IMG/VR virus record: IMGVR_UViG_3300046003_004989
Location: 64,001-128,000 of that record
DNA from: a virus
Length of the DNA stretch: 64,000 bases
Direction: 5' to 3' (one strand)
Under the pieces are notes generated by a model. It searched no databases. It worked only from the letters and a program-made list of their open reading frames with translations, and had not been told where the DNA came from. Shown here one piece after another: positions 1 through 64,000 of the stretch. The position numbers and the translations under genes are program-made. Every line of letters starts with the position of its first letter. Within the stretch, counting starts at the first letter, position 1.

Positions 1-85
1 TTGTAACGGAAGGAAGTTTTATGCTCTTGTTTTCATCAACTACATAGTATCTTCCATAACCGTGATTTCCTACTGTAGTTTTCAA
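1..85 (-). CDS. PD-(D/E)XK exonuclease-like protein, N-terminal fragment (runs off window)
   Basis: Manual translation from TTG at 85: MKTTVGNHGYGRYYVVDENKSIKLPSVT; the R-Y...PSVT(T) start is typical of phage exonucleases; start overlaps the stop of the upstream gene. Confidence 0.5.
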   Translation of the reverse strand, partial: MKTTVGNHGYGRYYVVDENKSIKLPSVT

Positions 86-567
86 ACGAATAGAGAGATT
101 ACAAAGTCAATAATAGATTGATTGAATGCTTTTATGCAAATTTTATTTAACATCAAGAATGTTAAACTGACTACTCCTAGATTGAATAGCCAACGAAAGA
201 ATTTACCCCAGCTTAGTGATTCCGATGAAGGAGCTAACACTACCAGATACGATGGTGCTGATTCAATTTTCTTTACTTCAGGATAGACTATTTCATTTAG
301 CTGTCTAGACATAAGAAGTTCATCTAACTCCCTTAGTTGTTCAACCATCCAAGGCCAAACTTGATCTTGCTTTTCTAAAGGCCATAGTTCTTCAGGTACA
401 TTAATTACCGTATAGATTCTGCCTAGCTTATCTATTCGAAGTTCATACTTGAAAGCCTTTAAAGCTTCTAAAGTTTCTGTTTCTTTTAATGCCGTTCTAA
501 CAAGAAACCAGAGACGAATGTCTTCATAGATTTCTATCGGCCATTTCCAAATGTTATACCAAGTCAT
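82..567 (-). CDS. Hypothetical membrane protein (about 161 aa)
   Basis: The 82..807 ORF overlaps the 572..871 gene; the likely real start is ATG at 567 (MTWYNIWKWP); C-terminal hydrophobic helix. Confidence 0.6.
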   Translation of the reverse strand: MTWYNIWKWPIEIYEDIRLWFLVRTALKETETLEALKAFKYELRIDKLGRIYTVINVPEELWPLEKQDQVWPWMVEQLRELDELLMSRQLNEIVYPEVKKIESAPSYLVVLAPSSESLSWGKFFRWLFNLGVVSLTFLMLNKICIKAFNQSIIDFVISLFV

Positions 568-571
568 ACGT

Positions 572-871
572 TTAAATTTCAAAATCGTCAATATCCTCGT
601 CGCCCAATGCTTTGGAGAAGATTGCTTCTTTTTGTTTAACAATTTTATTTTGTGAGATAATTGCCTGTTTAAGCTCTTCTCTCTTAGTCGGATTTTCTTT
701 TGCTGTTTTGACGAATTCATTCTGTAACTGTTGAAGTTTAAGTTGAGCATCATGATATTCTTCAGTAGCTTTTTGTAGCTTCTTTGAAGATTGTCCTGCT
801 GCTTCATGGACTTTCTTTTCTTCGAATGTCTTGTGGAATTCGTTGAACGATGGTAAAAGTTCCTTTTTCAT
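572..871 (-). CDS. Putative internal head protein, coiled coil, with capsid-targeting-like leader
   Basis: N-terminus MKKELLPSFNEF; late-promoter-like TATATATA just upstream (891-899). Confidence 0.6.
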   Translation of the reverse strand: MKKELLPSFNEFHKTFEEKKVHEAAGQSSKKLQKATEEYHDAQLKLQQLQNEFVKTAKENPTKREELKQAIISQNKIVKQKEAIFSKALGDEDIDDFEI

Positions 872-907
872 TATATGCTTTTCTTTATTTTATATATACG
901 CAGACAA

Positions 908-925
908 GGCTGCCCGAAGGCAGCC
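908..925 (-). terminator. Hairpin (UUCG loop), probable terminator after the ECF sigma gene
   Basis: GGCTGCC-TTCG-GGCAGCC perfect 7-bp stem on the minus strand; short T tail. Confidence 0.65.
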
Positions 926-951
926 AAGTTCTGGATCAAATTAAAACATTT

Positions 952-1551
952 TTACACTTCGTATTTTTCTGCGATAATACGTTTACCACGAGAAATACGA
1001 TTCTTAACAGTGTGAAGAGGGATTTCAAGTTTTTGTGCGATTTCTTCATACTTTAAATCATTGAAGAATTTTTCTTCGATAACTACTCGATATTCATCTG
1101 GTAAAGAACTTACAATCTTACGAAGACGTAAAGCATTTTCATCAGTTTCTGCTTTTTCTTCGGCTACAATAAGGTGATCGGTATAGTTTTCAATAGAATC
1201 GAATTCTATCTTAGACATCAAGTTCTTATTTTCAGAGCTTTCGATATCGGACATATGTGTTACTTTACGACCTTTTCTGTAACGTAATTCCATACAAGCA
1301 GATGTATATGCTATACGATAAATCCAAGTTGAAATATGCCATTTTGGATCGTACTTATCTATTTTATTATAGACGGTAGACATTACATAGGATATCAAGT
1401 TTTCTGTATCGTCATGATTCTTAACGACTTGATAGATGTAATTGTAAAGACCTGGTCGAATTCTTTCGTATAATTCGGTGAAAACCTTTTCGGAACGAGT
1501 TTGTTTGAATTTGTAACCCAAATCTTTAAGTGAATCTGCTTGTTTAGCCAT
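952..1551 (-). CDS. ECF-type RNA polymerase sigma factor
   Basis: Region 2 (FTELYERIRPGLYNYIY...STWIYRIAY) and region 4.2 HTH (LKYEEIAQKLEIPLHTVKNRISRGK); start moved to ATG 1551 (MAKQ) because the promoter lies at 1571-1580. Confidence 0.9.
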   Translation of the reverse strand: MAKQADSLKDLGYKFKQTRSEKVFTELYERIRPGLYNYIYQVVKNHDDTENLISYVMSTVYNKIDKYDPKWHISTWIYRIAYTSACMELRYRKGRKVTHMSDIESSENKNLMSKIEFDSIENYTDHLIVAEEKAETDENALRLRKIVSSLPDEYRVVIEEKFFNDLKYEEIAQKLEIPLHTVKNRISRGKRIIAEKYEV

Positions 1552-1570
1552 AGTTTGAATAATTTTATAG

Positions 1571-1631
1571 TACAAATATAATCAATTTTTTTGAATAAGT
1601 AAACTGATTTGATAAAAACTTATTAACAATT
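1571..1631 (-). promoter_or_regulatory. Early promoter cassette 1 (TATATTTG -7 element plus upstream TTGTTAATAA box)
   Basis: TATATTTG matches the Bacteroidota TAnnTTTG consensus; box is 39 bp upstream. Confidence 0.75.
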
Positions 1632-2018
1632 TTAGATCAGCTTCGTAGAGAAACGATTTTTCATTCTTTCTAAAGCTTCGGTAGGAACACCATGAACGTT
1701 AGTAGAACCATGACGGTTTTCAACAATAACAGTTGAGATTCGGTAGCCATAATCTTCTGCTAATTCGAAATATGTTTCCATTTCCCAATCTGTAGTGAAT
1801 GTGTTTGCAACTCCAATAGTTTCAACTTCATCTACCATTGCTTGTTCGACTTGTTCTTTACACCATTTATGTGCTTGTGGTAATTTTGTTGCATCAAAAT
1901 CATATCCACCGTTTTGTTCGAAGAACATATCTGCTGAAAATGTTGATTTGCAAAGTGTCTCGGATAAGGACGATTTTCCAGAACCTGGTAAGCCTCTAAA
2001 TAAGATTATGTTTTTCAT
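1632..2018 (-). CDS. P-loop kinase (AAA_33 / polynucleotide kinase-like)
   Basis: Walker A GLPGSGKS; AHKWC, NTF and HGVP motifs. Confidence 0.85.
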   Translation of the reverse strand: MKNIILFRGLPGSGKSSLSETLCKSTFSADMFFEQNGGYDFDATKLPQAHKWCKEQVEQAMVDEVETIGVANTFTTDWEMETYFELAEDYGYRISTVIVENRHGSTNVHGVPTEALERMKNRFSTKLI

Positions 2019-2057
2019 AAGTCAAATATAAAACAAATTATTGAAAGAAAAAAATTT

Positions 2058-2387
2058 TTATGCAAAAAAGTGATGAAATAAATGTGCAGCTCCCCAGACG
2101 ATTAAGAATGATGTAGCATACATAACAAGTTTTAACCAACCGCTATAATCACCTTCTGCTTCTTTCTTAGGTAATTTAGACGAGAAGATTCCCCAAACGA
2201 TCGTCAATCCATATAATTGTATGAATGTTAATTCTTTCAAATGTGGAATATTGAATAAATTAGATAGATCTCCAATGATGTAAGCTTCTAAAGCACTAAT
2301 ACCAAAAATCATTGAGAATAAAATTACAATTCCAATTGAAATTGCGATGAAACCACCAAAGGCTTCTGCTGTTTTGTCTGTAGACAT
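2058..2387 (-). CDS. Small membrane protein
   Basis: Three hydrophobic segments in 109 aa. Confidence 0.7.
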   Translation of the reverse strand: MSTDKTAEAFGGFIAISIGIVILFSMIFGISALEAYIIGDLSNLFNIPHLKELTFIQLYGLTIVWGIFSSKLPKKEAEGDYSGWLKLVMYATSFLIVWGAAHLFHHFFA

Positions 2388-2389
2388 AT

Positions 2390-2587
2390 TTACGAGTTTA
2401 AAGGTTTTACTGTGATTGAATTTGAACCAAATCTTTCTTTTACCATTTGAATTGCCATTTTAACTTTAGGTGAATCTTGTACGATATAAGACGTAAGAGT
2501 ATTCGAATAAAAAGGAATATTGTTTGCTTTAAGATCTTTAAGAAAAGATTTGGAAGCTGTAAAAGTTAATGTGATGATTTGTTCCAT
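2390..2587 (-). CDS. Hypothetical protein
   Basis: ATG directly downstream of early promoter cassette 2. Confidence 0.65.
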   Translation of the reverse strand: MEQIITLTFTASKSFLKDLKANNIPFYSNTLTSYIVQDSPKVKMAIQMVKERFGSNSITVKPLNS

Positions 2588-2604
2588 TTGTTTTAATTTT
2601 ATAG

Positions 2605-2665
2605 TACAAATATAAACAAAAAACCCAACACTGAAAAATGCTGGGTTAAAAAGTTATTAACAATT
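2605..2665 (-). promoter_or_regulatory. Early promoter cassette 2 with embedded terminator-like hairpin
   Basis: TATATTTGTA plus TTGTTAATAAC box 39 bp upstream; AACCCAGCA...TGTTGGGTT-TTTT hairpin between them. Confidence 0.75.
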
Positions 2666-3296
2666 AATCGATGAATTCATCGAATTCTCCATTCTTTCGT
2701 TTAGATTCGAGAATCTTCCAAGTTTCATAAGCGTTTCTTCTTATTGTTTCGGTTCTTTCTCTTTCAGCAATTTCAGCAATTTTGATATTCTCTTCTAAAA
2801 TACCTTTAGCTCTTTCAACCATTGCTTGATATTTTGGATGGGCTTTAATCATATCGATTACTTCTTCTCCTTCAAGTACTACATCATTACTGATCCAATA
2901 TTCAGTTCGAAGATATTCGTCTGCTTCGTTAGTAGCTCCTTTAGTCATAACGACTTTTTCCTTCTTGACAATTTGAAATTTCATATTAGGATTGATAAAG
3001 CCTCGATTAGCAATTCCATCGTTTTCGAATTCTTTTTGATCTTCCATCCAATTGGTAACTGCATCTTGATCGTGTAAAAATTGTTCAATTAGAGAATCGA
3101 CATCTTCTCGATGTCTCTTAAATTGCCAATTAAGAGGAGTTTTCCCGAAATTAAAAGACATATATGGAGTAACCATTTCATACATGGTTTCGATCGGAAC
3201 CGAAAGGATTCCATCTTCAATTGTATAATTTTTGACTAAATCGGTAGCTTTACTTAAAGTTCGATAGTCCATTGTGTTTTCAAATACGTTGTACAT
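2664..3296 (-). CDS. Hypothetical protein
   Basis: 210-aa ORF tightly packed in the operon. Confidence 0.7.
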   Translation of the reverse strand: MYNVFENTMDYRTLSKATDLVKNYTIEDGILSVPIETMYEMVTPYMSFNFGKTPLNWQFKRHREDVDSLIEQFLHDQDAVTNWMEDQKEFENDGIANRGFINPNMKFQIVKKEKVVMTKGATNEADEYLRTEYWISNDVVLEGEEVIDMIKAHPKYQAMVERAKGILEENIKIAEIAERERTETIRRNAYETWKILESKRKNGEFDEFID

Positions 3297-3297
3297 G

Positions 3298-3804
3298 TTA
3301 TTGTTTATTAGATTCTATAAGTTCTTTGAAGAAGTCGAATTCGATCGGAGCGTTATTCCAATTTGAAACATTGGCATTGAATCGATAACCATCTTCTAAA
3401 TTAGTAGATTGAGTTCCTCCATGAACATGGATATAATCTTCTTCTTTACCGATCCAATCTAATAGAGGCCAATGAGATATAATGCAATTGATATTTGGTA
3501 TGATTGCTATCTGATGGCTTATAATCGAATGTCTTCCTAATTTAATGAGAGACATTTCTGGTAAATGAGAATCATATTGCCCTGACAAGAAATTGATTTT
3601 TCCATTTAGATGAATCATTGAGCTTTCACATGCAATTGGATCCCATGCAAAATTTCCTAAATGATAAACTATATCATTCTTACCGACTCTCTTATTCCAA
3701 TTTTCTATGTATGTATCGAACATCTCTTCATCTGAAGAGAATCCTCTTTCAATAGCCGTTAATTTACGACCGAAAAATGTGTCACTTGTAAAGAATATCT
3801 TCAT
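3298..3804 (-). CDS. Calcineurin-like metallophosphoesterase fold, degenerate active site
   Basis: Motif order matches phage phosphoesterases (FTSDxxFG, NWNxxV, YHLG, SHWP, HVHG) but several metal ligands are substituted. Confidence 0.75.
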   Translation of the reverse strand: MKIFFTSDTFFGRKLTAIERGFSSDEEMFDTYIENWNKRVGKNDIVYHLGNFAWDPIACESSMIHLNGKINFLSGQYDSHLPEMSLIKLGRHSIISHQIAIIPNINCIISHWPLLDWIGKEEDYIHVHGGTQSTNLEDGYRFNANVSNWNNAPIEFDFFKELIESNKQ

Positions 3805-3980
3805 TCTACTTTTTTGGCTATTTCGTCATTAAAAATTACGTAGGTCGAACAACAAAACGAGCAAATCCATTGCTCGTCATGCCAAGGTTCATCGGCAGGA
3901 TTGTACTCTATTTCATCTCGTTTGCAATGCAAGCAAGACTGTACTTCGTATTTCTTTTCACCTACCTCTACTATCTTCAT
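3801..3980 (-). CDS. Small zinc-ribbon protein (59 aa; not in ORF track)
   Basis: Manual translation MKIVEVGEKKYEVQSCLHCKRDEIEYNPADEPWHDEQWICSFCCSTY...KVE*; two CxxC pairs; ATGA overlap with the next gene. Confidence 0.7.
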   Translation of the reverse strand: MKIVEVGEKKYEVQSCLHCKRDEIEYNPADEPWHDEQWICSFCCSTYVIFNDEIAKKVE

Positions 3981-3985
3981 TTACA

Positions 3986-4013
3986 TTATATGAAGATAGA
4001 GAGTAGATGTTTC
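3986..4013 (-). promoter_or_regulatory. Putative ECF-type (middle) promoter GAAAC-N16-CATATAA
   Basis: Same architecture recurs at 13959, 21042, 29303 and 61938. Confidence 0.5.
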
Positions 4014-4016
4014 AGT

Positions 4017-4775
4017 TTATTTCTTACGTTTTGCGATTTCTTCTGCTACTTCATCGAATACTTCTTCAATGATTTTAATGAGTGGATTTCTTACGATATC
4101 ATCTTCTGTGAATTGCATGATACCAAAGTCTTCTTTAGTAGAGAATTTTTCCATAATGATTGGAAGTGAGGAGATTTTAGTTCCTGTGAGGTCTTTCTGT
4201 TTTACGTCACCCAAGAATACTAGCTTACAATTAGAACCTAAACGAGTCATTATTGTATGCATATTATCAGGAGTAATGTTTTGACATTCGTCGATGAGTA
4301 CAATACAGTCATCAAAATTAATTCCACGTAAATAAGCAATTGGCATTACTTCAATTGACTTATTAGCTCTTAGGGATTGAGTAATAGATCTTCCTACGAT
4401 CTTCTCAAAATTATGAATGAATGAAAAAACGAAAGGTTCCATTTTCTCTTCTAGAGTTCCTTTAAGGAAACCTATCTCTTCATCTTTAAGTGTTGTAACA
4501 GATTTTACAATATATATGCGTTTATATTTTGCATCATCTTTGAAAAGTTTTAAAGCTTGAGCACAAGCTATATAGGTTTTTCCTGTACCTGCAGGTCCAG
4601 AACAAATAGTGACTTGTTTGTTCTCGATATGTTCAGCAAAAGTTTTTTGATTTTTGTTTTTGAACTTTAGCTCAATCTTTGTGTTTTTCAACGTATGATT
4701 GTGCGATTGGCTAACAATTGATTCGAGGATTTGTTGTTCTTCTTCCTCGGTGTACTTTTTGCGTCTACTACCCAT
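4017..4775 (-). CDS. phoH: PhoH-like ATPase
   Basis: GPAGTGKT, IGFLKG, YLRG, DECQN and GDVKQ motifs. Confidence 0.95.
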   Translation of the reverse strand: MGSRRKKYTEEEEQQILESIVSQSHNHTLKNTKIELKFKNKNQKTFAEHIENKQVTICSGPAGTGKTYIACAQALKLFKDDAKYKRIYIVKSVTTLKDEEIGFLKGTLEEKMEPFVFSFIHNFEKIVGRSITQSLRANKSIEVMPIAYLRGINFDDCIVLIDECQNITPDNMHTIMTRLGSNCKLVFLGDVKQKDLTGTKISSLPIIMEKFSTKEDFGIMQFTEDDIVRNPLIKIIEEVFDEVAEEIAKRKK

Positions 4776-4792
4776 GTGGATTTTTGTTTTTA

Positions 4793-7700
4793 TTAACTAC
4801 TAAACATTCCTTCGGATTTTGTTTTAATAGTTACAGAGGTTAATGCTTGAGTGAATGCTCTTTGTAGATCAGCTACTGATATTTGATTACCTTTAGCAGG
4901 TACTTGATTTGTAGGCGCATTGCCTTTTGGTGCTGGACCAGTTGCGGTAGGGGTTGCTGGAGCTGCTTGAGTTCCTGCAGTTTGAGCACCACCTCCACCA
5001 GCTCCATTTAATTCTTTTATAGCAGCTACGAGTTCCTCAAATGCGGATTTGATAGATTCATCTATTTGACTAGCGATTGCTTCAGGATTCTTAGCTAAGA
5101 TTGCTAAAGATTTCATCATAGAATCTGTCAATGTAAGTTTTTTCAAATCGAACGAATTAACGTGCTCTTTGAATAACTTCATCGATTTTTGAATCTTGTC
5201 AAAATTATCAGCTAATTTAGTCATTTGATCTGTAGTATCTGCCATTGTTTGTAGATTAGTAGCAAATGCCGAGAAGTAATAACTAATCTTAGGCATATTT
5301 GGATTGAGTTTTGGATCGAATGCATTATTTACTTGAGATAAGAATGCATTGATGGATTGTCCAGTTTTATCAACATCTTTTAATTTACCCCATGCTTCAA
5401 CTGGTTTAGCTGCATCAGCCAAAGCAGATGTCATATCAGGCAGAACATCTAAAGCAGAATCAACTGCTGATCGATTAGCTTCAACTAATCTTCCAGTGGA
5501 TGCAATTCCATGAACTAAAAGCGATAAGATAGTTTGAAGATTAAATGCAGCTTTCTTAAAGTCACTTGAGTTCATTTTTCTTGTTGAAACTGGAACTAAC
5601 TGACCTTTACTGTCAACCTTATATGTTGTGATTTCTGAATTTGCTAATTTAATAACTGCATCGGCAACTGATGATATATTTTGTCCTAGACCTTGAATCG
5701 CTTGAACACCTTTCTTAACATATCCATCCGAGAACCAACCTTCTGAATTGTCTTCCATTTCACCAATTTTAGCAATCTCTCTTGCAAGGAATCCTGTTAT
5801 CATTCCAATATTAACAGCTGCAGTAACGAAGTCTGTAGGATTCATTTTTCTAACAGATTTGATAACTAATTGTGGCTTACCGTCGATCATCTTAACTTCA
5901 TTTTCGACAAGTTCCATGTTTGCCATTTTCTGAATTACTTCAGCCATAGCAAGTAAGTTATCTCCAAGACCAGCAATAGATTCAACCCCTTTAGATACAA
6001 ATCCTCCTGAGAAGATACCAGAAGAATCTGATTCCATTTTACCGATTTTAGCTAATTCGTTAGCTAAGAAACCAGTTACCATTCCTATATTGAGAGATGC
6101 AGAAACAAAATCAGATGTAGACATTTTTCTAACTGATTTCGGAACGATCTTAGCATCTTTTGTACCAGCATTAACAACTTCATATTCGGTGATTTCCAAA
6201 TTAGCCCAAGCTTTAACTCCTTGAGCCAAATTAACGAGAGTATCACCTGAATTTTTAAGTGCATCAACACCTTCAGCAACTAAACCACCACCAAATATTG
6301 CATCGTATAGTGGATCTCCTGAAGATTTACCTCGATTAAGCATACCAACTTTTGCGAAAGGTGCAGCAATAGCTGAAATAACAAGTGCCATTCCGTTAGC
6401 TGCATTTTCAAAGTCAGACTTACCAAGTTTTCTCTTATTTTTAATTACAAGTTTTGCTTTTGCTGTTCCACCATTGATAACTTCCCATTCAGTTACTTCC
6501 AAATTAGCCCAAGCTTGAACACCTTCAGCTAATGAAGCAAGAACAGAACCAGCACCAGAAAGTGCTGCAACTCCAAGCATAAAGTCGAACCAATTAACAT
6601 TGATTCCCATTTTCTTTTGAGCTTCTTTATCTGTGATTATAGAGAATGCTCTAACAATTCCACCAATAGCATATTGTAGATTATCACTATCTCCTTGATT
6701 GAATCCAATTTTCTTAAATATTGCTAGACCAGCAGAAATTGATATTAGAGCAAGACCTGCAAGAATCATAGGTCCTACTGTGATAAGAAGTAAAGCGGCT
6801 CTAGCTGCTGCGGCTGCAGCAAATTTAAGTCCTTCAATAATTCCTCCTGGCATATCACCTCCAAGGAAACCAGAAACTACAGATCCTAAAGCATTCTTTA
6901 AACTCTCACCATCTTCATTCTTCCAACCGATAGCTTTAAATACTGCTAATCCACCAGAAAGAAGGAGAAGTGAGATACCTGCAACCATCATTGCGGCTGA
7001 ACCAGCAATAATAAATGGTGAAGCAAGACCTGCAAGACCCATTACAATACCTAATCCACCAATAGTTGCACCTAAAACTAGTGCATCATCCATTGTGAAT
7101 TTAGCTGCTTTGAATAGGACAAGACCTACAGAAATAAGAATTAATGAGATTGCAGCGATTGTCATACCAATAGCACCTTGAATAATTACTGAACCGAATG
7201 CTCCAGCAAGAGCCATTGCTACTGCCAATCCACCAACAGTAAGACCTAGAATGAGAGCATCATCCATTGTCATATTAGCTGCTTTATAGACCATTAAACC
7301 TACTCCTAAAAGAATAAGAGAGAATGAAACTATAAGAAGTGCTATAGCACCTTTAGCAATATCTTTCCAGAATTGACCTATAAAATAGAATACTGCTGCA
7401 AATCCAGCAATTGTAATAATTGCATATAGAGAATCTTGTGGAGTTACCATCATTGAAAATAGAACAATAGATAGACCGAACAAGATAATACCAAGTGAAG
7501 TATAGAGAAGTGATTTTACTCCATGTCTAACAGTGTCTGTTCCCATAACATAAAGTGCTATAGAAAGACCTAACATAGAAAGTGTAACTGCTAATGTACC
7601 CATAAGAATCATAGGTGCCATCATAGAAACGACTACCATCGTTAAAGCGTATAAAATTACACCTAATGCAATTTTAAGAGGAACTTTAGCTCTTGCTTCT

Positions 7701-8431
7701 GCTTCTTCCGGTTTCCCGAAAGTACCCATCGTTAAGAATAGAAGTCGTATGGTTAACCCAAATAGAACTGTACCTATCATAACAATTGGAGCCATGATAG
7801 TATAAAGAATCATAGTCAATCCAAAGATAAGAACACCTTTACCTAGTCCTGCGACTGCTGCCATACCTTTAGCAGAATCTTCATCTACAGTTCCAGCAGT
7901 AGTCATTAAAAGTCTTACAGTTAGTCCGAATAGAACTGCTCCTATCATTGCAAGAGGAGCCATAATAGAATAGAGTGTTAGGTATGCACCAAACTTAAGG
8001 ATATTCGAACCTAGACCATTGATGAGTAGACCCATAGCCTCAGCTTTTTTCGGATCTACATCAGCCATTGCATCATTTAGATTAGTGAAGAATTTTTTAA
8101 GTTTATCTCCAGCTTTATCATCTAACTTATTAACAGCTTTGATAATTTTTTCTAATCCGTTTGCTAGACCTCCGAGCAATTCTTTAAATGCTTTTGGATC
8201 TCCTCCAGTAGCATCATTCATCGCAGCATCTTTCATCTTAGCCTCAATAGACATTAAGATGTTAGTTTGCTTCTTTAGCTCGGCAGATACCTCCGTTTTT
8301 GTGACGGTATCTATCGAGCTTAGAAGTAATAGTGAATTTTCATTTGTAGTTTTAGCAGATTCCACCATGGCATCCATCTTCTTGAGGATACTCATCATAG
8401 AACTGTTTACATCTTCTTGCCTTACAGCCAT
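4793..8431 (-). CDS. Tape measure protein (membrane-helix-rich, internally repetitive)
   Basis: 1212 aa, Ala/Gly-rich helical protein with a long hydrophobic region and repeats; directly downstream of the gp26/gp51-like chaperone genes. Confidence 0.7.
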   Translation of the reverse strand: MAVRQEDVNSSMMSILKKMDAMVESAKTTNENSLLLLSSIDTVTKTEVSAELKKQTNILMSIEAKMKDAAMNDATGGDPKAFKELLGGLANGLEKIIKAVNKLDDKAGDKLKKFFTNLNDAMADVDPKKAEAMGLLINGLGSNILKFGAYLTLYSIMAPLAMIGAVLFGLTVRLLMTTAGTVDEDSAKGMAAVAGLGKGVLIFGLTMILYTIMAPIVMIGTVLFGLTIRLLFLTMGTFGKPEEAEARAKVPLKIALGVILYALTMVVVSMMAPMILMGTLAVTLSMLGLSIALYVMGTDTVRHGVKSLLYTSLGIILFGLSIVLFSMMVTPQDSLYAIITIAGFAAVFYFIGQFWKDIAKGAIALLIVSFSLILLGVGLMVYKAANMTMDDALILGLTVGGLAVAMALAGAFGSVIIQGAIGMTIAAISLILISVGLVLFKAAKFTMDDALVLGATIGGLGIVMGLAGLASPFIIAGSAAMMVAGISLLLLSGGLAVFKAIGWKNEDGESLKNALGSVVSGFLGGDMPGGIIEGLKFAAAAAARAALLLITVGPMILAGLALISISAGLAIFKKIGFNQGDSDNLQYAIGGIVRAFSIITDKEAQKKMGINVNWFDFMLGVAALSGAGSVLASLAEGVQAWANLEVTEWEVINGGTAKAKLVIKNKRKLGKSDFENAANGMALVISAIAAPFAKVGMLNRGKSSGDPLYDAIFGGGLVAEGVDALKNSGDTLVNLAQGVKAWANLEITEYEVVNAGTKDAKIVPKSVRKMSTSDFVSASLNIGMVTGFLANELAKIGKMESDSSGIFSGGFVSKGVESIAGLGDNLLAMAEVIQKMANMELVENEVKMIDGKPQLVIKSVRKMNPTDFVTAAVNIGMITGFLAREIAKIGEMEDNSEGWFSDGYVKKGVQAIQGLGQNISSVADAVIKLANSEITTYKVDSKGQLVPVSTRKMNSSDFKKAAFNLQTILSLLVHGIASTGRLVEANRSAVDSALDVLPDMTSALADAAKPVEAWGKLKDVDKTGQSINAFLSQVNNAFDPKLNPNMPKISYYFSAFATNLQTMADTTDQMTKLADNFDKIQKSMKLFKEHVNSFDLKKLTLTDSMMKSLAILAKNPEAIASQIDESIKSAFEELVAAIKELNGAGGGGAQTAGTQAAPATPTATGPAPKGNAPTNQVPAKGNQISVADLQRAFTQALTSVTIKTKSEGMFSS

Positions 8432-8440
8432 TTATTTAGA

Positions 8441-8758
8441 CTATATTTTTAAAGAAGAGGGGATCCCAGGGAAAGATGCCGGTGAATAAGTATTCATATT
8501 TGGCATTTTCGGTGTTTTCATACCTCCAGGAAGATTACGGCTTGCATCTTTCATTAACTGTCCAGGTGACATATCTTTATATTGCTTAGATTGGCCTTCT
8601 TCTGCTTCCTGTTTTTCTTTTAGTATATCTATCAGGTTTTGTACGATAAATTCGTATTCATAGAAAGGAAGTTGTTCAACTTCCGAAGGTTGCAATCTAA
8701 GATGGTATAGAAGATACGTCTTAGTCTTAAAGAAGTTCTCCAGAGATATCTGAAACAA
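8441..8758 (-). CDS. gp51-like baseplate hub / tail assembly chaperone (possible frameshift product)
   Basis: SLENFFKTKTYLLYHLRLQPSEVEQLPFYEYE resembles the gp51-like pattern of T4-like phages; only a TTG start, overlapping the upstream gene in the +1 frame. Confidence 0.6.
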   Translation of the reverse strand: MFQISLENFFKTKTYLLYHLRLQPSEVEQLPFYEYEFIVQNLIDILKEKQEAEEGQSKQYKDMSPGQLMKDASRNLPGGMKTPKMPNMNTYSPASFPGIPSSLKI

Positions 8759-9692
8759 CGAAAAGACTTTTGATGCCTCCGGGAAAGCTAATGGGAGTGG
8801 TTACCTCGGAACCACATTTTTCGCATTCTTTCTTTAAAATTTCTTTAACACCAATTCTACACATATCTGTTAATGAATACATTGTTTGATATTTAGTAGA
8901 ACTCCAAGACATAAATTCAATCTCTAAGTTATTGATTGCTGCTTCATTGAAACCTCTCCATTCTAATTGTAAGTATGGAAGAACTTTGATAAATGATTGG
9001 TCAAGTTTCTTTCCTTCTTGTTGACGTTTTTGGATGTATTTTGTTACTTCCATCATAACACCAATTGAAGGTGGAGTCATGATAATTGTACCATTTGACT
9101 TCGTTTGAATTTCAAATCTACGAGTTTCTTCATTGTAGTATTTTTCCATTTTTTGGTCTACTTCATTATGCTCGAAAGATTCGTTAGTTATTTTAACTTC
9201 ATTTTCATGATTACACTCTTTACAAGGAGTTTTGATAATCAATTGATTTTCACCTTTAGGGAATGTCAAATCTCTTACCGCAAGAATCAAGTGGATTCTG
9301 TCTTCTTCTCGTAAGTCTTTAAATGACATTTGTCTATTAGGTTGTCTAATCATTAAACAAGATTTCAAGATTTCATTTAATGCTTCATCAATAGAAAATG
9401 GATCTTGTTCATTAATGGTAGAAAAGTGTCTTACTTCTCGAACTTCTGCTGAACGGATAAAAAATCTAGTTCCAGTAGGATAGAAAAGTCCTTTTGATGG
9501 GAAGTTCTCTGACCAAGTTTCGATGTAGCCAGGAAGTAAAGCTGGTTCATCACGTCCTTCATTTTCATAGCCTGTTGCTTTTCCAAGTGAAGTAATTTTT
9601 GGTTGTTCTTGTTGTGTTTCTTCAGTCTGATTTGCATTGAATTCTCTTGATTCCATGTCTCTTTCAGCTGCGTTTTCAAATTCTTTACTCAT
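8727..9692 (-). CDS. gp26-like baseplate hub / tail assembly chaperone
   Basis: PSKGLFY, D-R-x-x-L-I-L-A-V-R and two CxxC motifs; position upstream of the tape measure gene. Confidence 0.7.
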   Translation of the reverse strand: MSKEFENAAERDMESREFNANQTEETQQEQPKITSLGKATGYENEGRDEPALLPGYIETWSENFPSKGLFYPTGTRFFIRSAEVREVRHFSTINEQDPFSIDEALNEILKSCLMIRQPNRQMSFKDLREEDRIHLILAVRDLTFPKGENQLIIKTPCKECNHENEVKITNESFEHNEVDQKMEKYYNEETRRFEIQTKSNGTIIMTPPSIGVMMEVTKYIQKRQQEGKKLDQSFIKVLPYLQLEWRGFNEAAINNLEIEFMSWSSTKYQTMYSLTDMCRIGVKEILKKECEKCGSEVTTPISFPGGIKSLFVVSDISGELL

Positions 9693-9942
9693 GTTCTATT
9701 TGATTTGTTTGATTTTCAAATTTTGTTTGTTTGATAATTTCTTTTACTTTGTCGTTAACAAAGGATGTTTGTTCCCCTTCATACTCTTTTATGTGATTAA
9801 GTATGAGCTCTCGAACATAGGCTGAGCTTGTCATTAGTTTGCCTTTCTGTAAAGACCAATTTAGAATGATGTTTTTTAGCTTATGATGGTCCGAGCTGGA
9901 GAGGAGAACTTGAATCTTTTCGTCTTTGTTCTCTTTACTCAT
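9685..9942 (-). CDS. Small protein, possible ribbon-helix-helix DNA binder
   Basis: KIQVLLS strand followed by helices and SAYVRELI; preceded by a late promoter. Confidence 0.5.
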   Translation of the reverse strand: MSKENKDEKIQVLLSSSDHHKLKNIILNWSLQKGKLMTSSAYVRELILNHIKEYEGEQTSFVNDKVKEIIKQTKFENQTNQIEHE

Positions 9943-9958
9943 AGATCGAATTTTATTG

Positions 9959-9966
9959 TATATATC
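9959..9966 (-). promoter_or_regulatory. Late promoter GATATATA
   Basis: Motif recurs upstream of about 12 structural genes. Confidence 0.65.
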
Positions 9967-10080
9967 TCAGATCTATGATAAAATAATCAAGTAACAATAT
10001 ATTATTTTATTCAAAAAGACAAACCAATAGAGGCCATCTGAGGAACTTTGGGTAGTTGTATTGATGAACTAATATAACAC

Positions 10081-10117
10081 AAAAAAGGGACTATCAGTAT
10101 TACACTGAGAGTCCCTT
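10081..10117 (-). terminator. Rho-independent terminator after the topoisomerase gene
   Basis: AAGGGACT...AGTCCCTT stem followed by a T run on the minus strand. Confidence 0.7.
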
Positions 10118-10161
10118 GCATCAAATTAAAACTATATGATAATGGAATTTCTTCCGTTTGT

Positions 10162-11544
10162 TTATTTAGCTATTTTCTTACGTAGCTCTTTCAAATCTGA
10201 TTGATACCAATCCGTTGGAATAATTGCTTGAACTCGTTTAGTTTCAGCTTCATTTTCACCGATTTGTTTAAGTAGCTCTTCATATTTTTCTTTCGTTAAA
10301 GAGTGAATAGCCATACTTAAAAGGTAGTCGTAAGAATCTTCTGTCTTATCGAATTTTGCTTTCTCTAAATCTGTGATGATATCTGCTTTTGGTCGATTGT
10401 TAACTTTCAATTTTCCATCAATAATCATCTTAATGAACTTAGCTCGATTTGACATCTTGCTATTTTGTTCTTCTAATTGATTAACTAAATAGCTTTTACG
10501 CTTATCGTAGAAGGTTAAACGGAATTTAACAAAATGATTGATTAACTCAGTAACGGATTTGAAGATAATCAGCTTACCGTTTTCGTCAAGACATGTAATA
10601 TTTTCTGTTTCATTTTCAACTAATTTCAAAGTGCTTTCTAAATTGTCTTTAGCAATTCGATTTGCTAATTCTTGTCTAGAGAATTTGATTGTATAGCTAA
10701 TATCAGTTTTTGTAGAATTGTCATCGTAATATGAGATGATGTTTTTCTCTTGCAACCAATTCAAATGAGCTTCATATTTTTGATATGTCATAGACGGTGG
10801 CAATTCAGTAACTTTTACGGTTGTAGTGTTTTGAACTTCATATCTTCCTTTGATTTGAAATGAACTTGTTGCTACATCAGATTTTGTAACTATTCCATTG
10901 AAACCATTCCACCAAGGAAGTGGCTCTTGGAATTTTTTTCCTTCTAATGATTTGAGAGATGCATCGATTAAGTCAACTGCATTTCGATTCAAGATGTTTG
11001 TCGAGAAACCTACAGCGATACCAGAAGAACCGTTAAGCAGAACTGCTGGAATAATCGGTAAGAAGAATGTTGGTTCAATTTCATAACCTTCTTCGTATTG
11101 AGATTCGAGTAACTCGAAGTCTTTATAAAGTAGTCGGAAATTACCATTCAATTTAGTTGATATGTATCGAGCAGCACCTGGTTCTGGAGAACGAAGTGAA
11201 CCGAATTGACCGATACCGTCAAGAAGTGGCATCGAATTCTTAAATGTTTGAGCCATACCGATGATAGCTGAATTCAGTGAAGTATCACCGTGATGATATT
11301 GTGCATCGGATGCAATTTTACCACCGAATTGAAATACTTTAAGTGGTTTGTCATTTCCACCTTTCCAAACTCTATTGGCTACAAAAATAATCTTTCTTTG
11401 TGTTGGTTTGAATCCGTCAATTGCAGAAGGGATAGCTCGATTTTCAATAGTGTACATACCATAGGCTGCATACTCGTTATCAAGATATTCTGTTATTGTT
11501 CTTTGTGGAACTTCGTTCTTAGTAGATTGTGATATCTTCGACAT
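10162..11544 (-). CDS. gp52: Type II DNA topoisomerase, medium subunit (gp52 / GyrA-like)
   Basis: DGFKPTQRK, YHHGD, catalytic GAARY and NGSSGIAVG motifs. Confidence 0.95.
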   Translation of the reverse strand: MSKISQSTKNEVPQRTITEYLDNEYAAYGMYTIENRAIPSAIDGFKPTQRKIIFVANRVWKGGNDKPLKVFQFGGKIASDAQYHHGDTSLNSAIIGMAQTFKNSMPLLDGIGQFGSLRSPEPGAARYISTKLNGNFRLLYKDFELLESQYEEGYEIEPTFFLPIIPAVLLNGSSGIAVGFSTNILNRNAVDLIDASLKSLEGKKFQEPLPWWNGFNGIVTKSDVATSSFQIKGRYEVQNTTTVKVTELPPSMTYQKYEAHLNWLQEKNIISYYDDNSTKTDISYTIKFSRQELANRIAKDNLESTLKLVENETENITCLDENGKLIIFKSVTELINHFVKFRLTFYDKRKSYLVNQLEEQNSKMSNRAKFIKMIIDGKLKVNNRPKADIITDLEKAKFDKTEDSYDYLLSMAIHSLTKEKYEELLKQIGENEAETKRVQAIIPTDWYQSDLKELRKKIAK

Positions 11545-11863
11545 TGTCTAATTGTTTTGCTTTGTAAGTATTTTTTATGAAAGTGTACAAATCGTTATCT
11601 TTCAAAATTTGTTTATGCTGCTTCTTCAATTCTTTTGAAGGAGTCTTACCTTCAGGTTGAAGTGATTTATCCATGATGACTTCTGGCCAATGTGGATTGA
11701 CGACTAAACCGATGGATTCGCATATTTTAGTTATATGTGCTTTATGTTCTTTGTCTATCTTATCGGCTGTAAGACCTTTTCGATTGATTTGAAAAACCCC
11801 TGAGATGTATTCGTGGTAGTCTTCATAAGATTCACCATTTCCTTGTTTGATTACGAGTATCAT
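11519..11863 (-). CDS. Hypothetical protein
   Basis: 114-aa ORF between the topoisomerase subunit genes. Confidence 0.65.
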   Translation of the reverse strand: MILVIKQGNGESYEDYHEYISGVFQINRKGLTADKIDKEHKAHITKICESIGLVVNPHWPEVIMDKSLQPEGKTPSKELKKQHKQILKDNDLYTFIKNTYKAKQLDNVEDITIY

Positions 11864-12015
11864 TATTTAGCGTATTGTAAGTTTAACAATTTGTCTGCTT
11901 TTTTAAGCTCTTTCTTAGCCGATTTGATGTTTCCTGCGAGGGTAAGTTTTAGAGCTTTAATCATTGCTATTCTAGCAGGTGTAGTTTCTTTAGATGATTG
12001 AGATTGCTTACTCAT
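11863..12015 (-). CDS. Small basic protein (50 aa; not in ORF track)
   Basis: Manual translation MSKQSQSSKETTPARIAMIKALKLTLAGNIKSAKKELKKADKLLNLQYAK*; follows early promoter cassette 3; TAATG coupling to the next ORF. Confidence 0.65.
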   Translation of the reverse strand: MSKQSQSSKETTPARIAMIKALKLTLAGNIKSAKKELKKADKLLNLQYAK

Positions 12016-12036
12016 ATTGATGTTTTAATTGTGATA

Positions 12037-12097
12037 TACAAATATAAAACAAAAGTTTCAAATTAAAAAATTTTTATTCAAAAAGTTATTAACAATT
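12037..12097 (-). promoter_or_regulatory. Early promoter cassette 3
   Basis: TATATTTGTATATC plus TTGTTAATAACTTTT box 39 bp upstream. Confidence 0.75.
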
Positions 12098-13933
12098 TTA
12101 GAACTTCAATAATCTGTCTTTACGAGGTTGAGAGTCACCACCAAACCAAGCTTTAAGAGATTCTCGATAAATTGCATCGTTTCTCATTTGTATCGTTTTT
12201 GGATTCGTAATGATTTCCTGATACTCATCATCTTCAAGAGCGGCAAGACCCTTTTTGTATTCTACGTTCCAAGTCTTAGTGTTCGTTTTAGATTCCCATT
12301 CTGCATATTCGTCTTTAGTGTAGAATGAAAGAACTTCCTTACCTTTCTTAGCAACAACCAGTGGAGTAAGAACTCGATAGACAAGACCTTGATCGAATAA
12401 CTCTGGCCAGAACTTGTTAAAGAAATTCATCAATAGACCAGCAATTGCATCACCATCAGGATCGGCATCGGTATAGATTAAAATTTTACCGTATCGAAGA
12501 TTTGCAGGTTCTTCACCTAATCGAAGACCAAGAGAACCCATCAAATTAACAACCTCGTCGTTTTTAATGATTTCTGTGTTCTTCATTTCAGATACGTTCA
12601 AGAACTTACCTTTCAAAGGGAAGGCACCAAATACTTGTGGATCTCGGAATTGTCTTACAGCTGATTTAGCCGAATCACCCTCGAAGATACCGAGAGTACA
12701 CAAATGTCTGTTATCTCTAGCTTTGGCATCAATTAACTTTAAAATCTTGTTTGCATTCAAGTCTTTATTAAGTTTTCTCAATTGTGCTCGTTCATCTGCC
12801 ATTGCTTTCTTTTCAATCCAATCCAAAATAGATGCAACGATCTCTGATCCAAATATTTGTTTAGCAAACCTATCAGAAATTTCATGAAGAGAACCGAATT
12901 CTTTTGGTTCGGTAATAAGTTTCTCTTTAGTTTGAGAAGAGAATGCTGGATTGATTACCGTACAATTGATGAAAATCATCATGTGATTTCTGATATCTGA
13001 AGGTTTGATATCGACTTTATGTTTCTTTTTGATTAATTGTCGTAACTTATCTACGATTTGATTAACGATATAATTAACATGAGTACCACCATCTTTAGTT
13101 TCGACCGAATTGACAAATGAAATTGCTTGGAATCCACCGTTTGTAGGTGATATTGCAATTTCCCAATTTTCAGATCTTTCATAGAAAGCTGATTCGATAT
13201 ACAGCTCTGCATATTCTTTGAATGTACGGAATTTGAATTTCTCTTTATTGAATTGAACTTTCAAATTAGGGTTACATGCAGCGATATCAATTAATCTCTT
13301 ACGAATCATATTGATATGTTCTTCATTAATAGATTGCATATCGAAACGTGAAAGATCTGGAACGTAACTGATTTCTGTGAACTTCCTATCTGATGCTTGT
13401 ACTTTAGCTTCAGATTTCTTACCCATATTATCCGTGAAAGTTTGAACGAAATTATTTTTACCGTCTGCAGTTTTTACTGTGAATTTTTTAGAGAAGATAT
13501 TTGTAAGTGTAGAACCTACACCATTTGTACCTGCAACTGTTCGGTCTTCATCGTCGTTGAAATTTGAACCAGCTCTAAGGTTAGAGAATATCATTTCAGG
13601 AATCCATTGTTTCTGTGTATCATGTATGATTACAGGAATTCCACCATTATCTTGAATTGAGATTTCGTTAGTTTTCTCGTTTATTGATACGGTTACTTGA
13701 TTAAGATTTTGATTACGTTTCGATTCATCGACTGAGTTAGAAACGATTTCGTCGAATAATTTCAGAAAACCTGGATTGTATTGAATTTTCTGCTTTTCGA
13801 ATTTTTGTCCATTGAATAAGTATTCTTCGGAATCATGTGGCTTAGTAGAACCGATATACATTCCAGGTCGTTTGAGAACGTGTTGGATTTCGTCTAGCAG
13901 TTCGTACTTTTTACTGATTTCGGATGTCTTCAT
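12098..13933 (-). CDS. gp39: Type II DNA topoisomerase, large subunit (gp39+gp60 / GyrB-like)
   Basis: HVLKRPGMYIG, GHKL motifs (EIVSNSVD, DNGG, GTNGVG), EGDSA, PLKGK, DADPDG, YKKGL. Confidence 0.95.
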   Translation of the reverse strand: MKTSEISKKYELLDEIQHVLKRPGMYIGSTKPHDSEEYLFNGQKFEKQKIQYNPGFLKLFDEIVSNSVDESKRNQNLNQVTVSINEKTNEISIQDNGGIPVIIHDTQKQWIPEMIFSNLRAGSNFNDDEDRTVAGTNGVGSTLTNIFSKKFTVKTADGKNNFVQTFTDNMGKKSEAKVQASDRKFTEISYVPDLSRFDMQSINEEHINMIRKRLIDIAACNPNLKVQFNKEKFKFRTFKEYAELYIESAFYERSENWEIAISPTNGGFQAISFVNSVETKDGGTHVNYIVNQIVDKLRQLIKKKHKVDIKPSDIRNHMMIFINCTVINPAFSSQTKEKLITEPKEFGSLHEISDRFAKQIFGSEIVASILDWIEKKAMADERAQLRKLNKDLNANKILKLIDAKARDNRHLCTLGIFEGDSAKSAVRQFRDPQVFGAFPLKGKFLNVSEMKNTEIIKNDEVVNLMGSLGLRLGEEPANLRYGKILIYTDADPDGDAIAGLLMNFFNKFWPELFDQGLVYRVLTPLVVAKKGKEVLSFYTKDEYAEWESKTNTKTWNVEYKKGLAALEDDEYQEIITNPKTIQMRNDAIYRESLKAWFGGDSQPRKDRLLKF

Positions 13934-13958
13934 ATATGACTTTTTAGATATTTTGTTG

Positions 13959-13987
13959 TTTTATGACGTATTATGTATCGTGGTTTT
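13959..13987 (-). promoter_or_regulatory. Putative ECF-type (middle) promoter AAAAC-N17-CATAAAA
   Basis: Shares AAAACCACGA and CATAAAA with the site at 29303-29330. Confidence 0.55.
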
Positions 13988-14341
13988 TTAAGAGACTTTA
14001 GTAATGCTAAGGTAACCGTTATAACCTTTACATTTACCTGTACTACAAGTTACATAGTGCATTGCATATGTTTCAGTAGCTTCTTTAAGTGTTTTTCGTT
14101 CGTCCGAAACAGCCCATTCATCTACTAATGTGATAAATGCAGAAACATTTTTACCAGTAGAGTAGTTATGTTGTTTTCTGTATTGTTTATCACCATACAT
14201 AGTGAAAAGCATTTTTGCTAGTTTCCAATTTGAATCGTTTTTACGAACCGGAACACCGAAGTCGCAAGCATCGTCATAGATTTGAATTGATTCAGATTGA
14301 ATTTGATTTAATGCGTGGTAACCTTCTCTGTAAATTGCCAT
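13988..14341 (-). CDS. Hypothetical protein
   Basis: Start moved to ATG 14341 (MAIYREG), downstream of early promoter cassette 4. Confidence 0.65.
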   Translation of the reverse strand: MAIYREGYHALNQIQSESIQIYDDACDFGVPVRKNDSNWKLAKMLFTMYGDKQYRKQHNYSTGKNVSAFITLVDEWAVSDERKTLKEATETYAMHYVTCSTGKCKGYNGYLSITKVS

Positions 14342-14363
14342 ATTGTAATTGATTAATTTGATA

Positions 14364-14424
14364 TACAAATATAAAACAATTATTTGTAAATAAAAAATAA
14401 AGTTTCAAAAAGTTATTAACAATT
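14364..14424 (-). promoter_or_regulatory. Early promoter cassette 4
   Basis: TATATTTGTATATCAAATTAATC plus box 39 bp upstream. Confidence 0.75.
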
Positions 14425-14433
14425 TCTCTACAC

Positions 14434-14461
14434 AAAAAGGGACCCAAATATGAGTCCCTTT
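14434..14461 (-). terminator. Terminator after the tail tube gene
   Basis: AAAGGGAC...GTCCCTTT stem plus T run. Confidence 0.7.
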
Positions 14462-14486
14462 GAAATTCTTTAAAAGTTGATGAAGA

Positions 14487-15038
14487 TTAAACGATGTTTT
14501 CTTCCCACCAATCAGAGTTAAATTTAACCTCCATTGCTAGAGCATCAGATGATTGATAATCTAAAGCGAATTCAGGCAAATCTCCTGTTGGGAAACAGTC
14601 ATGGAAAGTTCTTTGCCAAAAGATATCACCTTTACGGTTGTAGTTAGTAACGATAATCGTTCCTATGTAGTCTTTCTTAAGACCTTGTTCTCCTGTAAGA
14701 GGATTGAAGATAATTCTAGACCAATTACGTAAAGTTTTGTACACATATAATTCGTTAGCGTCGTTCAAGTTAAGAGAAAAATCTATACTTAATGTATTGA
14801 CAGTATCTGTCGGCAGTCCACCTGCGTAAGAACGTTTTGCGAATTTGTATGATTGTGTGATTGCTTCTGTACCTCTATCTTGAGTAAGACCACCGATTTT
14901 ATTAACGTGCTCTAGTAAAATAGATCCTCCACTAACAGTAGCAGGAGGCATCAGCGTTACTTCAAACAAGTTGCCATAAAATGGCTCAAACCATCTAGAC
15001 GAAGCTTTTGCATTTTGATAATGTGGTAAACCTGGCAT
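14487..15038 (-). CDS. gp19: Tail tube protein (gp19-like)
   Basis: 183 aa directly after the sheath; NLFEV, KKDYIG, FHDCFP and C-terminal FNSDWWE patterns. Confidence 0.8.
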   Translation of the reverse strand: MPGLPHYQNAKASSRWFEPFYGNLFEVTLMPPATVSGGSILLEHVNKIGGLTQDRGTEAITQSYKFAKRSYAGGLPTDTVNTLSIDFSLNLNDANELYVYKTLRNWSRIIFNPLTGEQGLKKDYIGTIIVTNYNRKGDIFWQRTFHDCFPTGDLPEFALDYQSSDALAMEVKFNSDWWEENIV

Positions 15039-15059
15039 TGTATATTTTCTTATTTTTAT

Positions 15060-15067
15060 TATTTATC
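15060..15067 (-). promoter_or_regulatory. Late promoter GATAAATA
   Basis: Recurrent motif upstream of the tail tube gene. Confidence 0.65.
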
Positions 15068-15077
15068 ACGATTTGAG

Positions 15078-15112
15078 AAAAAGAGAAAGCCGACCGATTA
15101 AAATCGGCTTTT
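15078..15112 (-). terminator. Terminator after the tail sheath gene
   Basis: AAAGCCGA...TCGGCTTT stem plus T-rich tail. Confidence 0.65.
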
Positions 15113-15123
15113 CTTTATATTTC

Positions 15124-18100
15124 TTACAAGAAGTTACCTGTAGCGATAGTACCAGTTCTTAGAATTGTAGTTCTGTGAACTAAGATACCCATACCTCTAA
15201 CTGGTTCGATGTAAGTATCTAAGATACCAATGTTATTATCGATTACTTCGTTAGTGTTATTTGTGCTATCCATGATATTTTGGAAGTCGTAAACTCCACC
15301 GTCAGCTAAAACTTGAGATAAGAAGTTATCTGCTAAAGTTTTGATTTCTAAACGATTTTGAGCAGTATTGAATTCCCAACGGTAATTTTTAAGAATTGCT
15401 TCTATACCATCTTGGATGTAAATTAGCAATTCACGAACGTGTACTTGTGAAAGTGCTGATTTAACAGTTTGTTGAGCAGTTTGGTTAGCGTTGATAGTTA
15501 AACCAAAACCTCTCTTATTTACAATTGCATTGTAACCAAATGGTTCAATCCAATCTAGATCAGTTCTATCGAAGTTATATTCAACCCCTACTAGACCAGC
15601 CCCAGTTACTACTCCTCTACGAGGACCTGCAACGATTGAGTATGGAAGAGCTAGAGTATACTTATCGATGAATAAGTTAGATACGTGACCAGCAGGTGGT
15701 ACAGAAACATTAGATCCATTTTCACGGATAACTAAGTTAGGACCATAGAATCCGGCATAATTAGCACCATCAGCAATACCTGGAAGGTTGAAGATATTTG
15801 AAGGGTTTAAGTTCAAGTTACCACCAGTAGGTACATATTGAGTATCAAATGATTGAGTTGTATCAAATTTGAATAATGGGTTAGTACTATCTTTAAATTG
15901 TTTTACAGAAGGCATGTTACAGATTGCCAATGCTGATTGACGATTCTTAGCAAGCTTAGTAAGACGTATTTTAGATGCAGGTTCAATTAAACCTTGGAAT
16001 GAATCCACGATATAACGGAATGTAATAACTTCACGATCTTCTAAAGCTTGAGCGATATTAGAATTGTACATTACATCTAGAATTGCATTCTGACGATCAC
16101 CTGTACCATTCGGCATTTGTGCGTCTCTTAAGGCATAACCATTAAGTGAAGAGAAACGGTAGTGTTCTACAAAGTTTCTAATGTCTTGATATCTTTCAAC
16201 TTCAGCGATTCCACCACTTACATTAACGTAGATTGGATCGTTAGTTGTTACTTTAATTTTTTGATATGTAGCAGCATCTAATGGATTCGAGTATTGAACT
16301 ACTGAAATAATTCTAGTTAAACGAGATTTTCCAGTTAGAGGGCTTATATTAGTTGGAGTTGAAGTTCCACCAAAGTTTTGTACCAAGTACTGTCCTTTGA
16401 TAATTTTTCCATTGTAGCCATTCAATCCTAAAGGACCGTTAGCTGAGTTATCCAACCAAATTGTAGTTGTAGGATCTGCAGGAGTTAATGTCGCATCAAC
16501 TTCTAAAGATTCATTGATATTACCAGTGTAAGATCTGAATGCGAATGTTGTTCCAGCAGGAATAGTTTGTGCTGAACCTGTCAATCCTGGGAAAAGGAAT
16601 GAAGAAACAGTTGAGAAGTTAATTATTCTATTGAAGATTGGGTTAACTCCATTGAATTGTGTAGTATAACCTGATGAGAAGTTATTTGTACCACCTCTTG
16701 TAAATTCAACATAAGTGAATGTAGCACCAGTTCCATTGAAACCTGTTGCAGAGAATGCTATTCTATCTCCATCAGTAATAAGACCATTCAAGTTTGCTTG
16801 ATAGATATCTGAATCTTGTCCAGCTAAAATACCAGCAGTAGCACCTGTATCGTTATATTTCCATGCATTTGAACGGATAATAGTTGCAGTTGCAGTTCCA
16901 CCACCATTTGTAACACCAGCACCACCAATATAATACCAACCTAAGCTAGTAGAAGTAGGACCAGCAACTGTAGATGTAGAATCTTGAGTTAAAGGAATTT
17001 TAACTGTTAGTGTGTTAGTTGTAAGGTTAAGTTCTTTAGAATTAATTCCAATGTAATTAGCATTACCAGTTGCACCTCCAACAGCAAATACTGAACCTGG
17101 AAGGAATGATTTTCCAACAGCTATTGTAGCAGCAAAAGCTTCGAATTGAGCTTGTGATGTAAAGTATGAAGTAAACAATGGAGGCATAGCTGATGAAGCA
17201 GGACCGTAGATTGTTAATGTATCATAATAACCTGTACCACCAACTGAAGTCCAACCTGTACCACCAGAAGTTAAAGCGGTAGAAGCAGTATATAAAGCTT
17301 GAGCACCTGTAGTTCCAGCAGTTGCAGAAACTATGAAAGGGATCGTAATAGCTGTAGCACCATTAGAAGCTCTATAAACTAAGTCTTCTTGAATCGAACC
17401 GTAATAAGAAAGGAATTCAATAATACCTTCTGGGTTTGATTCTAAAGTATGACCTACTGTATCAATTAAGTCACCAGAAACTCTACGAGATTCACCAGCA
17501 ATACTGAATGGATCATCGTCAAAAGCATCAGGGTTAAGAGCCATAAGTAAACCTGTTTTAGATGTTTCTAAGTTTACTAGGTCTTGAATATAGATATTGT
17601 TACCATTTTTATCTTGGAATTCTGGAATCATAGCACCAGTATAAACTCCAAGTACATTAACTTGAGGTAAAGCAAGGAAAGAAGTAAGACCGTCTCTTTC
17701 GAAACCGAATTGGTCGATGATAGTCTTTTTAACTCCTGTAGCATCGAAATAAGGTCCGAAGATTGGATCGATTGCTAATGTTGTGTAAGATGAGAAGTCA
17801 CCTTCAACTACTATTACGTCGATCATATAATCAGTAACGTAATCATTTTCATTCATCCAGAAAGGAACTTTACCAACACCGAACCAGTCTTTTGCAAGAA
17901 CATCAAATCCAAGAACATCGGATTTACGAGTAATTACAGAGATAGGTTTTCTACCAACGTTAGAGAAGTTAAGTAGTCTGTTTTGAGAAAGTGATTGGTT
18001 TGCTGCAGCTGAAGTGATTAAAGCTGCTGGATCTGTGAACCAGAATTTATCTTTATTGAAGAACGAAGATACTGGAGCAGAATCTACAACACCGTTAACA

Positions 18101-18441
18101 TCTGTTGCACATGTTGAAATTGATTGAAAGTTTGAAGTATCTAGTACGTCATCTAAATTTAAAAGGTTTAGAACGATCACTGGTCCTCTGTCTAAGCAAG
18201 TTAATGCTGTTCTGTGGAAGAATGAACCTTTACGCTCTAATGTCGTATCAATGTCTCCAAAGATATCCTTGAAGAAAACATTGTCTTGTACAAACACTGG
18301 AGTGTTGAATGGTCCTTTCTTTGAGAATCCAATAATTAAACGGATAGTCTCAGAGGGGATGTTAGTGATTTGGCTCTTATCAAATTCTAGACGGTAAACA
18401 CCACTAGATTTGAATTGTTGTAAGCTTGGTGATAGTGCCAT
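15124..18441 (-). CDS. gp18: Contractile tail sheath protein (gp18-like) with large central insertion
   Basis: SGVYRLEFD, GFSKKGPFNTP, PPAGHV, AGPRRG, HVRELL and WEFN sheath motifs. Confidence 0.9.
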   Translation of the reverse strand: MALSPSLQQFKSSGVYRLEFDKSQITNIPSETIRLIIGFSKKGPFNTPVFVQDNVFFKDIFGDIDTTLERKGSFFHRTALTCLDRGPVIVLNLLNLDDVLDTSNFQSISTCATDVNGVVDSAPVSSFFNKDKFWFTDPAALITSAAANQSLSQNRLLNFSNVGRKPISVITRKSDVLGFDVLAKDWFGVGKVPFWMNENDYVTDYMIDVIVVEGDFSSYTTLAIDPIFGPYFDATGVKKTIIDQFGFERDGLTSFLALPQVNVLGVYTGAMIPEFQDKNGNNIYIQDLVNLETSKTGLLMALNPDAFDDDPFSIAGESRRVSGDLIDTVGHTLESNPEGIIEFLSYYGSIQEDLVYRASNGATAITIPFIVSATAGTTGAQALYTASTALTSGGTGWTSVGGTGYYDTLTIYGPASSAMPPLFTSYFTSQAQFEAFAATIAVGKSFLPGSVFAVGGATGNANYIGINSKELNLTTNTLTVKIPLTQDSTSTVAGPTSTSLGWYYIGGAGVTNGGGTATATIIRSNAWKYNDTGATAGILAGQDSDIYQANLNGLITDGDRIAFSATGFNGTGATFTYVEFTRGGTNNFSSGYTTQFNGVNPIFNRIINFSTVSSFLFPGLTGSAQTIPAGTTFAFRSYTGNINESLEVDATLTPADPTTTIWLDNSANGPLGLNGYNGKIIKGQYLVQNFGGTSTPTNISPLTGKSRLTRIISVVQYSNPLDAATYQKIKVTTNDPIYVNVSGGIAEVERYQDIRNFVEHYRFSSLNGYALRDAQMPNGTGDRQNAILDVMYNSNIAQALEDREVITFRYIVDSFQGLIEPASKIRLTKLAKNRQSALAICNMPSVKQFKDSTNPLFKFDTTQSFDTQYVPTGGNLNLNPSNIFNLPGIADGANYAGFYGPNLVIRENGSNVSVPPAGHVSNLFIDKYTLALPYSIVAGPRRGVVTGAGLVGVEYNFDRTDLDWIEPFGYNAIVNKRGFGLTINANQTAQQTVKSALSQVHVRELLIYIQDGIEAILKNYRWEFNTAQNRLEIKTLADNFLSQVLADGGVYDFQNIMDSTNNTNEVIDNNIGILDTYIEPVRGMGILVHRTTILRTGTIATGNFL

Positions 18442-18460
18442 TTGACTCTAATTTTTTTAT

Positions 18461-18468
18461 TATATATC
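18461..18468 (-). promoter_or_regulatory. Late promoter GATATATA
   Basis: Recurrent motif upstream of the sheath gene. Confidence 0.65.
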
Positions 18469-18486
18469 TCAGACTCTATAGCATAT

Positions 18487-20280
18487 TTAGAATAGTCCGC
18501 TATAAATGTCGTCATCGTCCGATGTCATTTCGATAGTCTTATCGATTTTCTTTTGTATGTTTTGATCGAGGTGATCGAATAGTTCTTCTACTGTTTCTGT
18601 AAAGTCTAAAGTGTCAAATATTGATGCTGCTGTTACGCAAGTCATCATACAGTCATCATTACCTGATTGAGCTGAGTACGTACCATTAGGATTTCTAGAG
18701 AAAGCCTTCGCTTCTTCTATAGTTCTCGGTTCTGTGAGTATTAGTTGACCTCCACCGACACATTTTTTCATCTTTTCACAGAATAGAATTTTATTGTCTT
18801 TATTGATTCTGATACCTTGATTCTTCACTTTCGTACCAACTCGATGATGATATCTTACAATAGTTTCTTCATCAAAATCATTACTTGCAGGGAATAGCGT
18901 AGTCAAATTTTTGATTAATTCTGAACCGTATGTATTGTATTCGATAACTAATCGTAGGTTTTCCTGATCAAATACTTTCACACATAGAGTGTAGAGTATT
19001 TTAGAGAAGTCTTCTAAGTTATGTATATTGGAACGGAATAAACCCACTTGCTTAAGTCCGAAAAACTCTGTAATCGAACCGGGTGAGTTCATCATATCCA
19101 TATCGGATTCAGCAATTGCTACTACTTTAAATATATTGACTACTGTAAAATCTCTACCGATACCTTCGGCTAGATCTATCGATAGAACAAAGAAATTCTT
19201 CGGATCTTCAACTTCTTCAATGTCAAAATCTTCAGCCCATTTAAGTGCTGAATAATCAATACAAAGGTCATCTAGAGGATCGATTTCTCTAAATGAGAAT
19301 TCTTGTTGATTCTTTTCTAAACGAAGAATTTGTTCTGATGTAAGGAGAAGTGATGATGCATTAAGGAATTGACATCCATATTGCTGATTAAATGCTTCTT
19401 CCGATCCAAGATTAGCTATCTCTCGAGCTCTCCATGCTTCGTCTCTTCCGGGAACTTCCCACCAGTCCACACGAAGGGCAGTATATTCATTAGCACCATC
19501 TACAGATCCTTGATACAGATCATGGAATAAGTCATATCCATTTGGTGTAGATGTGATAATTACACGTGATATTTTAGAAGATGATAGCGTTGGATAAACG
19601 TTTTCATAGAATGGCTTCTTAATATTAGTTGGAATGTGAGCAAACTCATCAAGGAATAGTAAGTGAATCGTAAAACCAATACCACCTGTTTTTGTAGTAT
19701 TTTGACCAATGATTCTACAACGATTGTCGTATATCATTGTCATTACATCTTTCTTAGCTGTTCCAGGTTTTAAGAAGAACGGCAGACCTTCCATAATGGC
19801 TTTAATCTTGTCCATAATCTCTTTGGTAGTAGCACCCTTATTCGACATAAGCAGTACGTTTTTATCAAAGTGAAATAGGAGATACCAAGTCAGGAATACT
19901 GATGATGTGATCGTCTTACCAACCTGTCTAGGTGCTAGGAAGATATTCCATCTATTGTCTTGATATGATCGAAGAACTCGTTCTTGATAAGGACGAAGAC
20001 GGATTTTTTGATATCCATCATCCGTCATTACTTGACAGTAATTATTTGCAAAGTGAACGATATCCTTTGCACATTTTTTAACCTCGGCATACTCCTCTTC
20101 GGTATACTCGAATACGATATTTGCTCTTTTATAAGACGGATCACCTTCAAAGAATGGATGTTGTGGTGGATCGTAACCCTCTTCCATTGCTTGTAGTAGC
20201 TTTTCAACCTTTTCGGTATTCCAAACTACTTTCTTGTCATCATTCTTATTTTCGTCTTTATATTCTTTTACCTTAAACAC
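18487..20280 (-). CDS. gp17: Terminase large subunit (gp17-like)
   Basis: LRPYQ, APRQVGKT, LFLDEFAH, ITSTPNG, DLAEG and NDDC motifs. Confidence 0.95.
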   Translation of the reverse strand: MFKVKEYKDENKNDDKKVVWNTEKVEKLLQAMEEGYDPPQHPFFEGDPSYKRANIVFEYTEEEYAEVKKCAKDIVHFANNYCQVMTDDGYQKIRLRPYQERVLRSYQDNRWNIFLAPRQVGKTITSSVFLTWYLLFHFDKNVLLMSNKGATTKEIMDKIKAIMEGLPFFLKPGTAKKDVMTMIYDNRCRIIGQNTTKTGGIGFTIHLLFLDEFAHIPTNIKKPFYENVYPTLSSSKISRVIITSTPNGYDLFHDLYQGSVDGANEYTALRVDWWEVPGRDEAWRAREIANLGSEEAFNQQYGCQFLNASSLLLTSEQILRLEKNQQEFSFREIDPLDDLCIDYSALKWAEDFDIEEVEDPKNFFVLSIDLAEGIGRDFTVVNIFKVVAIAESDMDMMNSPGSITEFFGLKQVGLFRSNIHNLEDFSKILYTLCVKVFDQENLRLVIEYNTYGSELIKNLTTLFPASNDFDEETIVRYHHRVGTKVKNQGIRINKDNKILFCEKMKKCVGGGQLILTEPRTIEEAKAFSRNPNGTYSAQSGNDDCMMTCVTAASIFDTLDFTETVEELFDHLDQNIQKKIDKTIEMTSDDDDIYSGLF

Positions 20281-20294
20281 ATATTCAGATATTT

Positions 20295-20933
20295 TTAAAG
20301 CTCAGTCTGATTGTCTGAGTCGAAGTCTGTAGGATCTTCTTCTGGCTCTTCATTACCTAATTCTGCTTGAATTTCTTTCATTAGGTTTCTAGTTCCTCTA
20401 GCAACATTTCCGCTTTCTAGCTTCTTAGTTGGTTTTGCTTCACCTCCACCTCTTGCATCATCTGCATAGATATCGATGTCACGTTTAAGTTTTTTCATAT
20501 TCTCTTCGGATGCCATCATATGAAGTGTTTGATGTTTCATAATATCTAACATTGTCTTTTGAAGACCTGCTAGAACCTCAAACATACGAGGAGTAACTTC
20601 ACCTGTATCAATGGTTCTCATTAATGTAGTGATAGCTCGCTCAGAGTATTGCATTTGTTGAATCAAATTAGATAGCGTTAGCATTTCTAATTTCGCCTTA
20701 GCTTGAATGTACTCGTTATTGTCTATCAGCTCTTGTGAAAGATAGAATTTAAGTAGTGAGTTCATCATCTTCTTAGATTTATTCATAGAAGAAGCTTTCA
20801 TCTCGTCATAGTCGATAGGCTCATTCAATTGGAATGCTGGAAGACCACCTCCACTTGTTGCAGGAACGTTATCGTCGTTCAAAAGGTCCTCGACTGATCT
20901 CCTTGCTGGATTGTCTTGTTTATCGTTTTCCAT
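20295..20933 (-). CDS. Probable terminase small subunit (gp16-like)
   Basis: Immediately upstream of TerL; PRMFEVLAGL resembles the gp16 PRxxEV motif; helical. Confidence 0.6.
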   Translation of the reverse strand: MENDKQDNPARRSVEDLLNDDNVPATSGGGLPAFQLNEPIDYDEMKASSMNKSKKMMNSLLKFYLSQELIDNNEYIQAKAKLEMLTLSNLIQQMQYSERAITTLMRTIDTGEVTPRMFEVLAGLQKTMLDIMKHQTLHMMASEENMKKLKRDIDIYADDARGGGEAKPTKKLESGNVARGTRNLMKEIQAELGNEEPEEDPTDFDSDNQTEL

Positions 20934-20964
20934 ATTATTGTATTCTTATAGTATATGTATCTCT

Positions 20965-21041
20965 GTACGTCGGAGCGGAACCTCGACTTGACAGCCTCCT
21001 CGTGTTTTACTGTATTCCCTTTACCTGAAACCCAGTAAGGG
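20965..21041 (-). ncRNA. Candidate structured non-coding RNA or leader
   Basis: Intergenic; 55 of 110 bases are G+C in 20961-21070, in an AT-rich genome; three hairpins; ECF-like promoter immediately upstream. Confidence 0.35.
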
Positions 21042-21070
21042 TTATATGTTACCGAGCCGAGCTGTGTTTC
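21042..21070 (-). promoter_or_regulatory. Putative ECF-type promoter GAAAC-N17-CATATAA
   Basis: Matches the sites at 3986, 13959 and 29303. Confidence 0.5.
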
Positions 21071-21079
21071 AGAATCAAT

Positions 21080-21115
21080 AAAAAAATGCGATAAACCTTT
21101 CGAGATTCATCGCAT
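21080..21115 (-). terminator. Terminator
   Basis: ATGCGAT...ATCGCAT stem followed by a T run on the minus strand. Confidence 0.6.
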
Positions 21116-21134
21116 ATAATTAAGTTAGGGATTA

Positions 21135-21476
21135 TTATTTCTTGTAAGTAAAAGCATAGGAACCATCTCTAGTATAGCTCTTATTAATCTTGCTTTTATG
21201 TGAAGCGAAAACTTTAGCTACTAAGTCCTTAGCAAATTTTTCATCTTCTTTTAATTCGGAACCTAGCTTAGAAGTGCTAACTACCAAAGTTTCTTTTTTG
21301 AAGCCAAATCCACCCACAGTATCTAATAAAATACCCTGAGATCCATCTAATTCAAATTTACTATGCTTCTTGCAAGCATCTACTAAGTCTTTCATAAAGT
21401 TCTCTAGGTCTGTGTATGAGCCTTCATTAATAGAAGATTCATTTAGGAACTCTTCAAATGTTGGAATGTGTTTCAT
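21135..21476 (-). CDS. Putative internal head protein (capsid-targeting-like leader)
   Basis: MKHIPTFEEFLNE-SSINE. Confidence 0.65.
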   Translation of the reverse strand: MKHIPTFEEFLNESSINEGSYTDLENFMKDLVDACKKHSKFELDGSQGILLDTVGGFGFKKETLVVSTSKLGSELKEDEKFAKDLVAKVFASHKSKINKSYTRDGSYAFTYKK

Positions 21477-21491
21477 GATTATATTTTGTGT

Positions 21492-23348
21492 TTATCTTAC
21501 GTATTCTTTTACCATTCTCAAAGGTGGAATAGCATTATCGATCATTAAAGCTTGATCTTGATCTCTTACTACAAATTGATTAAGAGTTATAGGTTGAACC
21601 TCTTCTTCCATTGATTCTTTCCATATTCTAATATTAGTTAGAAGTGTAGTTCCAGCTCTTAACATGAAAGATGTATCGGTTGGAGTTATCGCTTCAGGAG
21701 TCATATTAGAATTTTGAGTAAACAGAAGTCTAAGATTAGTAGTTTTAATTTGTCCATTTGGTGGTAAAGATGAATCGTATCTCATACCCCAAATATGAAC
21801 TGATGTTTGAGAGAATTCATTCATATGATTAACTACAATTCCATACCAATCATTAGGATTCAATTCAGGGAAATTCTGATCAAAAACCATTGTTTGAGTG
21901 TTTCTAACAACAGTTATCGATTTTGTTTTTCCTGTGATAGGATCGTAATCTAAAGTGATTCCAATACCTTTATTTTCTGATGGATTGTAACCATCAATTA
22001 GAATATCTGATCCATTTCCAGTAGGCTTAAACCAAGCAGAAAATGCAGTATTCACTTTGTCATCTCGATTTACCGCTAATTTATACTTAACCGCAATATC
22101 ATTTTTAGTCATACCTACAGGTAAGTTGTAGAAGTACTTACCAACTACCGTAAAGTAATTTGTTAGATCTTTTGTTTCGATAACTAGCTTATCGTGAATA
22201 TGACTTCTTACGTGATCGAATCCACCGATAGAAATTGTACGATACTGTAAGGGTTTCGTAATCTCTTCATATTCTCTTTGGATTTCTCCACCAAGAACTT
22301 CGTCTAATGAAACATGAAGATCGTTAACGTACTGATCGATTTCAGGGATGTTACGCATAACATTTAGTTTATCTTGCCATTTGAATAGATTGACTCTGTA
22401 ATAAGCTTCAGTAGCCATAAAATCACGTCTCAAATATGCCGAGTTAACTTCATATATACGATCAATTAGAGGGAAATACAAATAATCTCTTTGTTCAGGA
22501 AGATCGTCTTGTCCGAATGCTCTTTCGAAATGTTCTTTGACGATATGCACTTCTAGACCATCACCAAAATCCATATCATAAGGTAAGAATGCGATAGCAT
22601 TGTCTGGGAATTGATTGTCAGGAATCATAATCTTGATATCCTTCACTTCCGTTACCTCATATAGTGAAAACTCTTTTAGAACTGGATCAGCAGATTCAGC
22701 TTTAACTTGAGTTTTGAAATATCGAACACAATGACCAAACATTTCCGAAACTGCACATGACATTTCGTGATAGATCTTAATAGCTGGACTCATTACATCA
22801 TAAGGACGGAATAGAGCACCATCACAATTAATTGTAATTCCAGAAGAGAAATTTGTAGTAGGACAAGCATTAGCTTTACAGCCGTCTTGCGTGATTATTT
22901 TCGGAGCAACTCCTGTAGGTGTAACACCTTCTTCGAAATTGATAACAATTCTTTCAATCATTCTTGCTCCAGTTTCTGGACCTTTTCTGACTAATCTAAA
23001 TTGTAAGTCAAATGAATCAGAAATTTTATGCGGATTAGGATCAGTTGGACGAATAATGCCATTCAATGTAGATCGTAAACTTTCTAATTGCTGACCATTC
23101 TCTGCAATTTTAACCCAAGCTGACCAAATAACATGAGGCTTTCCGGTAGCTCTATCTATTGTTGCAATATCATAACTCCATCTAATGTAAATGTCATGAT
23201 AATTCTCCGCAGTCTCTAAAGGAGAGAAGTCAAATTCAATATTTTGTATTGATTTGATATAATAGAAAGCATTCGAAAAGTCCACAAGCAGGGTATCACC
23301 TGCATTGTAAGTTATGTTATTATTGGTTATTTGATAATCGAAACGCAT
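21492..23348 (-). CDS. Neck protein (gp14-like) with C-terminal LamG/ConA-like domain
   Basis: RYF..DPVLKEF, PEQRDYLYFPLIDRIYEV gp14-like core; FSAWFKP...WYGIVV LamG-like pattern. Confidence 0.65.
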   Translation of the reverse strand: MRFDYQITNNNITYNAGDTLLVDFSNAFYYIKSIQNIEFDFSPLETAENYHDIYIRWSYDIATIDRATGKPHVIWSAWVKIAENGQQLESLRSTLNGIIRPTDPNPHKISDSFDLQFRLVRKGPETGARMIERIVINFEEGVTPTGVAPKIITQDGCKANACPTTNFSSGITINCDGALFRPYDVMSPAIKIYHEMSCAVSEMFGHCVRYFKTQVKAESADPVLKEFSLYEVTEVKDIKIMIPDNQFPDNAIAFLPYDMDFGDGLEVHIVKEHFERAFGQDDLPEQRDYLYFPLIDRIYEVNSAYLRRDFMATEAYYRVNLFKWQDKLNVMRNIPEIDQYVNDLHVSLDEVLGGEIQREYEEITKPLQYRTISIGGFDHVRSHIHDKLVIETKDLTNYFTVVGKYFYNLPVGMTKNDIAVKYKLAVNRDDKVNTAFSAWFKPTGNGSDILIDGYNPSENKGIGITLDYDPITGKTKSITVVRNTQTMVFDQNFPELNPNDWYGIVVNHMNEFSQTSVHIWGMRYDSSLPPNGQIKTTNLRLLFTQNSNMTPEAITPTDTSFMLRAGTTLLTNIRIWKESMEEEVQPITLNQFVVRDQDQALMIDNAIPPLRMVKEYVR

Positions 23349-23366
23349 TAAGCATTATTCGTATTT

Positions 23367-23750
23367 TTAGTGCTTTGTCATCATTTGGAAGATTAGTGCA
23401 ATAGTTAAACCTGCAACTGTAGTGAAAATAAACCAAAGAGCTTTATTAACACCTTCTTGCCATTTTTCCAAATTATCTAAACGATTTCTTAGATCCGGAA
23501 TTTCTTCTATTTGATCTTCAAATCTTAGGATAGAATCCGTATTCTTGTTTATTCTAACAATAACACCATCATCTGGATTGAAGAGTCTTTTTTTGAAGTA
23601 TTCCAAATCCTCTTTAATAGATTTTTGGTCTTGACTAAGAGACTCAATCGAGCGTTTTATACTCTCAAGTTCTCCGTTTGGAAGTTTGGTCTTGATGATA
23701 TCAAGGGCTTTAAGAATATCTTCTATTCTTGGATCTGAGGTAGTAGCCAT
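23367..23750 (-). CDS. Coiled-coil protein with single C-terminal TM helix (holin/XhlA-like)
   Basis: RLDNLEKWQ followed by ALWFIFTTVAGLTIALIF; late promoter at 23771-23778. Confidence 0.5.
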   Translation of the reverse strand: MATTSDPRIEDILKALDIIKTKLPNGELESIKRSIESLSQDQKSIKEDLEYFKKRLFNPDDGVIVRINKNTDSILRFEDQIEEIPDLRNRLDNLEKWQEGVNKALWFIFTTVAGLTIALIFQMMTKH

Positions 23751-23793
23751 CTATAATTCTCTTGTTTTTATATTTATCCGTGAACCAAGAGAA

Positions 23794-24447
23794 TCATTTC
23801 TTCATGATTACAAGTGCAGTAGAATTATCTCGTTCCAATTTATGACCAAAAGCAGCCATTATATTTACAACATTAAGATATTCGTCGTCTTCTTTTTCGA
23901 ATTGATAAGAATAATTTTGAAGACGTACGAAAAGGTCACGGACAGCAACCTCAAAATAAGGTTTGGGATTGTATATTGTAGGTTGATAGACTCCAATATG
24001 TTTGAAGATTCTCTCACAATCTACTAAAAATTCAGGAAGAACTTTATTAGCGAGATCTATCCTAGAATGCATAATTTTATACTCAAATTTTTTGTTCTCG
24101 GATGATTCTGTAGTTTCGGATACATGAACTCTAAAGTATTTGAGTTTTTTAAATTCTCTCATAGCCGCCTCTAAATAATAAATAGAGTTAGCATTAGCTT
24201 GGAAATTTGAAGGTGAAACCGAATCAAAATTTGTGATATCTTTACGATATTTCTCCCAAAGGATCTCTTCTACCTCATGCACTTTCACGAAGAAAGAAGA
24301 ACTATCATAGTCAGGGACTGTAACAATCTGTGCTTTCTTTTTGAAGTCATTTATCAATAAACGGTCTTTGTAATTGTTCTTATTGAGATAGATCTCTAGA
24401 ATTAGAGGTTCAATCATAAAATTAGTATCTTCAAAGTTATCGATCAT
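23794..24447 (-). CDS. Hypothetical protein
   Basis: 217-aa ORF overlapping the upstream gene. Confidence 0.7.
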   Translation of the reverse strand: MIDNFEDTNFMIEPLILEIYLNKNNYKDRLLINDFKKKAQIVTVPDYDSSSFFVKVHEVEEILWEKYRKDITNFDSVSPSNFQANANSIYYLEAAMREFKKLKYFRVHVSETTESSENKKFEYKIMHSRIDLANKVLPEFLVDCERIFKHIGVYQPTIYNPKPYFEVAVRDLFVRLQNYSYQFEKEDDEYLNVVNIMAAFGHKLERDNSTALVIMKK

Positions 24448-24868
24448 ACATTTCGATTTGTTTTTCTAATGCAGAAAAACTCTTCTTCATACCTTCTGGA
24501 TTGTATTTGATAGCTTCATGTAATTCTCTTTCGCCTATCTGATTTCTTTCCATCCAAAGTTTTGCAACTTCTGGATTAGGTTTCCAGACTTTTTCGGTTG
24601 AAGATGTAGTCCTCTTAGTCTTTGTATATATCCAACCAGGGACTCTTTGGAACCTTGATGCTACGATTTGCCATAAGTCGACGACCGCTGATCCATTGAT
24701 TCCATTTCGATTTAATTGTTGTGCAGTTGCAGGATGTTTAATCGACATGAATCGATTGACCATAAAGAAGTGTTTACCTTTCTCTGCACTTTTTTGTTCT
24801 GCGTATTGTTTTGGGTTCGTGAACATTACACGAACGAAGTCAAATAGTTCCATGTTAGTTATATGCAA
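24437..24868 (-). CDS. Possible clamp loader small subunit (gp62-like)
   Basis: LFDF...FMVNRFMS...WIYTK pattern; real start probably MELFDF. Confidence 0.45.
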   Translation of the reverse strand: MHITNMELFDFVRVMFTNPKQYAEQKSAEKGKHFFMVNRFMSIKHPATAQQLNRNGINGSAVVDLWQIVASRFQRVPGWIYTKTKRTTSSTEKVWKPNPEVAKLWMERNQIGERELHEAIKYNPEGMKKSFSALEKQIEMYDR

Positions 24869-25180
24869 TTAAAGTTTATCGTAATCAGTCAAATCTATTT
24901 CTGTTCCGTCCCAACTTTTAGCACTGACCATATTTCCTATGCCAGTTAAAGTGAAACATATCGTAGTTCCACCTCCAATAGCACCTAAATACTTCTTTGG
25001 TTTAGATCTTTCCCATGCACGTAATTTTCTGATTTGTACTTCATCTAATTCGAATTGCCAAGACTCAGAAGTATACACTCCTTCAGGAACGACATTCCAT
25101 TCTTTTGGTAAACATTTCTCCGTACACCTTCCATTTTTCTTGATGCATTTTTTGCAAAGGATTTCTTTACTCATTTTCAA
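24869..25180 (-). CDS. Hypothetical protein
   Basis: GAIGG...FTLTGIG...IDLTDY motif, typical of small phage proteins. Confidence 0.65.
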   Translation of the reverse strand: MKMSKEILCKKCIKKNGRCTEKCLPKEWNVVPEGVYTSESWQFELDEVQIRKLRAWERSKPKKYLGAIGGGTTICFTLTGIGNMVSAKSWDGTEIDLTDYDKL

Positions 25181-25505
25181 ATTCTTTTTTAAGACGTAGA
25201 TAGCTTTCTCGTCTACGATTCTTCATTTCAATTTCGCTTCGTTTATTCCTTTCAATTCGTTTTTCAAATTCTTCATCAGACTCTTCAACCATCCGAGTAA
25301 TTTGATTATGCCAATATCCATGATAGTCGAAGTTATCATCATCAACCCAACCAGAATGAATGATGTCATCGTCTTCTAATTGTAAATTTTTGATATGAGA
25401 CCATTTCATTGGGCCGTTATTATATCCATGGAATATTTGTTTTTCCTTTAAGATTTTCTTTGGTGATTTTGTATCTTCCATTATTTTTGTATTTGTGGTA
25501 CCCAA
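25167..25505 (-). CDS. Hypothetical protein
   Basis: Compact ORF in operon; real start likely MEDTK. Confidence 0.6.
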   Translation of the reverse strand: MGTTNTKIMEDTKSPKKILKEKQIFHGYNNGPMKWSHIKNLQLEDDDIIHSGWVDDDNFDYHGYWHNQITRMVEESDEEFEKRIERNKRSEIEMKNRRRESYLRLKKEFENE

Positions 25506-26299
25506 TGTGTCATTCTGCCTTCTCTCGTTACTTCTTTAACGACTGGATATCCTTGTTCGCAAATGTTTCTTCCGTAAACTTTAAATGAGAAAACGAAATC
25601 TCCATCTTCTCCGTCCATACCTTTATATGTGCTAATACTTGCTCCTCGATTAGCAAAAGAAGATTTGATTACTTCTTCAGTTGCTTTATTCAGTTTAGAG
25701 AATTCGGAATCTGTGATAGATTTTACTACTCTATGTGGTGAAACTCCAGCTCTATAGAGAACTTCTGCTTTGATGTAATTTCCGATTCCACCGATCAGTG
25801 ATTGATTCATTAAAACTTCTGGCATCGTAGCTTCAGGGAATTTCATTAGCCTTTCTTTGAATAGCTCATCAGATATGATATCTGCTAGATGATTAGGTCC
25901 GATAGACTTTATTTTCTTTTTAGTCTGTTCGATATCATCTATGAATTTCATAGTTCCAAAGTTTCTAGCATCAGTAAAAAAGACCGAATTATCTTCAGTC
26001 TTAAATTCTATATGGCCATGTTTTGTATGATCGGCTCTCCAACCGCCAGACATTCCGAGAGTATTCCAAGCCCACCATTTTTTTCCGCTTTTCCCTGTGA
26101 ACTGAAATAAAATCAGCTTTCCACAGAAAGTTACTTCATCTACTTTTGCAGGCAATTCTTCTCTAAATGCAGATAGACCGACTGGATCTCCATGTCTGAC
26201 ATATCTACCAGAGTGAATGATAACTTCGGTTAGTAATTTACCGTTGATTCTTTGATTAATCGACAGTGCTGTCCTCGCTACTTCTGGTAATTCTGGCAT
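25481..26299 (-). CDS. Fpg/Nei family DNA glycosylase
   Basis: N-terminal PELPEV, LGMSG, DARNFG, H2TH GIGNYIKAEVL; no Cys4 zinc finger. Confidence 0.95.
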   Translation of the reverse strand: MPELPEVARTALSINQRINGKLLTEVIIHSGRYVRHGDPVGLSAFREELPAKVDEVTFCGKLILFQFTGKSGKKWWAWNTLGMSGGWRADHTKHGHIEFKTEDNSVFFTDARNFGTMKFIDDIEQTKKKIKSIGPNHLADIISDELFKERLMKFPEATMPEVLMNQSLIGGIGNYIKAEVLYRAGVSPHRVVKSITDSEFSKLNKATEEVIKSSFANRGASISTYKGMDGEDGDFVFSFKVYGRNICEQGYPVVKEVTREGRMTHWVPQIQK

Positions 26300-26468
26300 T
26301 TTCGTTTTTTTCGTTAATGAATCTTTTTTGTTCTATTAGCAATTTTTTCCCTTCGATTTTATTTGATTCGTTTAGGGCTTCGGTTAGCTTTCCTAGAACG
26401 TCTACTAATTTAGGTAGATCGTGTTCTAAGAATTTTTTACCTACTCTTGATGATGCAAAGTCTTCCAT
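26256..26468 (-). CDS. Small hypothetical protein
   Basis: 70-aa helical ORF in operon. Confidence 0.6.
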   Translation of the reverse strand: MEDFASSRVGKKFLEHDLPKLVDVLGKLTEALNESNKIEGKKLLIEQKRFINEKNENARITRSSEDSTVD

Positions 26469-26472
26469 TTGT

Positions 26473-26889
26473 TTAATTTATTTGTTCACGATTCCAAGTG
26501 TATTCTTTCACTTCACCGTTAATGTATTCTTTCCAAGTCTTCTTCCAAGGACCTGCTATTAATAATGTGACACAACCTCTAGGGGATTCACCTATGCAAT
26601 GATAGGAATCTCGAGGAAAGTATCGTATAAATTGTGTTCTTTCTATTGTTGTAATTTCTCCAGTGGATTCATCATCCAATACATATTCTCTGTATCTCCC
26701 AAAAAGTTTGAAACTTAAAGCATTAAATGCATGAGTATGAAACCTATCTTGAAAATTATCACTTTTAACGAAATGAAAGATGACTATACTAAAGAGCCAC
26801 TTACATTCGAAAATAACATATTGGTGAATCTTCCGATTACCGAAGTTAAATGTGTTCTTATGTAAAAAACTTATTGCGTTACTCTTCAT
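26473..26889 (-). CDS. Cupin-like protein
   Basis: HTHAF...GRYRE...YHCI...TLLIAGP cupin pattern. Confidence 0.65.
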   Translation of the reverse strand: MKSNAISFLHKNTFNFGNRKIHQYVIFECKWLFSIVIFHFVKSDNFQDRFHTHAFNALSFKLFGRYREYVLDDESTGEITTIERTQFIRYFPRDSYHCIGESPRGCVTLLIAGPWKKTWKEYINGEVKEYTWNREQIN

Positions 26890-27271
26890 GGTTTTCTAAG
26901 TCCCAACAGATGTCAGTCAAAAAGTTTTCATCTGTTAGAGTTTTCATTAATTCGTTTTTATGTTGTCTATTGAATTGTTCAGCTTCTTCTAGCGTTTTAT
27001 TTCCCCAAACCGTAACTTGATCGAAATGATTCAATCTAGCTAATCTGACTAATTCATTATAGTCTTCTTTTCTCAAATGCCCTTTAAGTGGCATAAGCCT
27101 ACCTACGCAGGTATTCCACTTAAATTTTCTACCGTCGTAAGTAACCCAATAATAGTCCATATCATCTTCACCTACTGCTACTAATCTTTCGATATCCCAA
27201 CTGCAATTAATGACGAATTGTCCTTTTAGTTCTTCAAACTTCCGAATGATGAGTGTTTTATTATCTTCCAT
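26879..27271 (-). CDS. Hypothetical protein
   Basis: Overlapping ORF in a compact operon. Confidence 0.65.
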   Translation of the reverse strand: MEDNKTLIIRKFEELKGQFVINCSWDIERLVAVGEDDMDYYWVTYDGRKFKWNTCVGRLMPLKGHLRKEDYNELVRLARLNHFDQVTVWGNKTLEEAEQFNRQHKNELMKTLTDENFLTDICWDLENHEE

Positions 27272-27641
27272 ATTCGTATCTAGATGCTGTTTTATCTTTA
27301 TATGTGATAGATTTGATCTCGTTTGGAGTAGACTTCTTGTACACTTCTTCTACAATATAAAGATTTTCCCATTCAACATTAGTGTTTTGCATAACCCATT
27401 GAGTGCTTTCATCCCATGTCATTTGACGAGTTTCGATAACTATACCCCATTGATCTGAGAATGATTGATCTGACTCAGCCATCGCTTCAAACATCTCGAT
27501 TGAAGGTTTTCTATAAGAAGTTTTACCGTCAGTTCGAGATACTAAGAGAGTTAACCCTATCGAATTATCTCTCTCGTAAGCATCGGAATAATCTTTGTAA
27601 GCTTTCTCAAGTAGATGATTGTATTGCATTTCAGTATTCAT
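27261..27641 (-). CDS. Hypothetical protein
   Basis: Overlapping ORF in a compact operon. Confidence 0.65.
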   Translation of the reverse strand: MNTEMQYNHLLEKAYKDYSDAYERDNSIGLTLLVSRTDGKTSYRKPSIEMFEAMAESDQSFSDQWGIVIETRQMTWDESTQWVMQNTNVEWENLYIVEEVYKKSTPNEIKSITYKDKTASRYEYGR

Positions 27642-28005
27642 TTATCTTCAAATTAAATTTTTCAAATATTTTTAGAGCTTCTTCGATACGGACTTTTATC
27701 CAAATAAAGACTTCACCGTAAGAATTGCTACCGATATTACATCCACCAAATTCCCAATAATCTTCTTCATTGCTTACATAAGATGCATTACGGAATGAAA
27801 TGACCCAATGAGGTTTATTCGATTGTATAAGCTCATAAGCCTCTTCGTAAGTTAGCTTACTCGGTCTTCTTGTAGCATATCCAGGATTGTCTATTGTGCT
27901 CTTTTCATCGACCCAAGAATCGAAAGATTTACTTAGAGCATAATCAAAAATCTCCTTCGGATCACTAGGGAGATTTTGAATATTTGCATGTTTGTAAAGT
28001 CCCAT
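27631..28005 (-). CDS. Hypothetical protein
   Basis: Overlapping ORF in a compact operon. Confidence 0.65.
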   Translation of the reverse strand: MGLYKHANIQNLPSDPKEIFDYALSKSFDSWVDEKSTIDNPGYATRRPSKLTYEEAYELIQSNKPHWVISFRNASYVSNEEDYWEFGGCNIGSNSYGEVFIWIKVRIEEALKIFEKFNLKINEY

Positions 28006-28006
28006 C

Positions 28007-29284
28007 TTACTTTAATAAGTCTTTCCAAAATTCATCGTCGAAACCTTTGTCAGTTTCTGATGTCGATGTGATAATTACTTCACCTACAGGTTTTTCTGCA
28101 GAAGCTTTAGGTATTGCTGCTTTGAACAATCCAGATTCATTGAATGATTCTGCTTTGTCTTTTGTATATGTCGTACCTTCAAGAATTTTGTCTTTATTCA
28201 TGATGGTATGTAACTCCATTGCAGAGAATGAATGCAATTTATTTGGAGTGATAGTCATAAACATTGCTTCGAGAATTTCTGCAGGAATACAATTTTTATG
28301 TAAGAAAACAAGATCTCGATTAAGTAACCATTTAGTACGAATTTCTGCAGGTTCTTTTTCAATTTTAATTACTCGTTTAGCAATTGAAACGATTTGATCG
28401 ATGTATTCGTCGTTGAAAAAATGTGATTGATTAACGAAAACCTTATCATCCTTGAATTCGTTTAGAATTGTATTTGCGTGATTATCAGTAACACCAAAAC
28501 GTCTAGGACCTCCTTTAGTTTCTTTGATTACGACATGTAAAGGAGAAACGTTATCGCCCATATCCCCTATAAGAACTTTTCGGAATAAAAATTCATTAGT
28601 ATTGACTTCGTCAAGTTTCATCTTATTCATTTTGATGATGTCCTTAAGGTGTTGTTTTGAGTTTGAAACGAGGTCGATAGGTAGATTGAAGATATCGTTT
28701 GTTGTATTGAAGTCTTCTTGATCTAACCAATTTTTAAAGCCAGGGAATACGTGCAAATCCTTATCGAATTTATTGTAGTAAAGTGTGTTTGCACCTGAGG
28801 AATTGTCTTTATTTACTAATTGAAGTAAGTCGTTATCTCCTGAGATAATCATTGCATTTTGACCTTGTTGATTAAGGTGAGCAGACCAAGCGAAGATTAA
28901 GTCATCGGCTTCGGCACCACGAACTCGAGAAACAATGATACCAAGTTTTTCGAGACCTGCAACGAATTCGTTATGAACTTCATAGATTTTATTCCAATCG
29001 ATTTCAGAAGATTTTGTACGATTAGCTTTATACGTTTCGCCACCTGCATAGGTTTTTCGCCAAGATGATGAGTCGATAGTATAGACGATTCGATTTGTAA
29101 TTCCTTCGAATCTTTTAATTTCAGAAGCAAAGTCTACTGAAAGTTTCCAAAGAAGTAAGTTTTTATCTTCTTCAGGTTCGTCGATAAAATTGAATGGCTT
29201 GCCTTGCTTGATTTTTTGACCAATGAAGAAAGTTTTATGTAGCCAGAAGTTACCGTCGAAAATTAATGTGTATTTACCAGTCAT
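28007..29284 (-). CDS. rnh: RNase H / 5'-3' exonuclease (T4 rnh, FEN-like)
   Basis: IFDGN, SWRK, YKANR, EADD, SGDNDLLQL and GDMGDNV motifs. Confidence 0.9.
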   Translation of the reverse strand: MTGKYTLIFDGNFWLHKTFFIGQKIKQGKPFNFIDEPEEDKNLLLWKLSVDFASEIKRFEGITNRIVYTIDSSSWRKTYAGGETYKANRTKSSEIDWNKIYEVHNEFVAGLEKLGIIVSRVRGAEADDLIFAWSAHLNQQGQNAMIISGDNDLLQLVNKDNSSGANTLYYNKFDKDLHVFPGFKNWLDQEDFNTTNDIFNLPIDLVSNSKQHLKDIIKMNKMKLDEVNTNEFLFRKVLIGDMGDNVSPLHVVIKETKGGPRRFGVTDNHANTILNEFKDDKVFVNQSHFFNDEYIDQIVSIAKRVIKIEKEPAEIRTKWLLNRDLVFLHKNCIPAEILEAMFMTITPNKLHSFSAMELHTIMNKDKILEGTTYTKDKAESFNESGLFKAAIPKASAEKPVGEVIITSTSETDKGFDDEFWKDLLK

Positions 29285-29302
29285 ATGTATACGATTTTTT
29301 AG

Positions 29303-29330
29303 TTTTATGCAGAATTTGATTCGTGGTTTT
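29303..29330 (-). promoter_or_regulatory. Putative ECF-type promoter AAAAC-N16-CATAAAA
   Basis: Upstream of rnh; matches the site upstream of the topoisomerase large subunit. Confidence 0.55.
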
Positions 29331-29472
29331 ATCTGTCTGCTAATCTTTTGAAGACATCGATATTTTGATCGATCTTAACGAACAATTCTTTCATTTTGTC
29401 ATCTAAGAATTTTTTGTACTCAGCGTCGTTTTTGAAACGGCTTTTATCGTAGTTTAATTTTTGTTTTGCCAT
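29329..29472 (-). CDS. Small protein (47 aa; not in ORF track)
   Basis: Manual translation MAKQKLNYDKSRFKNDAEYKKFLDDKMKELFVKIDQNIDVFKRLADR*. Confidence 0.55.
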   Translation of the reverse strand: MAKQKLNYDKSRFKNDAEYKKFLDDKMKELFVKIDQNIDVFKRLADR

Positions 29473-29770
29473 TGTTCGTTGGAGTTGAAGTTATTGTTTG
29501 AACGTTTTTCGGAGTATAGTAGAATTGTAGATTTGAATCCATTGTTACGAAGTCTTCTGGAAACATATTAAAGTCGTAAAGATTATTTTTGTTGTTTTCT
29601 ACTAACTTATTGAAGTATCTTAAGTACATAAAACCGTAACGATGTTGAGGAATACAAAATACAAAAACACATAGAGCATTTTTATGAGAACCTTTAGTAA
29701 CTTTTACAATGTCACCTAATTCGATTTGATTGTTGTTTTGATCAGTAAAATGTAATGGATTGAATTGCAT
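29444..29770 (-). CDS. Hypothetical protein (KOW-like N-terminus)
   Basis: IELGDIVKVTKG; follows early promoter cassette 5. Confidence 0.6.
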   Translation of the reverse strand: MQFNPLHFTDQNNNQIELGDIVKVTKGSHKNALCVFVFCIPQHRYGFMYLRYFNKLVENNKNNLYDFNMFPEDFVTMDSNLQFYYTPKNVQTITSTPTNNGKTKIKLR

Positions 29771-29793
29771 AATTGAATTGTTTTAATTTGATA

Positions 29794-29863
29794 TACAAAT
29801 ATAATACAAAAACTCGACATTAAAAAATGCCGAGTCAATTATTTTCAAAAAGTTATTAACAAT
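29794..29863 (-). promoter_or_regulatory. Early promoter cassette 5 with embedded terminator-like hairpin
   Basis: TATATTTGTATATC plus box 49 bp upstream; ACTCGGCAT...ATGTCGAGT-TTTT hairpin. Confidence 0.75.
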
Positions 29864-30091
29864 TTAAGCCCAAAAGTTATCATATCCGTTTTGATATGAT
29901 TCCTGAAGCTGAGGTGTAATTGTTATGTGAGTGTATGCTTTTGGTACATTTAGATGCTCACAAGCTCTATCGATTGCTCCTTCATAATAGGCACAATCTA
30001 ATAAGAAGTGAGAATCTCTAAACCAATTAGCTACTCCGTTTTTGTAGACTTCAATTACTCTGTCTAGTCTTTCTTGTGTGATGTTTTCCAT
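29864..30091 (-). CDS. Hypothetical protein
   Basis: 75-aa ORF. Confidence 0.6.
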   Translation of the reverse strand: MENITQERLDRVIEVYKNGVANWFRDSHFLLDCAYYEGAIDRACEHLNVPKAYTHITITPQLQESYQNGYDNFWA

Positions 30092-30096
30092 ATTCT

Positions 30097-30618
30097 TTAT
30101 ATGATGATTATAACTCTTATTCTTTGACCTATAATAGCTCCACCGTACTTATAATCAATTTCAATATCTCCATTTGAAACATTTACTCTTGTATTATTTG
30201 ATGGTACTCCAGTTGAAACTATAGAACCTTCAGTCATAATATGATTCCATTGTGTAGCACCGGCAATAAATGACCACATTGATATACTCATATCAGGAAA
30301 CTGTGGAATATCATTACCTGCTAATCCACCTGCTGGAGGAGTTAGTATAATTCCAGGATTCAAACCATCAGGAGAAACAGCAGCTAATAATTCAGATCGA
30401 GTAATTGTCAAAGTTGTAGGTCCTAAAGGGAAAAACTCTTTTACGAATTTAATTGGAGAAGAAGTTGAACCTGCAGATCCAGCAGATCCAGCTGGTCCGG
30501 TTGGACCGATAGAACCTGTAGGACCGACTAGACCTAGGGTTGATATGTCTATCGGATTTCCGAAATAATCTACGAATCTACCGTTTTCGATAAAAACTGC
30601 GTTGGAACTTGATGGCAT
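30097..30618 (-). CDS. Protein with short collagen-like G-x-x repeat (possible virion appendage)
   Basis: GLVGPTGSIGPTGPAGSAGSAGS. Confidence 0.55.
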   Translation of the reverse strand: MPSSSNAVFIENGRFVDYFGNPIDISTLGLVGPTGSIGPTGPAGSAGSAGSTSSPIKFVKEFFPLGPTTLTITRSELLAAVSPDGLNPGIILTPPAGGLAGNDIPQFPDMSISMWSFIAGATQWNHIMTEGSIVSTGVPSNNTRVNVSNGDIEIDYKYGGAIIGQRIRVIIII

Positions 30619-31574
30619 TAATTTGTACGAACTATATTTTGTATTTTATATATCAGTGATAGCATCGTTACTACTGGATCGATTACGAAACGAAGTTCGT
30701 ATGAATGCTTATTTACTTCATAGCAAATTTCACCTGCTTTACGCATTAATTGAGGTCTTTCTAATTGTACATATTCAATGAAGTCAGTTCCCATTGCTTG
30801 AATTACGTCATCTACTTTTGATGAGTAATTTGAAACGAGATATTGATAGTTTTTTACTTCATCGTTTTGTGGATTGAAAACATGTTCGTAAAGATCTTTG
30901 AATACTCCATGAAATTTCTTAACGTCATCGGCAGTAATTTTAGTCTTACCTTCGGCATGATAGCCTTGCAAAACATTAATTGTCGAACGTAAGTCTGGGA
31001 ATTTTCTACGAACAAGTTCAATTAAAGCATCTTTTTCGATATCCATGCCTTCACCTTTAATGATGTCATAGACACGTTTAAAGTATTTCTTTTCAATTTC
31101 TGCTTCTTCTGCTTCGGAAAAATCGAAGTTAAAGCATTCAAAACGAGATTGGATGTTATCAGGAATCTTATTGATGTAATTACAAGTTGCAACGAATCTA
31201 GCAGTTTTTTCAAATTGCTCGATAGTTCCACGAAGTGCTTTCATATATTGATCAGATACTCCATCGAACTCATCTAATATGACAACCTTAAGTTTCTTTT
31301 CGCCATCAATAACAGACAACGTAGAACAAAATTCCATAATCTTAGTACGAACAGTATCAACTCCTGTTTCAACTGAACAGTTAATGTACATATATGGATT
31401 GTCACCTGCAATAACTTTAGCAGTTGATGTTTTTCCAGTTCCTGGAGATCCATGGAATAAGAAGTTCATATACAAACCATTGCTTAGTTTGGTTGCGATT
31501 CTTTCTGGAAGAATCAATTCATCTAAAGTAGAAGGACGATATCTTTCAGTCCACAGAGCTTTTTTTGGATTCAT
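30618..31574 (-). CDS. gp44: Clamp loader AAA+ subunit (gp44 / RFC-like)
   Basis: WTERYRP, GSPGTGKT, ILDEFD, SRF and FPDLR motifs. Confidence 0.95.
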   Translation of the reverse strand: MNPKKALWTERYRPSTLDELILPERIATKLSNGLYMNFLFHGSPGTGKTSTAKVIAGDNPYMYINCSVETGVDTVRTKIMEFCSTLSVIDGEKKLKVVILDEFDGVSDQYMKALRGTIEQFEKTARFVATCNYINKIPDNIQSRFECFNFDFSEAEEAEIEKKYFKRVYDIIKGEGMDIEKDALIELVRRKFPDLRSTINVLQGYHAEGKTKITADDVKKFHGVFKDLYEHVFNPQNDEVKNYQYLVSNYSSKVDDVIQAMGTDFIEYVQLERPQLMRKAGEICYEVNKHSYELRFVIDPVVTMLSLIYKIQNIVRTN

Positions 31575-31632
31575 GCTTAAATTGTCTTTTTTAATTATAT
31601 GTCGGAAATTGCTTTATAGATCACAAATGACA

Positions 31633-32046
31633 TTACTTGAGTGTAATGTCATTTTCTATTTGTTGAAGATTGAGAACCGTTCGGCTATCATACTTGGATT
31701 CTATTACGGTAGTTCGTTTTTCTAAAGCTCTATCAAAAGCTTCTTTAATTGAATCCATTCTACCGTTCGGTAGCCAGACGTAATATGAGAATTTACCATT
31801 AGTGATGGTAACCGCATTACCTGAGAATCGGATAAGGTAATTGCTGTTTTCTATGTAATTTGTACCTGAAAGAGGTGCAGGAACTAGAAGAGAATTCGGA
31901 TGAGCGATTAGCTTCCTCGTAATTGAAAAGGCTTTTAGTTGAACTTCTGATAGCTTTTCTTCTTTCGAATCCATTATTGATTTTAGCTTTCTTCGAAACT
32001 TTCGAAGAAACAGAAAGAAACGATTGCTGGTTTTAGATGATTTCAT
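31633..32046 (-). CDS. Hypothetical protein
   Basis: 137-aa ORF. Confidence 0.65.
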   Translation of the reverse strand: MKSSKTSNRFFLFLRKFRRKLKSIMDSKEEKLSEVQLKAFSITRKLIAHPNSLLVPAPLSGTNYIENSNYLIRFSGNAVTITNGKFSYYVWLPNGRMDSIKEAFDRALEKRTTVIESKYDSRTVLNLQQIENDITLK

Positions 32047-32061
32047 ATGAGAGATTTGAGA

Positions 32062-32262
32062 TTATTCGATACAAGTTAGGATAGCAAAAATTAAGGTTAA
32101 GACACTTGCCATCATGAAGAATCCTATTTCGTTAAGAGTTCCAGCAAAGTGAATGTGACTCTGTAAGTCACCAGTAAGAGTAGTGTAGGTTATGATAGCA
32201 CATAAGAATGTTGCTAATAAATAACCGAATCTTTTGATTGATTTTGTTGTTTGAATTGTCAT
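32062..32262 (-). CDS. Small two-TM membrane protein
   Basis: Two hydrophobic helices; first gene after early promoter cassette 6. Confidence 0.65.
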   Translation of the reverse strand: MTIQTTKSIKRFGYLLATFLCAIITYTTLTGDLQSHIHFAGTLNEIGFFMMASVLTLIFAILTCIE

Positions 32263-32288
32263 AGTTTTACCTTTTGATTAATTTGATA

Positions 32289-32348
32289 TACAAATATAAT
32301 ACATTTTTTTGAAATAAAAAAATTTTTACAAAAAAGTTATTAACAATT
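32289..32348 (-). promoter_or_regulatory. Early promoter cassette 6
   Basis: TATATTTGTATATCAAATTAATC plus box 38 bp upstream. Confidence 0.75.
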
Positions 32349-32408
32349 TTTCAACACTGCCAAAAATGCGAAGAATCCAAATAAATAAACAAAAAACTTA
32401 ACACAGAC

Positions 32409-32870
32409 ATGGCATTTGTTCCTTATCATCAACATCTCCTCATTAAAGCTTACTGTAAGAATCCTATTCGTTCGGCAGCTGTATTAAATGAGTGGTTCAA
32501 GCAATTGGTAAACAAAGTCGGTATGGTTGTAGTTGCAGGTCCCACCTCAGTATACGTGGATGAACCTGGAAACGAAGGACTAACCGGTACAGTAACCCTT
32601 GCAACTTCGCATGCATCGATCCATATTTGGGACGAATCTCAACCAGCAATGCTACAATTTGACATCTATTCTTGTAAGAAGTATGACATTCAAATTGTTA
32701 TCGATCACTTAAATGAAATGGATTTAATTTCGTTCGATTGGATGACTATTGATAGAAATGACGGTATTGAAGTATCAGATTTTGGTACAGGTATCGAATC
32801 TACTTACACGTCAACATCAGCTCTTAAAAGATTAGACAATCTAACAGAGTACCATCAAGATGAAGAGTAA
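32409..32870 (+). CDS. speD: S-adenosylmethionine decarboxylase-like proenzyme (pyruvoyl-dependent)
   Basis: HLLI, GLTGTVTLATSHASIHIW and DIYSC motifs; the only convincing plus-strand gene. Confidence 0.85.
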   Translation: MAFVPYHQHLLIKAYCKNPIRSAAVLNEWFKQLVNKVGMVVVAGPTSVYVDEPGNEGLTGTVTLATSHASIHIWDESQPAMLQFDIYSCKKYDIQIVIDHLNEMDLISFDWMTIDRNDGIEVSDFGTGIESTYTSTSALKRLDNLTEYHQDEE

Positions 32871-32887
32871 TTTTTTAACTATACACG

Positions 32888-32920
32888 AAAAGGTCAGTAT
32901 TTCTACTGACCTTTCGTTTT
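32888..32920. terminator. Bidirectional terminator between convergent genes
   Basis: AAAGGTCAGTA...TACTGACCTTT with T runs on both strands. Confidence 0.75.
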
Positions 32921-32934
32921 GAAGTATTTCTCGA

Positions 32935-33435
32935 TTAGCTAAATTTTGTCTCTCTAGCTTTTCTTTCTTTGATATTTGTTACAGCCTTTTGAAGTTTCAT
33001 AACTGTTTGTTTTGCTTGTAGCAAATCAATTTCTGCTTTAGTTACATCAGCGTCTTCAGGTTTTTCTTTCAGTTTTGTATATAGCTTAGCCATATTTTCT
33101 TTCATCTTAGCTTCTGCTTCTTTCTCTCTTCTCATTTTTTCCTCTTTAGTAGCATTTTCATTTACTGTTGATTCTGTAGTATTAGTGAAAAAATGAGTAA
33201 CTTGATCTAAATTTTCATTAGCAACTGAAATGTGATCTTCTGCCCAATCATGTCCATTTTTAAGTATTTCATCCATTTTATTAGGATCCATAGCTAAAAG
33301 AGTTTCAACATTTTTCTTGATGCTTTTTAGATTTCCGAAAACCATGTAGTTTTCTGGTTTTCCTCCGATCGGAGCTTGTAAAGCTGCTTCATTAACGTAT
33401 TCGTCGAATGAGTATATGTTTTTAAGTGTTTTCAT
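32935..33435 (-). CDS. Putative internal head protein (capsid-targeting-like leader)
   Basis: MKTLKNIYSFDEYVNE-A; second VNE site before a coiled-coil C-terminal part. Confidence 0.65.
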   Translation of the reverse strand: MKTLKNIYSFDEYVNEAALQAPIGGKPENYMVFGNLKSIKKNVETLLAMDPNKMDEILKNGHDWAEDHISVANENLDQVTHFFTNTTESTVNENATKEEKMRREKEAEAKMKENMAKLYTKLKEKPEDADVTKAEIDLLQAKQTVMKLQKAVTNIKERKARETKFS

Positions 33436-33440
33436 TTTGA

Positions 33441-34934
33441 TTATTTCTTTTCTGATTCAAATTTGATACCTGCATGACTAACTCCTTTAGATTTACCTGC
33501 ATGATATTCGCCATCAAATGATGTTACCATGAAAGTTTTGTAAGGAGAAACTGAACAACCGATTCTTTCCATGAATTTACGATTAGCAAGGAATTTAGTA
33601 GATTTTTCTTTTCTGTCTACTAGAGAAACGTGTACATCTTTATAAGTTTTACCACCGAAAGAAACTTCCATTTCGATGATGGGACGATTATGAATATCAT
33701 CACCTACTTCGGTATTTGCAAAGCCTATAACTTTTGATTCGAATGAATTATTACCAAGTTTCCACTTTACAGTTTTTTCATCTTCAGATAATTTAACTTC
33801 GTCATATGTTAGAGAACAAGACATAGAGCCATTACCAGTGTCGAATTTAGCAACAATATCACCAATTCCAGGGATTGTGATAACTTCTCGGAAACCAATA
33901 ACTCTCTTAGAACGAATCCAATTTGCTTTATCTGATATGAAGTCTATTACATCAGAAACAACATCAATACCTGTAGCTTTTTTCAAACCGTGAGTTCCTG
34001 GAGAAGCATTAACTTCTAGAACATAGTTTTTACCGGTTTTCTTATCAACAATAATGTCAACTCCACACCAGTTACAACCTACTGCTTTAGCTGATTCGAT
34101 TGCTATTCTTTCTTGTTCAGGAGTAACTTTAGTTTTTTCTACGGTACCACCTAAAGAATAATTTGTACGGAAGTCTTTCTTAACTCGATTTCTTCTCATA
34201 TATCCAAGAAGAACCGAATCAGTGTCTTGTGGAGTAGGAGAATTGAAACGTCTAGTTAAAACGTGAATACGTAAGTCATATTCAGAGTCTATTTTTTCTT
34301 GAATAAGAGTTTCAATATTTGGTTGTACTTTCCAAAGAGTTTGAAGTACAGATTTCAAAGAAGCGAGAGAATCAACGATTGATACACCAATACCTTGAGA
34401 TCCAGAAAGTAATTTGAGGACTACTGGAAATTGTCCACCAATTGCTTTAACAGCTCCATCAATCGATTCTTCGGAATCAACAATTGCCATTTTAGGGACA
34501 GGAATACCTGCATCCATTAGAATTTTAGAAGTAACGTATTTGTTTTCACAAGCAAGAACTGATTCTAATGTGTTAACTACGAAGAAGTTTGCATCTTCCA
34601 ATTGAGAAACCAAATCTCTTGTGAAAGTACTTCTTACAATACCACGTCTAGTTAGGATTGCTGTGTCTTCAGAATCTATCTTAAATGGTTTTTTAGTTTT
34701 GTCAACTATTATGAATCCATTACCATCTTTGTCAGGTACTAGATTTGCAGTATTGATGTCAATTATACGGAATTGTACACCTCTCTTTTTACATTCAGCT
34801 TCAACTGCTGGAACTGTGTAAGATTCTTCACTAATATTAGATAGAAGAACAAGTTTTACTTTTTGTTTCTTCGCTGAGGTTTTAACTGCCTCATTGATTA
34901 CGAATTCATCAAAGTATGCTAGACGATTTTTCAT
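33441..34934 (-). CDS. rimK: RimK-family ATP-grasp ligase fused to RimK-associated retropepsin-like protease, with capsid-targeting-like leader
   Basis: ENK, FPVVLK, GSQGIGV, IQEKI, DLRIHV, DFRTNYSLGG, GVDII and LEVNASPG; C-terminal IGFRE...AKFDTGN...RP...LVDR...FLANR protease motifs; N-terminus MKNRLAYFDEFVINE. Confidence 0.9.
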   Translation of the reverse strand: MKNRLAYFDEFVINEAVKTSAKKQKVKLVLLSNISEESYTVPAVEAECKKRGVQFRIIDINTANLVPDKDGNGFIIVDKTKKPFKIDSEDTAILTRRGIVRSTFTRDLVSQLEDANFFVVNTLESVLACENKYVTSKILMDAGIPVPKMAIVDSEESIDGAVKAIGGQFPVVLKLLSGSQGIGVSIVDSLASLKSVLQTLWKVQPNIETLIQEKIDSEYDLRIHVLTRRFNSPTPQDTDSVLLGYMRRNRVKKDFRTNYSLGGTVEKTKVTPEQERIAIESAKAVGCNWCGVDIIVDKKTGKNYVLEVNASPGTHGLKKATGIDVVSDVIDFISDKANWIRSKRVIGFREVITIPGIGDIVAKFDTGNGSMSCSLTYDEVKLSEDEKTVKWKLGNNSFESKVIGFANTEVGDDIHNRPIIEMEVSFGGKTYKDVHVSLVDRKEKSTKFLANRKFMERIGCSVSPYKTFMVTSFDGEYHAGKSKGVSHAGIKFESEKK

Positions 34935-35418
34935 TTTTGCGTATATATTTTAGGAATGATTTCTGATTATCTATCATCATCCTCTTGCAATTTTCTGTGA
35001 AAGCCAAAGATGATTCAATTACTCTCTGATCGATTCTTTCCGAACCTTTAAGATAGTATTTGAAGCACTTTTCGCAAGTAAAATTACTAGGAACGAATGT
35101 GTCAATTCTGGATTTTATTGGAGTAGTACAATAAGCACAATGCCAAGAAAAAATCCTATATGAATCTTTCACTGCATTATACTGTTGGACCTCTCTTGAC
35201 TCTGGTTGAATCGAAGGACGGGTAGAATGAGATACACTTATCCTCCCATCTTCCAATCTAAAAATGGCCTGTAAGAACCTGTCATCATCAGCGTACTTCT
35301 TAATGACTGGATTTTCTTTCAAAACCTTTTGATATCTAGGAGCAAGACCTCTCAAAACAATTCCATGCTTTGTAGGAGTCTTGCCTTTATTTTGTCTTTT
35401 TATTTCAATCTTAGCCAT
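34909..35418 (-). CDS. Zinc-finger protein
   Basis: CAYC...CEKC motif. Confidence 0.6.
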   Translation of the reverse strand: MAKIEIKRQNKGKTPTKHGIVLRGLAPRYQKVLKENPVIKKYADDDRFLQAIFRLEDGRISVSHSTRPSIQPESREVQQYNAVKDSYRIFSWHCAYCTTPIKSRIDTFVPSNFTCEKCFKYYLKGSERIDQRVIESSLAFTENCKRMMIDNQKSFLKYIRKNEKSSSIL

Positions 35419-37438
35419 AGATTAAGTAGTTGTCTATCTCAGAAGATAGTGCTTCTATAAGAACATCAATTGCCCAAACTTCATTTTCGAAAGATGTGAA
35501 AGATTCACCTAAAGCTTCTTTTCTTTTCTTAAGTTCAGCAATAGCTTTCTCTAGTTTTTCGACGTTAACAGAAGCTTGTTCTTTTCTTTTCGGATCTTCA
35601 ATCTTAGAAACTGCTGCTTTAATTTTAGCAAGTTTATCTGCTTGAGGTTTTAAAACATCATCGATAGCTTTTATCTTCGCTTCTTTATCGCTAGGTTTTT
35701 CTTCCGATTGTTTGTTTTTCAACTTATCTTTTCTTTCAGCTTCAGCTTTTTTCTTATCTTGAGCTTTCTCGTACTCAACAGTTCCAGGAATTAAAGCTCC
35801 TTCAGAATCATCTTCTTTCTTATCTTCTTTCCCTTTAGGTTCTTCGGATTTTGAATCTTCTGTACTCTCAGATTCAGCTTTAGCCTTTTCTAATTTCTTA
35901 GGATCAGTTTCTTCTGCTGATTCTTCTCCACGTTTCTCAGCATCTTTCATCTGATCTTCGTGTTTCTTAAGAGCTTCTTGAGCTTTCTTAATTTGATCGT
36001 CAAGATTTTTCTTAGCTTCTGGACTAGGAATAAGTTTCATAAGTTGTTCAAGGAATTCAACTCTATTTCTGTTGCGTTCTTTCATAATGAATAACCAACA
36101 AAAGAAGTTTGCTTTCCCGAGTGCACCACCTACGAGTCCGTTCGTATTTTCTTTTTGAGATTTGATAGATTTATCAATATCTTCGAGGAATGCTTCATAT
36201 GATTTTTCAGCTTTATCAATTTGATCTCTTAAAGCTTGTTCTTTGTCTTGATCTTCAATTGCTTTATCTTCGGCAGATGTATCATTATCTTCTTCTTTAT
36301 AATCGTCAGGCATATCAGCTTCTTTAGCTTTATCAACAGCACTTTTAGCATCTGTTATTTGAGCCTTGATTACATCTTTTTTGTCTGGATCTGTTTCGTC
36401 TTTTAGAGAAGATTTAAGACTGTCAAGTTTGGACTTAGCAGCTTGAAGTTTTTCAAGATTAGCAGCTTTTGCTTTATCATCTTCTGCTTTCTTATTAGTT
36501 TCTTTCTCTTTCTCTTTTCCGATTTCAGTATTGACTTCATCTTCTGCTTCTTTAGAATTTCCTTTAAGGTCATCTAATTCCTTTGCTAATACACCTTTAT
36601 CGGATTTAGCACGTTCAATATTAGCCTTGATTTCTGCTTTCTTTTCAGAATCCTCTTCATTTTCATATTCATCTTGAAGCTTATGAATTTCTCTAATCTT
36701 AGTATGAAGTTCAGCTTTCTTGGTAATGATCGGCTCAAGATTTGCTAACCTTTCTTGTCTTTCATCGTCTTCTTCTGCTTTAGCTACTTTTTTATCGATA
36801 GCTAACTTTTCTTTATTCAATTCATCAATTGATTTAATGATTGCATCTGAAGCAATTTTATTATTAGGATCAGCCTTTTCGAGCTCTGTATTTTTAGCGA
36901 TAATCTTGTCTTTAATCTCTTTCGCTTGAGCTCTTAATTTTTCAATCTCTTCATTTTTAGATTTACCTTTCTTTTCAGGTTTAGGCGCATCACCGTCTTT
37001 AGTTTCCGGTTTTTTAGTGTCATCACCTTTAAGACCAGGAGCTTCTAACTTTTGAGGTTTTATCATGTCCGGTTTCGGAGCTTCTTTAGGACCAGTAGAA
37101 GATGCATTTGAATCAGGAGCTTTAGAAGGAGCTTCTTTCTTTTTTACTACAGCTTTTTTATTAGTGTTTGTTGGAGTAGATCTTTTCTGATTCTTATTCG
37201 GTTTTGATTGTCTTCTCTTTTGATTTTTGTTTGCTTCAACTAATTCAGCGTACATTGAATTTCCTTCAAAATCAAATTGAGATAGTTCTTCCATCAAATC
37301 TTCATATGAACAATCATCTGACATAGCAACCTCAAAATTTTCTGATATGCTAATCAAGAAATTCTCAAGGAGTTCTAAAAATCTTTGTTCTTCGTATGAT
37401 TCAAGAATGAACTGTTGTAGTTTGTTATTTTCCATCAT
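35411..37438 (-). CDS. Large Lys/Glu-rich coiled-coil protein, probably virion-associated
   Basis: 675 aa, highly charged; located in a late operon; several (I/L)xE sites at the N-terminus. Confidence 0.6.
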   Translation of the reverse strand: MMENNKLQQFILESYEEQRFLELLENFLISISENFEVAMSDDCSYEDLMEELSQFDFEGNSMYAELVEANKNQKRRQSKPNKNQKRSTPTNTNKKAVVKKKEAPSKAPDSNASSTGPKEAPKPDMIKPQKLEAPGLKGDDTKKPETKDGDAPKPEKKGKSKNEEIEKLRAQAKEIKDKIIAKNTELEKADPNNKIASDAIIKSIDELNKEKLAIDKKVAKAEEDDERQERLANLEPIITKKAELHTKIREIHKLQDEYENEEDSEKKAEIKANIERAKSDKGVLAKELDDLKGNSKEAEDEVNTEIGKEKEKETNKKAEDDKAKAANLEKLQAAKSKLDSLKSSLKDETDPDKKDVIKAQITDAKSAVDKAKEADMPDDYKEEDNDTSAEDKAIEDQDKEQALRDQIDKAEKSYEAFLEDIDKSIKSQKENTNGLVGGALGKANFFCWLFIMKERNRNRVEFLEQLMKLIPSPEAKKNLDDQIKKAQEALKKHEDQMKDAEKRGEESAEETDPKKLEKAKAESESTEDSKSEEPKGKEDKKEDDSEGALIPGTVEYEKAQDKKKAEAERKDKLKNKQSEEKPSDKEAKIKAIDDVLKPQADKLAKIKAAVSKIEDPKRKEQASVNVEKLEKAIAELKKRKEALGESFTSFENEVWAIDVLIEALSSEIDNYLIYG

Positions 37439-37446
37439 ATTTAGTA

Positions 37447-38019
37447 TTATTCGTCTCCAGGTTTTGAAGGTTTTTCCATCTCAGGACCTTCAGACATCGA
37501 AGGTATTTGAGCAGACATTTTAGGCATTTCTTTACCTGTCATTTCAGCGTATTGAGTTTTCAATTTAGCTAATTCCCCAAACTGATCAAGTTTCTTCATT
37601 TCTAAAGCTTGTTCTTGTTTCAGAGATGACTTGATTTTACCTCTTTTAAAAAGGAATGCAATATATAATGCTGTTAGTGCAGCACCTACAACTAACCCTT
37701 TTGTTATTTTTTTGGCAGTACCTACAGTTGCGTTAACTGCACTGTCCCATTCTTCTGAACCAGTATTTTCTAGATGTCCTCCAGCTTCATTAAGTGATTC
37801 ATTAAACGATTCATATAGGTATGTTAAAGTTGATTCGTTAACGTCTTCAATTGATTTGATTGATTCATTAATTCCATCACCACTATGCAGTAGAATGAAA
37901 TTTACGATATCTTCAAATTCCTGTTTTGCAGGAGAGTGATTGTAGGCGTTACAAAGCTTTCTATATTCTTTCAATTCGTCTTGAATTCGAAGAACATTCA
38001 TTGGCAATATAAAACTCAT
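37447..38019 (-). CDS. Late protein with TM helix and multiple xNE sites
   Basis: INES, VNES, FNES and LNEA followed by a hydrophobic helix; late promoter at 38054-38061. Confidence 0.6.
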   Translation of the reverse strand: MSFILPMNVLRIQDELKEYRKLCNAYNHSPAKQEFEDIVNFILLHSGDGINESIKSIEDVNESTLTYLYESFNESLNEAGGHLENTGSEEWDSAVNATVGTAKKITKGLVVGAALTALYIAFLFKRGKIKSSLKQEQALEMKKLDQFGELAKLKTQYAEMTGKEMPKMSAQIPSMSEGPEMEKPSKPGDE

Positions 38020-38079
38020 AGTTATTGTATGTTGTTAGTCTTTACGATTTAATTATATATCCTCAGCTTAAAGGTCGGC

Positions 38080-38110
38080 AAAAAAAAAGCTCTTCCGAAG
38101 AAGAGCTTTT
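38080..38110 (-). terminator. Terminator after the major capsid gene
   Basis: AAAAGCTCTT-CTTCGG-AAGAGCTTTTTTTTT. Confidence 0.85.
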
Positions 38111-38131
38111 GTATGGGTTGGTTGTATAAGA

Positions 38132-39742
38132 TTATACTAAAGAACCTAAGTTTGGATGCATGAAAACACCTGAAGTTAAGTACATAGTTTCTGGGTGGAA
38201 ACCAGCTTCTACTAAAGCATAACGAGATTTAACCGCAACTTTAGGAGCCATAGTACCTTCAGCAATTGTTTGTACGCTTTCAGCCATTAAGTAAGGCATG
38301 AATACTAAACCAGGAGAATTACCATCACCTTTACGTCCTACCAAGAAACGTGTATCACCCCAAGCCATGTTAGGATCGTTGTAGATCGCTAGACCAGCAA
38401 GAGTACCGATTGGGTAAAGTGAACCAGACATTTGGTTGATAGTGTTTGCCATTGGAGCAGGTACGAAACCAGCAACGTCTTGAAGAGCAGAACATACTTG
38501 ACCGTTAGTTACAACGAAAGTAGCTGGTCCACGACGACCTCTAATAGCAATAAGGTTAGCGATAGCTAATACCTTAGACATGATTTTTCTTTGACGAGTT
38601 GACATGTTCTCTGAAGCAGAGTTAAGTACCTCATTTTTAACAGCTGTAGCACCTGTAAGTGTAGAGTTGTATAAGTAAGATCCGAAGTTAGTCAACGGGT
38701 TAGTTGTAGTACCAGAAACTAATACGTCAGTAGCACCAATATTCAAGAAGAAGTTGATTGCTTGTGACTTAATTACGTTAGCGTGGTTAGTTTCACCTAA
38801 GAAGAATAATCTAGTTAAGATGTTTTTGTTGATTGATTGAGTCAATTCGTTAATCAATACTGATTCTACTTGAGATACAGCATCTACTCCGAATTGTTTC
38901 AAATCTTGAACTTGCTCACGAGTTACAGCAGCAGCAACTTGGAAAGTTTTAGCTTCTACTGATTTGTTGAACAATGAAAGGTTCATGATGTTATCCATCG
39001 TACCTTCACCAGTTTCTCTTGAGTAAGGATCGTTGATTGTTTCGTTTGTTGGATAAGAAGCAGCAGCAAGAGCATTACCAGAGAATCCAGTGATGTGATC
39101 TTCAAGAGCTTTTACTAATTCAACAGAAGTAAATGATGTTGCAGTAACACCACCGATAAGAATACCAGAGATTGCAGCAGCAACAGTTGCAGTACCTGTA
39201 GTACCAGCTACTTTGAAGATTGGGTAACCATCAAGACGTGATCCACCGATGTAAGTAAATGTGTAACCAGCAGATGAACCAACAGCACCAGCAGTAAAGC
39301 CAGGTGATGGAGTAGCACCGTAGTTTAATTTAATTAAAAGTGGAGCATTACCTAAAGTACCAGCAGTTTTACCACCACCGTATACGAAGTCTAAATAAGT
39401 AAGAACACCCATTGGACCAGGCATTGGTACAACTGGAACTAAGTCAAGACCAATTGTTTGAGCAGCAACTTGCATAGCAAGAGGCAATAATGTGTGTGCT
39501 TTGTCACCTGAACCAGTCGTTTGGCTATCAAAACCAGACTGAGTAGTCGGAGAATCAGGGAAACGGGTAGCACCCATACCGTTAACAGCGCCTAATTGAG
39601 CTAAGTTGTTGTTTTCGTACAATTCATGGTAATGACAGTATTTAGACATCCACTCAACTTTAGAACGCTCAGTGATTCCAGTATTAGACTCTACGATAGA
39701 AGCCCATTTACCAAAAATTTCTTGTTCGTTAATAAGATACAT
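38132..39742 (-). CDS. gp23: Major capsid protein (gp23-like)
   Basis: DLVPVVPMPGP, VEAKT, EQVQDL, RRGPATF, MPY and KSRYAL gp23-family motifs. Confidence 0.92.
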   Translation of the reverse strand: MYLINEQEIFGKWASIVESNTGITERSKVEWMSKYCHYHELYENNNLAQLGAVNGMGATRFPDSPTTQSGFDSQTTGSGDKAHTLLPLAMQVAAQTIGLDLVPVVPMPGPMGVLTYLDFVYGGGKTAGTLGNAPLLIKLNYGATPSPGFTAGAVGSSAGYTFTYIGGSRLDGYPIFKVAGTTGTATVAAAISGILIGGVTATSFTSVELVKALEDHITGFSGNALAAASYPTNETINDPYSRETGEGTMDNIMNLSLFNKSVEAKTFQVAAAVTREQVQDLKQFGVDAVSQVESVLINELTQSINKNILTRLFFLGETNHANVIKSQAINFFLNIGATDVLVSGTTTNPLTNFGSYLYNSTLTGATAVKNEVLNSASENMSTRQRKIMSKVLAIANLIAIRGRRGPATFVVTNGQVCSALQDVAGFVPAPMANTINQMSGSLYPIGTLAGLAIYNDPNMAWGDTRFLVGRKGDGNSPGLVFMPYLMAESVQTIAEGTMAPKVAVKSRYALVEAGFHPETMYLTSGVFMHPNLGSLV

Positions 39743-39823
39743 TTTGTGTATTTTGTTTTTTATTTGAGTTATGCTTCTGCTTTTTGTGTTTTAGCAGATT
39801 TTGCATTTTGTTTTATTATTGAT

Positions 39824-39831
39824 TATATATC
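39824..39831 (-). promoter_or_regulatory. Late promoter GATATATA for the capsid gene
   Basis: Recurrent motif. Confidence 0.65.
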
Positions 39832-39908
39832 AGGGAGACTGAGATATTTTTTCTAGAAGTCAAACTAGCCAATTAAGACTAGTTTGCTTTAAATTATAAT
39901 GTGATAGA

Positions 39909-41813
39909 TTAGTAGCCTCTACCGAAACGTTTTTTAAGACCTGCATGAACAGCTTCCATATAAGCGTCTGGAGTTTGATATGCTGCTGTTTCATTAATAG
40001 GAGCAGAAGCATTTTCATTGATAGGTGCATCTAATTTAGAAGGACGTAAATCTCTTGTAGACCAGAAGTTATCAACTGCATATTGATTATCTAAAACTTT
40101 CACAGAAGCTTGAGCTTTGATAGCATTCTTTTGTGATTCGTTAAGACCATTCCAAGATTCTTTGTATTTAGCTGGCATATTAGTCAACCAATTGAAAGAT
40201 GGAGCAGCAATAATAAATGCTGATTCATAAAGTCTTTCAGCATCTACTGAACCATAGAATTTATTGTTTTCAAAGATAGTGATTACTTCGTCTTTCTTTT
40301 CAGGTGTTAAAGAAGCAAATTGATTTCTTTTAGTTTCAGTTAAGAAGTTTAAGAAATGTAATTTGTTAGAGTTATTAGCTTCATTTACTGCTTTAGCTGA
40401 TTCTAAAATAGAATTCAATTTATCAGTAAGATTTTTCTCATAATTATCAGAACCTGCATCAATAGTAACATCGATTGCGGCTGGAGTAGCAGTAGGTTCA
40501 GAACCTTCATTTACTGGTTCAGCATTTGCATCAATAACAACTTTACCTTCATTGATTTCTTTAACGATGTGATTTAAGTAACCGCTTAAGTTTTCTGTTT
40601 GTTCTTTCAAATATTCAGTGTATTCAATGATAGATGATGTACCTTCAACGATATAATCGTTATGAGAAATTACGTTATCTAATTGTTCATTGATATGATT
40701 TTGATAAGACCAACGGTTATTAGATTCGTTAGCTACATATTTAGTGAATTCAATACCTTGATCAGCTTTTTCAGCTACAACTTTAGTATATTCAATTCCT
40801 TCATCAGCTTTCTTAGCTACAACTTTAGTGTATTCGATTAAGTGGTCAACTGATTCAGCAAGTTTTTCTGAATAGTTAATTCCTTGATTAGATCTTTCAC
40901 CAACAAGTTCAGCGTAATTTTTAACTTTCTCTAGGTTTTCGATGATGTAGTCATTATGTGAAATAAGACCATCAACAGACTCAGCAAGTTTTCCAATGTA
41001 TTCTTGAATTTGGTTAACTCTTTTAGCTGTTTCTTCAGTGTACTTAACAAGTCCTTCATTTACAGAAGTATTGTTATTTGCATTTTGGGATTCAGTTAAA
41101 GCTTTTTTAAGATTGTCAACCTCATTTTTTACATGTTTTGAGTACTCATTAAAGTCTTCAACTGTAATGTATTTTTTAGAATCCATTTCGTTGATTTTTG
41201 TTTCTTTGTTTGATTCAGTATATTTATCTTCTTCCGTAGATTTGATAGTAGACTCATCCAATGTGAAGTCAGTTTCATAGATAGAAATTAGGCTATCTTC
41301 ACCGAAACCGAAAGATTCATTTACTCTTTTTAATTCAGCATTAGCAAATCCGGGATCTGCTACTAAATCGTAAGTAAACATTTTTTTGATCTTAACATGT
41401 CCATTAGATTCAACAACACCTGCTGCTCTAGATGAAATATGAAGTGGAACTCCAGCATCAACTAATGCCATAGCTTGTTTACCTGCATCTGTATTAAGAA
41501 GTCTAATACGACCAGTTACTTTTTTAGATTTTGGATCGTATGAAAGGTCCTCAATGATATGAGAAGCATTTTTTAGGGAGATGTCAAAAGACTTAGGATG
41601 GTCAAGTTCACCAAGAAGTTTATTACCTTGCAATTTAGCTTGGAGTTCTTGGATGTGAGGCATTAACTCTTTTTCGTCGTAGATTCTATTGTTTTTGTTT
41701 CTAACGCCGATTTCAGTAAATGTACCTTCTAGCACATACTTATCTCCGTCTTTAGAAGATTGAAGATTCCCTTCGGATCTTTCTAATACGAGTAGATATT
41801 TGTTATTGCTCAT
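39909..41813 (-). CDS. gp21: Prohead protease (gp21-like) fused to scaffold/core (gp22-like)
   Basis: NKNNRIY, GELDHP, ISSRAAG and YDLVADPGF protease motifs followed by about 450 aa of coiled coil with repeats. Confidence 0.88.
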   Translation of the reverse strand: MSNNKYLLVLERSEGNLQSSKDGDKYVLEGTFTEIGVRNKNNRIYDEKELMPHIQELQAKLQGNKLLGELDHPKSFDISLKNASHIIEDLSYDPKSKKVTGRIRLLNTDAGKQAMALVDAGVPLHISSRAAGVVESNGHVKIKKMFTYDLVADPGFANAELKRVNESFGFGEDSLISIYETDFTLDESTIKSTEEDKYTESNKETKINEMDSKKYITVEDFNEYSKHVKNEVDNLKKALTESQNANNNTSVNEGLVKYTEETAKRVNQIQEYIGKLAESVDGLISHNDYIIENLEKVKNYAELVGERSNQGINYSEKLAESVDHLIEYTKVVAKKADEGIEYTKVVAEKADQGIEFTKYVANESNNRWSYQNHINEQLDNVISHNDYIVEGTSSIIEYTEYLKEQTENLSGYLNHIVKEINEGKVVIDANAEPVNEGSEPTATPAAIDVTIDAGSDNYEKNLTDKLNSILESAKAVNEANNSNKLHFLNFLTETKRNQFASLTPEKKDEVITIFENNKFYGSVDAERLYESAFIIAAPSFNWLTNMPAKYKESWNGLNESQKNAIKAQASVKVLDNQYAVDNFWSTRDLRPSKLDAPINENASAPINETAAYQTPDAYMEAVHAGLKKRFGRGY

Positions 41814-41832
41814 TTGGGCTACTATTTTTTAT

Positions 41833-41840
41833 TATATATC
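41833..41840 (-). promoter_or_regulatory. Late promoter GATATATA
   Basis: Recurrent motif. Confidence 0.65.
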
Positions 41841-41866
41841 AATGGTATAAAGGAATTGTTTGACTA

Positions 41867-43480
41867 TTACATACCCGTAACTTCAGCATCTTTCTTAGCT
41901 GCTTCACGTTTTGCTTCGTCTTCTAATTCTTTTAATTTTTTGTTTAATCTTAGATCTTCTGCTGATAAACCGAGGAATCTTTGTATCAAGAATTCGGATG
42001 AGAAGTATTTAATTTCGTTCATATTAGCATCTGTTTCAACTAGACCATCTTTCATAGATTGTACGAAGTCTAATCGTTTTTGTAAGATTTCTATCTCTTT
42101 CATTTCTTCGAAGATATTGTATCTGTGATATTTGATACCAATTTGTGCTTTGAATGCATCATCTTCTTTTAATTCAGGGAAGTCAAGACACATCTGAATC
42201 CAAAGAGGTTTAACAAGAATTTCTTGGAAAACTGAACGAAGACGAGTAACAAAACGACCGAATTTAATTTCATCTCGAGTCATACCTTCGGCATTCATCT
42301 CCCATGAAGGAGGTGATTCCATATCAAAACGAGAAAGAGGAATTTTAGATACTTTGATTAACTTCTCACGGAAGTATTTAAGTGCATCAGTATCAGACAA
42401 GTCTGGACCATCATTACCAATTGTTTCAATTGTTGGTTCACCTGCATCACCTGAAGGAAACCAATATTCTTTATTGAACGGCATCATCGCTTTACCATTA
42501 ACTTTCAATTCACCTGAATCGGTATCGAAGTCAATTTGTTCACGGTAGTTTTGCATCAAAACACCAAGAGATTGTTTTGCTCTAGTTTTTGATTTACCAC
42601 CGACTGGTATAACGAATTTAGTTTTGAATGATGCATTTACTGTTGCCCAAATAACTCTTGAGTGCTCCATAATTCGGAGTAAGTTAAATGAACGGATAAG
42701 ACGCTCAACATAAGAAACACGATTAACTGTGTTAACGTTGGCATATGATATGTAAATTACTTGAGAATCGTAAATTACACGTTCTTTATTAGGTTGACCT
42801 TTGAACTGTTTCCAAAGTTTTTTACCTTCTTTGTCAAGACCTGGCTCTAATGAGATAGGATCTAATTCTTTGAAACCGATAATTCTGGTTTGCTCTTTAT
42901 TATAAATTATCTCAAATGCGAGATAACCATCAACTAACCATTTTCTAAAGTATGACCAAGCTGCGATATCATTATTGAATCCGAAGTATTGGTAAACTCT
43001 TTTAAAGTTAGTCTCTAATGCGATTTTTATTGCTTCTAATGTGCCAGGTTCTAATGTTTCATCATCAAATGCTAGCGGATAACAAAAATAATTTTTATCA
43101 TCAAATACAATACACTCATCACACAGAGTGTCTAGAATATCTTCAATTTCATCTTGTATAGCGAATTTACGAAGGTCTTCTCGTTTCTTTGGATATGATT
43201 TATCAAAAATTGAAATTGATTTTCTTAAATTGATATCTGTCATTGATAGGTTTGCAAATAGAGCATAATCGTCATATTCACCACCTGCAACGTTTCTTGG
43301 ATCCATTGTCCAACCGTAACGATCTTCGTTTATACCAATAGCCTTAGAGTTCTTCAACACCATATCGTCATACATCATACCGAATGATGATAACGACTTA
43401 AGAGCTTTACTAACGAGGTTTCTAGATGCTGGATTTGGTTTTCCAGCTGAAGTTTCGTCTCTGTTTACGAATCCTGCCAT
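41867..43480 (-). CDS. gp20: Portal protein (gp20-like)
   Basis: FRKWLVDG, ELDP, YWFP, KIPLSR and RDEIKFGRFVTRLR motifs. Confidence 0.93.
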   Translation of the reverse strand: MAGFVNRDETSAGKPNPASRNLVSKALKSLSSFGMMYDDMVLKNSKAIGINEDRYGWTMDPRNVAGGEYDDYALFANLSMTDINLRKSISIFDKSYPKKREDLRKFAIQDEIEDILDTLCDECIVFDDKNYFCYPLAFDDETLEPGTLEAIKIALETNFKRVYQYFGFNNDIAAWSYFRKWLVDGYLAFEIIYNKEQTRIIGFKELDPISLEPGLDKEGKKLWKQFKGQPNKERVIYDSQVIYISYANVNTVNRVSYVERLIRSFNLLRIMEHSRVIWATVNASFKTKFVIPVGGKSKTRAKQSLGVLMQNYREQIDFDTDSGELKVNGKAMMPFNKEYWFPSGDAGEPTIETIGNDGPDLSDTDALKYFREKLIKVSKIPLSRFDMESPPSWEMNAEGMTRDEIKFGRFVTRLRSVFQEILVKPLWIQMCLDFPELKEDDAFKAQIGIKYHRYNIFEEMKEIEILQKRLDFVQSMKDGLVETDANMNEIKYFSSEFLIQRFLGLSAEDLRLNKKLKELEDEAKREAAKKDAEVTGM

Positions 43481-43502
43481 GTTTTTATATTTTGAGTTAT
43501 AG

Positions 43503-43510
43503 TATATATC
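43503..43510 (-). promoter_or_regulatory. Late promoter GATATATA
   Basis: Recurrent motif upstream of the portal gene. Confidence 0.65.
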
Positions 43511-43521
43511 CGATCTAAAAA

Positions 43522-44271
43522 TCAGTTATCGAACTTATATTTACCTTTCATTTTTGCTGCATCTCGCTTTAAACGAGCTTCTCCTCTATTATCCCTTTGA
43601 TATTGTACATGAAGTTTAAAACTTTCATAAATATTTTGTAACGAATAATAAGGATTGTTTATTTGAAGTTCTGGGAATATTTTAGGCTGATCTAATTTAA
43701 CAGCTTTGTCCCAATCTTCATAACAAATACACACCTTTGGTGTTTGCATTCTACTAGGAATGTATTGTCTTAAAGCGAAAGAAAATCCTAGCGTATCTAA
43801 AGCAGTTTTTAAATTATATAGATCCATCACTACAGATTTCTGTTCTATGGCTTTATTACTACTTTTCACAATAGCTGCTTTATAACTTGCAGCATACATC
43901 TTACGTATTTGTTCTACGATAAATTTTCTTGCTTCTGGTGGATACCAACTAATATTAAGTCCTAAACAATTTTTACCGTTTGCTCCTTGAACGTTACCTA
44001 GAGCTAGAACAATAGGATGTTGGTCCCAGTAGTCTAATTCGTTTTTGTAAAGTGGAGTGTATTTAAAGACGTATATTTTGCCAGGTTCTAAATATGGCTG
44101 TTTAACTTGTTGAACTCTCGTACTATTCTTGTTTTCAATTTCCGACATCAACCAAGCATAAGCATCTTTAGCATCCTTAGTAGTCTTTTCATCTTCCTTA
44201 GATGTAGGAGCAGATGATTGTAATGTGAGGAGTTTAATTACTTCCCCTAAAAAGTCTAATAGTGATTTCAT
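43522..44271 (-). CDS. gp2: DNA end protector (gp2-like)
   Basis: PGKIYVFKY, YWDQHPIV, GLNISWYPP and RQY motifs; adjacent to gp4. Confidence 0.75.
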   Translation of the reverse strand: MKSLLDFLGEVIKLLTLQSSAPTSKEDEKTTKDAKDAYAWLMSEIENKNSTRVQQVKQPYLEPGKIYVFKYTPLYKNELDYWDQHPIVLALGNVQGANGKNCLGLNISWYPPEARKFIVEQIRKMYAASYKAAIVKSSNKAIEQKSVVMDLYNLKTALDTLGFSFALRQYIPSRMQTPKVCICYEDWDKAVKLDQPKIFPELQINNPYYSLQNIYESFKLHVQYQRDNRGEARLKRDAAKMKGKYKFDN

Positions 44272-44750
44272 TATTCAGTTTTAACTTTAAAGAAGTCTTC
44301 TGTTACTAGTAAGAATTGCCAACCTTTGGCTTTTGCAAATTCTTCAGCTGCTGATTTCTTACACATATTAGTGACCCATGTTTCATAAGCCCATTTGTAA
44401 GATTTCATAGACTTTTCAGTTTTTCGTTTAGGTGGTTCGGGTTTAAGCAATTGAGCTTTAGGTTTTACCTCTACGATATAGACTGATCCATTTTTAAGAC
44501 TGACAAGATAATCAGGAAAGTAGTTATGATATTTATTGTCCAAAGGACTAAAATACTTAATGGAAAAAGATTCCGAAGACCATGAAACGATCTCCGGATT
44601 CCTTTCGCAGTATAAGCAAAATTTTCTTTCCCATGAGGAACGATATATGATAGGACCGTTTCCTCTATACTTTTTGCATTCATTAATAGGGAAATATCCC
44701 TGAATAAACCCCGACTTTTTAGACGGTTTGTTACTTTTTATTGAATGCAT
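44271..44750 (-). CDS. gp4: Head completion nuclease (gp4-like, TnsA fold)
   Basis: YRSSWE, WSSE, YFPD and VEVKP motifs. Confidence 0.9.
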   Translation of the reverse strand: MHSIKSNKPSKKSGFIQGYFPINECKKYRGNGPIIYRSSWERKFCLYCERNPEIVSWSSESFSIKYFSPLDNKYHNYFPDYLVSLKNGSVYIVEVKPKAQLLKPEPPKRKTEKSMKSYKWAYETWVTNMCKKSAAEEFAKAKGWQFLLVTEDFFKVKTE

Positions 44751-44768
44751 ACATTGACTTTTTAAATG

Positions 44769-45122
44769 TTATTCTTCGTCTTCGTCTTCAGTAGAAGCAC
44801 CTTCTTGAACTTGTGCGATTCCACCTTTACCGATCAAAGCAGAAATTTCTTCTTCTGTGAATTGAACGTCATTAGCTTTGTCTTCACCATTAAAGATATA
44901 AACACCATTAGTAACACCTTGATAGATCATATCTGTATGTTTGTCAGCATCAACAGTTAAAACGTACTCTTTACCAGGAGTAAGATCTGCAACAGTTGCA
45001 AGAGCTCCACCTACTGGATCAGCATCCGTTGTGTTAGTTGGGTTGAATCCGTCAGCATCATTAGCTTCTTGAACGTTATAATGTTCGTTTACGAATTCAT
45101 CAAATGATAGTAAATTTTTCAT
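44769..45122 (-). CDS. Putative internal head protein (capsid-targeting-like leader)
   Basis: MKNLLSFDEFVNE; late promoter at 45144-45151; paralogous to the C-terminus of 48255..49919. Confidence 0.7.
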   Translation of the reverse strand: MKNLLSFDEFVNEHYNVQEANDADGFNPTNTTDADPVGGALATVADLTPGKEYVLTVDADKHTDMIYQGVTNGVYIFNGEDKANDVQFTEEEISALIGKGGIAQVQEGASTEDEDEE

Positions 45123-45173
45123 TTTAGTAATTTTTCTTTTTTATATTTATCTCAGAACATACTGAGAGGTTTG

Positions 45174-45989
45174 TTAGTATACTGGATGACTACCAGCAGA
45201 AGCTGAATCAGTCGAATTCGTATATCCTTTAGTGTTTACATTTTGATCAGGTCCAGATGTAGGAGTGAGAGTACCCGTACCTACCATCGTAGCTTCTTCC
45301 TCTAATTTCTTACCTTGGTCATCTGTTAGAGGTTTATCTCTAAGAACTTTGTTTATTTCTACAAAGAATTGAGATTCTTCTGGTGTTAGATTAGCTTTAA
45401 CATATTTGGAAATATCTCTCATAATTTTTGAGCGCATATTATTGTTAGTTTTAATCTTTTCGTAAGATGAACCTTTCTTAAAAGTACCGTCAATGTAAGG
45501 ATATTTTTGAAGGTCCGCTAGTAGAGAATTTAATTTTGCGTCTGCATTAAATTTAGCAGCTATATTTTCTGCTTCATCTCTCATTTTAGCATAAGCTTTA
45601 TCAGATTTTATCTTTGAAAGTTTAGCAACAATGGATTGTCTCCAATTAGAAAAAATATAACCTGCAATAATCAGACCACCTCCAGCTAAAGCAGCTCCAG
45701 CTTTAATTAGATCTGCTGCAAGAATACCTTTTGTTACTTCCCACCATTGCAAATCCTCATTAATCATTTCATCAACTACAATTTCTTGAGATTCACATAT
45801 ATGAATTGTTCCTTTATTATCACGGAATTGAACTCTTCCGTTTGAAGTTTCTTTTGATACGATTACACCAGAAAATCCATCCAAAGATGTAACATAATCA
45901 CCGACTTCTAATTGACATCCGTCAAATGAATATACAGGACTAGGATAATTTTCGTTTAGGTATTGATCGTAAGATGGTAGATTTTTCAT
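45174..45989 (-). CDS. Putative internal head protein with TM helix
   Basis: MKNLPSYDQYLNE; hydrophobic AGAALAGGGLIIAGYIF segment. Confidence 0.65.
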   Translation of the reverse strand: MKNLPSYDQYLNENYPSPVYSFDGCQLEVGDYVTSLDGFSGVIVSKETSNGRVQFRDNKGTIHICESQEIVVDEMINEDLQWWEVTKGILAADLIKAGAALAGGGLIIAGYIFSNWRQSIVAKLSKIKSDKAYAKMRDEAENIAAKFNADAKLNSLLADLQKYPYIDGTFKKGSSYEKIKTNNNMRSKIMRDISKYVKANLTPEESQFFVEINKVLRDKPLTDDQGKKLEEEATMVGTGTLTPTSGPDQNVNTKGYTNSTDSASAGSHPVY

Positions 45990-47152
45990 TACTCTTCTTC
46001 GTTTTCTTTTTGTTTATCTTCTGGTTTGTCTTCTTCGTCGTGCTTATCGTCATGTTTATCATCACCTTTGGTGACCATTCCAATAGCTGTTTCACAAATA
46101 CCTACAACCCAAAGACCTTTTGCAGTATATTTCATACACATTAAAATAACTCCAATTCCTGGAAGTGCTGTCATTATCATAGTTCCAATAGCAGAAACGC
46201 CCATTTCTTTTATTAAACTTGTAACTCCAGCTTTAATAGCATATCCAGTAACAAGTGCAAATACTGCTCCAACTATAGTGAATTCAAATGGACCAGGAGC
46301 TTTAGCTACTTTTGAAAGGAATGACGAGATTCCAGAAAGACCCTTATTGGCAGCTGAACCAGCGGCATGTTCAGTAGAATGTAAAGCTTTAAATGGTTGA
46401 AACTCTGCAACTTTATGTACTAAAGCTGAAAGGAAAGGAATTTTAATTCCTCCATGATCAGAACTTTCTTTTAGGTATTGAACAAAGTCATAACTTTCAA
46501 CGATCAAATCAGAAGCAGCTAAATAAAGAGCTGTTTCTAACATTTCCGAATAACCTTCATTTGTAGAGGCAGCTTGATTTAAACCTGCACCCATTTCACT
46601 TGAGATACCACCAAACCATTTAGCAGTTGCTTTTGCCATAGATCCGAGATTTTTAACCTCTTCTTTTGCGACATCAGCTTTACCTTTAAATTTTCCTTTA
46701 GCAGCTTCTGTTATTTTTTCTTTCGATTTAGCGTAACCAGATTCTACCTGTCCTTTAATATAGTCCCAAGCTTTTTGAATGAAAGCTTTAACGATACCGA
46801 GGATTTTTTGTATTAAAGCAGAAACAGATCCACCAATTTTCATGATAGCTTCTTGAGTACCTGAAAGATATTCTTTACCCTTTTCTTTTGCTACTTGTAT
46901 AGCAGCTTTAGCTTTAGCTTTTAATTTATCTGCAATCGATTCTTCATTGAGAGTACCTTCAAAGATCGAATCCCATTGTTCAGTTTCAATGATTGCTTCA
47001 GATAGAAGACGTTCTTCTTCTGAAATATGTGGAGATTTAGATAGAGCCTCAAATAGATATTTTTTAGCGTCTATTGATTGAGATTTGAATTCAGAATAAA
47101 TTCTTTGAGCTTCAAATATCATATACTCTTCGTAAGATAATATTCTTTTCAT
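45989..47152 (-). CDS. Putative internal head protein with hydrophobic helical hairpin
   Basis: MKRILSYEEYMIFE; C-terminal hydrophobic region; acidic tail ending EEE. Confidence 0.65.
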   Translation of the reverse strand: MKRILSYEEYMIFEAQRIYSEFKSQSIDAKKYLFEALSKSPHISEEERLLSEAIIETEQWDSIFEGTLNEESIADKLKAKAKAAIQVAKEKGKEYLSGTQEAIMKIGGSVSALIQKILGIVKAFIQKAWDYIKGQVESGYAKSKEKITEAAKGKFKGKADVAKEEVKNLGSMAKATAKWFGGISSEMGAGLNQAASTNEGYSEMLETALYLAASDLIVESYDFVQYLKESSDHGGIKIPFLSALVHKVAEFQPFKALHSTEHAAGSAANKGLSGISSFLSKVAKAPGPFEFTIVGAVFALVTGYAIKAGVTSLIKEMGVSAIGTMIMTALPGIGVILMCMKYTAKGLWVVGICETAIGMVTKGDDKHDDKHDEEDKPEDKQKENEEE

Positions 47153-47154
47153 GT

Positions 47155-47631
47155 TTATATCTTAAATTCGTCGTCTTCTTCAGAATCTTCTTCGTCACTT
47201 GCAGCTTCTTTCTCTCCAGCTTTATCAGCCTTTTCTTCTCCAGTTTCTTTCTTAGCGTCTGGATCTTCAACATCCACTTCTTTGAATTTTTCTAGATCTT
47301 CAGGAGATACTTCTTGTTTAAGAATGAATATAGAAGGAGCTTCGTTTGTAAAGATTTTATAGCGACCATAGTCATAAACAAAGAGAACTGTTCCATCTTT
47401 GCTTATTTCGTAAGTTTTTGTAAATGCATCTTGTTTGATCTGATAACCCTTTTCTGCATTTTCTTTTCTCCATGCTGTCCACCAAGTAGGAGACATAGCA
47501 TAAAGACGATGGAAGTCAGATAGCTTAGTTTTCTTACCATCATTTTCTTTGGCATCATCTAAAGCTTGCTTCACACCGAAATAAGGCAAATATTGCTCGT
47601 TAAATTGTTCGTATGACGGTAGATTTTTCAA
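47155..47631 (-). CDS. Putative internal head protein
   Basis: Probable TTG start at 47631 gives MKNLPSYEQFNE and removes the overlap with gp55. Confidence 0.6.
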   Translation of the reverse strand: MKNLPSYEQFNEQYLPYFGVKQALDDAKENDGKKTKLSDFHRLYAMSPTWWTAWRKENAEKGYQIKQDAFTKTYEISKDGTVLFVYDYGRYKIFTNEAPSIFILKQEVSPEDLEKFKEVDVEDPDAKKETGEEKADKAGEKEAASDEEDSEEDDEFKI

Positions 47632-47641
47632 TTTAAGTTCT

Positions 47642-47998
47642 TTATATTGAATAGATTCCTTCGGAATCTGATGAACCTTTTCCACTTAGTGAAATGGTTC
47701 CTTTGTATTTTCCTGGATGTATTTTATTCCAACCTTTAGCATAACCATTTTTTGCGATCTGTGTAAAATATGAGAAAGCATTAGTGGTTTTTTCTGGTTT
47801 GAAAGATCTCCAGTATTTAAACAAATCCAAAAGAGCAAAAGATATGCAATCTTCTCGATCCATCGGATTCTCATACGACAATCTCGTATTAGCTCGATAG
47901 GCAATTAGGATTAGCATTTCCTCTGCTCTTTTAGTCAGTTTATCTTGTTTCTGTGAGAGACAAATCTCTTCATAGAATTCTTTTGGTTTTACGTACAT
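47642..47998 (-). CDS. gp55: Late-transcription sigma factor (gp55-like)
   Basis: YVKPKEF...REDCIS...FKPEKTTNAFSYFTQIA, matching the gp55 NxFxYFTQI signature. Confidence 0.85.
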   Translation of the reverse strand: MYVKPKEFYEEICLSQKQDKLTKRAEEMLILIAYRANTRLSYENPMDREDCISFALLDLFKYWRSFKPEKTTNAFSYFTQIAKNGYAKGWNKIHPGKYKGTISLSGKGSSDSEGIYSI

Positions 47999-48018
47999 GT
48001 TAATGTGTTTTAGAAAGT

Positions 48019-48243
48019 TTAGAACTTCACATCTAAAAATTTCTTTTCTACCATGTCTGATTTTCCATTCGATAGGATAACTTCAACTTTGTCGTTGTTA
48101 CCACCTTTTGTATACTGAAGAGCATCAACTTTCACAGTATCACCTTTTTTAAGGGATTTTGTAGAAGCATTAACTGTTGCATTGACATGAGTGTCAGAGG
48201 TCTTTGCTTCATTTAGCCATTCTTCAAATGTAGTAAGTTTCAT
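48019..48243 (-). CDS. Small putative internal head protein
   Basis: MKLTTFEEWLNE-A. Confidence 0.65.
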   Translation of the reverse strand: MKLTTFEEWLNEAKTSDTHVNATVNASTKSLKKGDTVKVDALQYTKGGNNDKVEVILSNGKSDMVEKKFLDVKF

Positions 48244-48254
48244 AGAAAAGTTTT

Positions 48255-49919
48255 TTATTGTGTGATTTCACCTGCAGAGATCAATTCTTCGACCTCGCTT
48301 TCTTTTATATGAATAGGTTGTGCAGAAGTTTCAAGATCTTTCTGATTAAACATATAAGAACCATCAGCTTCACCTTGGAATACATAACCAGTTGTTCCTT
48401 TTACAGTGTACTCTTGACCAGCAACTAGATCTTTACAAGATGTAAGTTTTGTATCACCTGAAGTAGGTAATTCAGCAGTTGCAGGATCGAATGTATCAGC
48501 TGCTGCTTCAACAATTTCACCTTTTAATTTAGAAAGTGCATCATTTTGTTCTTTCAATTGAGACTCAAGAAGAGATTTAGCTTGATCGATAAATTCTGAT
48601 TTACCTAAAGTCTTTTCAGCAGCTTCAATATCAGCAAGTTTCTCGATAATGAATTTAACTCTACTTTCTACTTTATTTAATTCAGCAGTTTTTCTTTCAA
48701 CTTCAGCTTTTTCATTTTCTAATAAATGATTAAGTGATTCTGAAATATCATAGTTCATGAAAGTTTTAACGATATCAACAGCTTCAGTTGCATTAGCAGC
48801 TTCAACGATTGAATTTTCTTGCATACCCTTGTTTACTTTTTGAATGAAAATACGATCATTAGTATTGAAAATTGTAGCAGAAAGACCTTCAAAAATAGAA
48901 GATGTTACTTTATAACCGAAGTCAATTTCTTTAATTTTAGATCCTTCATTGATAGCTCTTCCGATCATAGCAAGTTTTTCTTGTTCATTCATACGAACGA
49001 TACCAGAAGCCATTAATTGAGATGTAATATTAGAAGATTCTACTAATTTACCATTCAATGATACTTTAGTTTCTTCACCGAAAGCGATATCTAAAACTGA
49101 ATTAGGGTTTGGATAAACTCTCATTGTATTATTTGCAAATTTAGCAGATTCAGCTAAACGAACTAATGAAGTAAAGTCATCAGATGCAGGATTCGTAGAT
49201 TCAGTGATAGCTCCACCTTCGGAAACTACTAAGAATTTACCGCTTGATGCGAAAGCGAAAGTGTTTTCGTCGATAGCTTCAACTGGAGAATAAATTTTAG
49301 AAACTTTAAAGTTAGGATTCTGTCCGTTAATTGCACCTTTTTGAGTATTGCAATATTCGTATAATCTCTTAACTAAAGGAATCCAAACTTCAGATTCCAT
49401 AGTATCAACTACTGCAAATACTGGATTTTCTGAGTTAGATGCTTCACGTAAAGCAGTAATAGCTTTAGTGTAGTATGATTTGTTACGATCAACTTCTAAG
49501 TCACGAATTACAGATTCAATAAGAATGTAAGTTTGGTTAGATTTGATAAAGTCTTCACCTTCTGTGATGAAAGTTTTAACTTGTGGCATCCAAGAATAAG
49601 CTTTAAGTTCTTTAATAGCTGATTCAAGAATAGCAACTCTACCTAAAAGGTATGAGTCAGCAATAGTTGTTTTTGCTTCAGAAAGTGTAGAAGCTGTTGC
49701 AAGGTGACGAGCTTGATTTTGCTCAACGCCTTTACCAAGCAATTCTGTATAAGCATCTTTTGCTGTGATAGTTCCTTCAGCAATTTCCAATGAAGCTAGT
49801 TTACCGTAGTATCTTTCAACAATCATTTTAGATGTATTGTTTCTGTCGATACTTTCAAGTAATTCTGAAAACTTCACTTTAAGTGACGCTGAATCAAATT
49901 TTGATTTTAGTTGTGACAT
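48255..49919 (-). CDS. Large virion-associated hypothetical protein
   Basis: 554 aa; many (I/L/V)xE-(A/S/G) sites; C-terminal domain paralogous to 44769..45122. Confidence 0.6.
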   Translation of the reverse strand: MSQLKSKFDSASLKVKFSELLESIDRNNTSKMIVERYYGKLASLEIAEGTITAKDAYTELLGKGVEQNQARHLATASTLSEAKTTIADSYLLGRVAILESAIKELKAYSWMPQVKTFITEGEDFIKSNQTYILIESVIRDLEVDRNKSYYTKAITALREASNSENPVFAVVDTMESEVWIPLVKRLYEYCNTQKGAINGQNPNFKVSKIYSPVEAIDENTFAFASSGKFLVVSEGGAITESTNPASDDFTSLVRLAESAKFANNTMRVYPNPNSVLDIAFGEETKVSLNGKLVESSNITSQLMASGIVRMNEQEKLAMIGRAINEGSKIKEIDFGYKVTSSIFEGLSATIFNTNDRIFIQKVNKGMQENSIVEAANATEAVDIVKTFMNYDISESLNHLLENEKAEVERKTAELNKVESRVKFIIEKLADIEAAEKTLGKSEFIDQAKSLLESQLKEQNDALSKLKGEIVEAAADTFDPATAELPTSGDTKLTSCKDLVAGQEYTVKGTTGYVFQGEADGSYMFNQKDLETSAQPIHIKESEVEELISAGEITQ

Positions 49920-49951
49920 TTTTATGTTCGTTTTTTTACGTTTTTCTTTTA

Positions 49952-50632
49952 TTATTTATACACGTAACAAGGAATTGATTTCCCATATAGTGGAATAAGT
50001 TCTTCTGAATGTGGTGCTTCGATATAATCGATCATAGTACCATCAAACATAGGTCTTCCTGTTTGATCGTGTGCAAAATAACCTTTAGTTCCTATCTGCC
50101 AAATTGGAGTAGAACCAGAAGTAATGACTGCTCTATAAACTTTATAACCTACTTCCCATATTTCGATAGTAGAGTTAACTTGATATGTGTCTCTTAAAGA
50201 GAAGTACTTATTTTGACCTGTTTTAAGATTCAATGAACCGCAAGGTAAAATAGCAGCACCTCTTCCTTGATATCCACCAGTGAATTTTCTAGTAGTTTTG
50301 AATTGTTCTCCAGAAGATCTTTTAGAACCTGGAAGAACTTTTACTTGAGTTGCTTTACCAGCAACGTCCATTCCAAGAGCTTCTGCTCTAGAAAAGAAAG
50401 CTTTAGTTACTTCATGGTCAGCTCCAAGAATTTGATCAGCTGCAACTCCACGGTCATAAGCTTTATCTTTATCAGTGATTAACTTACACATAGTATTCGC
50501 TAATGTAAGCATTTTGTTTGTATCACCTTTAGATTTGGTTACGATATCTTGAACTCTTTGAACATCTTTTTGAGATGCTTCAAGAACTAGACTCTCTAGG
50601 ATAAAATCGTCGTAAGAAGGTATATTGTTCAT
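49952..50632 (-). CDS. Putative internal head protein
   Basis: MNNIPSYDDFILE-SLVLE-A. Confidence 0.65.
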   Translation of the reverse strand: MNNIPSYDDFILESLVLEASQKDVQRVQDIVTKSKGDTNKMLTLANTMCKLITDKDKAYDRGVAADQILGADHEVTKAFFSRAEALGMDVAGKATQVKVLPGSKRSSGEQFKTTRKFTGGYQGRGAAILPCGSLNLKTGQNKYFSLRDTYQVNSTIEIWEVGYKVYRAVITSGSTPIWQIGTKGYFAHDQTGRPMFDGTMIDYIEAPHSEELIPLYGKSIPCYVYK

Positions 50633-50641
50633 GTTGTTATA

Positions 50642-51412
50642 TTATTTAGCAGCACCAACCCCTTTTAATTGAGGATATTTCTTAAGAACGGCAGCAACTA
50701 CTTCTTTTTTAATGTCTTTGTATTGTGGCCATGTAGCCCAAACTAATGCAGTTTTTGCATGTTTTTCGTCATGTATTGGCCAAGATCTTTTATCAGGGAA
50801 TATGAAGTCTTCTGGTTTTAATTTTTCTTTCTCTGCTGGAGAAAGACCTTCAAGAACTTTATGATAATCTAAAACGCTTTCAAGAACTTCATCTTCAATA
50901 CCTTCGATATCGAATTCTAAAGATTCAGAAAGAATTTTCTTGATTTTCTCTAATTTTTGAGCATCTTTTAAAGCCGATTGAAGAGCTTGTACCTTAGCTG
51001 ATTCTTCATCTTCTTCAGGTTTTTTAGTTTCTTCTTCGTCTTTTTCTGGCTCAGTTTCACCTTTCTTAAGCTTATCTAATGCAGCTTTAACATCTACATC
51101 TGGTTTTGCTTTTGAAGGATCTATACCTTTTGCTAGATCTGATGCGTCTGCTTTAAGGATATCGTCAGCTTCATCTAATGATTGAAGTGCTTCGAAGTCA
51201 ATTGATTCACCTAAAAATACTTTTGACATAACTCGAACTTTACGTTCTTCGTCAATGCCTATAGTAGTTAAAAATAGATAAATTTGTTCAGGTGTTTTTC
51301 CTTCAGAAGCTAATTTGCTAACGATAGGGAAAAGAGATCCTGCACCGTAGTATGAATACTGTCCAGCTAGATTCTCGTTCACAAATTCTGTGTATGATTT
51401 AATAAGTCCCAT
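50642..51412 (-). CDS. Putative internal head protein with C-terminal DUF6582-like module
   Basis: MGLIKSYTEFVNE; LSPAEKEKLKPEDFIFPDKRSWPIHDEKHAKTAL; late promoter at 51429-51436. Confidence 0.6.
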   Translation of the reverse strand: MGLIKSYTEFVNENLAGQYSYYGAGSLFPIVSKLASEGKTPEQIYLFLTTIGIDEERKVRVMSKVFLGESIDFEALQSLDEADDILKADASDLAKGIDPSKAKPDVDVKAALDKLKKGETEPEKDEEETKKPEEDEESAKVQALQSALKDAQKLEKIKKILSESLEFDIEGIEDEVLESVLDYHKVLEGLSPAEKEKLKPEDFIFPDKRSWPIHDEKHAKTALVWATWPQYKDIKKEVVAAVLKKYPQLKGVGAAK

Positions 51413-51454
51413 CGACTAAATTTTTATTTATATATCTCTCCTAATAGTTATCGA

Positions 51455-52378
51455 TTAACTAGTTGGACCAGTTTCGGTAGGAGGAAGGTTTGTACTTGGA
51501 TTTATTGGCCAAAATGGACCGTTTAGTGTTGGATCGTCATAAGCTGCATTCAACATAGGATTGTAACCGACTGTATTTGAGGCTCCTGTTGTACCTGATG
51601 CTCCAGGAACACCGATATTTCCGAGGAGTGCAGAAGCACCTCCACCCGAAGGACCCATCATAAGTGGCGGTATGAAAGTTGTTGCTTGGAATGAAGCCAT
51701 ATTCGTACCAGCAAATATTGTAGTTTCTGGTTTGAAGACTGGTATATGAGATTTAATTTGAACCGAGAAAGTTACTTTATACTCTTTTTTATCAGAGAAT
51801 GAGAATTCTACAGTTCTCTCTTGTGTATAATCATCAGGGAATGTGATTAAGCAAGGGATTCTCGTATAAGCTATATCGACTTGATATGCTTTTGCTTTAT
51901 AGAATGTTCGAATGATTGCTTCCGAACATTTTAACTGATCCAAAATTGAATCGACTGTTATTTCAACAGAAAGATCCATGGTGATAGGCACCATGAAAGC
52001 TTCTGTATTATATGTGTTTAGAGTTCCATCGTCTTCTTGCTTTAAGTGTTGCATTCGGACGTATTTATTAACAATAGCTTGAGTTTCTATAGAAAATGAT
52101 TCAAAATTAACTACTCCTCTCGGGATTTGATTATAGAATGCTTCTGCATGTAAATTTTCTGGATCGAAGTCTATGTTATTCAAGAAGTTATCTTGCAAAT
52201 ATCTCTCAGAACCTGTAGTAGAAAAGTAAAAAGGGACGTTTATTTTTCTCTTATCGGCAACAGCTATTCCAATTTGATTGTTCCAGTTAATGTTATCCGA
52301 AAGGGTAGCCAAACATCCAATCAGAATGTTTCTAATAGATACGTCGTCTTTATTAAAATGTAAGTCATATACAGACAT
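51455..52378 (-). CDS. Tail sheath stabilizer / tail terminator (gp15-like)
   Basis: RNILIG...INVPFYF...PRG...VPI pattern; late promoter at 52399-52406. Confidence 0.65.
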   Translation of the reverse strand: MSVYDLHFNKDDVSIRNILIGCLATLSDNINWNNQIGIAVADKRKINVPFYFSTTGSERYLQDNFLNNIDFDPENLHAEAFYNQIPRGVVNFESFSIETQAIVNKYVRMQHLKQEDDGTLNTYNTEAFMVPITMDLSVEITVDSILDQLKCSEAIIRTFYKAKAYQVDIAYTRIPCLITFPDDYTQERTVEFSFSDKKEYKVTFSVQIKSHIPVFKPETTIFAGTNMASFQATTFIPPLMMGPSGGGASALLGNIGVPGASGTTGASNTVGYNPMLNAAYDDPTLNGPFWPINPSTNLPPTETGPTS

Positions 52379-52414
52379 TGATCGCTAATTTGTTTAGTTA
52401 TATATCATCACTAA

Positions 52415-54085
52415 TTACGTGATGTTTTCTATGATTAGCTTAGAGAATCCGCCTTCTTTTACAGCTTCTACTTTCTTATCGAAAAGTTCGGTTGGTAATT
52501 CTGTATGATTGATAACCCAAGTGTTTAGGTGATTTTCTTTCGATACTTCACTTAAGATTTTGATAATCTCATAAACTCCTGCAGAATCTACGGATGAGAA
52601 AATTTCATCCAAGAATAAAATGTTGAGTGAAGGATAACGAATTTTAAGCATCTTTAGAAGAGCAATAATAATGATAAAGTCAGCTTTCTTTCTTTCACCT
52701 GTAGACATACTACGAGGATTGATTTCTTCACCGAGAGCATTGATTACACAATCAAACTTGTCATTGAATTTTACTGAATAAGGAAGATGCATTTGTTTGC
52801 TCATATTAGCTATCGATTGATTCAATGACGGTAGAATCGTTTTCATAGCTAAGTTCTTTACTCCGTCATCACCTAAAACCGATTCAACAGTTTCGAGGAA
52901 TGCATCATCGATTGCTTTTTCTGAATGGGATTTTCTCTTCTCTTCTTTTTTTCCTACGTTTTCAATAACTAATTGTTGTAGATATTCAGAGTCCAATTCT
53001 TTCGATTCATTAACAGCTTTATCAACTTCTCGTTTGTATTGATTTATCATCATATTCACACGAACAATTGAAGACTCAAGTTCTTTTACTTTAGTTCCGA
53101 TAGTTTTAACCTTTTCGGTTCCATCTTTTAGTTCAGTTCGTAAAGTATCGAATTTACTCTTTTTAGAGGTTTTCTGTTCTTCTAGTTCTGATTTGTGATG
53201 ATGGTGTTCATCGGTATCTAGAGATGAACCACATGTAGGACATTGTGAATTTTCATATAGGTTGATTTTTTCATCTATCGATTTCAATTCATAACCTAGC
53301 TTAGAGAATTCTTGTTTCTTTGATTCGAAATTAGTTGTTACTCGAGTTTCAAGTTCTTTGATTTTGACTAAGTCACCTTCTACTTTTTTCTTATTTTCGA
53401 TTAGCTCTTCAATCTTTTCTTTGAACTCTTGAATCAATTTAGTTTTATCCTCTTTCTTAGCTTCTTCTAGATTTTTAATCTTTTCTGATACTGAAGTAAT
53501 TGTATCTTCAATAATTCCTAACTCATCGGACAAAGTCTTAATTGCATCTTTGATTTCTTTTCTTTCATGTCGGATAGAATCTTTCATTTGATTGATTACT
53601 GTGAATCCGAAAAGGCGATCTATGATGTTACGTTTGTCACCTGGAGACATCGTAAGGAATGAACGGAAGTCATTAATAGATAACACAATGATGTTCTTGA
53701 AAACCTGATACGGGATGTCGAAAAGCTCAATTTCTAGATAGTCTTGAACGTTCGAGTTTCCTGCAGTTTCGTAAGGTACGCCATCGATAATTACTTCAAA
53801 TAGACCTGGCGATACACCACGTACAATTTCTATTTTCTTATTACGGCTTTTAATTACGATTCTACACCAAAGGTTTTTATTGATACGATTAGGTAGATCC
53901 GATTTATTCTTTCTTTCAATTCTTCCATAAAGAGCAAATGTAATAACCTCGGCAATCGTAGATTTACCATGGCCATTACCACCGAGAAGCAAGTACAAGT
54001 CTCCCTGATCATTTTCAAATTCTACGTGAGATATAGAATTTCCATAGGAGTTGAAATTCCTCCATTCAATTGATTGTATTTTCAT
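52415..54085 (-). CDS. gp46: Recombination endonuclease ATPase subunit (gp46 / SbcC-Rad50)
   Basis: NFNSYGN, GGNGHGKST, CPTC zinc hook, MSTGE, LDE and H-loop motifs. Confidence 0.95.
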   Translation of the reverse strand: MKIQSIEWRNFNSYGNSISHVEFENDQGDLYLLLGGNGHGKSTIAEVITFALYGRIERKNKSDLPNRINKNLWCRIVIKSRNKKIEIVRGVSPGLFEVIIDGVPYETAGNSNVQDYLEIELFDIPYQVFKNIIVLSINDFRSFLTMSPGDKRNIIDRLFGFTVINQMKDSIRHERKEIKDAIKTLSDELGIIEDTITSVSEKIKNLEEAKKEDKTKLIQEFKEKIEELIENKKKVEGDLVKIKELETRVTTNFESKKQEFSKLGYELKSIDEKINLYENSQCPTCGSSLDTDEHHHHKSELEEQKTSKKSKFDTLRTELKDGTEKVKTIGTKVKELESSIVRVNMMINQYKREVDKAVNESKELDSEYLQQLVIENVGKKEEKRKSHSEKAIDDAFLETVESVLGDDGVKNLAMKTILPSLNQSIANMSKQMHLPYSVKFNDKFDCVINALGEEINPRSMSTGERKKADFIIIIALLKMLKIRYPSLNILFLDEIFSSVDSAGVYEIIKILSEVSKENHLNTWVINHTELPTELFDKKVEAVKEGGFSKLIIENIT

Positions 54086-55179
54086 TAGTCTCTTACTTCT
54101 TTAATTACTGAGGTGTAAAGGTTATTAATTTTATGCATAACTTTATCTTTAGTACTGTCATCCAATGTTGAGATACGTCTAACATATTTTTCACACAACC
54201 CATAAATGTTAAATGATTCATCTTCCAATTCATCGAATAGATCTCCTTCTGAATTTGATTCATCTTCAAATGGAATTACCTCTAATTTCTTTGTTATTTC
54301 GCTTAGAATATCAATGATAGGATTGATCTGAAATTTCAACAGGAAGCTAGAAGGGACATACAGGTCAACTCGATTGTTCGTACAGATATCCTTTAGTTCT
54401 CCAACAGATTTGTCCAAGAATTTATTCAGATAGACTCTGATGAACTTCGGAGAGTATGTATTTTCGATAAATTCTTCCGTTCCTTCGTTTATGTCTAGGA
54501 TATACCAACCTTTCTGATTACCTGCATCAGACCTAGTCATTTGATAAGGGTTACCTACCATTGTAACATTCCCTCGGTGTTGACCCCAGTGAATGTGTCC
54601 CGAATAAACTCTACGGAAATTAACTAAGTCAGATATTCCAAGACCTTCTTCAACGTTTCTACCGTTATCGAATTTTAAATTTCGGATATTCGTATGACAG
54701 AAGAGATAGTGCAATTCTTGTACTTTATACTCTTCTAAACATCTTAATTCCTCTTCTTCGTTAGTTCTCCAAGGCATAAAAAGTGCTTTAGTTTCACCAA
54801 AATCAGCAACTACTGGTTCTTTGATGATATGCACTTTAGGGATGTACTTTAAACAATCAAGAGAAGAAACATCATTAGTTGTCTTTCTCATGACATCGTG
54901 ATTTCCAGCAATAACATAGATTCCGTCTACGAAGATTTTTGATAGCTCTTCGAATAATCTAATTCCTTCATGTAATACAAGTAGATTTACAGATTGTCTA
55001 TTATCAAATACGTCTCCACAATGAATGAGGATGTCTCCAGGTCTGTAATTTTCTTTAGCTTTAGGTATGAAGTCTTGATAGAACCAATCTCTCATTACGT
55101 CTAGCCATTCTACGGAATTTGAACGAGCACCTAAATGTGTGTCCGATACTATAAATGCGCGTTTAGCTTCAATTTTCAT
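54085..55179 (-). CDS. gp47: Recombination endonuclease nuclease subunit (gp47 / SbcD-Mre11)
   Basis: SDTHLG, GDVFD, GNHD and SGHIH motifs. Confidence 0.95.
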   Translation of the reverse strand: MKIEAKRAFIVSDTHLGARSNSVEWLDVMRDWFYQDFIPKAKENYRPGDILIHCGDVFDNRQSVNLLVLHEGIRLFEELSKIFVDGIYVIAGNHDVMRKTTNDVSSLDCLKYIPKVHIIKEPVVADFGETKALFMPWRTNEEEELRCLEEYKVQELHYLFCHTNIRNLKFDNGRNVEEGLGISDLVNFRRVYSGHIHWGQHRGNVTMVGNPYQMTRSDAGNQKGWYILDINEGTEEFIENTYSPKFIRVYLNKFLDKSVGELKDICTNNRVDLYVPSSFLLKFQINPIIDILSEITKKLEVIPFEDESNSEGDLFDELEDESFNIYGLCEKYVRRISTLDDSTKDKVMHKINNLYTSVIKEVRD

Positions 55180-55180
55180 A

Positions 55181-55654
55181 TTAGAACAGGGTTTTACTCT
55201 TTTTGAGATAGCCTCTACTTTTCAATTCTGTTATCAATTCTGTCTTAAATAGATTTGATAGAGATTCATAAAATTTGTCTGCGTTTACGTCAAACATTGA
55301 TGAAATGATAGAGAAAATTTCAATTCGAGGTTCATTTGCTAAGTGAGTTGTTACGTAAGAATAAACATCATTAATGTCACTCTTATTCATTTTTTTGAAG
55401 TTACCTGCTTCATCAGCTTTTAAAAAACGATCAAATCGTCTTTCGTTTGAGATTAAAGATTCAACTTTAACCAGTATGAGTTTTTCATCTAATGTATATT
55501 CGTAAGATTTCTGTTCCATTGAAGGATCGACTTTAAATTCGATCGCTGTTGTGTCAATTTCTATTTCGTCATATGTATTGTCAAAGATTTTATCTCTCTT
55601 AACTACTGGTTCGTCGTCTTCAAAATTTTCTATTTCGTCATTTTGATTAAACAT
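55181..55654 (-). CDS. Hypothetical protein, possibly a gp33-like late transcription co-activator
   Basis: C-terminal helical pattern (IEIFSIIS...SLSNLFKTELITEL..RGYL) loosely resembles gp33. Confidence 0.3.
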   Translation of the reverse strand: MFNQNDEIENFEDDEPVVKRDKIFDNTYDEIEIDTTAIEFKVDPSMEQKSYEYTLDEKLILVKVESLISNERRFDRFLKADEAGNFKKMNKSDINDVYSYVTTHLANEPRIEIFSIISSMFDVNADKFYESLSNLFKTELITELKSRGYLKKSKTLF

Positions 55655-55658
55655 GTCT

Positions 55659-56957
55659 TTATATTGTTGAGTTTACAATAGTGTCTGTTTCTAGTAGTCG
55701 CATATATGTGTAGTCTATACGATAGAGACATCTACTGTTTTTACCTGTACCGTTACGTACTTTCAGGATTTTTAACCAATACTCGTTATTCATGTGCATT
55801 GATGAATCTTGAATGATACCGTAAATGATATCGGCAGTGTGTGATAAACCGGCAGATTCTGCGATATGTCCCATTGTTAATTCAGTTGAGTCATATCCAC
55901 CACGGTTAATTTGAGTTGCGGTGATAACTACCCATTCGTTTCGAACAGCCATAGCTCGAAGATCTTCTGCAATTTGCTTGATCTTCATATATGTGTTTTC
56001 AGTGTTGGGATTTCTGTGATTAGCTAAGATGTTAATGTAGTCAATAACAATTGCTTTCAACTTAATTCCATTTACTGCTTCCAATTCTTTCAAATAAGAT
56101 TCAATATCTGGAACTGATGCTTGTGATGTTGGATATTCTTTTACGAAAAGATTTCCTGGTGGAATTACACCATTAGTCAATTGGCCTAATCTACTCTTAA
56201 TAAAGTTAGGTTGTTTTGATAGCTTTTCGTATTCCGAAACTTTAACATTCAATAAGTTAGCACCTATACGATGAATGAAGTCGATATCCGCCATTTCCGC
56301 AGTGATTACTGCTACGTCATAACCTGCTTTAACGTAATTTACGGCATCGTTTGCCAACCAAATAGATTTACCGATGTTTTGTTCACCTGCATAAACAACT
56401 AGGGATTTTGTACGATATCCACCTGTGGATTGATCGATCCAATTATGACCTGTTGTTATTTTGGAATTTGATTCTGGTATATGTGATTCAGCTTCAAAGA
56501 AATTCTTACCTAGGTTTTGATTGAAGGTAATTGAATTTCTATCGTTGATAAGGTTTTTAACCGTATTGATGACGTCTTTAACATTGTTAGGATTTACTTT
56601 TACCGTTTTAACGTATTCAAGAGTATCGATCAATGATCGGTCTAATGATTTCCAAAGAATCCATGATTGACAAGTTTCTTGTACCCATTCTGAATCATAA
56701 GCACTTATTGGTTCGTCAAACACTAAGTCAATGACTGAATCAGTGACTTTTTCTTTGAATTTTTCTTGTTTGGAAACTATTTTAAGCTGTTCTTCTGAAG
56801 GGACTTGATTGAATCTATCATAGAATTGCTTGGTGATTGTATGTAAAGTTCCGATCTGATCATTCTCGTAAAATGAGTCATTTATGTTTTTGAGGTATTT
56901 TGGATTTTCTCTCGTATAGAGATAGAAGACTTTTTCAAATTCTGCGGAACCTATCAT
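55659..56957 (-). CDS. gp41: Replicative helicase (gp41 / DnaB-like)
   Basis: AGEQNIGKS, TAEM, VKEYPT, IDYIN, TATQINR and AESAG motifs. Confidence 0.93.
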   Translation of the reverse strand: MIGSAEFEKVFYLYTRENPKYLKNINDSFYENDQIGTLHTITKQFYDRFNQVPSEEQLKIVSKQEKFKEKVTDSVIDLVFDEPISAYDSEWVQETCQSWILWKSLDRSLIDTLEYVKTVKVNPNNVKDVINTVKNLINDRNSITFNQNLGKNFFEAESHIPESNSKITTGHNWIDQSTGGYRTKSLVVYAGEQNIGKSIWLANDAVNYVKAGYDVAVITAEMADIDFIHRIGANLLNVKVSEYEKLSKQPNFIKSRLGQLTNGVIPPGNLFVKEYPTSQASVPDIESYLKELEAVNGIKLKAIVIDYINILANHRNPNTENTYMKIKQIAEDLRAMAVRNEWVVITATQINRGGYDSTELTMGHIAESAGLSHTADIIYGIIQDSSMHMNNEYWLKILKVRNGTGKNSRCLYRIDYTYMRLLETDTIVNSTI

Positions 56958-56967
56958 GTTTATTTTT

Positions 56968-57309
56968 TTATATGAGTTCTTTACTATTTAGTATTTCGTA
57001 GTATGTGGTAAAACGTGTATTTTTAACTACTTTGATTGTGTCAGAAGCGAGAAGAGATTCGAGAAGACTTTTAGTCGTCTTCTCGTCTCCGTTTAATTTC
57101 TCTTTAAGAACAACGTCAGTAAAACAAGTATTGCCGGTTTCATCAACCGCTCGATATTCATGAATGAAGTGCTTACCACCTTCATTATAGAACCAATTCG
57201 ACATCAAATAGACGAAGTCTTCAGTTGTCGGATATCCTGGTTCATCTCTAAATGAGCCTATCAAATACTTGATTTTGATATTGTTGTTATTCATCTTCGT
57301 CATTTCCAA
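56968..57309 (-). CDS. Hypothetical protein
   Basis: 113-aa ORF between UvsX and the helicase. Confidence 0.6.
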   Translation of the reverse strand: MEMTKMNNNNIKIKYLIGSFRDEPGYPTTEDFVYLMSNWFYNEGGKHFIHEYRAVDETGNTCFTDVVLKEKLNGDEKTTKSLLESLLASDTIKVVKNTRFTTYYEILNSKELI

Positions 57310-58474
57310 TTAAGAATTGTTCAACTTCTTCGGCTTCATTAGCATCGATACCATAGCTGAACTTCGCTTTAATTTTCTTATCGTTGATTTGTGAAAGAAC
57401 ATCATGATTGAATACTTCAGCAGTGAATAATTCATAAGGAGAAACTCCTCTGCCTAAGTGTTTTACGATGAAGTTACGAGCTGTTTCTTTCCCAACGAAA
57501 TATTTAGTCTCACCTTCAACTTGGAATGGATGAGCACTTGCTTGATCTTTCTCAGATAGCTTATCATAATCTTTCTGATTAATGATATTACCTTTTTGAA
57601 TTCCACAAGTTTCCCAATCGATGTATTCTTCCATACCGATGTAAGGATTCATACCTCTGTCCCAACGAATATGGAACTTGATTGGAATAGGTTTACCGAA
57701 ACGATTTTTCAAAGTCTTAACCGAGACAATGATACCTGTTTGAACTGTACCTTCTTTAATTTGAGCTTTTGAAAGAGCTAGAATTACAGAAGCAGAATAA
57801 ACAAGACCTCCACCACCTGAAAGGTTAATCGTCGGGAACATACCAGTAGATGCGTATGTGTGATTGGTGAATAGGAATGGTATTCCAAGACCTGTTAAAT
57901 CGGAAGTGATAATACGGAATAGTGAACGAACCATTTTAGCACGAGTCATATCGGCTGCTGTGTTTCCACTTTGTGCATCATCAATTTCTTTCGTAGTTGC
58001 AAGCATCCCTAATGAATCTAAACAGATTGCAATTTTAGGAGTTTTGAAACCTTTCTCTTTAGCTTCCATCATTCTCTTACAAAGAGTTGTAATAGATGTA
58101 CGGAATCTAGCAAGGTCAGACATCGGTTGATGATCGAAACGATCTGGATCAACACCAAAGTTTTGAATGTTATCCACGTCTACAGCACCTTCTGTATCAT
58201 AATAGATGACATAATAACCTTTAGCTTGTAATTCTCGACACATATTTAGCATCAAGAAAGTCTTTCCTGTACCTGATTCACCTGCTAAACAGATAGTACG
58301 GTTGTTTGGAATACCACCAAATAGATCTCCAGAGAATACCGCATTTAAGTGATAGTTACCTGTGTCAATCCACTCGGTGATTTTTGAGAAGTCATTTTTA
58401 CTAATGACATCTCCAAAAGGGTTGATTTTCTTTAACTCCTTTTGTAGTTCTAGGATTGAATACTCTTTACTCAT
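57287..58474 (-). CDS. uvsX: RecA-like recombinase (UvsX)
   Basis: AGESGTGKT, YDTE, DSLG, DMTRAK, NHTY, SGGGG and KNR motifs. Confidence 0.95.
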   Translation of the reverse strand: MSKEYSILELQKELKKINPFGDVISKNDFSKITEWIDTGNYHLNAVFSGDLFGGIPNNRTICLAGESGTGKTFLMLNMCRELQAKGYYVIYYDTEGAVDVDNIQNFGVDPDRFDHQPMSDLARFRTSITTLCKRMMEAKEKGFKTPKIAICLDSLGMLATTKEIDDAQSGNTAADMTRAKMVRSLFRIITSDLTGLGIPFLFTNHTYASTGMFPTINLSGGGGLVYSASVILALSKAQIKEGTVQTGIIVSVKTLKNRFGKPIPIKFHIRWDRGMNPYIGMEEYIDWETCGIQKGNIINQKDYDKLSEKDQASAHPFQVEGETKYFVGKETARNFIVKHLGRGVSPYELFTAEVFNHDVLSQINDKKIKAKFSYGIDANEAEEVEQFLIGNDEDE

Positions 58475-58504
58475 TTTTACTTACTTTTTTTCTTTAGTTG
58501 TTAT

Positions 58505-59701
58505 TTAGAATAGTCCACCAACCGTATAAGCGAGAGAAGGATGCAAAGGTGGCAAGCCTGCTGGTACGATAATTCGGTTAAGAGGATCTAAAATTGTTTT
58601 TTGGAATTGAACTTCGAGATTCATTTTTGGTGCAAATTCAATTGGATAATTTCCAGCTTTATAAGCGAAAACATCACAAAATTGATCAGATGAATGATAC
58701 CATTTTACTTTGTCACCACCACGAATAAGTTCATATTTACCTTTCAATCTATCTTCTTGATTAAGTAGATAGTTATGATAACCACCTGCTCGAACATGGA
58801 TAGGTGTTCCTGATTTCAATTCTAATCTATCTTGGTCATTTAAGATAAATTTATTGTATTCAGATATACCACGAGTCATCGAGATTTTTTCGATATTGGA
58901 AAGCTTGAATTCAGTTTTGATTTCTTTAATTAGCTTAACCAAATCTTGATTGTCTTTTGATGTGATTTTTGTTTTCGAAAAGATGTACTTTACGGCATCA
59001 ATTAACTTTTGTCTACAGAAAGGTGGTGTAGACGATTGGATAATTTCTAGTCCTGTAGTTTTGATGTATGTTAGATTGTCATAATCTTTACCATCTTTCC
59101 AAATGATATTTTGAATGTATTTCTTTTTAGCTACCCAAATAGCATTCTCTGCAATTGTTTCTAACTCGAAATCTAAGTGATTATCTGTGTGTCTAGATTC
59201 TGCATAATCATCAAGTACTTTCTTAATATAAGCAGCTAAACGATTTGCATTTAGAGTTAAAACGAATTCCTTTACAGTTCCTTGCCAATTAACAGCTTCC
59301 ATTACTTCTTCAAAAATTAAGTAACCTGAATCAGTATCGGTATATTTCCATACTTGACCTTTGATAGGACGAACTTCCCAATCTGGTTTAACGAGTAATT
59401 TTTCATGAAGAGCTTTGTCTTTATGAAAGAATTCTTTGAAATATCGATCAACCATTTTTTCGGTGAATCGGATTGCATCTTGTCCTTGTAAAGTTACAGT
59501 TTCAGCGATTGCAATGTTATAGAAGTGAAAATACTCATTGGCGAAGGCACCATAAATTGAGTTAATGATTAATTTGATTGCTTGCTCTGAAGAATAACAT
59601 CTCAAAGATTCGGTCTTTAATGCATCAATATCTTCTGGTGATAGAGTAGAAAAGTCTAATTCGTTAATTTTTTCTACTGTTAGAGAGCTTGTATTAATCA
59701 T
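58505..59701 (-). CDS. Family B DNA polymerase, C-terminal half (split gp43)
   Basis: Region III KLIINSIYG, region I YTDTDS, KKKY and GLEII; lacks the exonuclease domain and region II DxxSLYP. Confidence 0.9.
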   Translation of the reverse strand: MINTSSLTVEKINELDFSTLSPEDIDALKTESLRCYSSEQAIKLIINSIYGAFANEYFHFYNIAIAETVTLQGQDAIRFTEKMVDRYFKEFFHKDKALHEKLLVKPDWEVRPIKGQVWKYTDTDSGYLIFEEVMEAVNWQGTVKEFVLTLNANRLAAYIKKVLDDYAESRHTDNHLDFELETIAENAIWVAKKKYIQNIIWKDGKDYDNLTYIKTTGLEIIQSSTPPFCRQKLIDAVKYIFSKTKITSKDNQDLVKLIKEIKTEFKLSNIEKISMTRGISEYNKFILNDQDRLELKSGTPIHVRAGGYHNYLLNQEDRLKGKYELIRGGDKVKWYHSSDQFCDVFAYKAGNYPIEFAPKMNLEVQFQKTILDPLNRIIVPAGLPPLHPSLAYTVGGLF

Positions 59702-59870
59702 GTTTTTCTATTTTATGAGCTTCTAATAATTCTTCGATTGTATCATAAGTCTCTAGAGTTTTCATCTTTGATCTATCGTTTAGATAGAGACCTTGTTCTG
59801 ATCTTTCGAAAGCATTCCAAGTCTTATCGTATTCATTAAAATGAATGTATTTACTATAGAGTTTGTACAT
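59694..59870 (-). CDS. Small protein (58 aa; not in ORF track)
   Basis: Manual translation MYKLYSKYIHFNEYDKTWNAFERSEQ...KIEKHD*; fills the gap between the clamp and polymerase genes. Confidence 0.6.
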   Translation of the reverse strand: MYKLYSKYIHFNEYDKTWNAFERSEQGLYLNDRSKMKTLETYDTIEELLEAHKIEKHD

Positions 59871-59871
59871 A

Positions 59872-60618
59872 TTATTCGGTGATTGCTAAATTTAAAGCGA
59901 TTGATGTATTTGATTCTTCGGAAACAAGGATCATTTTGTTTTCACAAACAGAAACGTTATAAGTTTCTTTGTCTACTCTTTGTAAGAAAGATTTGAAGAT
60001 AGAAGTTGCTGCATGTGTTTCTTTTTTATTATCGTCAATTACGATATCGAAAGATTCAGAACTAACATGAACACCTGCAGTATCAGAATAAATTTTGAAT
60101 AATTCGCTTTTGTCTAAAGTTTGTAGAGAAGTTACTTTAGCGAAGTCTTCAGATGACAATTTAAAGTCATAAAGTTTTGTAGTTACATCGAATGCTCTGC
60201 TTACTTGTTCAGATGTCATTGATGTGAAACCTAAAGAGATGTCTTGACAGTGCAATTCAATTTTCAATTGATTGTCTTTAAATACGATTTTTTCGGCATA
60301 AAGGATGCCATCGTCTTCATCTTTAAATACGTTGATTTCCGCTGATAAATTATGCGGATCAAAATAACCTAAACAAGAAAGCAACCTTTGTCCTGAAAAG
60401 AACGATAACTTAATTGTTTCTGTTTGTGGTTTTTCAAACTGTAATACGTCGTTTACAGGAAGTGAAACTGATTTAACTACGTCTTTTGTTGGAGTATAAA
60501 CATCCGACCAAATACGTTCACCGTCTACGTTTAGATAGACAGAAGTGTCCATAAGTAACATTCTTTTAATCAGAGAAGTTAAATACGGTACTGATACTTT
60601 CTTTACTTGAATTTTCAT
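59872..60618 (-). CDS. Probable sliding clamp (gp45-like)
   Basis: 248 aa, two-domain alternating beta/alpha pattern, upstream of the polymerase; assignment from context. Confidence 0.55.
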   Translation of the reverse strand: MKIQVKKVSVPYLTSLIKRMLLMDTSVYLNVDGERIWSDVYTPTKDVVKSVSLPVNDVLQFEKPQTETIKLSFFSGQRLLSCLGYFDPHNLSAEINVFKDEDDGILYAEKIVFKDNQLKIELHCQDISLGFTSMTSEQVSRAFDVTTKLYDFKLSSEDFAKVTSLQTLDKSELFKIYSDTAGVHVSSESFDIVIDDNKKETHAATSIFKSFLQRVDKETYNVSVCENKMILVSEESNTSIALNLAITE

Positions 60619-60657
60619 TTGCTTGATTTAGTTTTGATTATTATATGTGATTTTTGG

Positions 60658-60906
60658 CTATTTGGATACCGATTCAACAAACGTATAGCCTTCATTTAGA
60701 TAGCTATCTAACCAAGTCTGCATGTTGCTTTCACAAATACAGCTTTCATGTTTATATTCCGGTTTTTTCTTATTGGTATGTCGGACAGTAATAAACCATC
60801 CATCGTCTGCCATTCCGAGATCTTCTACGAAGATAATTTCTCTACGGCCTTTCTTTATATGATGCAGGATTTTACCGTCTACCTGCTGATAGTCATTATA
60901 CTTCAT
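60658..60906 (-). CDS. Hypothetical protein
   Basis: 82-aa ORF in operon. Confidence 0.6.
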   Translation of the reverse strand: MKYNDYQQVDGKILHHIKKGRREIIFVEDLGMADDGWFITVRHTNKKKPEYKHESCICESNMQTWLDSYLNEGYTFVESVSK

Positions 60907-61135
60907 AGTGATTTAATGATTTTACGAAACCTTCGTTAGTTGCTAATCTCATGAAATATCGATAGCTTTCAGGAGTTCCTTCTATTTGAAATGTATAATA
61001 GCCATCAGGATCATCAAATTCTGATAGGACTCTGACTGCATATTTCCAATCGCCTATTTCGTTTAGATGTTCTACATGTCTTTCAAATTCTTCACGTTCT
61101 TCAGGCAAAATGCCTAGATAGTACTCAAATTTCAT
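60896..61135 (-). CDS. Hypothetical protein
   Basis: 79-aa overlapping ORF. Confidence 0.6.
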   Translation of the reverse strand: MKFEYYLGILPEEREEFERHVEHLNEIGDWKYAVRVLSEFDDPDGYYTFQIEGTPESYRYFMRLATNEGFVKSLNHYEV

Positions 61136-61571
61136 TTTTTTCTTGATTTAATTCTGTGATGTAATGTACAAGAGCAAGCCAAACAGCTTCTTTAGTGGAT
61201 TTGGAATTAGATGCATTATAATTGCAAACTACTGCTTTATCAGCAGGCCAATTATGATTTATCATATGAGAGATTTCACATCTTCTTCCACAAATTTCTA
61301 TGAAAGGACTATGAGGGTCTTGTTCAATTTTATCAATAACTGACATCAGTTCATTCCAATCGGAATCATACTTAAAAATACCTATTCGAGCATATTCGTC
61401 TCTAGAATGAGAATAGCTATCGAATTCCCAATGTTCAATAGTTCCTGTTGAATGTGAACCATGTGGCATTTCGTACTCTTCAGTACGAACAATTCTTCCG
61501 CCCATGAACTTAGCGAGAATTTTATTGCCTTCTGTTTTATTAATCTTCGTCATAATGATCTCTCCCTTCAC
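61125..61571 (-). CDS. Hypothetical phage protein
   Basis: NKILAKFMG...YDSDWNELMSVIDKIE...AV pattern typical of phage proteins. Confidence 0.65.
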   Translation of the reverse strand: MKGEIIMTKINKTEGNKILAKFMGGRIVRTEEYEMPHGSHSTGTIEHWEFDSYSHSRDEYARIGIFKYDSDWNELMSVIDKIEQDPHSPFIEICGRRCEISHMINHNWPADKAVVCNYNASNSKSTKEAVWLALVHYITELNQEKNEI

Positions 61572-61932
61572 CTGATTTTAAACGTAGATATTCATCATCT
61601 GAATGATCGTCTTCTTCGATTTCAAAACCTTCTTCATCGAATTCATATTCACAACAAGGCCATCTTCTACCTCTACTGTCGATATTAGCCCATGAAGTTT
61701 TTTCTTCATTAGTCCATATCCAATCAACTCCTTCTTTACCATCTTCTTCGTCAGGACTAATTCCTCCTGGCGGATGATAATGTTCAGCAACTACTGAGTA
61801 TTCGTTACATGAACAACCTCGATGAACGCATTCATCACAGAAATAAGGACTGCATCCACTTGAATAACCTGGCATGTATATCCAAGTTGCTTTTTGACCA
61901 CAGTCACATTTTTCGAATTGTTTATCTTCCAT
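61540..61932 (-). CDS. Cys-rich hypothetical protein
   Basis: CDCG...CDEC..RGCSC...PCCEY. Confidence 0.65.
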   Translation of the reverse strand: MEDKQFEKCDCGQKATWIYMPGYSSGCSPYFCDECVHRGCSCNEYSVVAEHYHPPGGISPDEEDGKEGVDWIWTNEEKTSWANIDSRGRRWPCCEYEFDEEGFEIEEDDHSDDEYLRLKSGEGRDHYDED

Positions 61933-61952
61933 AGTCTTTTTATGTCTAAAAC

Positions 61953-61981
61953 AAAAGCGAGATTCAATTAAGAATCTCGCT
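61953..61981 (-). terminator. Terminator
   Basis: AGCGAGATTC...GAATCTCGCT stem plus T run. Confidence 0.75.
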
Positions 61982-62003
61982 AGAGTTGAGTTTCGGGTAT
62001 TGA

Positions 62004-62360
62004 TTATTTGACGAAACTTCCGTATTCGTCGATTAAGTTTAGTGAATCAAGTAAAGCGTAACCTTCATTTGTAATTTTAATTGTACCGAAGTTTAAACCG
62101 TCTCTTGACCAATATTTGTTTAGGATTTTATTACCGTCTTTGTCTTTGATAAATTTCTTTTCACCTTCTTGAATATTTACTAGACCTTTTTGAACTAGTG
62201 AAGAGAAAACACCTGAACGAGTTTTACCAGTGAAAGGGCAACAATCATAAACTGAAAAGTCCCAAAGAATTGAATCTCTTCCGTTTTCATAAAAATCTGA
62301 ATGAGTTATCGCTTTTAAACCTTGTAACTCTAAGTCTGTTAAATTTACTGAATTTGTCAT
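62004..62360 (-). CDS. Winged-helix-like hypothetical protein
   Basis: LTDLE...SGVFSSLVQKGLV...ITNEG; first gene after early promoter cassette 7. Confidence 0.6.
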   Translation of the reverse strand: MTNSVNLTDLELQGLKAITHSDFYENGRDSILWDFSVYDCCPFTGKTRSGVFSSLVQKGLVNIQEGEKKFIKDKDGNKILNKYWSRDGLNFGTIKITNEGYALLDSLNLIDEYGSFVK

Positions 62361-62386
62361 ATTGTTTTAATTTGATTAATTTGATA

Positions 62387-62466
62387 TACAAATATAAAAC
62401 AATAAGTTGATAAAAAAAAATTTCTATCAACTTATTTTCAAAAAAGTTTCAAAAGTTATTAACAAT
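62387..62466 (-). promoter_or_regulatory. Early promoter cassette 7 with 12-bp inverted repeat
   Basis: TATATTTGTATATCAAATTAATC plus box 59 bp upstream; AATAAGTTGATA...TATCAACTTATT. Confidence 0.75.
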
Positions 62467-62467
62467 C

Positions 62468-64000
62468 TTATCCGTCACAACTAAGACAATTCTCGTCTAA
62501 AGCTTTAGCAGCAATATCACCTCGAAGTACTGATTCGGTTCTCATGTAATACAAAGTTTTGATACCTTGTTTGTAAGCTTCCATGTGAACTTGATTAATA
62601 AATTTAGGAGTTGCTTCAGTTGGAAATGCAAGATTCAGAGAAACCGATTGGTCAATATATTGTTGACGTAAACCTGCTTGCTTAACTAATTCTAATTGAT
62701 TTACTTCTTTGAAAGTTTTGAATACTTCTTTAAAAGGAACCAAGTCAGCTTTTTGCATTTCTGTCAGAGTTTCAGCTTTCTCTGAACTAACTAGGGAATC
62801 ATCATGGAAGAACCATTCATCTAAGAATTGTAGTCCTTGTACTGAACCTCCATCAATAAGAATTTGATCCCAAACTTCTTTTTGATTTCTTTTCATTTTT
62901 TTCAAGTACTTCTCTAATGTAGGATTTTTACGAATGAATGTTCCTTTAGCAGTTTGTTCAGTGAATACATTAGCTGCCCAAGGTTCAATACCTGCAGAAA
63001 CATTTCCACTTAATTTTGAATTTGATACCGTAGGAGCAATTGCTCGTAAGTGAGTATTACGCATACCTGTTCCGATACACCAAAGTGGTTCGCCGTATTC
63101 TCTTGCCATATCTCTAGAAGCTTGTTCAGATTCTAATTTGATTTGTGAGAATATTTTACGAGTTTCATATTGTGCAAGAAGACCTTCAAATGGAATTCCT
63201 TTCTCTTGTAAGTAAGTATGCCATCCTAGAACACCAAGTCCTAAAGCTCTTCCCTTTTCAGCAGATCTAACGGAATTTTGGAATCCAGACATGTATTTTG
63301 CTTTCTGTATAAATTCTTCTAATACACCATCTAAGAACCAAGTTGAAGTATAGACAAGATCAGTGTCTTTCCATTCATCGTATTTAGCAAGATTGATAGA
63401 AGATAAACAACAAACAAATGAATGTGATTCGTCGGTATGTAAAGTAATTTCCGAACAAATGTTCGTCATGTAAACTTTAAGACCATTTTGTTTGTATGCT
63501 TCTGGATTGTTACGATTAACATTCCCTTTGTACATAATATAAGGTTCGCCTGTTTGACGTCTCTTACGAAGAACTGCTGTCCATCTTGCTCTTGCTTCTT
63601 TATCACCACTTTCAACCTTTTGCATAAATGCATCAGAAATGATTACACATTGGTGTAAATTTAAAGATTGACGATTAACATCACCTTTAGGTTCACGAAT
63701 TTCTAACCATTCCCAGAAGTCACCATGTTCAATGTCAATATTAACTGATGCTGCACCACGTCTAACTGACCCTTGAGAAGTTGCTAGAATAGTTGAATCG
63801 TAAATTTTACAAAACGGAACTACACCATCGGATGTACCGTTATTTTTGATGATTGTACCTGCTTGTCGGATTTGATTGATACCTACTCCAACACCTCCAC
63901 CATGTTTAGCGAGAAGCATTAATTCAAGGTTTTTTGTACCAATATCGAAAATTGAATCAGCTACATCAATACCAAAACATGAGATAGGTAAACCTCTTTC
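62468..64000 (-). CDS. nrdA: Ribonucleotide reductase class Ia alpha subunit (5' end outside window)
   Basis: GGGVG, TNICSEI, CCLSS, LGLG, APTVS, DQSVS, KTLYY and C-terminal CxxC; frame remains open to the window edge. Confidence 0.95.
   Translation of the reverse strand, partial: ERGLPISCFGIDVADSIFDIGTKNLELMLLAKHGGGVGVGINQIRQAGTIIKNNGTSDGVVPFCKIYDSTILATSQGSVRRGAASVNIDIEHGDFWEWLEIREPKGDVNRQSLNLHQCVIISDAFMQKVESGDKEARARWTAVLRKRRQTGEPYIMYKGNVNRNNPEAYKQNGLKVYMTNICSEITLHTDESHSFVCCLSSINLAKYDEWKDTDLVYTSTWFLDGVLEEFIQKAKYMSGFQNSVRSAEKGRALGLGVLGWHTYLQEKGIPFEGLLAQYETRKIFSQIKLESEQASRDMAREYGEPLWCIGTGMRNTHLRAIAPTVSNSKLSGNVSAGIEPWAANVFTEQTAKGTFIRKNPTLEKYLKKMKRNQKEVWDQILIDGGSVQGLQFLDEWFFHDDSLVSSEKAETLTEMQKADLVPFKEVFKTFKEVNQLELVKQAGLRQQYIDQSVSLNLAFPTEATPKFINQVHMEAYKQGIKTLYYMRTESVLRGDIAAKALDENCLSCDG

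What the first reader, a model, noticed from the sequence alone, without database searches (positions are those of the whole stretch)
572..51412. A shared capsid-targeting-like leader marks at least 11 unrelated proteins: a candidate large virion cargo-loading and injection system
Seen: otherwise unrelated ORFs begin with the same ~13-residue pattern M-K-x-(L/I)-x-(S/T)-(F/Y)-x-(E/D/Q)-(F/Y/W)-(L/V/I)-N-E. They are 572 MKKELLPSFNEF, 21135 MKHIPTFEEFLNE, 32935 MKTLKNIYSFDEYVNE, 33441 MKNRLAYFDEFVINE, 44769 MKNLLSFDEFVNE, 45174 MKNLPSYDQYLNE, 45989 MKRILSYEEYMIFE, 47155 (TTG start) MKNLPSYEQFNE, 48019 MKLTTFEEWLNE, 49952 MNNIPSYDDFILE and 50642 MGLIKSYTEFVNE. All appear to lie in late-promoter operons, and none of the replication or early genes has the motif. 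Established: T4 internal proteins carry a 10-aa capsid targeting sequence (MKTYQEFIAE-like) that directs them into the prohead and is removed by gp21 after Glu. Inference: this phage uses a portable leader to load a much larger and more diverse cargo (an enzyme, membrane proteins, small domains) and inject it at infection. Such a leader could also serve as a protein-delivery tag.
Basis: partly seen in the sequence, partly recalled or inferred. Interest (0 to 1): 0.9.

Follow-up and report, generated by a model that had tools for sequence, protein, structure and literature searches.

The report
Capsid-targeting leader on dozens of phage proteins
An uncultured jumbo phage distantly related to T4 puts the same 13-residue "load me into the head, then cut here" tag on at least 30 otherwise unrelated proteins, so its packaged protein cargo can probably be read straight from the genome, though no packaging or cutting has been measured.

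Summary
Ten of the 11 listed ORFs start with M-K-x-(I/L)-P-x-(F/Y)-x-(D/E/Q)-(F/Y/W)-(L/I/V)-N-E; the eleventh (572-871) is a degenerate copy. The start-agnostic core pattern occurs 25 times in the 144-kb record against 0.9 in shuffles, and 23 of those lie just after an ATG. The whole record (about 53% complete) has 26 strict and up to 36 leader ORFs. A 246-kb relative has 27.

Cargo bodies show no similarity to each other, and codons vary freely, so selection acts on the peptide. The conserved positions are the four that mutagenesis defined in the T4 capsid targeting sequence. A gp21-family protease fused to a scaffold lies in the window. That scaffold is the genome's top outlier for x-N-E sites, and the capsid protein starts with an invariant I-N-E.

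Best reading (0.78): a T4-type capsid targeting and processing leader, greatly expanded. Packaging, cleavage and injection are inferred, not shown. "All late" and "membrane proteins" are only weakly supported. Use of such a leader as a delivery tag is already established for T4.

This scan had already noted the same leader on neighbouring DNA of this genome. Verdict: new variant of a known kind, interest 0.6.

The parts
50642..51412 (-). Leader ORF, 256 aa, acidic body (pI 4.9), mostly low-confidence fold
   Evidence: Matrix 22.3 bits, 4 residues after the ATG. Late-like motif 24 nt upstream. Family of 7 in relatives all keep the leader. AF2 mean pLDDT 56.
49952..50632 (-). Leader ORF, 226 aa; leader ends F-I-L-E and is followed by a second L-x-L-E
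   Evidence: Matrix 24.8 bits. Orthologues with leader in L001 and L004. Weak PHROG 'membrane protein' hit only; no hydrophobic segment found.
48019..48243 (-). Leader ORF, 74 aa, basic (pI 9.3)
   Evidence: Matrix 24.1 bits, 3 residues after the ATG. Nine orthologues with leader.
47155..47631 (-). Leader ORF, 158 aa from a TTG start; shortened leader (…Y-E-Q-F-N-E); acidic tail
   Evidence: Orthologues in L009, L016 and L026 begin with ATG at the same residue.
45989..47152 (-). Leader ORF, 387 aa; gapped leader ending I-F-E; two marginal hydrophobic segments; weak tape-measure/DUF6674-like coiled coil
   Evidence: One orthologue with leader in L009.
45174..45989 (-). Leader ORF, 271 aa: small SH3/KOW/Tudor-like barrel, a conserved internal (I/L/M)-N-E site near residue 78, a Gly/Ala-rich stretch, then a helical domain
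   Evidence: Matrix 25.1 bits. Alignment A1 of 12 family members. AF2 mean pLDDT 70. Foldseek best E about 0.02 to KOW/Tudor barrels.
44769..45122 (-). Leader ORF, 117 aa, very acidic (pI 4.1); the most widely conserved leader protein, directly upstream of the gp4-like head-closure gene; could be a prohead core component
   Evidence: Matrix 26.5 bits. 25 orthologues, all with leader. Late-like motif 29 nt upstream. Its body is homologous to the C-terminus of the 554-aa protein at 48255-49919.
33441..34934 (-). Leader ORF, 497 aa: 15-residue leader (…V-I-N-E|A) on a RimK-like ATP-grasp ligase, with a weak C-terminal Zn_protease-like region
   Evidence: Pfam PF08443 2.7e-34 and PF05618 weak. 101 of 120 homologues keep a leader-like N-terminus, while distant ones diverge or start at the enzyme body.
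32935..33435 (-). Leader ORF, 166 aa; leader begins 3 residues later than usual; internal x-N-E near residue 93
   Evidence: Matrix 20.2 bits, 7 residues after the ATG. Its body occurs fused to the 158-aa cargo's body in relatives.
21135..21476 (-). Leader ORF, 113 aa, canonical leader with a tandem second I-N-E five residues later; lies among tail and terminase genes
   Evidence: Matrix 30.9 bits. Sites at residues 13 and 18.
572..871 (-). Degenerate leader ORF, 99 aa, coiled-coil-like; weakest member
   Evidence: Translation. No matrix hit. Only sub-threshold coiled-coil Pfam hits.
39909..41813 (-). Prohead protease (gp21 family, residues ~22-137, His72, Ser127/128) fused to a scaffold-like C-terminal part with 10 (L/I/V/M)-N-E sites
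   Evidence: Pfam Peptidase_S77 46 bits against a cut-off of 27. PDB 5JBL at E 5e-5. Site list. Top outlier of 162 proteins, Poisson P = 6e-7. Same enrichment in relatives. PTm1 annotates the same fusion.
38132..39742 (-). Major capsid protein (gp23 family) whose N-terminus carries an invariant (L/I/M)-I-N-E
   Evidence: Pfam Gp23 6.9e-37. The N-terminal I-N-E is invariant across relatives at 53-81% identity, while the residues before it vary in number.
41867..43480 (-). Portal protein (gp20-like), context of the head module
   Evidence: phrog_213 2.1e-74.
47642..47998 (-). gp55-like late sigma factor, embedded among leader genes
   Evidence: phrog_234 1e-11.

Best explanation
The shared N-terminus is a T4-type capsid targeting sequence (CTS) combined with a maturation-cleavage site. 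Inferred mechanism: the short acidic amphipathic helix, with its two aromatic residues three positions apart, docks the newly made protein onto the scaffold core while the prohead assembles. The capsid shell closes around the core. The gp21-family serine protease, which is fused to the scaffold here, then cuts after the Glu of (L/I/V)-N-E. That cut releases the mature cargo inside the head while the protease also digests the scaffold at its own ten such sites. About a third of the leaders carry a second x-N-E four to ten residues downstream (usually five), and some cargos carry internal sites, so backup cuts and two-module cargos are likely. By analogy with T4 internal proteins, much of the cargo would leave with the DNA and act in the next cell as first-minute enzymes or anti-defence factors. 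A conserved acidic subset next to the head genes may instead be core components. Shown here: the motif, its statistics, its conservation on changing cargo, the protease family and the site enrichment. Inferred: docking, cleavage, residence in the virion and injection.
For: (1) Specificity: 25 core matches against 0.89 in shuffles; 23 lie just after an ATG and all are on the coding strand. 26 of 27 matrix hits at 17 bits or more are N-terminal. (2) The bodies are unrelated and include an ATP-grasp ligase and a cytidylyltransferase-like fold. (3) Peptide-level selection: 46% of shared residues use different codons. (4) The published T4 CTS is MKTYQEFIAE (PMC8442874). Targeting maps to its residues 4 and 7 and processing to residues 8 and 10 (PMC9026906). 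These are the aromatic, aromatic, aliphatic and Glu positions conserved here, and the T4 CTS scores 9.8 bits on this genome's matrix (random 9-mers reach that 2e-5 of the time). (5) S77 protease with His and Ser aligned to T4 gp21. (6) Independent support for x-N-E as the cut site: the scaffold part is the genome's top outlier (10 sites, P = 6e-7), relatives show the same, and the capsid protein has an invariant N-terminal I-N-E. The residue after Glu is mostly Ser, Ala or Asn. (7) Clade-wide: 134 of 145 matrix hits in 1.24 Mb of relatives are N-terminal, and a 246-kb relative has 27. 70 of 73 cargo homologues keep the leader, while 61 of 134 relatives' cargos are absent here. (8) AF2 models the leader core as a short helix in both models. 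(9) Enrichment behind late-like promoter motifs: 18 of 36 leader genes against 33 of 175 others.
Against: There is no virion proteome, no N-terminal sequencing and no cultured member, so packaging, cleavage and injection are all untested. Mature cargos are not uniformly basic as T4 IPs are (pI 4.1-9.3). Ten leader genes outside the window follow early-type promoter cassettes, so not all are strictly late. Promoter classes are my own motif inference. The capsid protein's I-N-E lies only 4-9 residues from its start, unlike the 65-residue T4 gp23 propeptide (that figure is from memory), so its meaning is uncertain. The leader matrix was built from this genome, so its scores are partly circular; the regex and shuffle control and the scaffold test are not.
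Confidence: 0.78

Rival explanations
1. The leader does target proteins to the prohead, but most bearers are assembly-only core or scaffold accessories, like T4 gp67 and gp68. They would be degraded or stay structural, so this would not be an injected effector arsenal.
For: The most conserved bearers sit in the head and neck gene block and are acidic: 117 aa with pI 4.1, 158 aa with pI 4.6 and 256 aa with pI 4.9. Several have low-confidence, disordered models. In T4, core proteins are also cut by gp21 (PMC5694885).
Against: Enzyme cargos (RimK-like ligase, cytidylyltransferase-like) make poor scaffolds. 45% of relatives' cargos are absent here and 45 of 63 clusters are singletons, which is too fluid for essential structural parts. 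Most bodies have only one site or a tandem site at the leader, not the many sites the scaffold has.
Confidence: 0.12
2. The leader is a targeting or regulatory propeptide for something other than the capsid, for example delivery to another phage-built compartment, a chaperone handle, or a zymogen-style inhibitory peptide removed in the cytoplasm.
For: Nothing direct. Jumbo phages do sort proteins between compartments (PMC13282480), and some leader genes follow early-type promoters.
Against: It matches the T4 CTS at the mapped functional residues. The same x-N-E motif saturates the scaffold and marks the capsid protein. The only protease identified is a prohead protease. The leader is acidic and lacks a hydrophobic core, so it is not a Sec, Tat or lipoprotein signal.
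Confidence: 0.06
3. The shared start is not a functional peptide. It would be a relic of gene duplication, or a DNA/RNA-level element such as a recombination site or translation enhancer.
For: Many bearers are tandemly arrayed, which duplication or cassette exchange would produce.
Against: Synonymous codons vary freely, with 46% of shared residues on different codons. Bodies show no similarity and include unrelated folds. The leader is kept on orthologous cargos across 55-96% identity. Conservation stops exactly at the Glu.
Confidence: 0.02

Closest known systems
T4 internal proteins IPI, IPII, IPIII (and Alt) with the capsid targeting sequence, cleaved by gp21
   Same: Extreme N-terminal propeptide of 10-20 residues. 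Same spacing of aromatic, aromatic, aliphatic and Glu. Cut after Glu by a gp21-family protease. Bodies unrelated to each other. Genes variable between related phages. Alt sets the precedent for an enzyme cargo.
   Different: Three extra residues (I-P-x) precede the first aromatic. Asn is strongly preferred at P2. There are 26-36 bearers in half a genome rather than a handful. Bodies are not uniformly basic. Tandem second sites and internal sites are common. No cargo body matches T4 IP families. The protease is fused to the scaffold.
Polymorphic internal-protein loci of T-even phages (Repoila et al. 1994, as cited in PMC3012670)
   Same: A fast-evolving set of diverse ORFs that share only the CTS and are thought to counter host defences.
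   Different: Known only in close T4 relatives of enterobacteria and at a small scale. Here there are several arrays across a jumbo genome in a deeply divergent clade.
Inner-body and ejection proteins of phiKZ, 201phi2-1 and SPN3US, processed by gp175/gp245 proteases
   Same: Many head-internal proteins are cut after Glu by a prohead protease related to gp21. Redundant sites occur within propeptides. Some proteins are injected.
   Different: Those propeptides are mostly long (over 100 residues) and not a common short leader, their motif is (S/A/G)-x-E, and only 8-19 proteins are processed (PMC5694885, PMC9026906).
Polyvalent proteins injected by phages and conjugative elements (Iyer et al., cited in PMC7824862)
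   Same: Delivery of enzyme and anti-defence domains into the host together with the DNA. Domain shuffling.
   Different: Those are single giant multidomain proteins without a shared cleavable leader. Here there are many small separate proteins, each with its own tag.

Membership tests
T4-type CTS-bearing head-internal proteins | Short propeptide at the extreme N-terminus of otherwise unrelated proteins | tested here: met
   The leader starts 3-7 residues after the start codon in 26 strict cases. Bodies show no blastp similarity.
T4-type CTS-bearing head-internal proteins | Residues equivalent to T4 CTS positions 4 and 7 (targeting) and 8 and 10 (processing) | tested here: met
   Column counts: F/Y 26 of 26, F/Y/W 26 of 26, V/L/I 26 of 26, Glu 25 of 26. 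T4 mapping from PMC9026906 and the T4 sequence from PMC8442874. The T4 CTS scores 9.8 bits.
T4-type CTS-bearing head-internal proteins | Genome encodes a gp21-family (Peptidase S77) prohead protease with catalytic His and Ser | tested here: met
   PF03420 at 46 bits against a cut-off of 27. 5JBL at E 5e-5. His72 and Ser127/128 sit 55-56 residues apart at the aligned positions; their identity as the catalytic residues rests on my recollection of T4 gp21.
T4-type CTS-bearing head-internal proteins | A scaffold core carrying many sites of the same cleavage type | tested here: met
   10 (L/I/V/M)-N-E sites after the protease domain, P = 6e-7, the top of 162 proteins. Conserved in relatives.
T4-type CTS-bearing head-internal proteins | Protein present in the virion with the leader removed | not testable with these tools
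   Uncultured metagenomic record; no proteome available.
T4-type CTS-bearing head-internal proteins | Ejection into the host with the DNA | not testable with these tools
   Analogy with T4 only.
T4 IPI/IPII/IPIII protein families (the bodies) | Sequence homology of the mature protein, or a small highly basic character | tested here: not met
   No PHROG or Pfam hit to IP families. pI ranges from 4.1 to 9.3. These are therefore not members of the IP protein families; only the leader is shared.
phiKZ-like inner-body/ejection proteins | Long propeptides (about 100 residues or more) with (S/A/G)-x-E sites and an S80-type protease | tested here: not met
   The leader is 12-16 residues and its P3 is aliphatic. 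PF20034 reaches 28.8 bits but S77 scores higher.
Sec/Tat/lipoprotein signal peptides | Basic n-region followed by a hydrophobic core of 10 or more residues | tested here: not met
   The leader carries three or four acidic residues and no hydrophobic run.

The most novel reading that the evidence does not exclude
A whole clade of uncultured T4-like jumbo phages, probably infecting Bacteroidota, encodes a genome-readable 'injectome'. In this reading, 30-60 fast-turning-over proteins per genome, including a RimK-type glutamate ligase and nucleotidyl-transfer enzymes, are loaded by one ancient CTS shared with T4. Some are two-module polyproteins that the head protease splits, and they are delivered into the next host as a first-minute takeover and anti-defence kit.
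Probability: 0.45. Interest if true: 0.8.

Novelty: new variant of a known kind. Interest (0 to 1): 0.6.

Why it matters
The proteins a phage injects with its DNA are the first to meet host defences, and they normally need virion proteomics on a cultured phage to identify. If this leader works as the T4 CTS does, the packaged set of an entire uncultured clade can be listed from sequence alone. That would give hundreds of candidate anti-defence or takeover proteins, most with no known family. It would also show that the CTS mechanism is ancient and can scale at least tenfold beyond T4. Finally, it would offer a second, divergent CTS and protease pair for protein-packaging vectors and for testing which features of the tag are essential.

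Tried and rejected
- blastn of the head region against the phage collection: no match.
- Protein atlas on two cargos: nothing usable.
- AF2 of the 256-aa cargo: mean pLDDT 56, so no fold search was run.
- Foldseek of the 271-aa cargo: only weak KOW/Tudor barrel matches at E about 0.02.
- Pfam on 20 out-of-window proteins (19 leader-bearing): one hit only.
- Canonical T4 late promoter TATAAATA: only 6 copies on the coding strand, so I defined a looser late-like motif myself. My first early-promoter regex was wrong and was redone.
- Leader search in the 462-kb LR756500.1 phage and in Tenacibaculum phage PTm1: absent, both near the capsid gene and genome-wide for the strict core. The leader is therefore clade-specific rather than general to Bacteroidota jumbo phages.
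- Co-variation of the leader's P2 residue with the scaffold motif between sub-clades: no clear signal.
- Three papers were not held: the T4 genome review and Repoila 1994, both looked up by PMC id, and Mullaney and Black 1996, seen only as a citation. As a result, the timing of T4 IP genes and the number of CTS ORFs in T-even loci are unverified.

Full report
CONTEXT. The window is bases 64001-128000 of a single 144,480-bp linear IMG/VR virus record, which CheckV rates at about 53% complete. About 34% of its bases are G+C, and 210 of about 219 ORFs lie on the minus strand. The window holds a T4-like head module:
- gp4-like head closure protein, 44271-44750
- gp2-like DNA end protector, 43522-44271
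- portal, 41867-43480
- gp21-family protease, 39909-41813
- gp23-family capsid protein, 38132-39742
- gp55-like late sigma factor, 47642-47998
- large terminase, 18487-20280

The capsid protein's nearest named relatives are a 462-kb uncultured phage (56% identity), the Lak megaphages of Prevotella (35-39%) and Tenacibaculum jumbo phages (32-33%). Early-type promoter cassettes have the TTTG ... TAnnTTTG form that I recall as the Bacteroidota sigma-A pattern (that attribution is from memory). Close relatives are contigs of 207-294 kb. This is therefore a fragment of an uncultured T4-like jumbo phage, probably with a Bacteroidota host.

All 11 ORFs exist on the minus strand. Ten carry the leader. 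Seven match without gaps, and three have one residue inserted or deleted between the second aromatic residue and the Glu. The TTG start of 47155-47631 is backed by orthologues that start with ATG at the same residue. 572-871 is a degenerate copy in what is probably a real gene.

For a test that is not circular, I counted a start-agnostic core pattern (aromatic, polar, D/E/Q, aromatic, aliphatic, any, Glu) in all six frames. It occurs 25 times, always on the coding strand, and 23 times within 10 codons of an in-frame ATG. Two hundred shuffles gave means of 0.89 matches in total and 0.1 near an ATG. A position matrix built from the genome's own leaders finds 27 hits at 17 bits or more, of which 26 are N-terminal.

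Counting gapped and degenerate forms, the record has 26 strict, about 31 clear and up to 36 leader ORFs. These include a tandem block of about 19 just upstream of the window. This scan's earlier notes on the same genome describe that block in the same terms, and I re-derived it independently.

THE LEADER IS NEITHER A PARALOGUE N-TERMINUS NOR A DNA ELEMENT. With the leader removed, no pair of the 35 bodies matches at E <= 1e-3. Two bodies have unrelated enzyme folds: a RimK-like ATP-grasp (PF08443, 2.7e-34) and a cytidylyltransferase-like domain. The rest have no Pfam or PHROG family. Synonymous codons vary freely, and 46% of residues shared between two leaders use different codons. Selection is therefore on the peptide.

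MATCH TO THE T4 CAPSID TARGETING SEQUENCE. The T4 CTS is MKTYQEFIAE (PMC8442874). Amber-suppressor mutagenesis placed targeting at its residues 4 and 7 and processing at residues 8 and 10 (PMC9026906). Aligned at the Glu, those are exactly the positions conserved here: F/Y in 26 of 26, F/Y/W in 26 of 26, V/L/I in 26 of 26 and Glu in 25 of 26. The T4 peptide scores 9.8 bits on this genome's matrix, a score that 2 in 100,000 random 9-mers reach. The differences are three extra residues (usually I-P-x) before the first aromatic and a strong preference for Asn before the Glu.

THE PROCESSING MACHINERY IS PRESENT AND CARRIES THE SAME MOTIF. The 634-residue product of 39909-41813 passes Pfam's cut-off for Peptidase_S77 and aligns to the solved T4 gp21 (5JBL). 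His72 and Ser127/128 lie at the aligned positions. Everything after about residue 160 is scaffold-like and contains ten (L/I/V/M)-N-E sites. Against the genome's background outside N-termini (0.20 sites per 100 residues), this protein is the top outlier of 162 proteins, with P = 6e-7. Relatives show the same enrichment, and PTm1's annotators call the equivalent gene a scaffold-protease fusion.

The capsid protein begins with an (L/I/M)-I-N-E that is invariant from 81% down to 53% identity, while the number of residues before it varies. The residue after the leader's Glu is Ser, Ala or Asn in 19 of 26 cases. Genome-wide, 47 of 112 (L/I/V)-N-E triplets fall in the first 40 residues of proteins, a region that holds 18.5% of all residues. 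About eleven leaders have a second x-N-E four to ten residues further on, usually five. This resembles the redundant propeptide sites reported for phiKZ (PMC9026906).

THE LEADER IS A CLADE FEATURE ON A CHANGING CARGO.
- In 80 related loci totalling 1.24 Mb, 134 of 145 matrix hits are N-terminal.
- A 246-kb relative with terminal repeats has 27 leader ORFs in about seven clusters.
- The 169 leader ORFs, own plus relatives', form 63 clusters, of which 45 are singletons.
- Of the relatives' 134 leader ORFs, 73 have a homologue here and 70 of those homologues also carry the leader. The other 61 have no counterpart here.
- In the ATP-grasp family, 101 of 120 homologues keep a leader-like start. 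The most distant ones diverge, and one starts at the enzyme body.
- Modules are shuffled: the bodies of the 158-aa and 166-aa cargos are fused behind one leader in several relatives.
- The 271-aa family has a conserved internal (I/L/M)-N-E between a small barrel and a helical domain.
- The strict core is absent from the complete genomes of the 462-kb phage and PTm1.

Three upstream motif classes can be seen:
- an early-type terminator-promoter cassette (22 copies on the coding strand);
- a late-like GATA(T/A)ATA motif before the capsid, protease, portal and other structural genes;
- a CATATAA class.

By nearest upstream motif, 18 leader genes are late-like, 10 are early-type (all in the upstream array), 5 are CATATAA-class (four of them around gp55) and 3 are undetermined. 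Late-like assignment is enriched (18 of 36 leader genes against 33 of 175 others) but is not universal, and the classes are my own inference. Hydrophobic segments are marginal and occur in only two cargos, so 'membrane proteins' is weakly founded. Mature bodies range from pI 4.1 to 9.3, unlike the basic T4 IPs. The conserved acidic proteins next to the head genes may be core components in the manner of T4 gp67 and gp68. The delivery-tag application is long established for T4 (PMC3012670; PMC9026906).

PRIOR ART. The held literature states that T-even internal proteins are diverse and share only a CTS (PMC3012670, citing Repoila 1994). It also reports that phiKZ-type phages process 8-19 head proteins with mostly long propeptides (PMC5694885, PMC9026906). 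Searches found no description of a short common leader on dozens of proteins in a jumbo phage. Several primary papers were not readable.

VERDICT. The leader is real, far beyond chance and more widespread than reported. It is best explained as a T4-type capsid targeting and cleavage tag, expanded at least tenfold in a divergent clade (confidence 0.78). All steps after translation are inferred.

Noticed in passing
window 48255-49919 (-): This 554-aa protein has no N-terminal leader. Its last ~80 residues are homologous to the body of the 117-aa leader protein. In relatives L032 and L033 the homologue of its residues 125-500 starts with a leader, whereas the window's copy has a leader-like W-M-P-Q-V-K-T-F-I-T-E at about residues 109-120 behind an N-terminal extension. 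This may be an embedded leader.
   Followed up: partly
window ~40698-40841 (-), inside 39909-41813: The scaffold part contains three tandem ~15-residue repeats (I-E-Y/F-T-K-x-V-A-x-K-A-D-x-G type). They are lysine-rich and are a candidate docking surface for the acidic leader.
   Followed up: no
window 37447-38019 (-): The 190-aa protein directly downstream of the capsid gene has no family hit but is the second-strongest outlier for x-N-E sites (3 sites, P = 0.004). It may be another processed head protein.
   Followed up: no
whole record; e.g. window 1551-1630, 2587-2663, 12015-12097, 29770-29863, 62360-62467: There are 22 coding-strand copies of an early-type cassette: a hairpin with a T-run followed by TTTG...TTAT(A/C)TTTG, which looks like the Bacteroidota sigma-A pattern. 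A late-like GATA(T/A)ATA motif sits before structural genes, and a third CATATAA class sits before many replication genes.
   Followed up: partly
window 33441-34934 (-): After its ATP-grasp domain, the RimK-like cargo has a C-terminal region (residues ~346-467) with a weak Zn_protease (PF05618) match. A large phage-borne family of at least 120 clusters at 55-96% identity shares this architecture.
   Followed up: partly
window 82-807 (-): The long ORF overlapping 572-871 reads like out-of-frame sequence for its first ~80 residues. The real gene probably starts at the internal Met near 567, immediately after the stop of 572-871.
   Followed up: partly
G000:C1:133191-134384 (outside the window): This 397-aa protein starts with a non-aromatic leader-like peptide ending L-N-E and has four more x-N-E sites. 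Its residues 21-87 match the body of a leader ORF in relative L016. It is a candidate processed core protein.
   Followed up: no
G000:C1:35253-35323 and 40848-40899 (outside the window): Two early-type terminator-promoter cassettes sit inside the upstream leader array, so part of the presumed head cargo may also be transcribed early.
   Followed up: partly

Follow-up and report, generated by a model that had tools for sequence, protein, structure and literature searches.

A DnaA-box-like element of host type at whole-turn distances upstream of candidate early promoters in a T4-like Bacteroidota phage

DnaA-regulated promoters have been described for E. coli nrdAB and dnaA, for the RNR (ribonucleotide reductase) genes of B. 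subtilis and Caulobacter and for lambda pR/ori-lambda; DnaA activates or represses nrdAB via promoter boxes and activates lambda transcription through RpoB (reviewed in PMC8203912). These systems provide a precedent both for the stimulation of RNA polymerase by DnaA and for a phage that uses host DnaA for its own transcription. The system examined in the present study resembles them in having boxes upstream of an RNR promoter and a regulon of dNTP and replication genes. It differs, however, in its box, which is TTATTAACA with a CTTTT flank rather than TTWTNCACA and stands on a strict 10-bp grid, 39–69 nt ahead of the Bacteroidota −7. Early-type promoters of a lytic T4-like phage carry about 15 copies per 144 kb, and many unrelated Bacteroidota phages have the box as well. 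A second precedent is the class I promoter, at which CRP sites are found at −61.5, −71.5, −82.5 and −92.5. Like it, the cassettes have one upstream site of constant orientation, displaced by whole turns only, with the polymerase-nearest site forming the commonest class, although the core promoter is of the Bacteroidota −33/−7 type. Both the phage distances and the 39/59 grid of host promoters place the site upstream of −33 at integral turns.

Among phage systems, the PeSL modules of T4-like myoviruses are repeated intergenic units composed of an A/T-rich part, a stem–loop, an early promoter and a translation start (PMC2839356, PMC4122927). Our cassettes are built similarly and, again in a genome related to T4, border small ORFan genes, but their upstream part is a sequence-specific box common to host promoters and the stem–loop is optional (present in three of the seven cassettes in the window). 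As in cyanophages carrying Pho boxes or NtcA sites, many promoters of a lytic phage carry an operator copied from the host; here it is a different operator, and the host genes behind it are concerned with dNTP supply and replication. T4 middle promoters (the MotA box, with AsiA) likewise add a box to a host-type −10/−7 ahead of the late sigma cascade, but the MotA box stands in for the −35 element at a constant −30 and requires phage proteins. Assignment to the MotA type was rejected, as our box lies at several whole turns, 39–69 nt upstream, and is also found in chromosomes.

The window, i.e. the whole 64000-nt stretch of DNA that was analysed, contains seven copies of TACAAATATA, all on the plus strand, against an expectation of 0.34 and a maximum of two in shuffled sequences. 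The first-pass annotation had described seven cassettes in which this element is paired with an upstream box; all seven were recovered with the gaps given there between TACAAATATA and TTATTAACA, in order 39, 39, 39, 39, 49, 38 and 59 nt. Three extra copies of TTATTAACA in the window (8127, 23443 and 52065) lie outside any cassette. Along the coding (minus) strand, the elements follow one another as [A/T]TTGTTAATAA[C/G]TTTT, a spacer, TATATTTGTA, a conserved A-rich leader and ATG (Table 1). The gene downstream of cassette 2 is a 65-aa ORFan, and cassette 3 comes immediately after the gene for the topoisomerase II large subunit and precedes small ORFs and a gp52-like topoisomerase subunit (10162–11544). 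Where a significant hairpin is present, it is placed between the box and the −7 element with its loop over the −33 region.

Table 1. Positions of the cassettes and associated features in the window (distance, box start to −7 start)
Feature	Position	Strand	Box	−7	ATG	Distance (nt)	Remarks
Phage sigma-70-family factor	952..1551	-					Regions 2 and 4 present; transcribed from cassette 1
Cassette 1	1549..1630	-	ATTGTTAATAAGTTTT, 1630-1615	TATATTTG, 1580-1573	1551	50	Drives the phage sigma factor gene
Boxless promoter, same −7 type	2016..2057	-		TATATTTG, 2030-2023			Internal comparison
Cassette 2	2585..2664	-	2664-2649	2614-2607	2587	50	
Cassette 2 hairpin	2647-2622	-					Strong, terminator-like; -13.5 kcal/mol, z -5.3
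Cassette 3	12013..12096	-	12096-12081	12046-12039	12015	50	
Cassette 4	14339..14423	-	14423-14408	14373-14366	14341	50	Without significant hairpin
Cassette 5	29768..29863	-	29863-29848	29803-29796	29770	60	10-nt extra spacer TGAAAATAAT; strong hairpin, -14.9 kcal/mol, z -5.6
Cassette 6	32260..32347	-	32347-32332	32298-32291	32262	49	Without significant hairpin
Cassette 7	62358..62466	-	62466-62451	62396-62389	62360	70	Duplicated CTTTTGAAA unit; strong hairpin, -16.3 kcal/mol, z -5.1

Over the entire 144-kb contig we found 15 boxed cassettes and four TATATTTG promoters without a box. The coding strand has 15 copies of TGTTAATAAC and the opposite strand none, compared with 0–1 occurrences of the backwards control. 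The distance from box start to −7 start is 49/50 nt in nine of the cassettes, 59/60 in five and 70 in one, so that the spacing stays quantised contig-wide and is not random, as the earlier proposal of 10-bp steps had anticipated. At least 113 IMG/VR loci, belonging to several lineages of phages, have the same box before TATATTTG, and the 117 matches in these loci show distances of 40, 47–51, 57–61 and 69–70 nt only, with none at 41–46, 52–56 or 62–68 nt. After collapse to 25 sequence clusters, a Rayleigh test still gave R 0.76 (p about 6e-7) with a period of 10–10.25. Helical phasing thus extends far past the contig and survives clustering, and the suggestion that a protein acts from the side of the DNA on which RNA polymerase sits remains the best reading, the distances falling only at whole helical turns. 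On our reading of the sequences, the cassette box would be the site of a host factor acting on the RNA polymerase face.

Between box and −7, the spacers differ in sequence, some of them containing hairpins and others none, and even in the nine 49/50-nt cassettes of the contig they are unrelated despite their identical length; as the sequences are unrelated, it is spacer length that is the conserved feature. This bears on the idea that the cassettes have no role in trans and are PeSL-like mobile promoter–terminator modules, the spacings of which are simply copies of a few ancestral versions. In its favour, the five 60-nt cassettes of the contig share the spacer TGAAAATAAT, and the 70-nt cassette resembles a 10-bp duplication; terminator-like hairpins also occur in about half of the cassettes, as in PeSLs (PMC4122927). 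Yet descent from few ancestors fits poorly with unrelated spacers of equal length, or with a quantisation that outlasts clustering and recurs in unrelated phages and host promoters, and we consider this explanation extremely improbable.

The TAnnTTTG-type −7 had been assigned to Bacteroidota sigma70, in agreement with the sigma-A element documented in that phylum (PMC7366714, PMC9723704), and the canonical −33 TTTG, already described as not present in every cassette, is absent, the −33 region of the cassettes being a T-run (TTTT or TTTA). The phage sigma-70-family factor (Table 1) is likely to read separate late-type promoters, GATATATAAT. A sigma factor homologue adjoins a box cassette in 11 IMG/VR loci, and the virion genes have a separate late-type motif. 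That one cassette drives the sigma factor gene, and that virion genes use the late-type motif, is the basis on which we infer that the cassette genes are early.

Bacterial genomes with the box are almost all from Bacteroidota, in which the distance before TAnnTTTG peaks at 48–52 nt, with side peaks at 40–42, 59–63 and 69–70 nt. In the chromosomal grid the TGT starts 39, 48–49, 58–59 or 68–69 nt before −7, and this phage-like geometry is present across Bacteroidales and Flavobacteriales. The genes behind the chromosomal box include NrdD/NrdA/NrdB (15 sites), thymidine kinase (four) and DnaE (two), as well as thioredoxin, MraZ/RsmH (six; MraW) and MurC (Mur ligase), and no phosphate genes were found behind it. 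Compared with published targets (PMC8203912), these genes match the DnaA-regulon type, i.e. RNR, replisome and division.

It is common for large phages to supply promoter-specificity factors of their own, and an injected cargo protein had been named as a candidate for binding the box; a phage-encoded or injected activator would be an analogue of T4 MotA. However, the same box and geometry precede chromosomal housekeeping genes across Bacteroidota orders and recur in phage lineages that share no detectable protein with this phage, which makes a phage-private activator unlikely, and the −33 region is preceded by the box, not replaced by it. Box-bearing lineages differ in their portal and terminase families (one contig has an integrase), and only 37 of the 113 IMG/VR box loci share any protein with this phage. 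We therefore regard a phage-specific activator as very improbable.

To compare orthologous promoters, we used a sample of 25 nrdB promoters across the class Flavobacteriia. Two boxes exactly 20 bp apart are present in 19 of the 25, box 1 reading TGTTNAWAA, and in 17 of these 19 box 2 is 39 bp from a weak −7 (AAnnTTTG), with the pair at 39/59; one promoter uses a 49/69 grid instead. Box 2 is TGTTAAT in 9–10 genomes, a perfect DnaA consensus (TGTGGATAA, TGTGAATAA or TGTGAAAAA) at the identical 39-nt distance in five, and the near-consensus TGTGAATTA in one. In an nrdD orthologue the box slot is taken by TTGTGGAAAACTTTTT/TTGTGGAAAAC at 51 nt, and a class II RNR gene has TTGTGGATAACTTTT together with three tandem perfect DnaA boxes upstream in 10-bp steps. 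The same exchange is seen in a phage: contig L329 has 9–10 cassettes with TTGTGGA(T/A)AACTTTT 49/50 nt from TATATTTG, perfect DnaA boxes thus filling the slot that the box fills elsewhere. The box and canonical DnaA boxes are therefore interchanged within one slot both in orthologous nrd promoters and in L329.

The box itself is a 15-base element with a core, TTGTTAATAACT, that is virtually invariant in 123 phage sites, 23 of them outside the exact-search selection. A near-palindrome, GTTA-T-TAAC (9 bp), had been pointed out within it, but this is probably incidental because the core is asymmetric and always in the same direction. The reverse complement TTATTAACA differs from the DnaA consensus TTWTNCACA by one change, C6 to A, and so falls outside the strict 9-mer TT(A/T)TNCACA; C6 is normally invariant in E. 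coli work. The CTTTT flank is also conserved and is not a classical DnaA-box feature. In other phyla, TTATTAACA is mixed with canonical boxes in oriC-like clusters, e.g. 11 boxes within the 800 bp that precede a Clostridium dnaA gene. Searches next to dnaA in five Bacteroidota genomes, and throughout one Flavobacterium genome, recovered no cluster of DnaA boxes of either type. From B. subtilis to Bacteroidota, the DNA-reading helix region of DnaA changes from SLPKIG to SLANIG and from DHTTV to DHATV, substitutions that would allow an altered box specificity.

The box might alternatively be an UP element or intrinsically curved A/T-tract to which RNA polymerase binds through its alpha C-terminal domains, no extra factor being needed. 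The E. coli UP consensus is AAAWWTWTTTTNNAAAA, which the box and the next TGAAAA, spanning about −61 to −41 in the 50-nt class, resemble, and displaced UP elements function only at whole helical turns. However, the G and C positions of the box are invariant in all 123 sites, unlike degenerate UP elements; GC-containing DnaA boxes replace it, it is limited to a specific gene set, and it is rare in host genomes (seven near-matches in each of two Flavobacterium genomes, below the backwards control). Identity with an UP element, a degenerate A/T-rich sequence of many strong host promoters, was on these grounds rejected as highly improbable.

NrdR is the usual nrd repressor and its box is a tandem 16-bp palindrome, acaCwAtATaTwGtgt. 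The motif of our box differs from this, and NrdR (TIGR00244) was found neither in five Bacteroidota genomes nor in the B. thetaiotaomicron control, so identity with the NrdR box was also rejected. The niche thereby left open lends weight to another possibility, that the box is the operator of a further, unnamed Bacteroidota host factor with an NrdR-like role in dNTP/replication genes, that its likeness to a DnaA box is superficial, and that phages borrow this factor in a phased, activator-like geometry. The core plus CTTTT is longer and more invariant than the DnaA 9-mer, and tandem direct repeats exactly 20 bp apart would suit many regulators. Phages strongly favour TGTTAATAAC (at least 113 loci) over the canonical DnaA box (31), which is not enriched in this phage, and across 401 Bacteroidota genomes a canonical box with the flank upstream of −7 is neither enriched nor phased (ten matches versus six in the control). 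Such a preference fits a factor with its optimum at TGTTAATAAC, either an altered DnaA or another protein that tolerates DnaA-like sites. Against another protein stand the perfect DnaA boxes in the same slots of RNR genes and L329, including the triple 10-bp array, the presence of the same 9-mer among canonical boxes in oriC-like regions outside Bacteroidota, and the lack of any known candidate; we regard it as the main rival to DnaA, though as distinctly less likely.

We favour, at a probability of roughly 0.55, the reading that a host-type box bound by DnaA activates the pre-late phage promoters from one helix face. Host DnaA had been put forward as a candidate and has gained comparative support from the canonical boxes in the same slot (nrd and L329) and from the DnaA-type regulon, whereas binding, like the identity of the protein as DnaA, its activating role and early timing, is something that we infer from sequence comparison. 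In the proposed mechanism, host sigma-A RNA polymerase would read the pre-late cassettes, which have a perfect −7 (TATATTTG) and no proper −33. The one copy of TTGTTAATAACTTTT upstream, fixed in orientation, would be a host-type cis element for dNTP-supply and replication genes, with TTATTAACA read as a Bacteroidota variant of the DnaA box (TTWTNCACA). Bacteroidota DnaA would bind TTGTTAATAACTTTT and as a class-I-like activator would touch RNA polymerase from one helix face, offsetting the missing −33 contact. Phage early genes, the phage's own sigma factor included, would thereby be coupled to the host replication and dNTP regulon. More tentatively, and with somewhat less confidence than an even bet, we suggest that the optimum box of DnaA in Bacteroidota is shifted or relaxed, to TTGTTAATAAC(TTTT), that the protein serves as a face-of-helix activator of a dNTP/replication/division regulon, and that many unrelated Bacteroidota phages place this box on their early promoters.

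Full-text searches of a paper library turned up no article in which the sequence of the box and Bacteroid* occur together. Published Bacteroidota transcription-start maps searched only −50 to +1 and would for that reason have missed the box. Little of the promoter control of Bacteroidota and of their phages has been mapped, and the proposed wiring, if true, would provide a testable nucleotide-supply and replication regulon in a phylum whose searched genomes yielded no NrdR, a DnaA-box specificity that may be altered, and a general rule by which to recognize the early promoters of many Bacteroidota phages known only from uncultured material, huge phages among them. Promoter engineering in Bacteroides and Flavobacterium could then also gain a compact part defined by its spacing. 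As the same box and grid precede host DNA-precursor genes, where ordinary DnaA boxes may take its place, early transcription of the phage is probably tied to a replication regulator of the host, most likely DnaA. If the more tentative view of a shifted DnaA optimum holds, early phage transcription, that of the late sigma factor included, would read the replication-initiation state of the host, and the hundreds of box copies arising from phage replication may in turn titrate DnaA and block host initiation.

The first-pass annotation had proposed seven promoter cassettes in which an upstream box precedes the -7 element at gaps of about 39 + 10n bp, and both the cassettes and the gaps were borne out by our searches: TACAAATATA occurs seven times in the window, always on the plus strand, against an expectation of 0.34, and is followed in each case by TTATTAACA at the claimed interval (see the table). 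On the coding strand, each cassette runs from the stop codon of the upstream gene through (A/T)TTGTTAATAA(C/G)TTTT, a spacer, TATATTTGTA and an A-rich leader to the ATG. Measured from the start of the 15-base box to the start of the -7 element, which is of the Bacteroidota sigma-A type (TAnnTTTG; TATATTTG in its phage form), the spacing stays on the predicted grid across the whole contig, with 15 boxed cassettes at 49/50 (nine), 59/60 (five) and 70 nt (one). All 15 copies of TGTTAATAAC in the contig lie on the coding strand, compared with 0-1 copies for a backwards control, and the box is absent from four TATATTTG promoters. The phage promoters combine a perfect -7 element with a mere T-run at -33.

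Coordinates of boxed cassettes and associated features (window positions unless stated otherwise)
Feature	Position	Strand	Gap TACAAATATA to TTATTAACA (nt)	Strong stem-loop then T-run
Cassette 1	1571	minus	39	no
Cassette 2	2605	minus	39	yes
Cassette 3	12037	minus	39	no
Cassette 4	14364	minus	39	no
Cassette 5	29794	minus	49	yes
Cassette 6	32289	minus	38	no
Cassette 7	62387	minus	59	yes
Sigma-70-family factor gene	952-1551	minus
Late-type motif (example)	38054	minus
Late-type motif (example)	41840	minus
Late-type motif (example)	43500	minus
Late-type motif (example)	18470	minus
Late-type motif (example)	51430	minus
Unboxed TATATTTG promoter	-23128 (contig 40872)
Unboxed TATATTTG promoter	-28724 (contig 35276)

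Three of the seven window cassettes carry a strong stem-loop followed by a T-run (z-scores -5.1 to -5.6) and the other four have no strong stem-loop. In the cassettes that have one, the T-run loop of the hairpin covers the -33 region and its T-tail runs up to the -7 box, making a compact terminator-promoter module. The spacing is not explained by the hairpin, which is optional. The two unboxed promoters in the table precede cargo-leader gene arrays and carry a palindrome, TTTTCTGTTAA(T/G)CAGAAA, with a box-like TGTTAAT inside it, 18 nt upstream of the -7 element and over -33, which could be a repressing position for a box-binding factor.

Regular spacing within one contig might also reflect shared ancestry. 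The extra spacer TGAAAATAAT is common to all five 60-nt cassettes, and the 70-nt one resembles a 10-bp duplication, so these longer cassettes alone would represent two or three independent events at most, and the nine 49/50-nt cassettes have spacers of identical length and unrelated sequence. The question was settled by an exact-pattern scan of IMG/VR for the box, 25-55 nt of any sequence and TATATTTG, which returned at least 113 loci from many contigs. Among the 117 matches listed, distances are confined to 40, 47-51, 57-61 and 69-70 nt, with no match at 18 in-between positions that the pattern permits, and the spacers of these loci are highly diverse. The gaps stay empty when single-linkage clustering reduces the matches to 25 groups (Rayleigh R=0.76, p ~6e-7, period 10-10.25 bp). 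In addition, sites in those loci with 1-3 mismatches, which fell outside the exact search, lie on the same grid and differ solely in the last three T's; because variation is limited in this way, the core TTGTTAATAACT is essentially invariant over 123 sites.

The 64-kb window covers bases 64001-128000 of the contig. The contig itself (144,480 bp; approximately 53% complete by CheckV; nearly all genes on the minus strand) encodes tail sheath, portal, prohead protease, major head protein, large terminase and a T4-type topoisomerase II, and the nearest relative of its major head protein belongs to a 462-kb uncultured phage, the Lak phages of Prevotella being more distant. On the basis of this gene content and these relatives, it is part of a large T4-related myovirus with a Bacteroidota-type host. 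A megablast comparison of the window with the phage collection gave a sole match of 117 bp. Of the 113 viral loci listed, just 37 have any protein in common with this phage, and among the others are loci whose portal and terminase families differ or that carry an integrase. Use of the box thus extends to unrelated phages. Another phage lineage, represented by seven small contigs (L019, L074, L053, L038, L017, L113 and L004), has TTAACAT 5 nt upstream of the box and GTTAAT repeats after it approximately every 11 bp, which suggests site arrays for a box-binding factor.

The box also occurs on bacterial chromosomes. A scan of one genome per prokaryotic species for the box pattern with a generic TAnnTTTG gave at least 120 loci; among the matches listed almost all are from Bacteroidota, including Bacteroidales, Flavobacteriales, Paludibacter, Muribaculaceae and Prevotellaceae, and their distances have a main peak at 48-52 nt and side peaks at 40-42, 59-63 and 69-70 nt, over a low background. 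We reject a general promoter element or UP element as a reading of the box, because it is rare in two Flavobacterium genomes, with just seven near-matches in each (below the backwards control), and because its G and C positions are invariant. The 9-mer TTATTAACA is under-represented in one Flavobacterium genome (58 copies compared with 139 in the backwards control), as is TTATCCACA (28 compared with 45).

The host genes behind the box form a coherent, Pfam-confirmed set. Of 121 sites among the matches listed, 15 precede anaerobic or aerobic ribonucleotide reductase genes, six MraZ/RsmH (which head the division cluster), four thymidine kinase and two DNA polymerase III alpha; thioredoxin, MurC, an HU-CCDC81 protein and an acyltransferase also belong to the set. 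The usual nrd repressor, NrdR, was not found in five box-bearing genomes and was missing from the Bacteroides thetaiotaomicron control; the same search recovered it from nine further control genomes. We rejected the reading of the box as an NrdR box on two grounds, the negative NrdR search and the different motif. As a separate observation, on three Flavobacterium chromosomes (L138, L171 and L205) an inverted pair, TTGTTAATAACTTT ... AAAGTTATTAACA, flanks the promoter and leader of a conserved 2OG-Fe(II) oxygenase gene, its upstream copy lying 40 nt from the -7 element.

Our leading reading of the binder is host DnaA. The reverse complement of the core, TTATTAACA, is one position off the stringent DnaA-box consensus TT(A/T)TNCACA, and four comparative lines connect the two. 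Among 25 nrdB promoters from genomes spread evenly over the class to which one host genome belongs (Flavobacteriia), 19 have two boxes exactly 20 bp apart, the proximal one starting 39 nt before the -7 element in 17 of these 19 and one promoter being a full turn off (49/69). TGTTNAWAA fills the distal position. At the proximal one, 9-10 genomes have TGTTAAT, five have a perfect DnaA box (TGTGGATAA, TGTGAATAA or TGTGAAAAA) and one has the near-consensus TGTGAATTA. In all 19 the -7 element is AAnnTTTG, not TAnnTTTG, with a well-conserved TTGAC at -33, consistent with a conserved weakened core promoter. Among nrdD orthologues, sampled at phylum and order level (few loci, two informative), the slot of TTGTTAATAAC in one species holds TTGTGGAAAACTTTTT in another, 51 nt from the -7 element, and in another genome TTGTGGATAACTTTT, followed by TGTGGATAA-a-TGTGCAAAA-t-TGTGGAAAA, stands ahead of a class II reductase gene. 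A 53-kb phage contig (IMGVR_UViG_3300042197_000954) has 9-10 similar cassettes with TTGTGGA(T/A)AACTTTT 49/50 nt from TATATTTG; these cassettes carry tandem perfect DnaA boxes, TGTGGATAAC-TTGTGGAAAACTTTTTT, at 59 and 49 nt before it. Finally, the few box matches outside Bacteroidota, among those listed, lie in oriC-like clusters mixing TTATTAACA with canonical boxes; one such cluster, upstream of dnaA in a Clostridium, has 11 boxes within 800 bp. DnaA has established roles at promoters: through boxes there it activates or represses nrdAB, it regulates genes for ribonucleotide reductase and the replisome in other bacteria, and by contacting RNA polymerase it stimulates transcription of lambda (PMC8203912).

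Other evidence does not fit DnaA, so a separate host regulator with a site overlapping the sequence space of DnaA boxes stays a serious rival. Phages prefer TGTTAATAAC far above the canonical box (at least 113 loci compared with 31), and in this phage canonical boxes are not enriched and none is near a promoter. In IMG/VR, canonical boxes upstream of TATATTTG show an overall flat histogram of distances, the 53-kb contig and a few others alone being informative; in 401 Bacteroidota genomes a canonical box with its flank ahead of a -7 element was neither enriched nor phased, with ten matches compared with six in the control. No oriC-type cluster of TTATCCACA or TTATTAACA was found in Bacteroidota across one whole Flavobacterium genome or at the dnaA flanks of five genomes, and the CTTTT flank is no classical DnaA feature. 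With regard to DnaA itself, the DNA-reading region of domain IV in five Bacteroidota proteins (L259-L263) has SLA(N/E)IG and (D/S/T)HATV, compared with SLPKIG and DHTTV in Bacillus subtilis. We take the substituted positions to match the base-contacting residues P423 and T435 of Escherichia coli DnaA, and we infer only that they could lie behind a shifted box specificity. No DnaA C-terminal domain was found in the phage fragment. Elsewhere, a viral contig (L405, positions 158-211) holds four TTGTGGATA(A/T)C boxes in approximately 60 bp, which may mark a DnaA-dependent phage origin.

As for timing, cassette 1 drives an ECF-like sigma-70-family factor of 198-200 amino acids with regions 2 and 4, differing from T4 gp55 in having region 4; homologues adjoin box cassettes in 11 of the IMG/VR loci listed. 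Other cassettes precede small ORFans and, past small ORFs, a gp52-like topoisomerase subunit. Virion genes (portal, protease and sheath) instead have a GATATATAAT, (G/C)ATATATAAT or CATATAA motif 13-46 nt before the start codon, resembling the T4 late motif TATAAATA. Across the contig 35 genes have the late-type motif, 18 the sigma-A type and just one both, indicating that the late-type and TATATTTG promoter classes are almost mutually exclusive. The sigma gene behind cassette 1 and the separate virion-gene motif support a cascade that leads from the host polymerase via the phage sigma factor to late genes, in which the boxed cassettes are predicted to be 'pre-late' promoters.

The closest known systems are DnaA-controlled promoters and phage promoters that borrow host operators; class I activator promoters are alike in geometry, and the PeSL promoter-terminator cassettes of T4-like phages in modular build (PMC2839356, PMC4122927). 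A MotA-type middle promoter was rejected alongside the UP element and the NrdR box. A full-text literature search for the box sequence with Bacteroid* found no report, the string matches being unrelated papers, and transcription-start studies of Bacteroidota covered -50 to +1 only. We propose that a host protein on the box would touch RNA polymerase from one helix face, an upstream contact that would profit both designs, the phage promoters with their perfect -7 element and T-run, and host nrdB with its good TTGAC and weakened -7 element. The factor might activate, might repress when occupancy is high, as happens at E. coli nrdAB, or might be titrated by replicating phage DNA.

Follow-up and report, generated by a model that had tools for sequence, protein, structure and literature searches.

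Does a phage that encodes a glutamate ligase use it in the cell that produces it, or does it load the enzyme into the head and deliver it to the next host? The question is raised by gene P0001 of the window (the whole 64,000-nucleotide stretch of DNA analysed here), which comes from a large, uncultured, T4-like phage of freshwater type. A search of a phage collection found no DNA nearly identical to this stretch. The open reading frame lies on the minus strand, exactly at the coordinates of the first-pass annotation, and encodes a protein organized as follows:

33441..34934, minus strand: fused gene P0001, 497 aa, comprising a leader, a RimK-family ligase and a retropepsin-like domain
34890..34934, minus strand: leader, residues 1-15 (MKNRLAYFDEFVINE), with a predicted cut between Glu15 and Ala16
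33930..34859, minus strand: pre-ATP-grasp and ATP-grasp ligase domain, residues about 26-335 (PF08443, TIGR00768, RimK structures, Foldseek)
33525..33905, minus strand: retropepsin-like (PF05618/DUF785) domain, residues about 344-470 (profile and fold)
33834-33842, minus strand: catalytic D365-T366-G367 of the retropepsin-like domain
33444..33524, minus strand: clade-specific C-terminal tail, residues 471-497, with columns invariant among 27 homologues

We confirm, as observed in the sequence, a ligase-protease fusion behind a putative head-loading tag. The new element is the head-loading reading; a phage RimK with a C-terminal DUF785 domain was already described in 2008 (PMC2530865).

The two enzymatic domains

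The ligase domain matched PF08443 over residues 130-333 (E 2.7e-34, 118.9 bits against a Pfam cut-off of 21) and reached 155.4 bits with the NCBIfam model TIGR00768 (rimK_fam), above its cut-off of 143.4. Its closest solved relatives by sequence are the RimK structures 7qyr, 5zct and 4iwx (E about 1e-23), and the full-length AF2 model (pLDDT 82.7) aligned in Foldseek with RimK structures at TM 0.85-0.90, with 7qys at TM 0.90 on the target. Foldseek and the alignment together revealed an ATP-grasp fold with its nucleotide- and Mg-binding motifs intact, and 27 homologues all keep K174, SGSQGIGV, QE213, R256-x-N258, D293 and E307-x-N309, so that the full RimK ATP-grasp motif set noticed at first pass is borne out. 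The name RimK itself holds at the level of the family and not of the S6 ligase, whose equivalog model (NF007764) gave 96.3 bits, below its cut-off of 331. The MptN model scored higher on the same domain (131 bits, missing its own cut-off of 350), and the CofF model likewise matched it.

The retropepsin-like domain was matched weakly by PF05618 when the single sequence was searched (E 0.0064, 16.8 bits, under the Pfam cut-off of 27), and 18 of the 27 family members matched this model, the best with E 1e-7. A profile of the C-terminal domain (alignment A2) compared with solved structures retrieved RloA2 (9g59, E 9.8e-14), RloA (9g58, E 7.8e-12) and the DUF785 protein 2pma (E 1.8e-9). The domain model (pLDDT 89.5) matched the folds of RloA2, 2pma and RloA at TM 0.72-0.80, followed by the HIV and SIV proteases. 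All 27 close homologues (alignment A1) share the motif K-F-D-T-G-N-G (K363-G369); in the wider set A2 only K, D (Asp27), G and N are invariant, with Thr28 nearly so. Full-length homologues show variants of the form K[FLM]D[TS]G[NS][GS], with K[FLM]D[TS]G present in nearly all of them, and conservation extends to the positions that line up with the basic channel of RloA (AK-x-DTG, RP-I/V, DR).

The domain had been assigned to the RimK-associated protease family. As a member of PF05618, which includes RimB and RloA, it does belong there, but RloA2 (E 1.7e-8) is a better match than RimB, whose equivalog model (NF052261) gave 13.4 bits against a cut-off of 200 (E 0.05, DTG region only). Both RimB and RloA cleave poly-Glu, and RimB boosts RimK (PMC11957791, PMC12239564); members of the family have been shown to cut poly-Glu peptides as well as Glu tails on proteins. 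The description of the fusion as "writer plus eraser" covers only half of the known biology, because in Pseudomonas the synthesis of poly-Glu by RimK is also stimulated by RimB (PMC11957791). Taken together, the matches show a predicted RimK-family alpha-L-glutamate ligase with intact motifs, in one chain with a PF05618 retropepsin-like domain.

Beyond this domain, nothing in RloA or 2pma corresponds to the 27-residue tail, their alignments stopping near residue 470. Y477 and G489-I490-x-F492 are kept in the 27 homologues, and the tail may form a dimer-interface strand.

Judged by sequence, the ligase-protease family is widespread, with at least 746 homologues at E 1e-3 in a scored set made up of the 8000 candidates with most words in common. 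With only the C-terminal domain as query, 286 cluster representatives were matched, and in the ligase-fused representatives nearest to it (25 parsed among 150 listed hits) the protease was always C-terminal.

The leader and the putative head-targeting signals of the genome

In T4 the capsid-targeting sequence has 10 residues, with targeting at positions 4 and 7 and processing at positions 8 and 10; the gp21 protease cleaves after L/I-x-E, and Alt is a packaged enzyme (PMC9026906). The leader of the fusion protein shares this register, its aromatic, aliphatic and Glu residues being spaced in the same way, and MKNRLAYFDEFVINE ends in INE followed by Ala16, which fits the gp21 rule. In the AF2 model residues 1-23 are disordered (pLDDT <50), and at the protein level the 27 close homologues keep the leader, with the consensus YFxEFV(L/I)NEA. 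N-terminal leaders of the same motif class were found on 34 of the 215 ORFs of the genome, against 3.0 expected. The capsid-targeting-like leader proposed at first pass is thus supported.

Homologues in IMG/VR (30-79% identity) carry lineage-specific leaders, for example MKSFQELIVE/E, MKHFEKYQMITE/A and NFQSFLNE/A, where the slash marks the presumed cut. Among 58 distinct proteins, 23 had strict and 34 had loose leader matches, and no strict match was found in the bodies of those 58 proteins. The leader was also seen in distant representatives. The ligase of phage Melnitz has the leader and lacks the protease domain, and the RimK-like proteins of cyanophages are devoid of the leader.

The genome also encodes a T4-type portal and, close to the fused gene, the following head proteins:

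39909..41813, minus strand: prohead protease (gp21/S77 type) with a scaffold-like coiled-coil (PF03420, phrog_207)
38132..39742, minus strand: T4 gp23-type major capsid protein (PF07068, E 6.9e-37)

The protease matched PF03420 above the cut-off (E 4.5e-12) and the head maturation protease family phrog_207 (E 1e-40), and this S77 enzyme is expected to be the one that cuts the leader. The capsid protein is closest to those of huge phages and of Prevotella Lak phages. We also considered whether the prohead protease might split the two domains and rejected this, as the Glu15 site is the sole [LIV]xE of the fusion protein outside the folded cores, where all other conserved sites of this kind lie. 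Since the linker has no conserved cleavage site, the enzyme should stay in one piece.

The operon

The fused gene is the fourth of five co-directional genes that lie between two hairpins, right after the major capsid gene and among genes for what appear to be head-internal proteins:

38085..38110, minus strand: terminator-like hairpin and T-run after the major capsid gene
38053..38060, minus strand: ATATATAA, promoter-like motif ahead of the five-gene operon
37447..38019, minus strand: first operon gene, 190 aa, syntenic in relatives
35411..37438, minus strand: Lys/Glu-rich low-complexity protein, 675 aa, N-terminus ..LQQFILE/S
34909..35418, minus strand: upstream partner gene, 169 aa, CxxC...CxxC zinc-ribbon-like, without leader
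32935..33435, minus strand: last operon gene, 166 aa, leader MKTLKNIYSFDEYVNE/A
32889..32914, minus strand: 11-bp hairpin between the operon end and a convergent AdoMetDC-like gene, read from the sequence and absent from the terminator scan

The gene had been placed at the end of a late operon with a promoter at 38054. A promoter-like motif is indeed found there, but the RimK gene is the last but one. Copies of ATATATAA also stand just ahead of the capsid gene (39823), the protease gene (41832) and other structural genes; 8 of the 9 copies in the window are on the coding strand, most of them directly before structural genes. The total count in the window is not above that of shuffled sequences, and the motif is therefore notable by strand and placement only. 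The T4 late promoter TATAAATA showed no enrichment.

The order capsid gene, 190-aa gene, Lys/Glu-rich gene, zinc-ribbon gene and RimK gene is kept in relatives, in which the Lys/Glu-rich protein ranges from 365 to 1044 aa. The stop of the partner gene overlaps the start of the RimK gene by 26 nt, and in 24 related loci the partner lies directly upstream of the RimK gene with gaps of -44 to 0 nt. W92, C94, C97, C115 and C118 of the partner are invariant in 19 distinct homologues. Profile searches gave no family match for this protein, and an Atlas structure search returned scores of 0.88 with TM below 0.35. The AdoMetDC-like neighbour on the opposite strand is syntenic in several relatives. No gene for ribosomal protein S21 was found in the record, which is 53% complete.

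Is the enzyme carried in the head?

The fusion protein is probably a component of the virion that is injected along with the DNA, because its leader resembles the head-loading tag of T4. Packaging gains weight from the retention of the leader down to 30% identity, from the gp21-type protease and from Yersinia phage YerA41, whose homologue (gene 112, 473 aa) was found associated with purified particles by LC-MS/MS (PMC7354516). The particle proteome of YerA41 comprises 63 proteins, including ribonucleotide reductase, helicases and polymerases (PMC7354516), and it is therefore permissive rather than selective. Further observations count against an injected glutamate ligase: the YerA41 homologue does not have the same leader at its N-terminus, the zinc-ribbon partner and the RimK-like proteins of cyanophages are leaderless, the ligase misses the S6-ligase cut-off, and Glu-Glu ends were seen on S6 in only 3 of 30 sampled Bacteroidota genomes. 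On balance, we lean, with a little over even confidence, towards an enzyme that travels as head cargo in the manner of the T4 "internal proteins", an injected ligase/protease that would act in the host.

A different possibility, which we consider unlikely, is that of an unpackaged auxiliary enzyme that works in the cytoplasm and acts on poly-Glu pools or ribosomes during the middle or late phase of infection. The leader motif would then be used otherwise, for instance to co-regulate translation, to control turnover or to gather proteins into a cytoplasmic body. In its favour, YerA41 expresses its homologue in the middle phase (PMC7354516), the gene sits among replication genes in Mosig and in the marine relatives, and cyanophages have leaderless RimK-like genes. 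The zinc-ribbon partner, being leaderless and translationally coupled to the RimK gene, would also fit action in the producing cell. On the other hand, the leader is disordered and fits the targeting and cleavage register of T4, with [LIV]-x-E before a small residue. It is also kept over a very long divergence and occurs on about 34 unrelated proteins of a genome that encodes the matching protease. Nor is a position beyond the late operons decisive, as the genes of T4 internal proteins are not restricted to late operons either.

It is quite improbable that the packaged enzyme acts inside the prohead or head, where it would glutamylate or trim the Glu ends made by the protease or leader-bearing proteins with Glu-Glu tails. 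The prohead protease rule leaves a C-terminal Glu (PMC9026906), the very group that RimK-type ligases extend, the gene lies within the block of apparent head-internal proteins, and the leader-bearing ORFs 44769-45122 (..EDEDEE) and 45989-47152 (..ENEEE) have Glu-rich ends. Nevertheless, EE ends occur in 2 of 34 leader-bearing ORFs compared with 3 of 181 others, which is not significant, the supply of ATP inside the prohead is in question, and the addition of a polyanion to a DNA-filled head has no obvious benefit. The idea of an encoded substrate, a 387-aa leader-bearing protein with a Glu-rich tail, was dropped, since no relatives were found in which the conservation of the tail could be checked.

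A small-molecule substrate (of cofactor or polyamine type, or free Glu only) in place of a protein is very improbable: MptN outscored the S6 ligase (131 against 96 bits), CofF was matched too, the adjoining AdoMetDC-like gene on the other strand is syntenic in several relatives and RimK itself produces free poly-alpha-Glu (PMC11957791), but no equivalog cut-off was reached, sequence and fold both place RimK proper nearest among solved structures, and the family of the fused domain cuts poly-Glu peptides and protein Glu tails.

Proposed mechanism and targets

Under the head-cargo reading, the leader would attach the fusion protein to the prohead's scaffolding core and would be cleaved after Glu15 by the S77 protease. 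The mature two-domain enzyme, of roughly 54 kDa, would stay whole in the head and enter the next host together with the DNA. There the ligase, probably oligomeric, may bring the protease domains together in pairs as active dimers. The ligase would add alpha-linked Glu to the carboxy-terminal Glu of proteins or to free Glu, and the protease domain would trim or pace the Glu chains, as RimB does with RimK.

Ribosomal protein bS6 would be the precedent target, although it suits only those hosts in which the last residue of S6 is Glu. Among the Bacteroidota genomes sampled, S6 ends in Glu-Glu in 3 of 30 and in Glu in 5 of 30. A scan of genome contigs yielded two short MAG contigs only (Paludibacteraceae and Fluviibacter), which are probably binned phage DNA and therefore give no host assignment.

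A broader and rather doubtful conjecture is that several lineages of T4-like phages, comprising freshwater jumbo phages of Bacteroidota type, marine SAR11/OM43 myophages and YerA41, inject such a ligase/protease. Ahead of all phage gene expression, the enzyme would rewrite the C-terminal Glu tails of a host protein, for which bS6 on the 30S platform is the precedent, or flood the cell with poly-alpha-glutamate. If true, it would do at the level of translation what T4 Alt does as an injected enzyme. If packaged and injected, the protein would be the first phage cargo to work by protein glutamylation, and RimK-type modification, which even in bacteria has a poorly understood role, would gain a clear selective context. 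As both activities are well predicted and easily assayed, the fusion protein is well suited for a first check that the T4-like leader really marks head cargo in these uncultured phages.

Comparison with known systems

Monier, Claverie and Ogata (2008) described putative marine phage RimK proteins with a C-terminal DUF785 domain on GOS contigs (PMC2530865). These have the same ATP-grasp domain followed by PF05618, on T4-like contigs, beside regA, clamp-loader, terminase or sheath genes. The marine group is represented by the IMG/VR loci L047-L081 and phage Mosig, with 30-35% identity to the fusion protein. DUF785 was treated there as a domain of unknown function, and an N-terminal leader or a link to the head was not remarked; the gene studied here comes from a freshwater-type phage and directly follows the capsid gene.

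The same pairing of a RimK-family ligase with a DTG retropepsin-like protease is found in Pseudomonas RimK/RimB and in the bacterial RimBK hybrid (Desulfotalea DP2392; PMC11957791). The hybrid is a precedent for fusion in one chain, but in the order B then K, whereas the phage protein has K then B. The latter order is not phage-specific, as it also occurs in haloarchaea (PMC2530865). PF05618 was also matched in three archaeal control genomes. Compared with the Pseudomonas system, the phage protein misses both equivalogs, is not accompanied by RimA and adds an N-terminal leader.

The best profile and fold matches of the protease domain are RloA and RloA2 (9G58, 9G59; PMC12239564) and Lpg0085 (2PMA), with which it shares DTG and the aligned basic residues. 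These proteins, of which RloA and RloA2 are secreted peptidases, are stand-alone and periplasmic and have signal peptides, whereas the phage domain is fused to a ligase and has the extra 27-residue tail.

The product of YerA41 gene 112 (YerA41_066; PMC7354516) has the same two domains, with 31.5% identity over 90% of the length. It differs in having another N-terminus with no recognisable leader, in its middle-phase expression and in belonging to a separate phage lineage with a permissive particle proteome.

Finally, the leaders of T4 IPI-III and Alt (PMC9026906, PMC3012670) likewise place aromatic residues at positions -6 and -3, an aliphatic one at -2 and Glu at P1, the RimK leader differing from the T4 type by a one-residue insertion (FV-I-NE). 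The T4 cargo is an ADP-ribosyltransferase or an anti-restriction protein, whereas the cargo proposed here is a predicted glutamate ligase/protease. A gp21-family protease is present in both phages, and Alt provides a precedent for a packaged enzyme that modifies the host.

A RimK-type ligase joined to a retropepsin-like protease

The first-pass annotation had placed an open reading frame at 33441-34934, and this proved exact: it is a minus-strand ORF with a 497-aa product. A complete ATP-grasp ligase of the RimK family spans residues ~26-335; it matches PF08443 (E 2.7e-34) and scores 155.4 bits against TIGR00768, above the cut-off of 143.4. Its best solved matches are the Pseudomonas and E. 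coli RimK proteins (E ~1e-23), with LysX and ArgX structures as distant runners-up (E ~1e-10), and an AF2 model of the fusion (pLDDT 82.7) superposes on RimK with TM 0.85-0.90. The nucleotide- and metal-binding motifs do not vary across 27 homologues of 53-96% identity; together with the profile matches and the fold, this bears out the full RimK motif set that had been proposed. The ligase nevertheless misses the S6-ligase equivalog cut-off (96 bits vs 331) and scores higher with the MptN model (131 vs 96 bits), so that certainty covers the ligase family and not the substrate.

The retropepsin-like domain (residues ~344-470) gives a weak single-sequence match to PF05618, below cut-off (E 0.0064), but 18 of 27 homologues of the fusion match this family. 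A profile built from 27 C-terminal domains, including marine homologues 26-34% identical, recovered RloA2 (9g59, E 9.8e-14), RloA (9g58, E 7.8e-12) and the DUF785 protein 2pma (E 1.8e-9). The model of this domain (pLDDT 89.5) matches the same three folds with TM 0.72-0.80, followed by the HIV and SIV proteases. K-F-D-T-G-N-G is unchanged in all 27 close homologues. Across the broader collection of C-terminal domains it loosens to K[FLM]D[TS]G[NS][GS], with K, D, G and N alone invariant and T almost so. Residues aligning to the basic substrate channel of RloA are also retained (AK-x-DTG, RP-I/V, DR). Sequence comparison thus provides firm evidence for a PF05618-family domain. The proposed label of RimB-like protease holds at the family level only, since NCBIfam places the domain closer to RloA2 (E 1.7e-8) than to RimB (E 0.05).

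The identification of both domains is secure. Members of PF05618 cut poly-glutamate, and RimB additionally stimulates poly-Glu synthesis by RimK (PMC11957791, PMC12239564). The enzyme likely adds and cuts alpha-linked Glu.

Genomic setting

The IMG/VR record that holds the window has 144,480 bases and is ~53% complete (CheckV). Judged by its genes, the phage is T4-like, and its capsid protein is closest to those of an uncultured 462-kb phage and of the Prevotella Lak phages.

Features of the window
30618-31574: clamp loader, gp44-type
32409-32870 (+): S-adenosylmethionine decarboxylase (AdoMetDC)-like gene (PF02675, E 5e-13)
Operon gene 5: 166-aa protein with leader
33441-34934 (-): operon gene 4, RimK fusion
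34909-35418 (-): operon gene 3, 169 aa, zinc-ribbon-like, invariant W-x-C-x-x-C ... C-x-x-C
35411-37438 (-): operon gene 2, Lys/Glu-rich low-complexity protein, leader-like start ..FILE↓S (↓, predicted cleavage point)
Operon gene 1: 190-aa protein
38132-39742: major capsid protein, gp23-type (PF07068, E 6.9e-37)
39909-41813: prohead protease, gp21/S77-type, fused to a coiled-coil scaffold-like region (PF03420, E 4.5e-12; phrog_207, E 1e-40)
41867-43480: portal, T4-type
44769-45122 (-): leader-bearing ORF upstream of the portal gene, Glu-rich tail ..EDEDEE
45989-47152 (-): leader-bearing ORF upstream of the portal gene, Glu-rich tail ..ENEEE
18460, 38053, 39823, 41832, 51428, 52398 (-): ATATATAA motif, on the coding strand shortly upstream of structural genes

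A strong terminator-like hairpin and a ATATATAA motif lie 3' of the capsid gene, followed by five genes; copies of the motif also precede the capsid and protease genes. ATATATAA could be a late promoter element, different from the TATAAATA of T4. The fusion had been placed at the end of this operon but is its fourth gene, with the 166-aa leader-bearing gene after it. A hairpin closes the block opposite the convergent AdoMetDC-like gene, which is syntenic in several relatives and whose product ends in ..QDEE.

Close and middle clades share the gene order from capsid to RimK. Outside these clades, the fusion has replication genes or arrays of small leader-bearing ORFs as neighbours. The Lys/Glu-rich protein, 365 to 1044 aa long across relatives, might serve as a scaffold or as an internal protein of the head. 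The zinc-ribbon gene touches or overlaps the RimK start in all 24 loci (gap -44 to 0 nt). Its product has four invariant cysteines, no leader and no family match, and might act as partner to the ligase-protease enzyme or regulate it.

A capsid-targeting-like leader

In T4, the capsid-targeting sequence has 10 residues, with targeting determinants at 4 and 7 and processing determinants at 8 and 10, and gp21 cleaves after L/I-x-E (PMC9026906). The usual leader form in this genome, MKNIPTFEDFVNE, has the exact T4 register: aromatic at -6 and -3, aliphatic at -2 and Glu at P1. The copy on the RimK fusion carries a one-residue insertion relative to it, the family consensus being YFxEFV(L/I)NE↓A, and residues 1-23 are disordered in the AF2 model. 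Among non-overlapping ORFs, the motif falls within the first 24 residues in 34 of 215, vs 3.0 predicted from its internal rate. Register, disorder, family conservation and this excess all uphold the capsid-targeting-like leader suggested earlier. Apart from the leader site, every conserved [LIV]xE of the protein lies within a folded core, so the ligase and protease domains should remain joined. We consider packaging and processing of the fusion somewhat likely.

Candidate targets

S6 was sampled in 30 genomes of Bacteroidota, the phylum being taken from one MAG with a homologous contig. Its C-terminus is Glu-Glu in three (two with long encoded Glu runs) and Glu in five, which makes S6 a possible target for some hosts only. 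The encoded runs of genomes G005 and G010 (..EDEEEEEE, ..GEEEEEEE; loci L090, L091) amount to 'pre-glutamylated' tails.

The ORFs at 44769-45122 and 45989-47152 are conceivable ligase substrates, although their Glu-rich tails are not more frequent than expected by chance. The 387-aa protein encoded at 45989-47152 also carries a hydrophobic C-terminal region. A search of IMG/VR found no relatives of this protein.

Relatives and known systems

Close homologues are plentiful in metagenomes, on contigs reaching 261 kb, and IMG/VR yielded 80 loci. Both the fusion architecture and a leader persist to 30% identity, and leader-like starts also occur on several distant representatives retrieved with the C-terminal domain alone. 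In two loci (L031, L034) the fusion is followed in tandem by a ligase-only paralogue of 322-329 aa, with a leader in L031. An 84-residue Cys-rich segment precedes the usual leader at the N-terminus of one homologue (P0110) and bears a further leader, RFFQFLNE↓E, an arrangement resembling a two-cargo polyprotein; another homologue (P0104) ends in the leader-like FDNFLNES, perhaps by read-through into the next gene. P0196, P0200, P0218, P0233 and ~35 others among the matches listed form a separate group of 390-860 aa, with an N-terminal PF05618-like domain (..LVIGLEEPILIKG.GE..AK[IV]DSGN) and then a long region without Pfam match.

Phage-like marine contigs encoding RimK with C-terminal DUF785 were described by Monier, Claverie and Ogata (2008), who noted that DUF785 is N-terminal to RimK in some bacteria and C-terminal in haloarchaea (PMC2530865). 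A bacterial RimBK hybrid was shown in 2025 to have an active protease (PMC11957791). In the literature searched, no publication connects the RimK of phages with packaging or with a capsid-targeting leader. The fusion family is known, and its reading as head cargo would be the new element.

The YerA41 homologue (31.5% identity, both domains present) is gene 112 of a 2020 paper (PMC7354516), where it carries the name 'putative ribosomal protein modification protein'. It is a middle-phase gene whose product is marked particle-associated there, in a list of 63 proteins that includes ribonucleotide reductase, helicases and polymerases. This association weakly supports packaging. The ligase of the Methylophilales phage Melnitz-3 (L086, 82-1131) has a leader-like start, KFSQFITE↓E, and stops (..NNW) exactly where the protease domain of the fusion family starts, a 73-aa ORF coming next. 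The cyanophage RimK-like proteins have neither leader nor protease domain.

Among 58 distinct full-length proteins, a T4-register leader was found in 23 by a strict pattern and in 34 by a looser one, with zero occurrences of the strict pattern in the bodies of the same proteins. Leaders are lineage-specific, such as MKHFEKYQMITE↓A and NFQSFLNE↓A, and those of the marine group (MKSFQELIVE↓E, MKSFNEIITE↓A) come close to the capsid-targeting sequence of T4.
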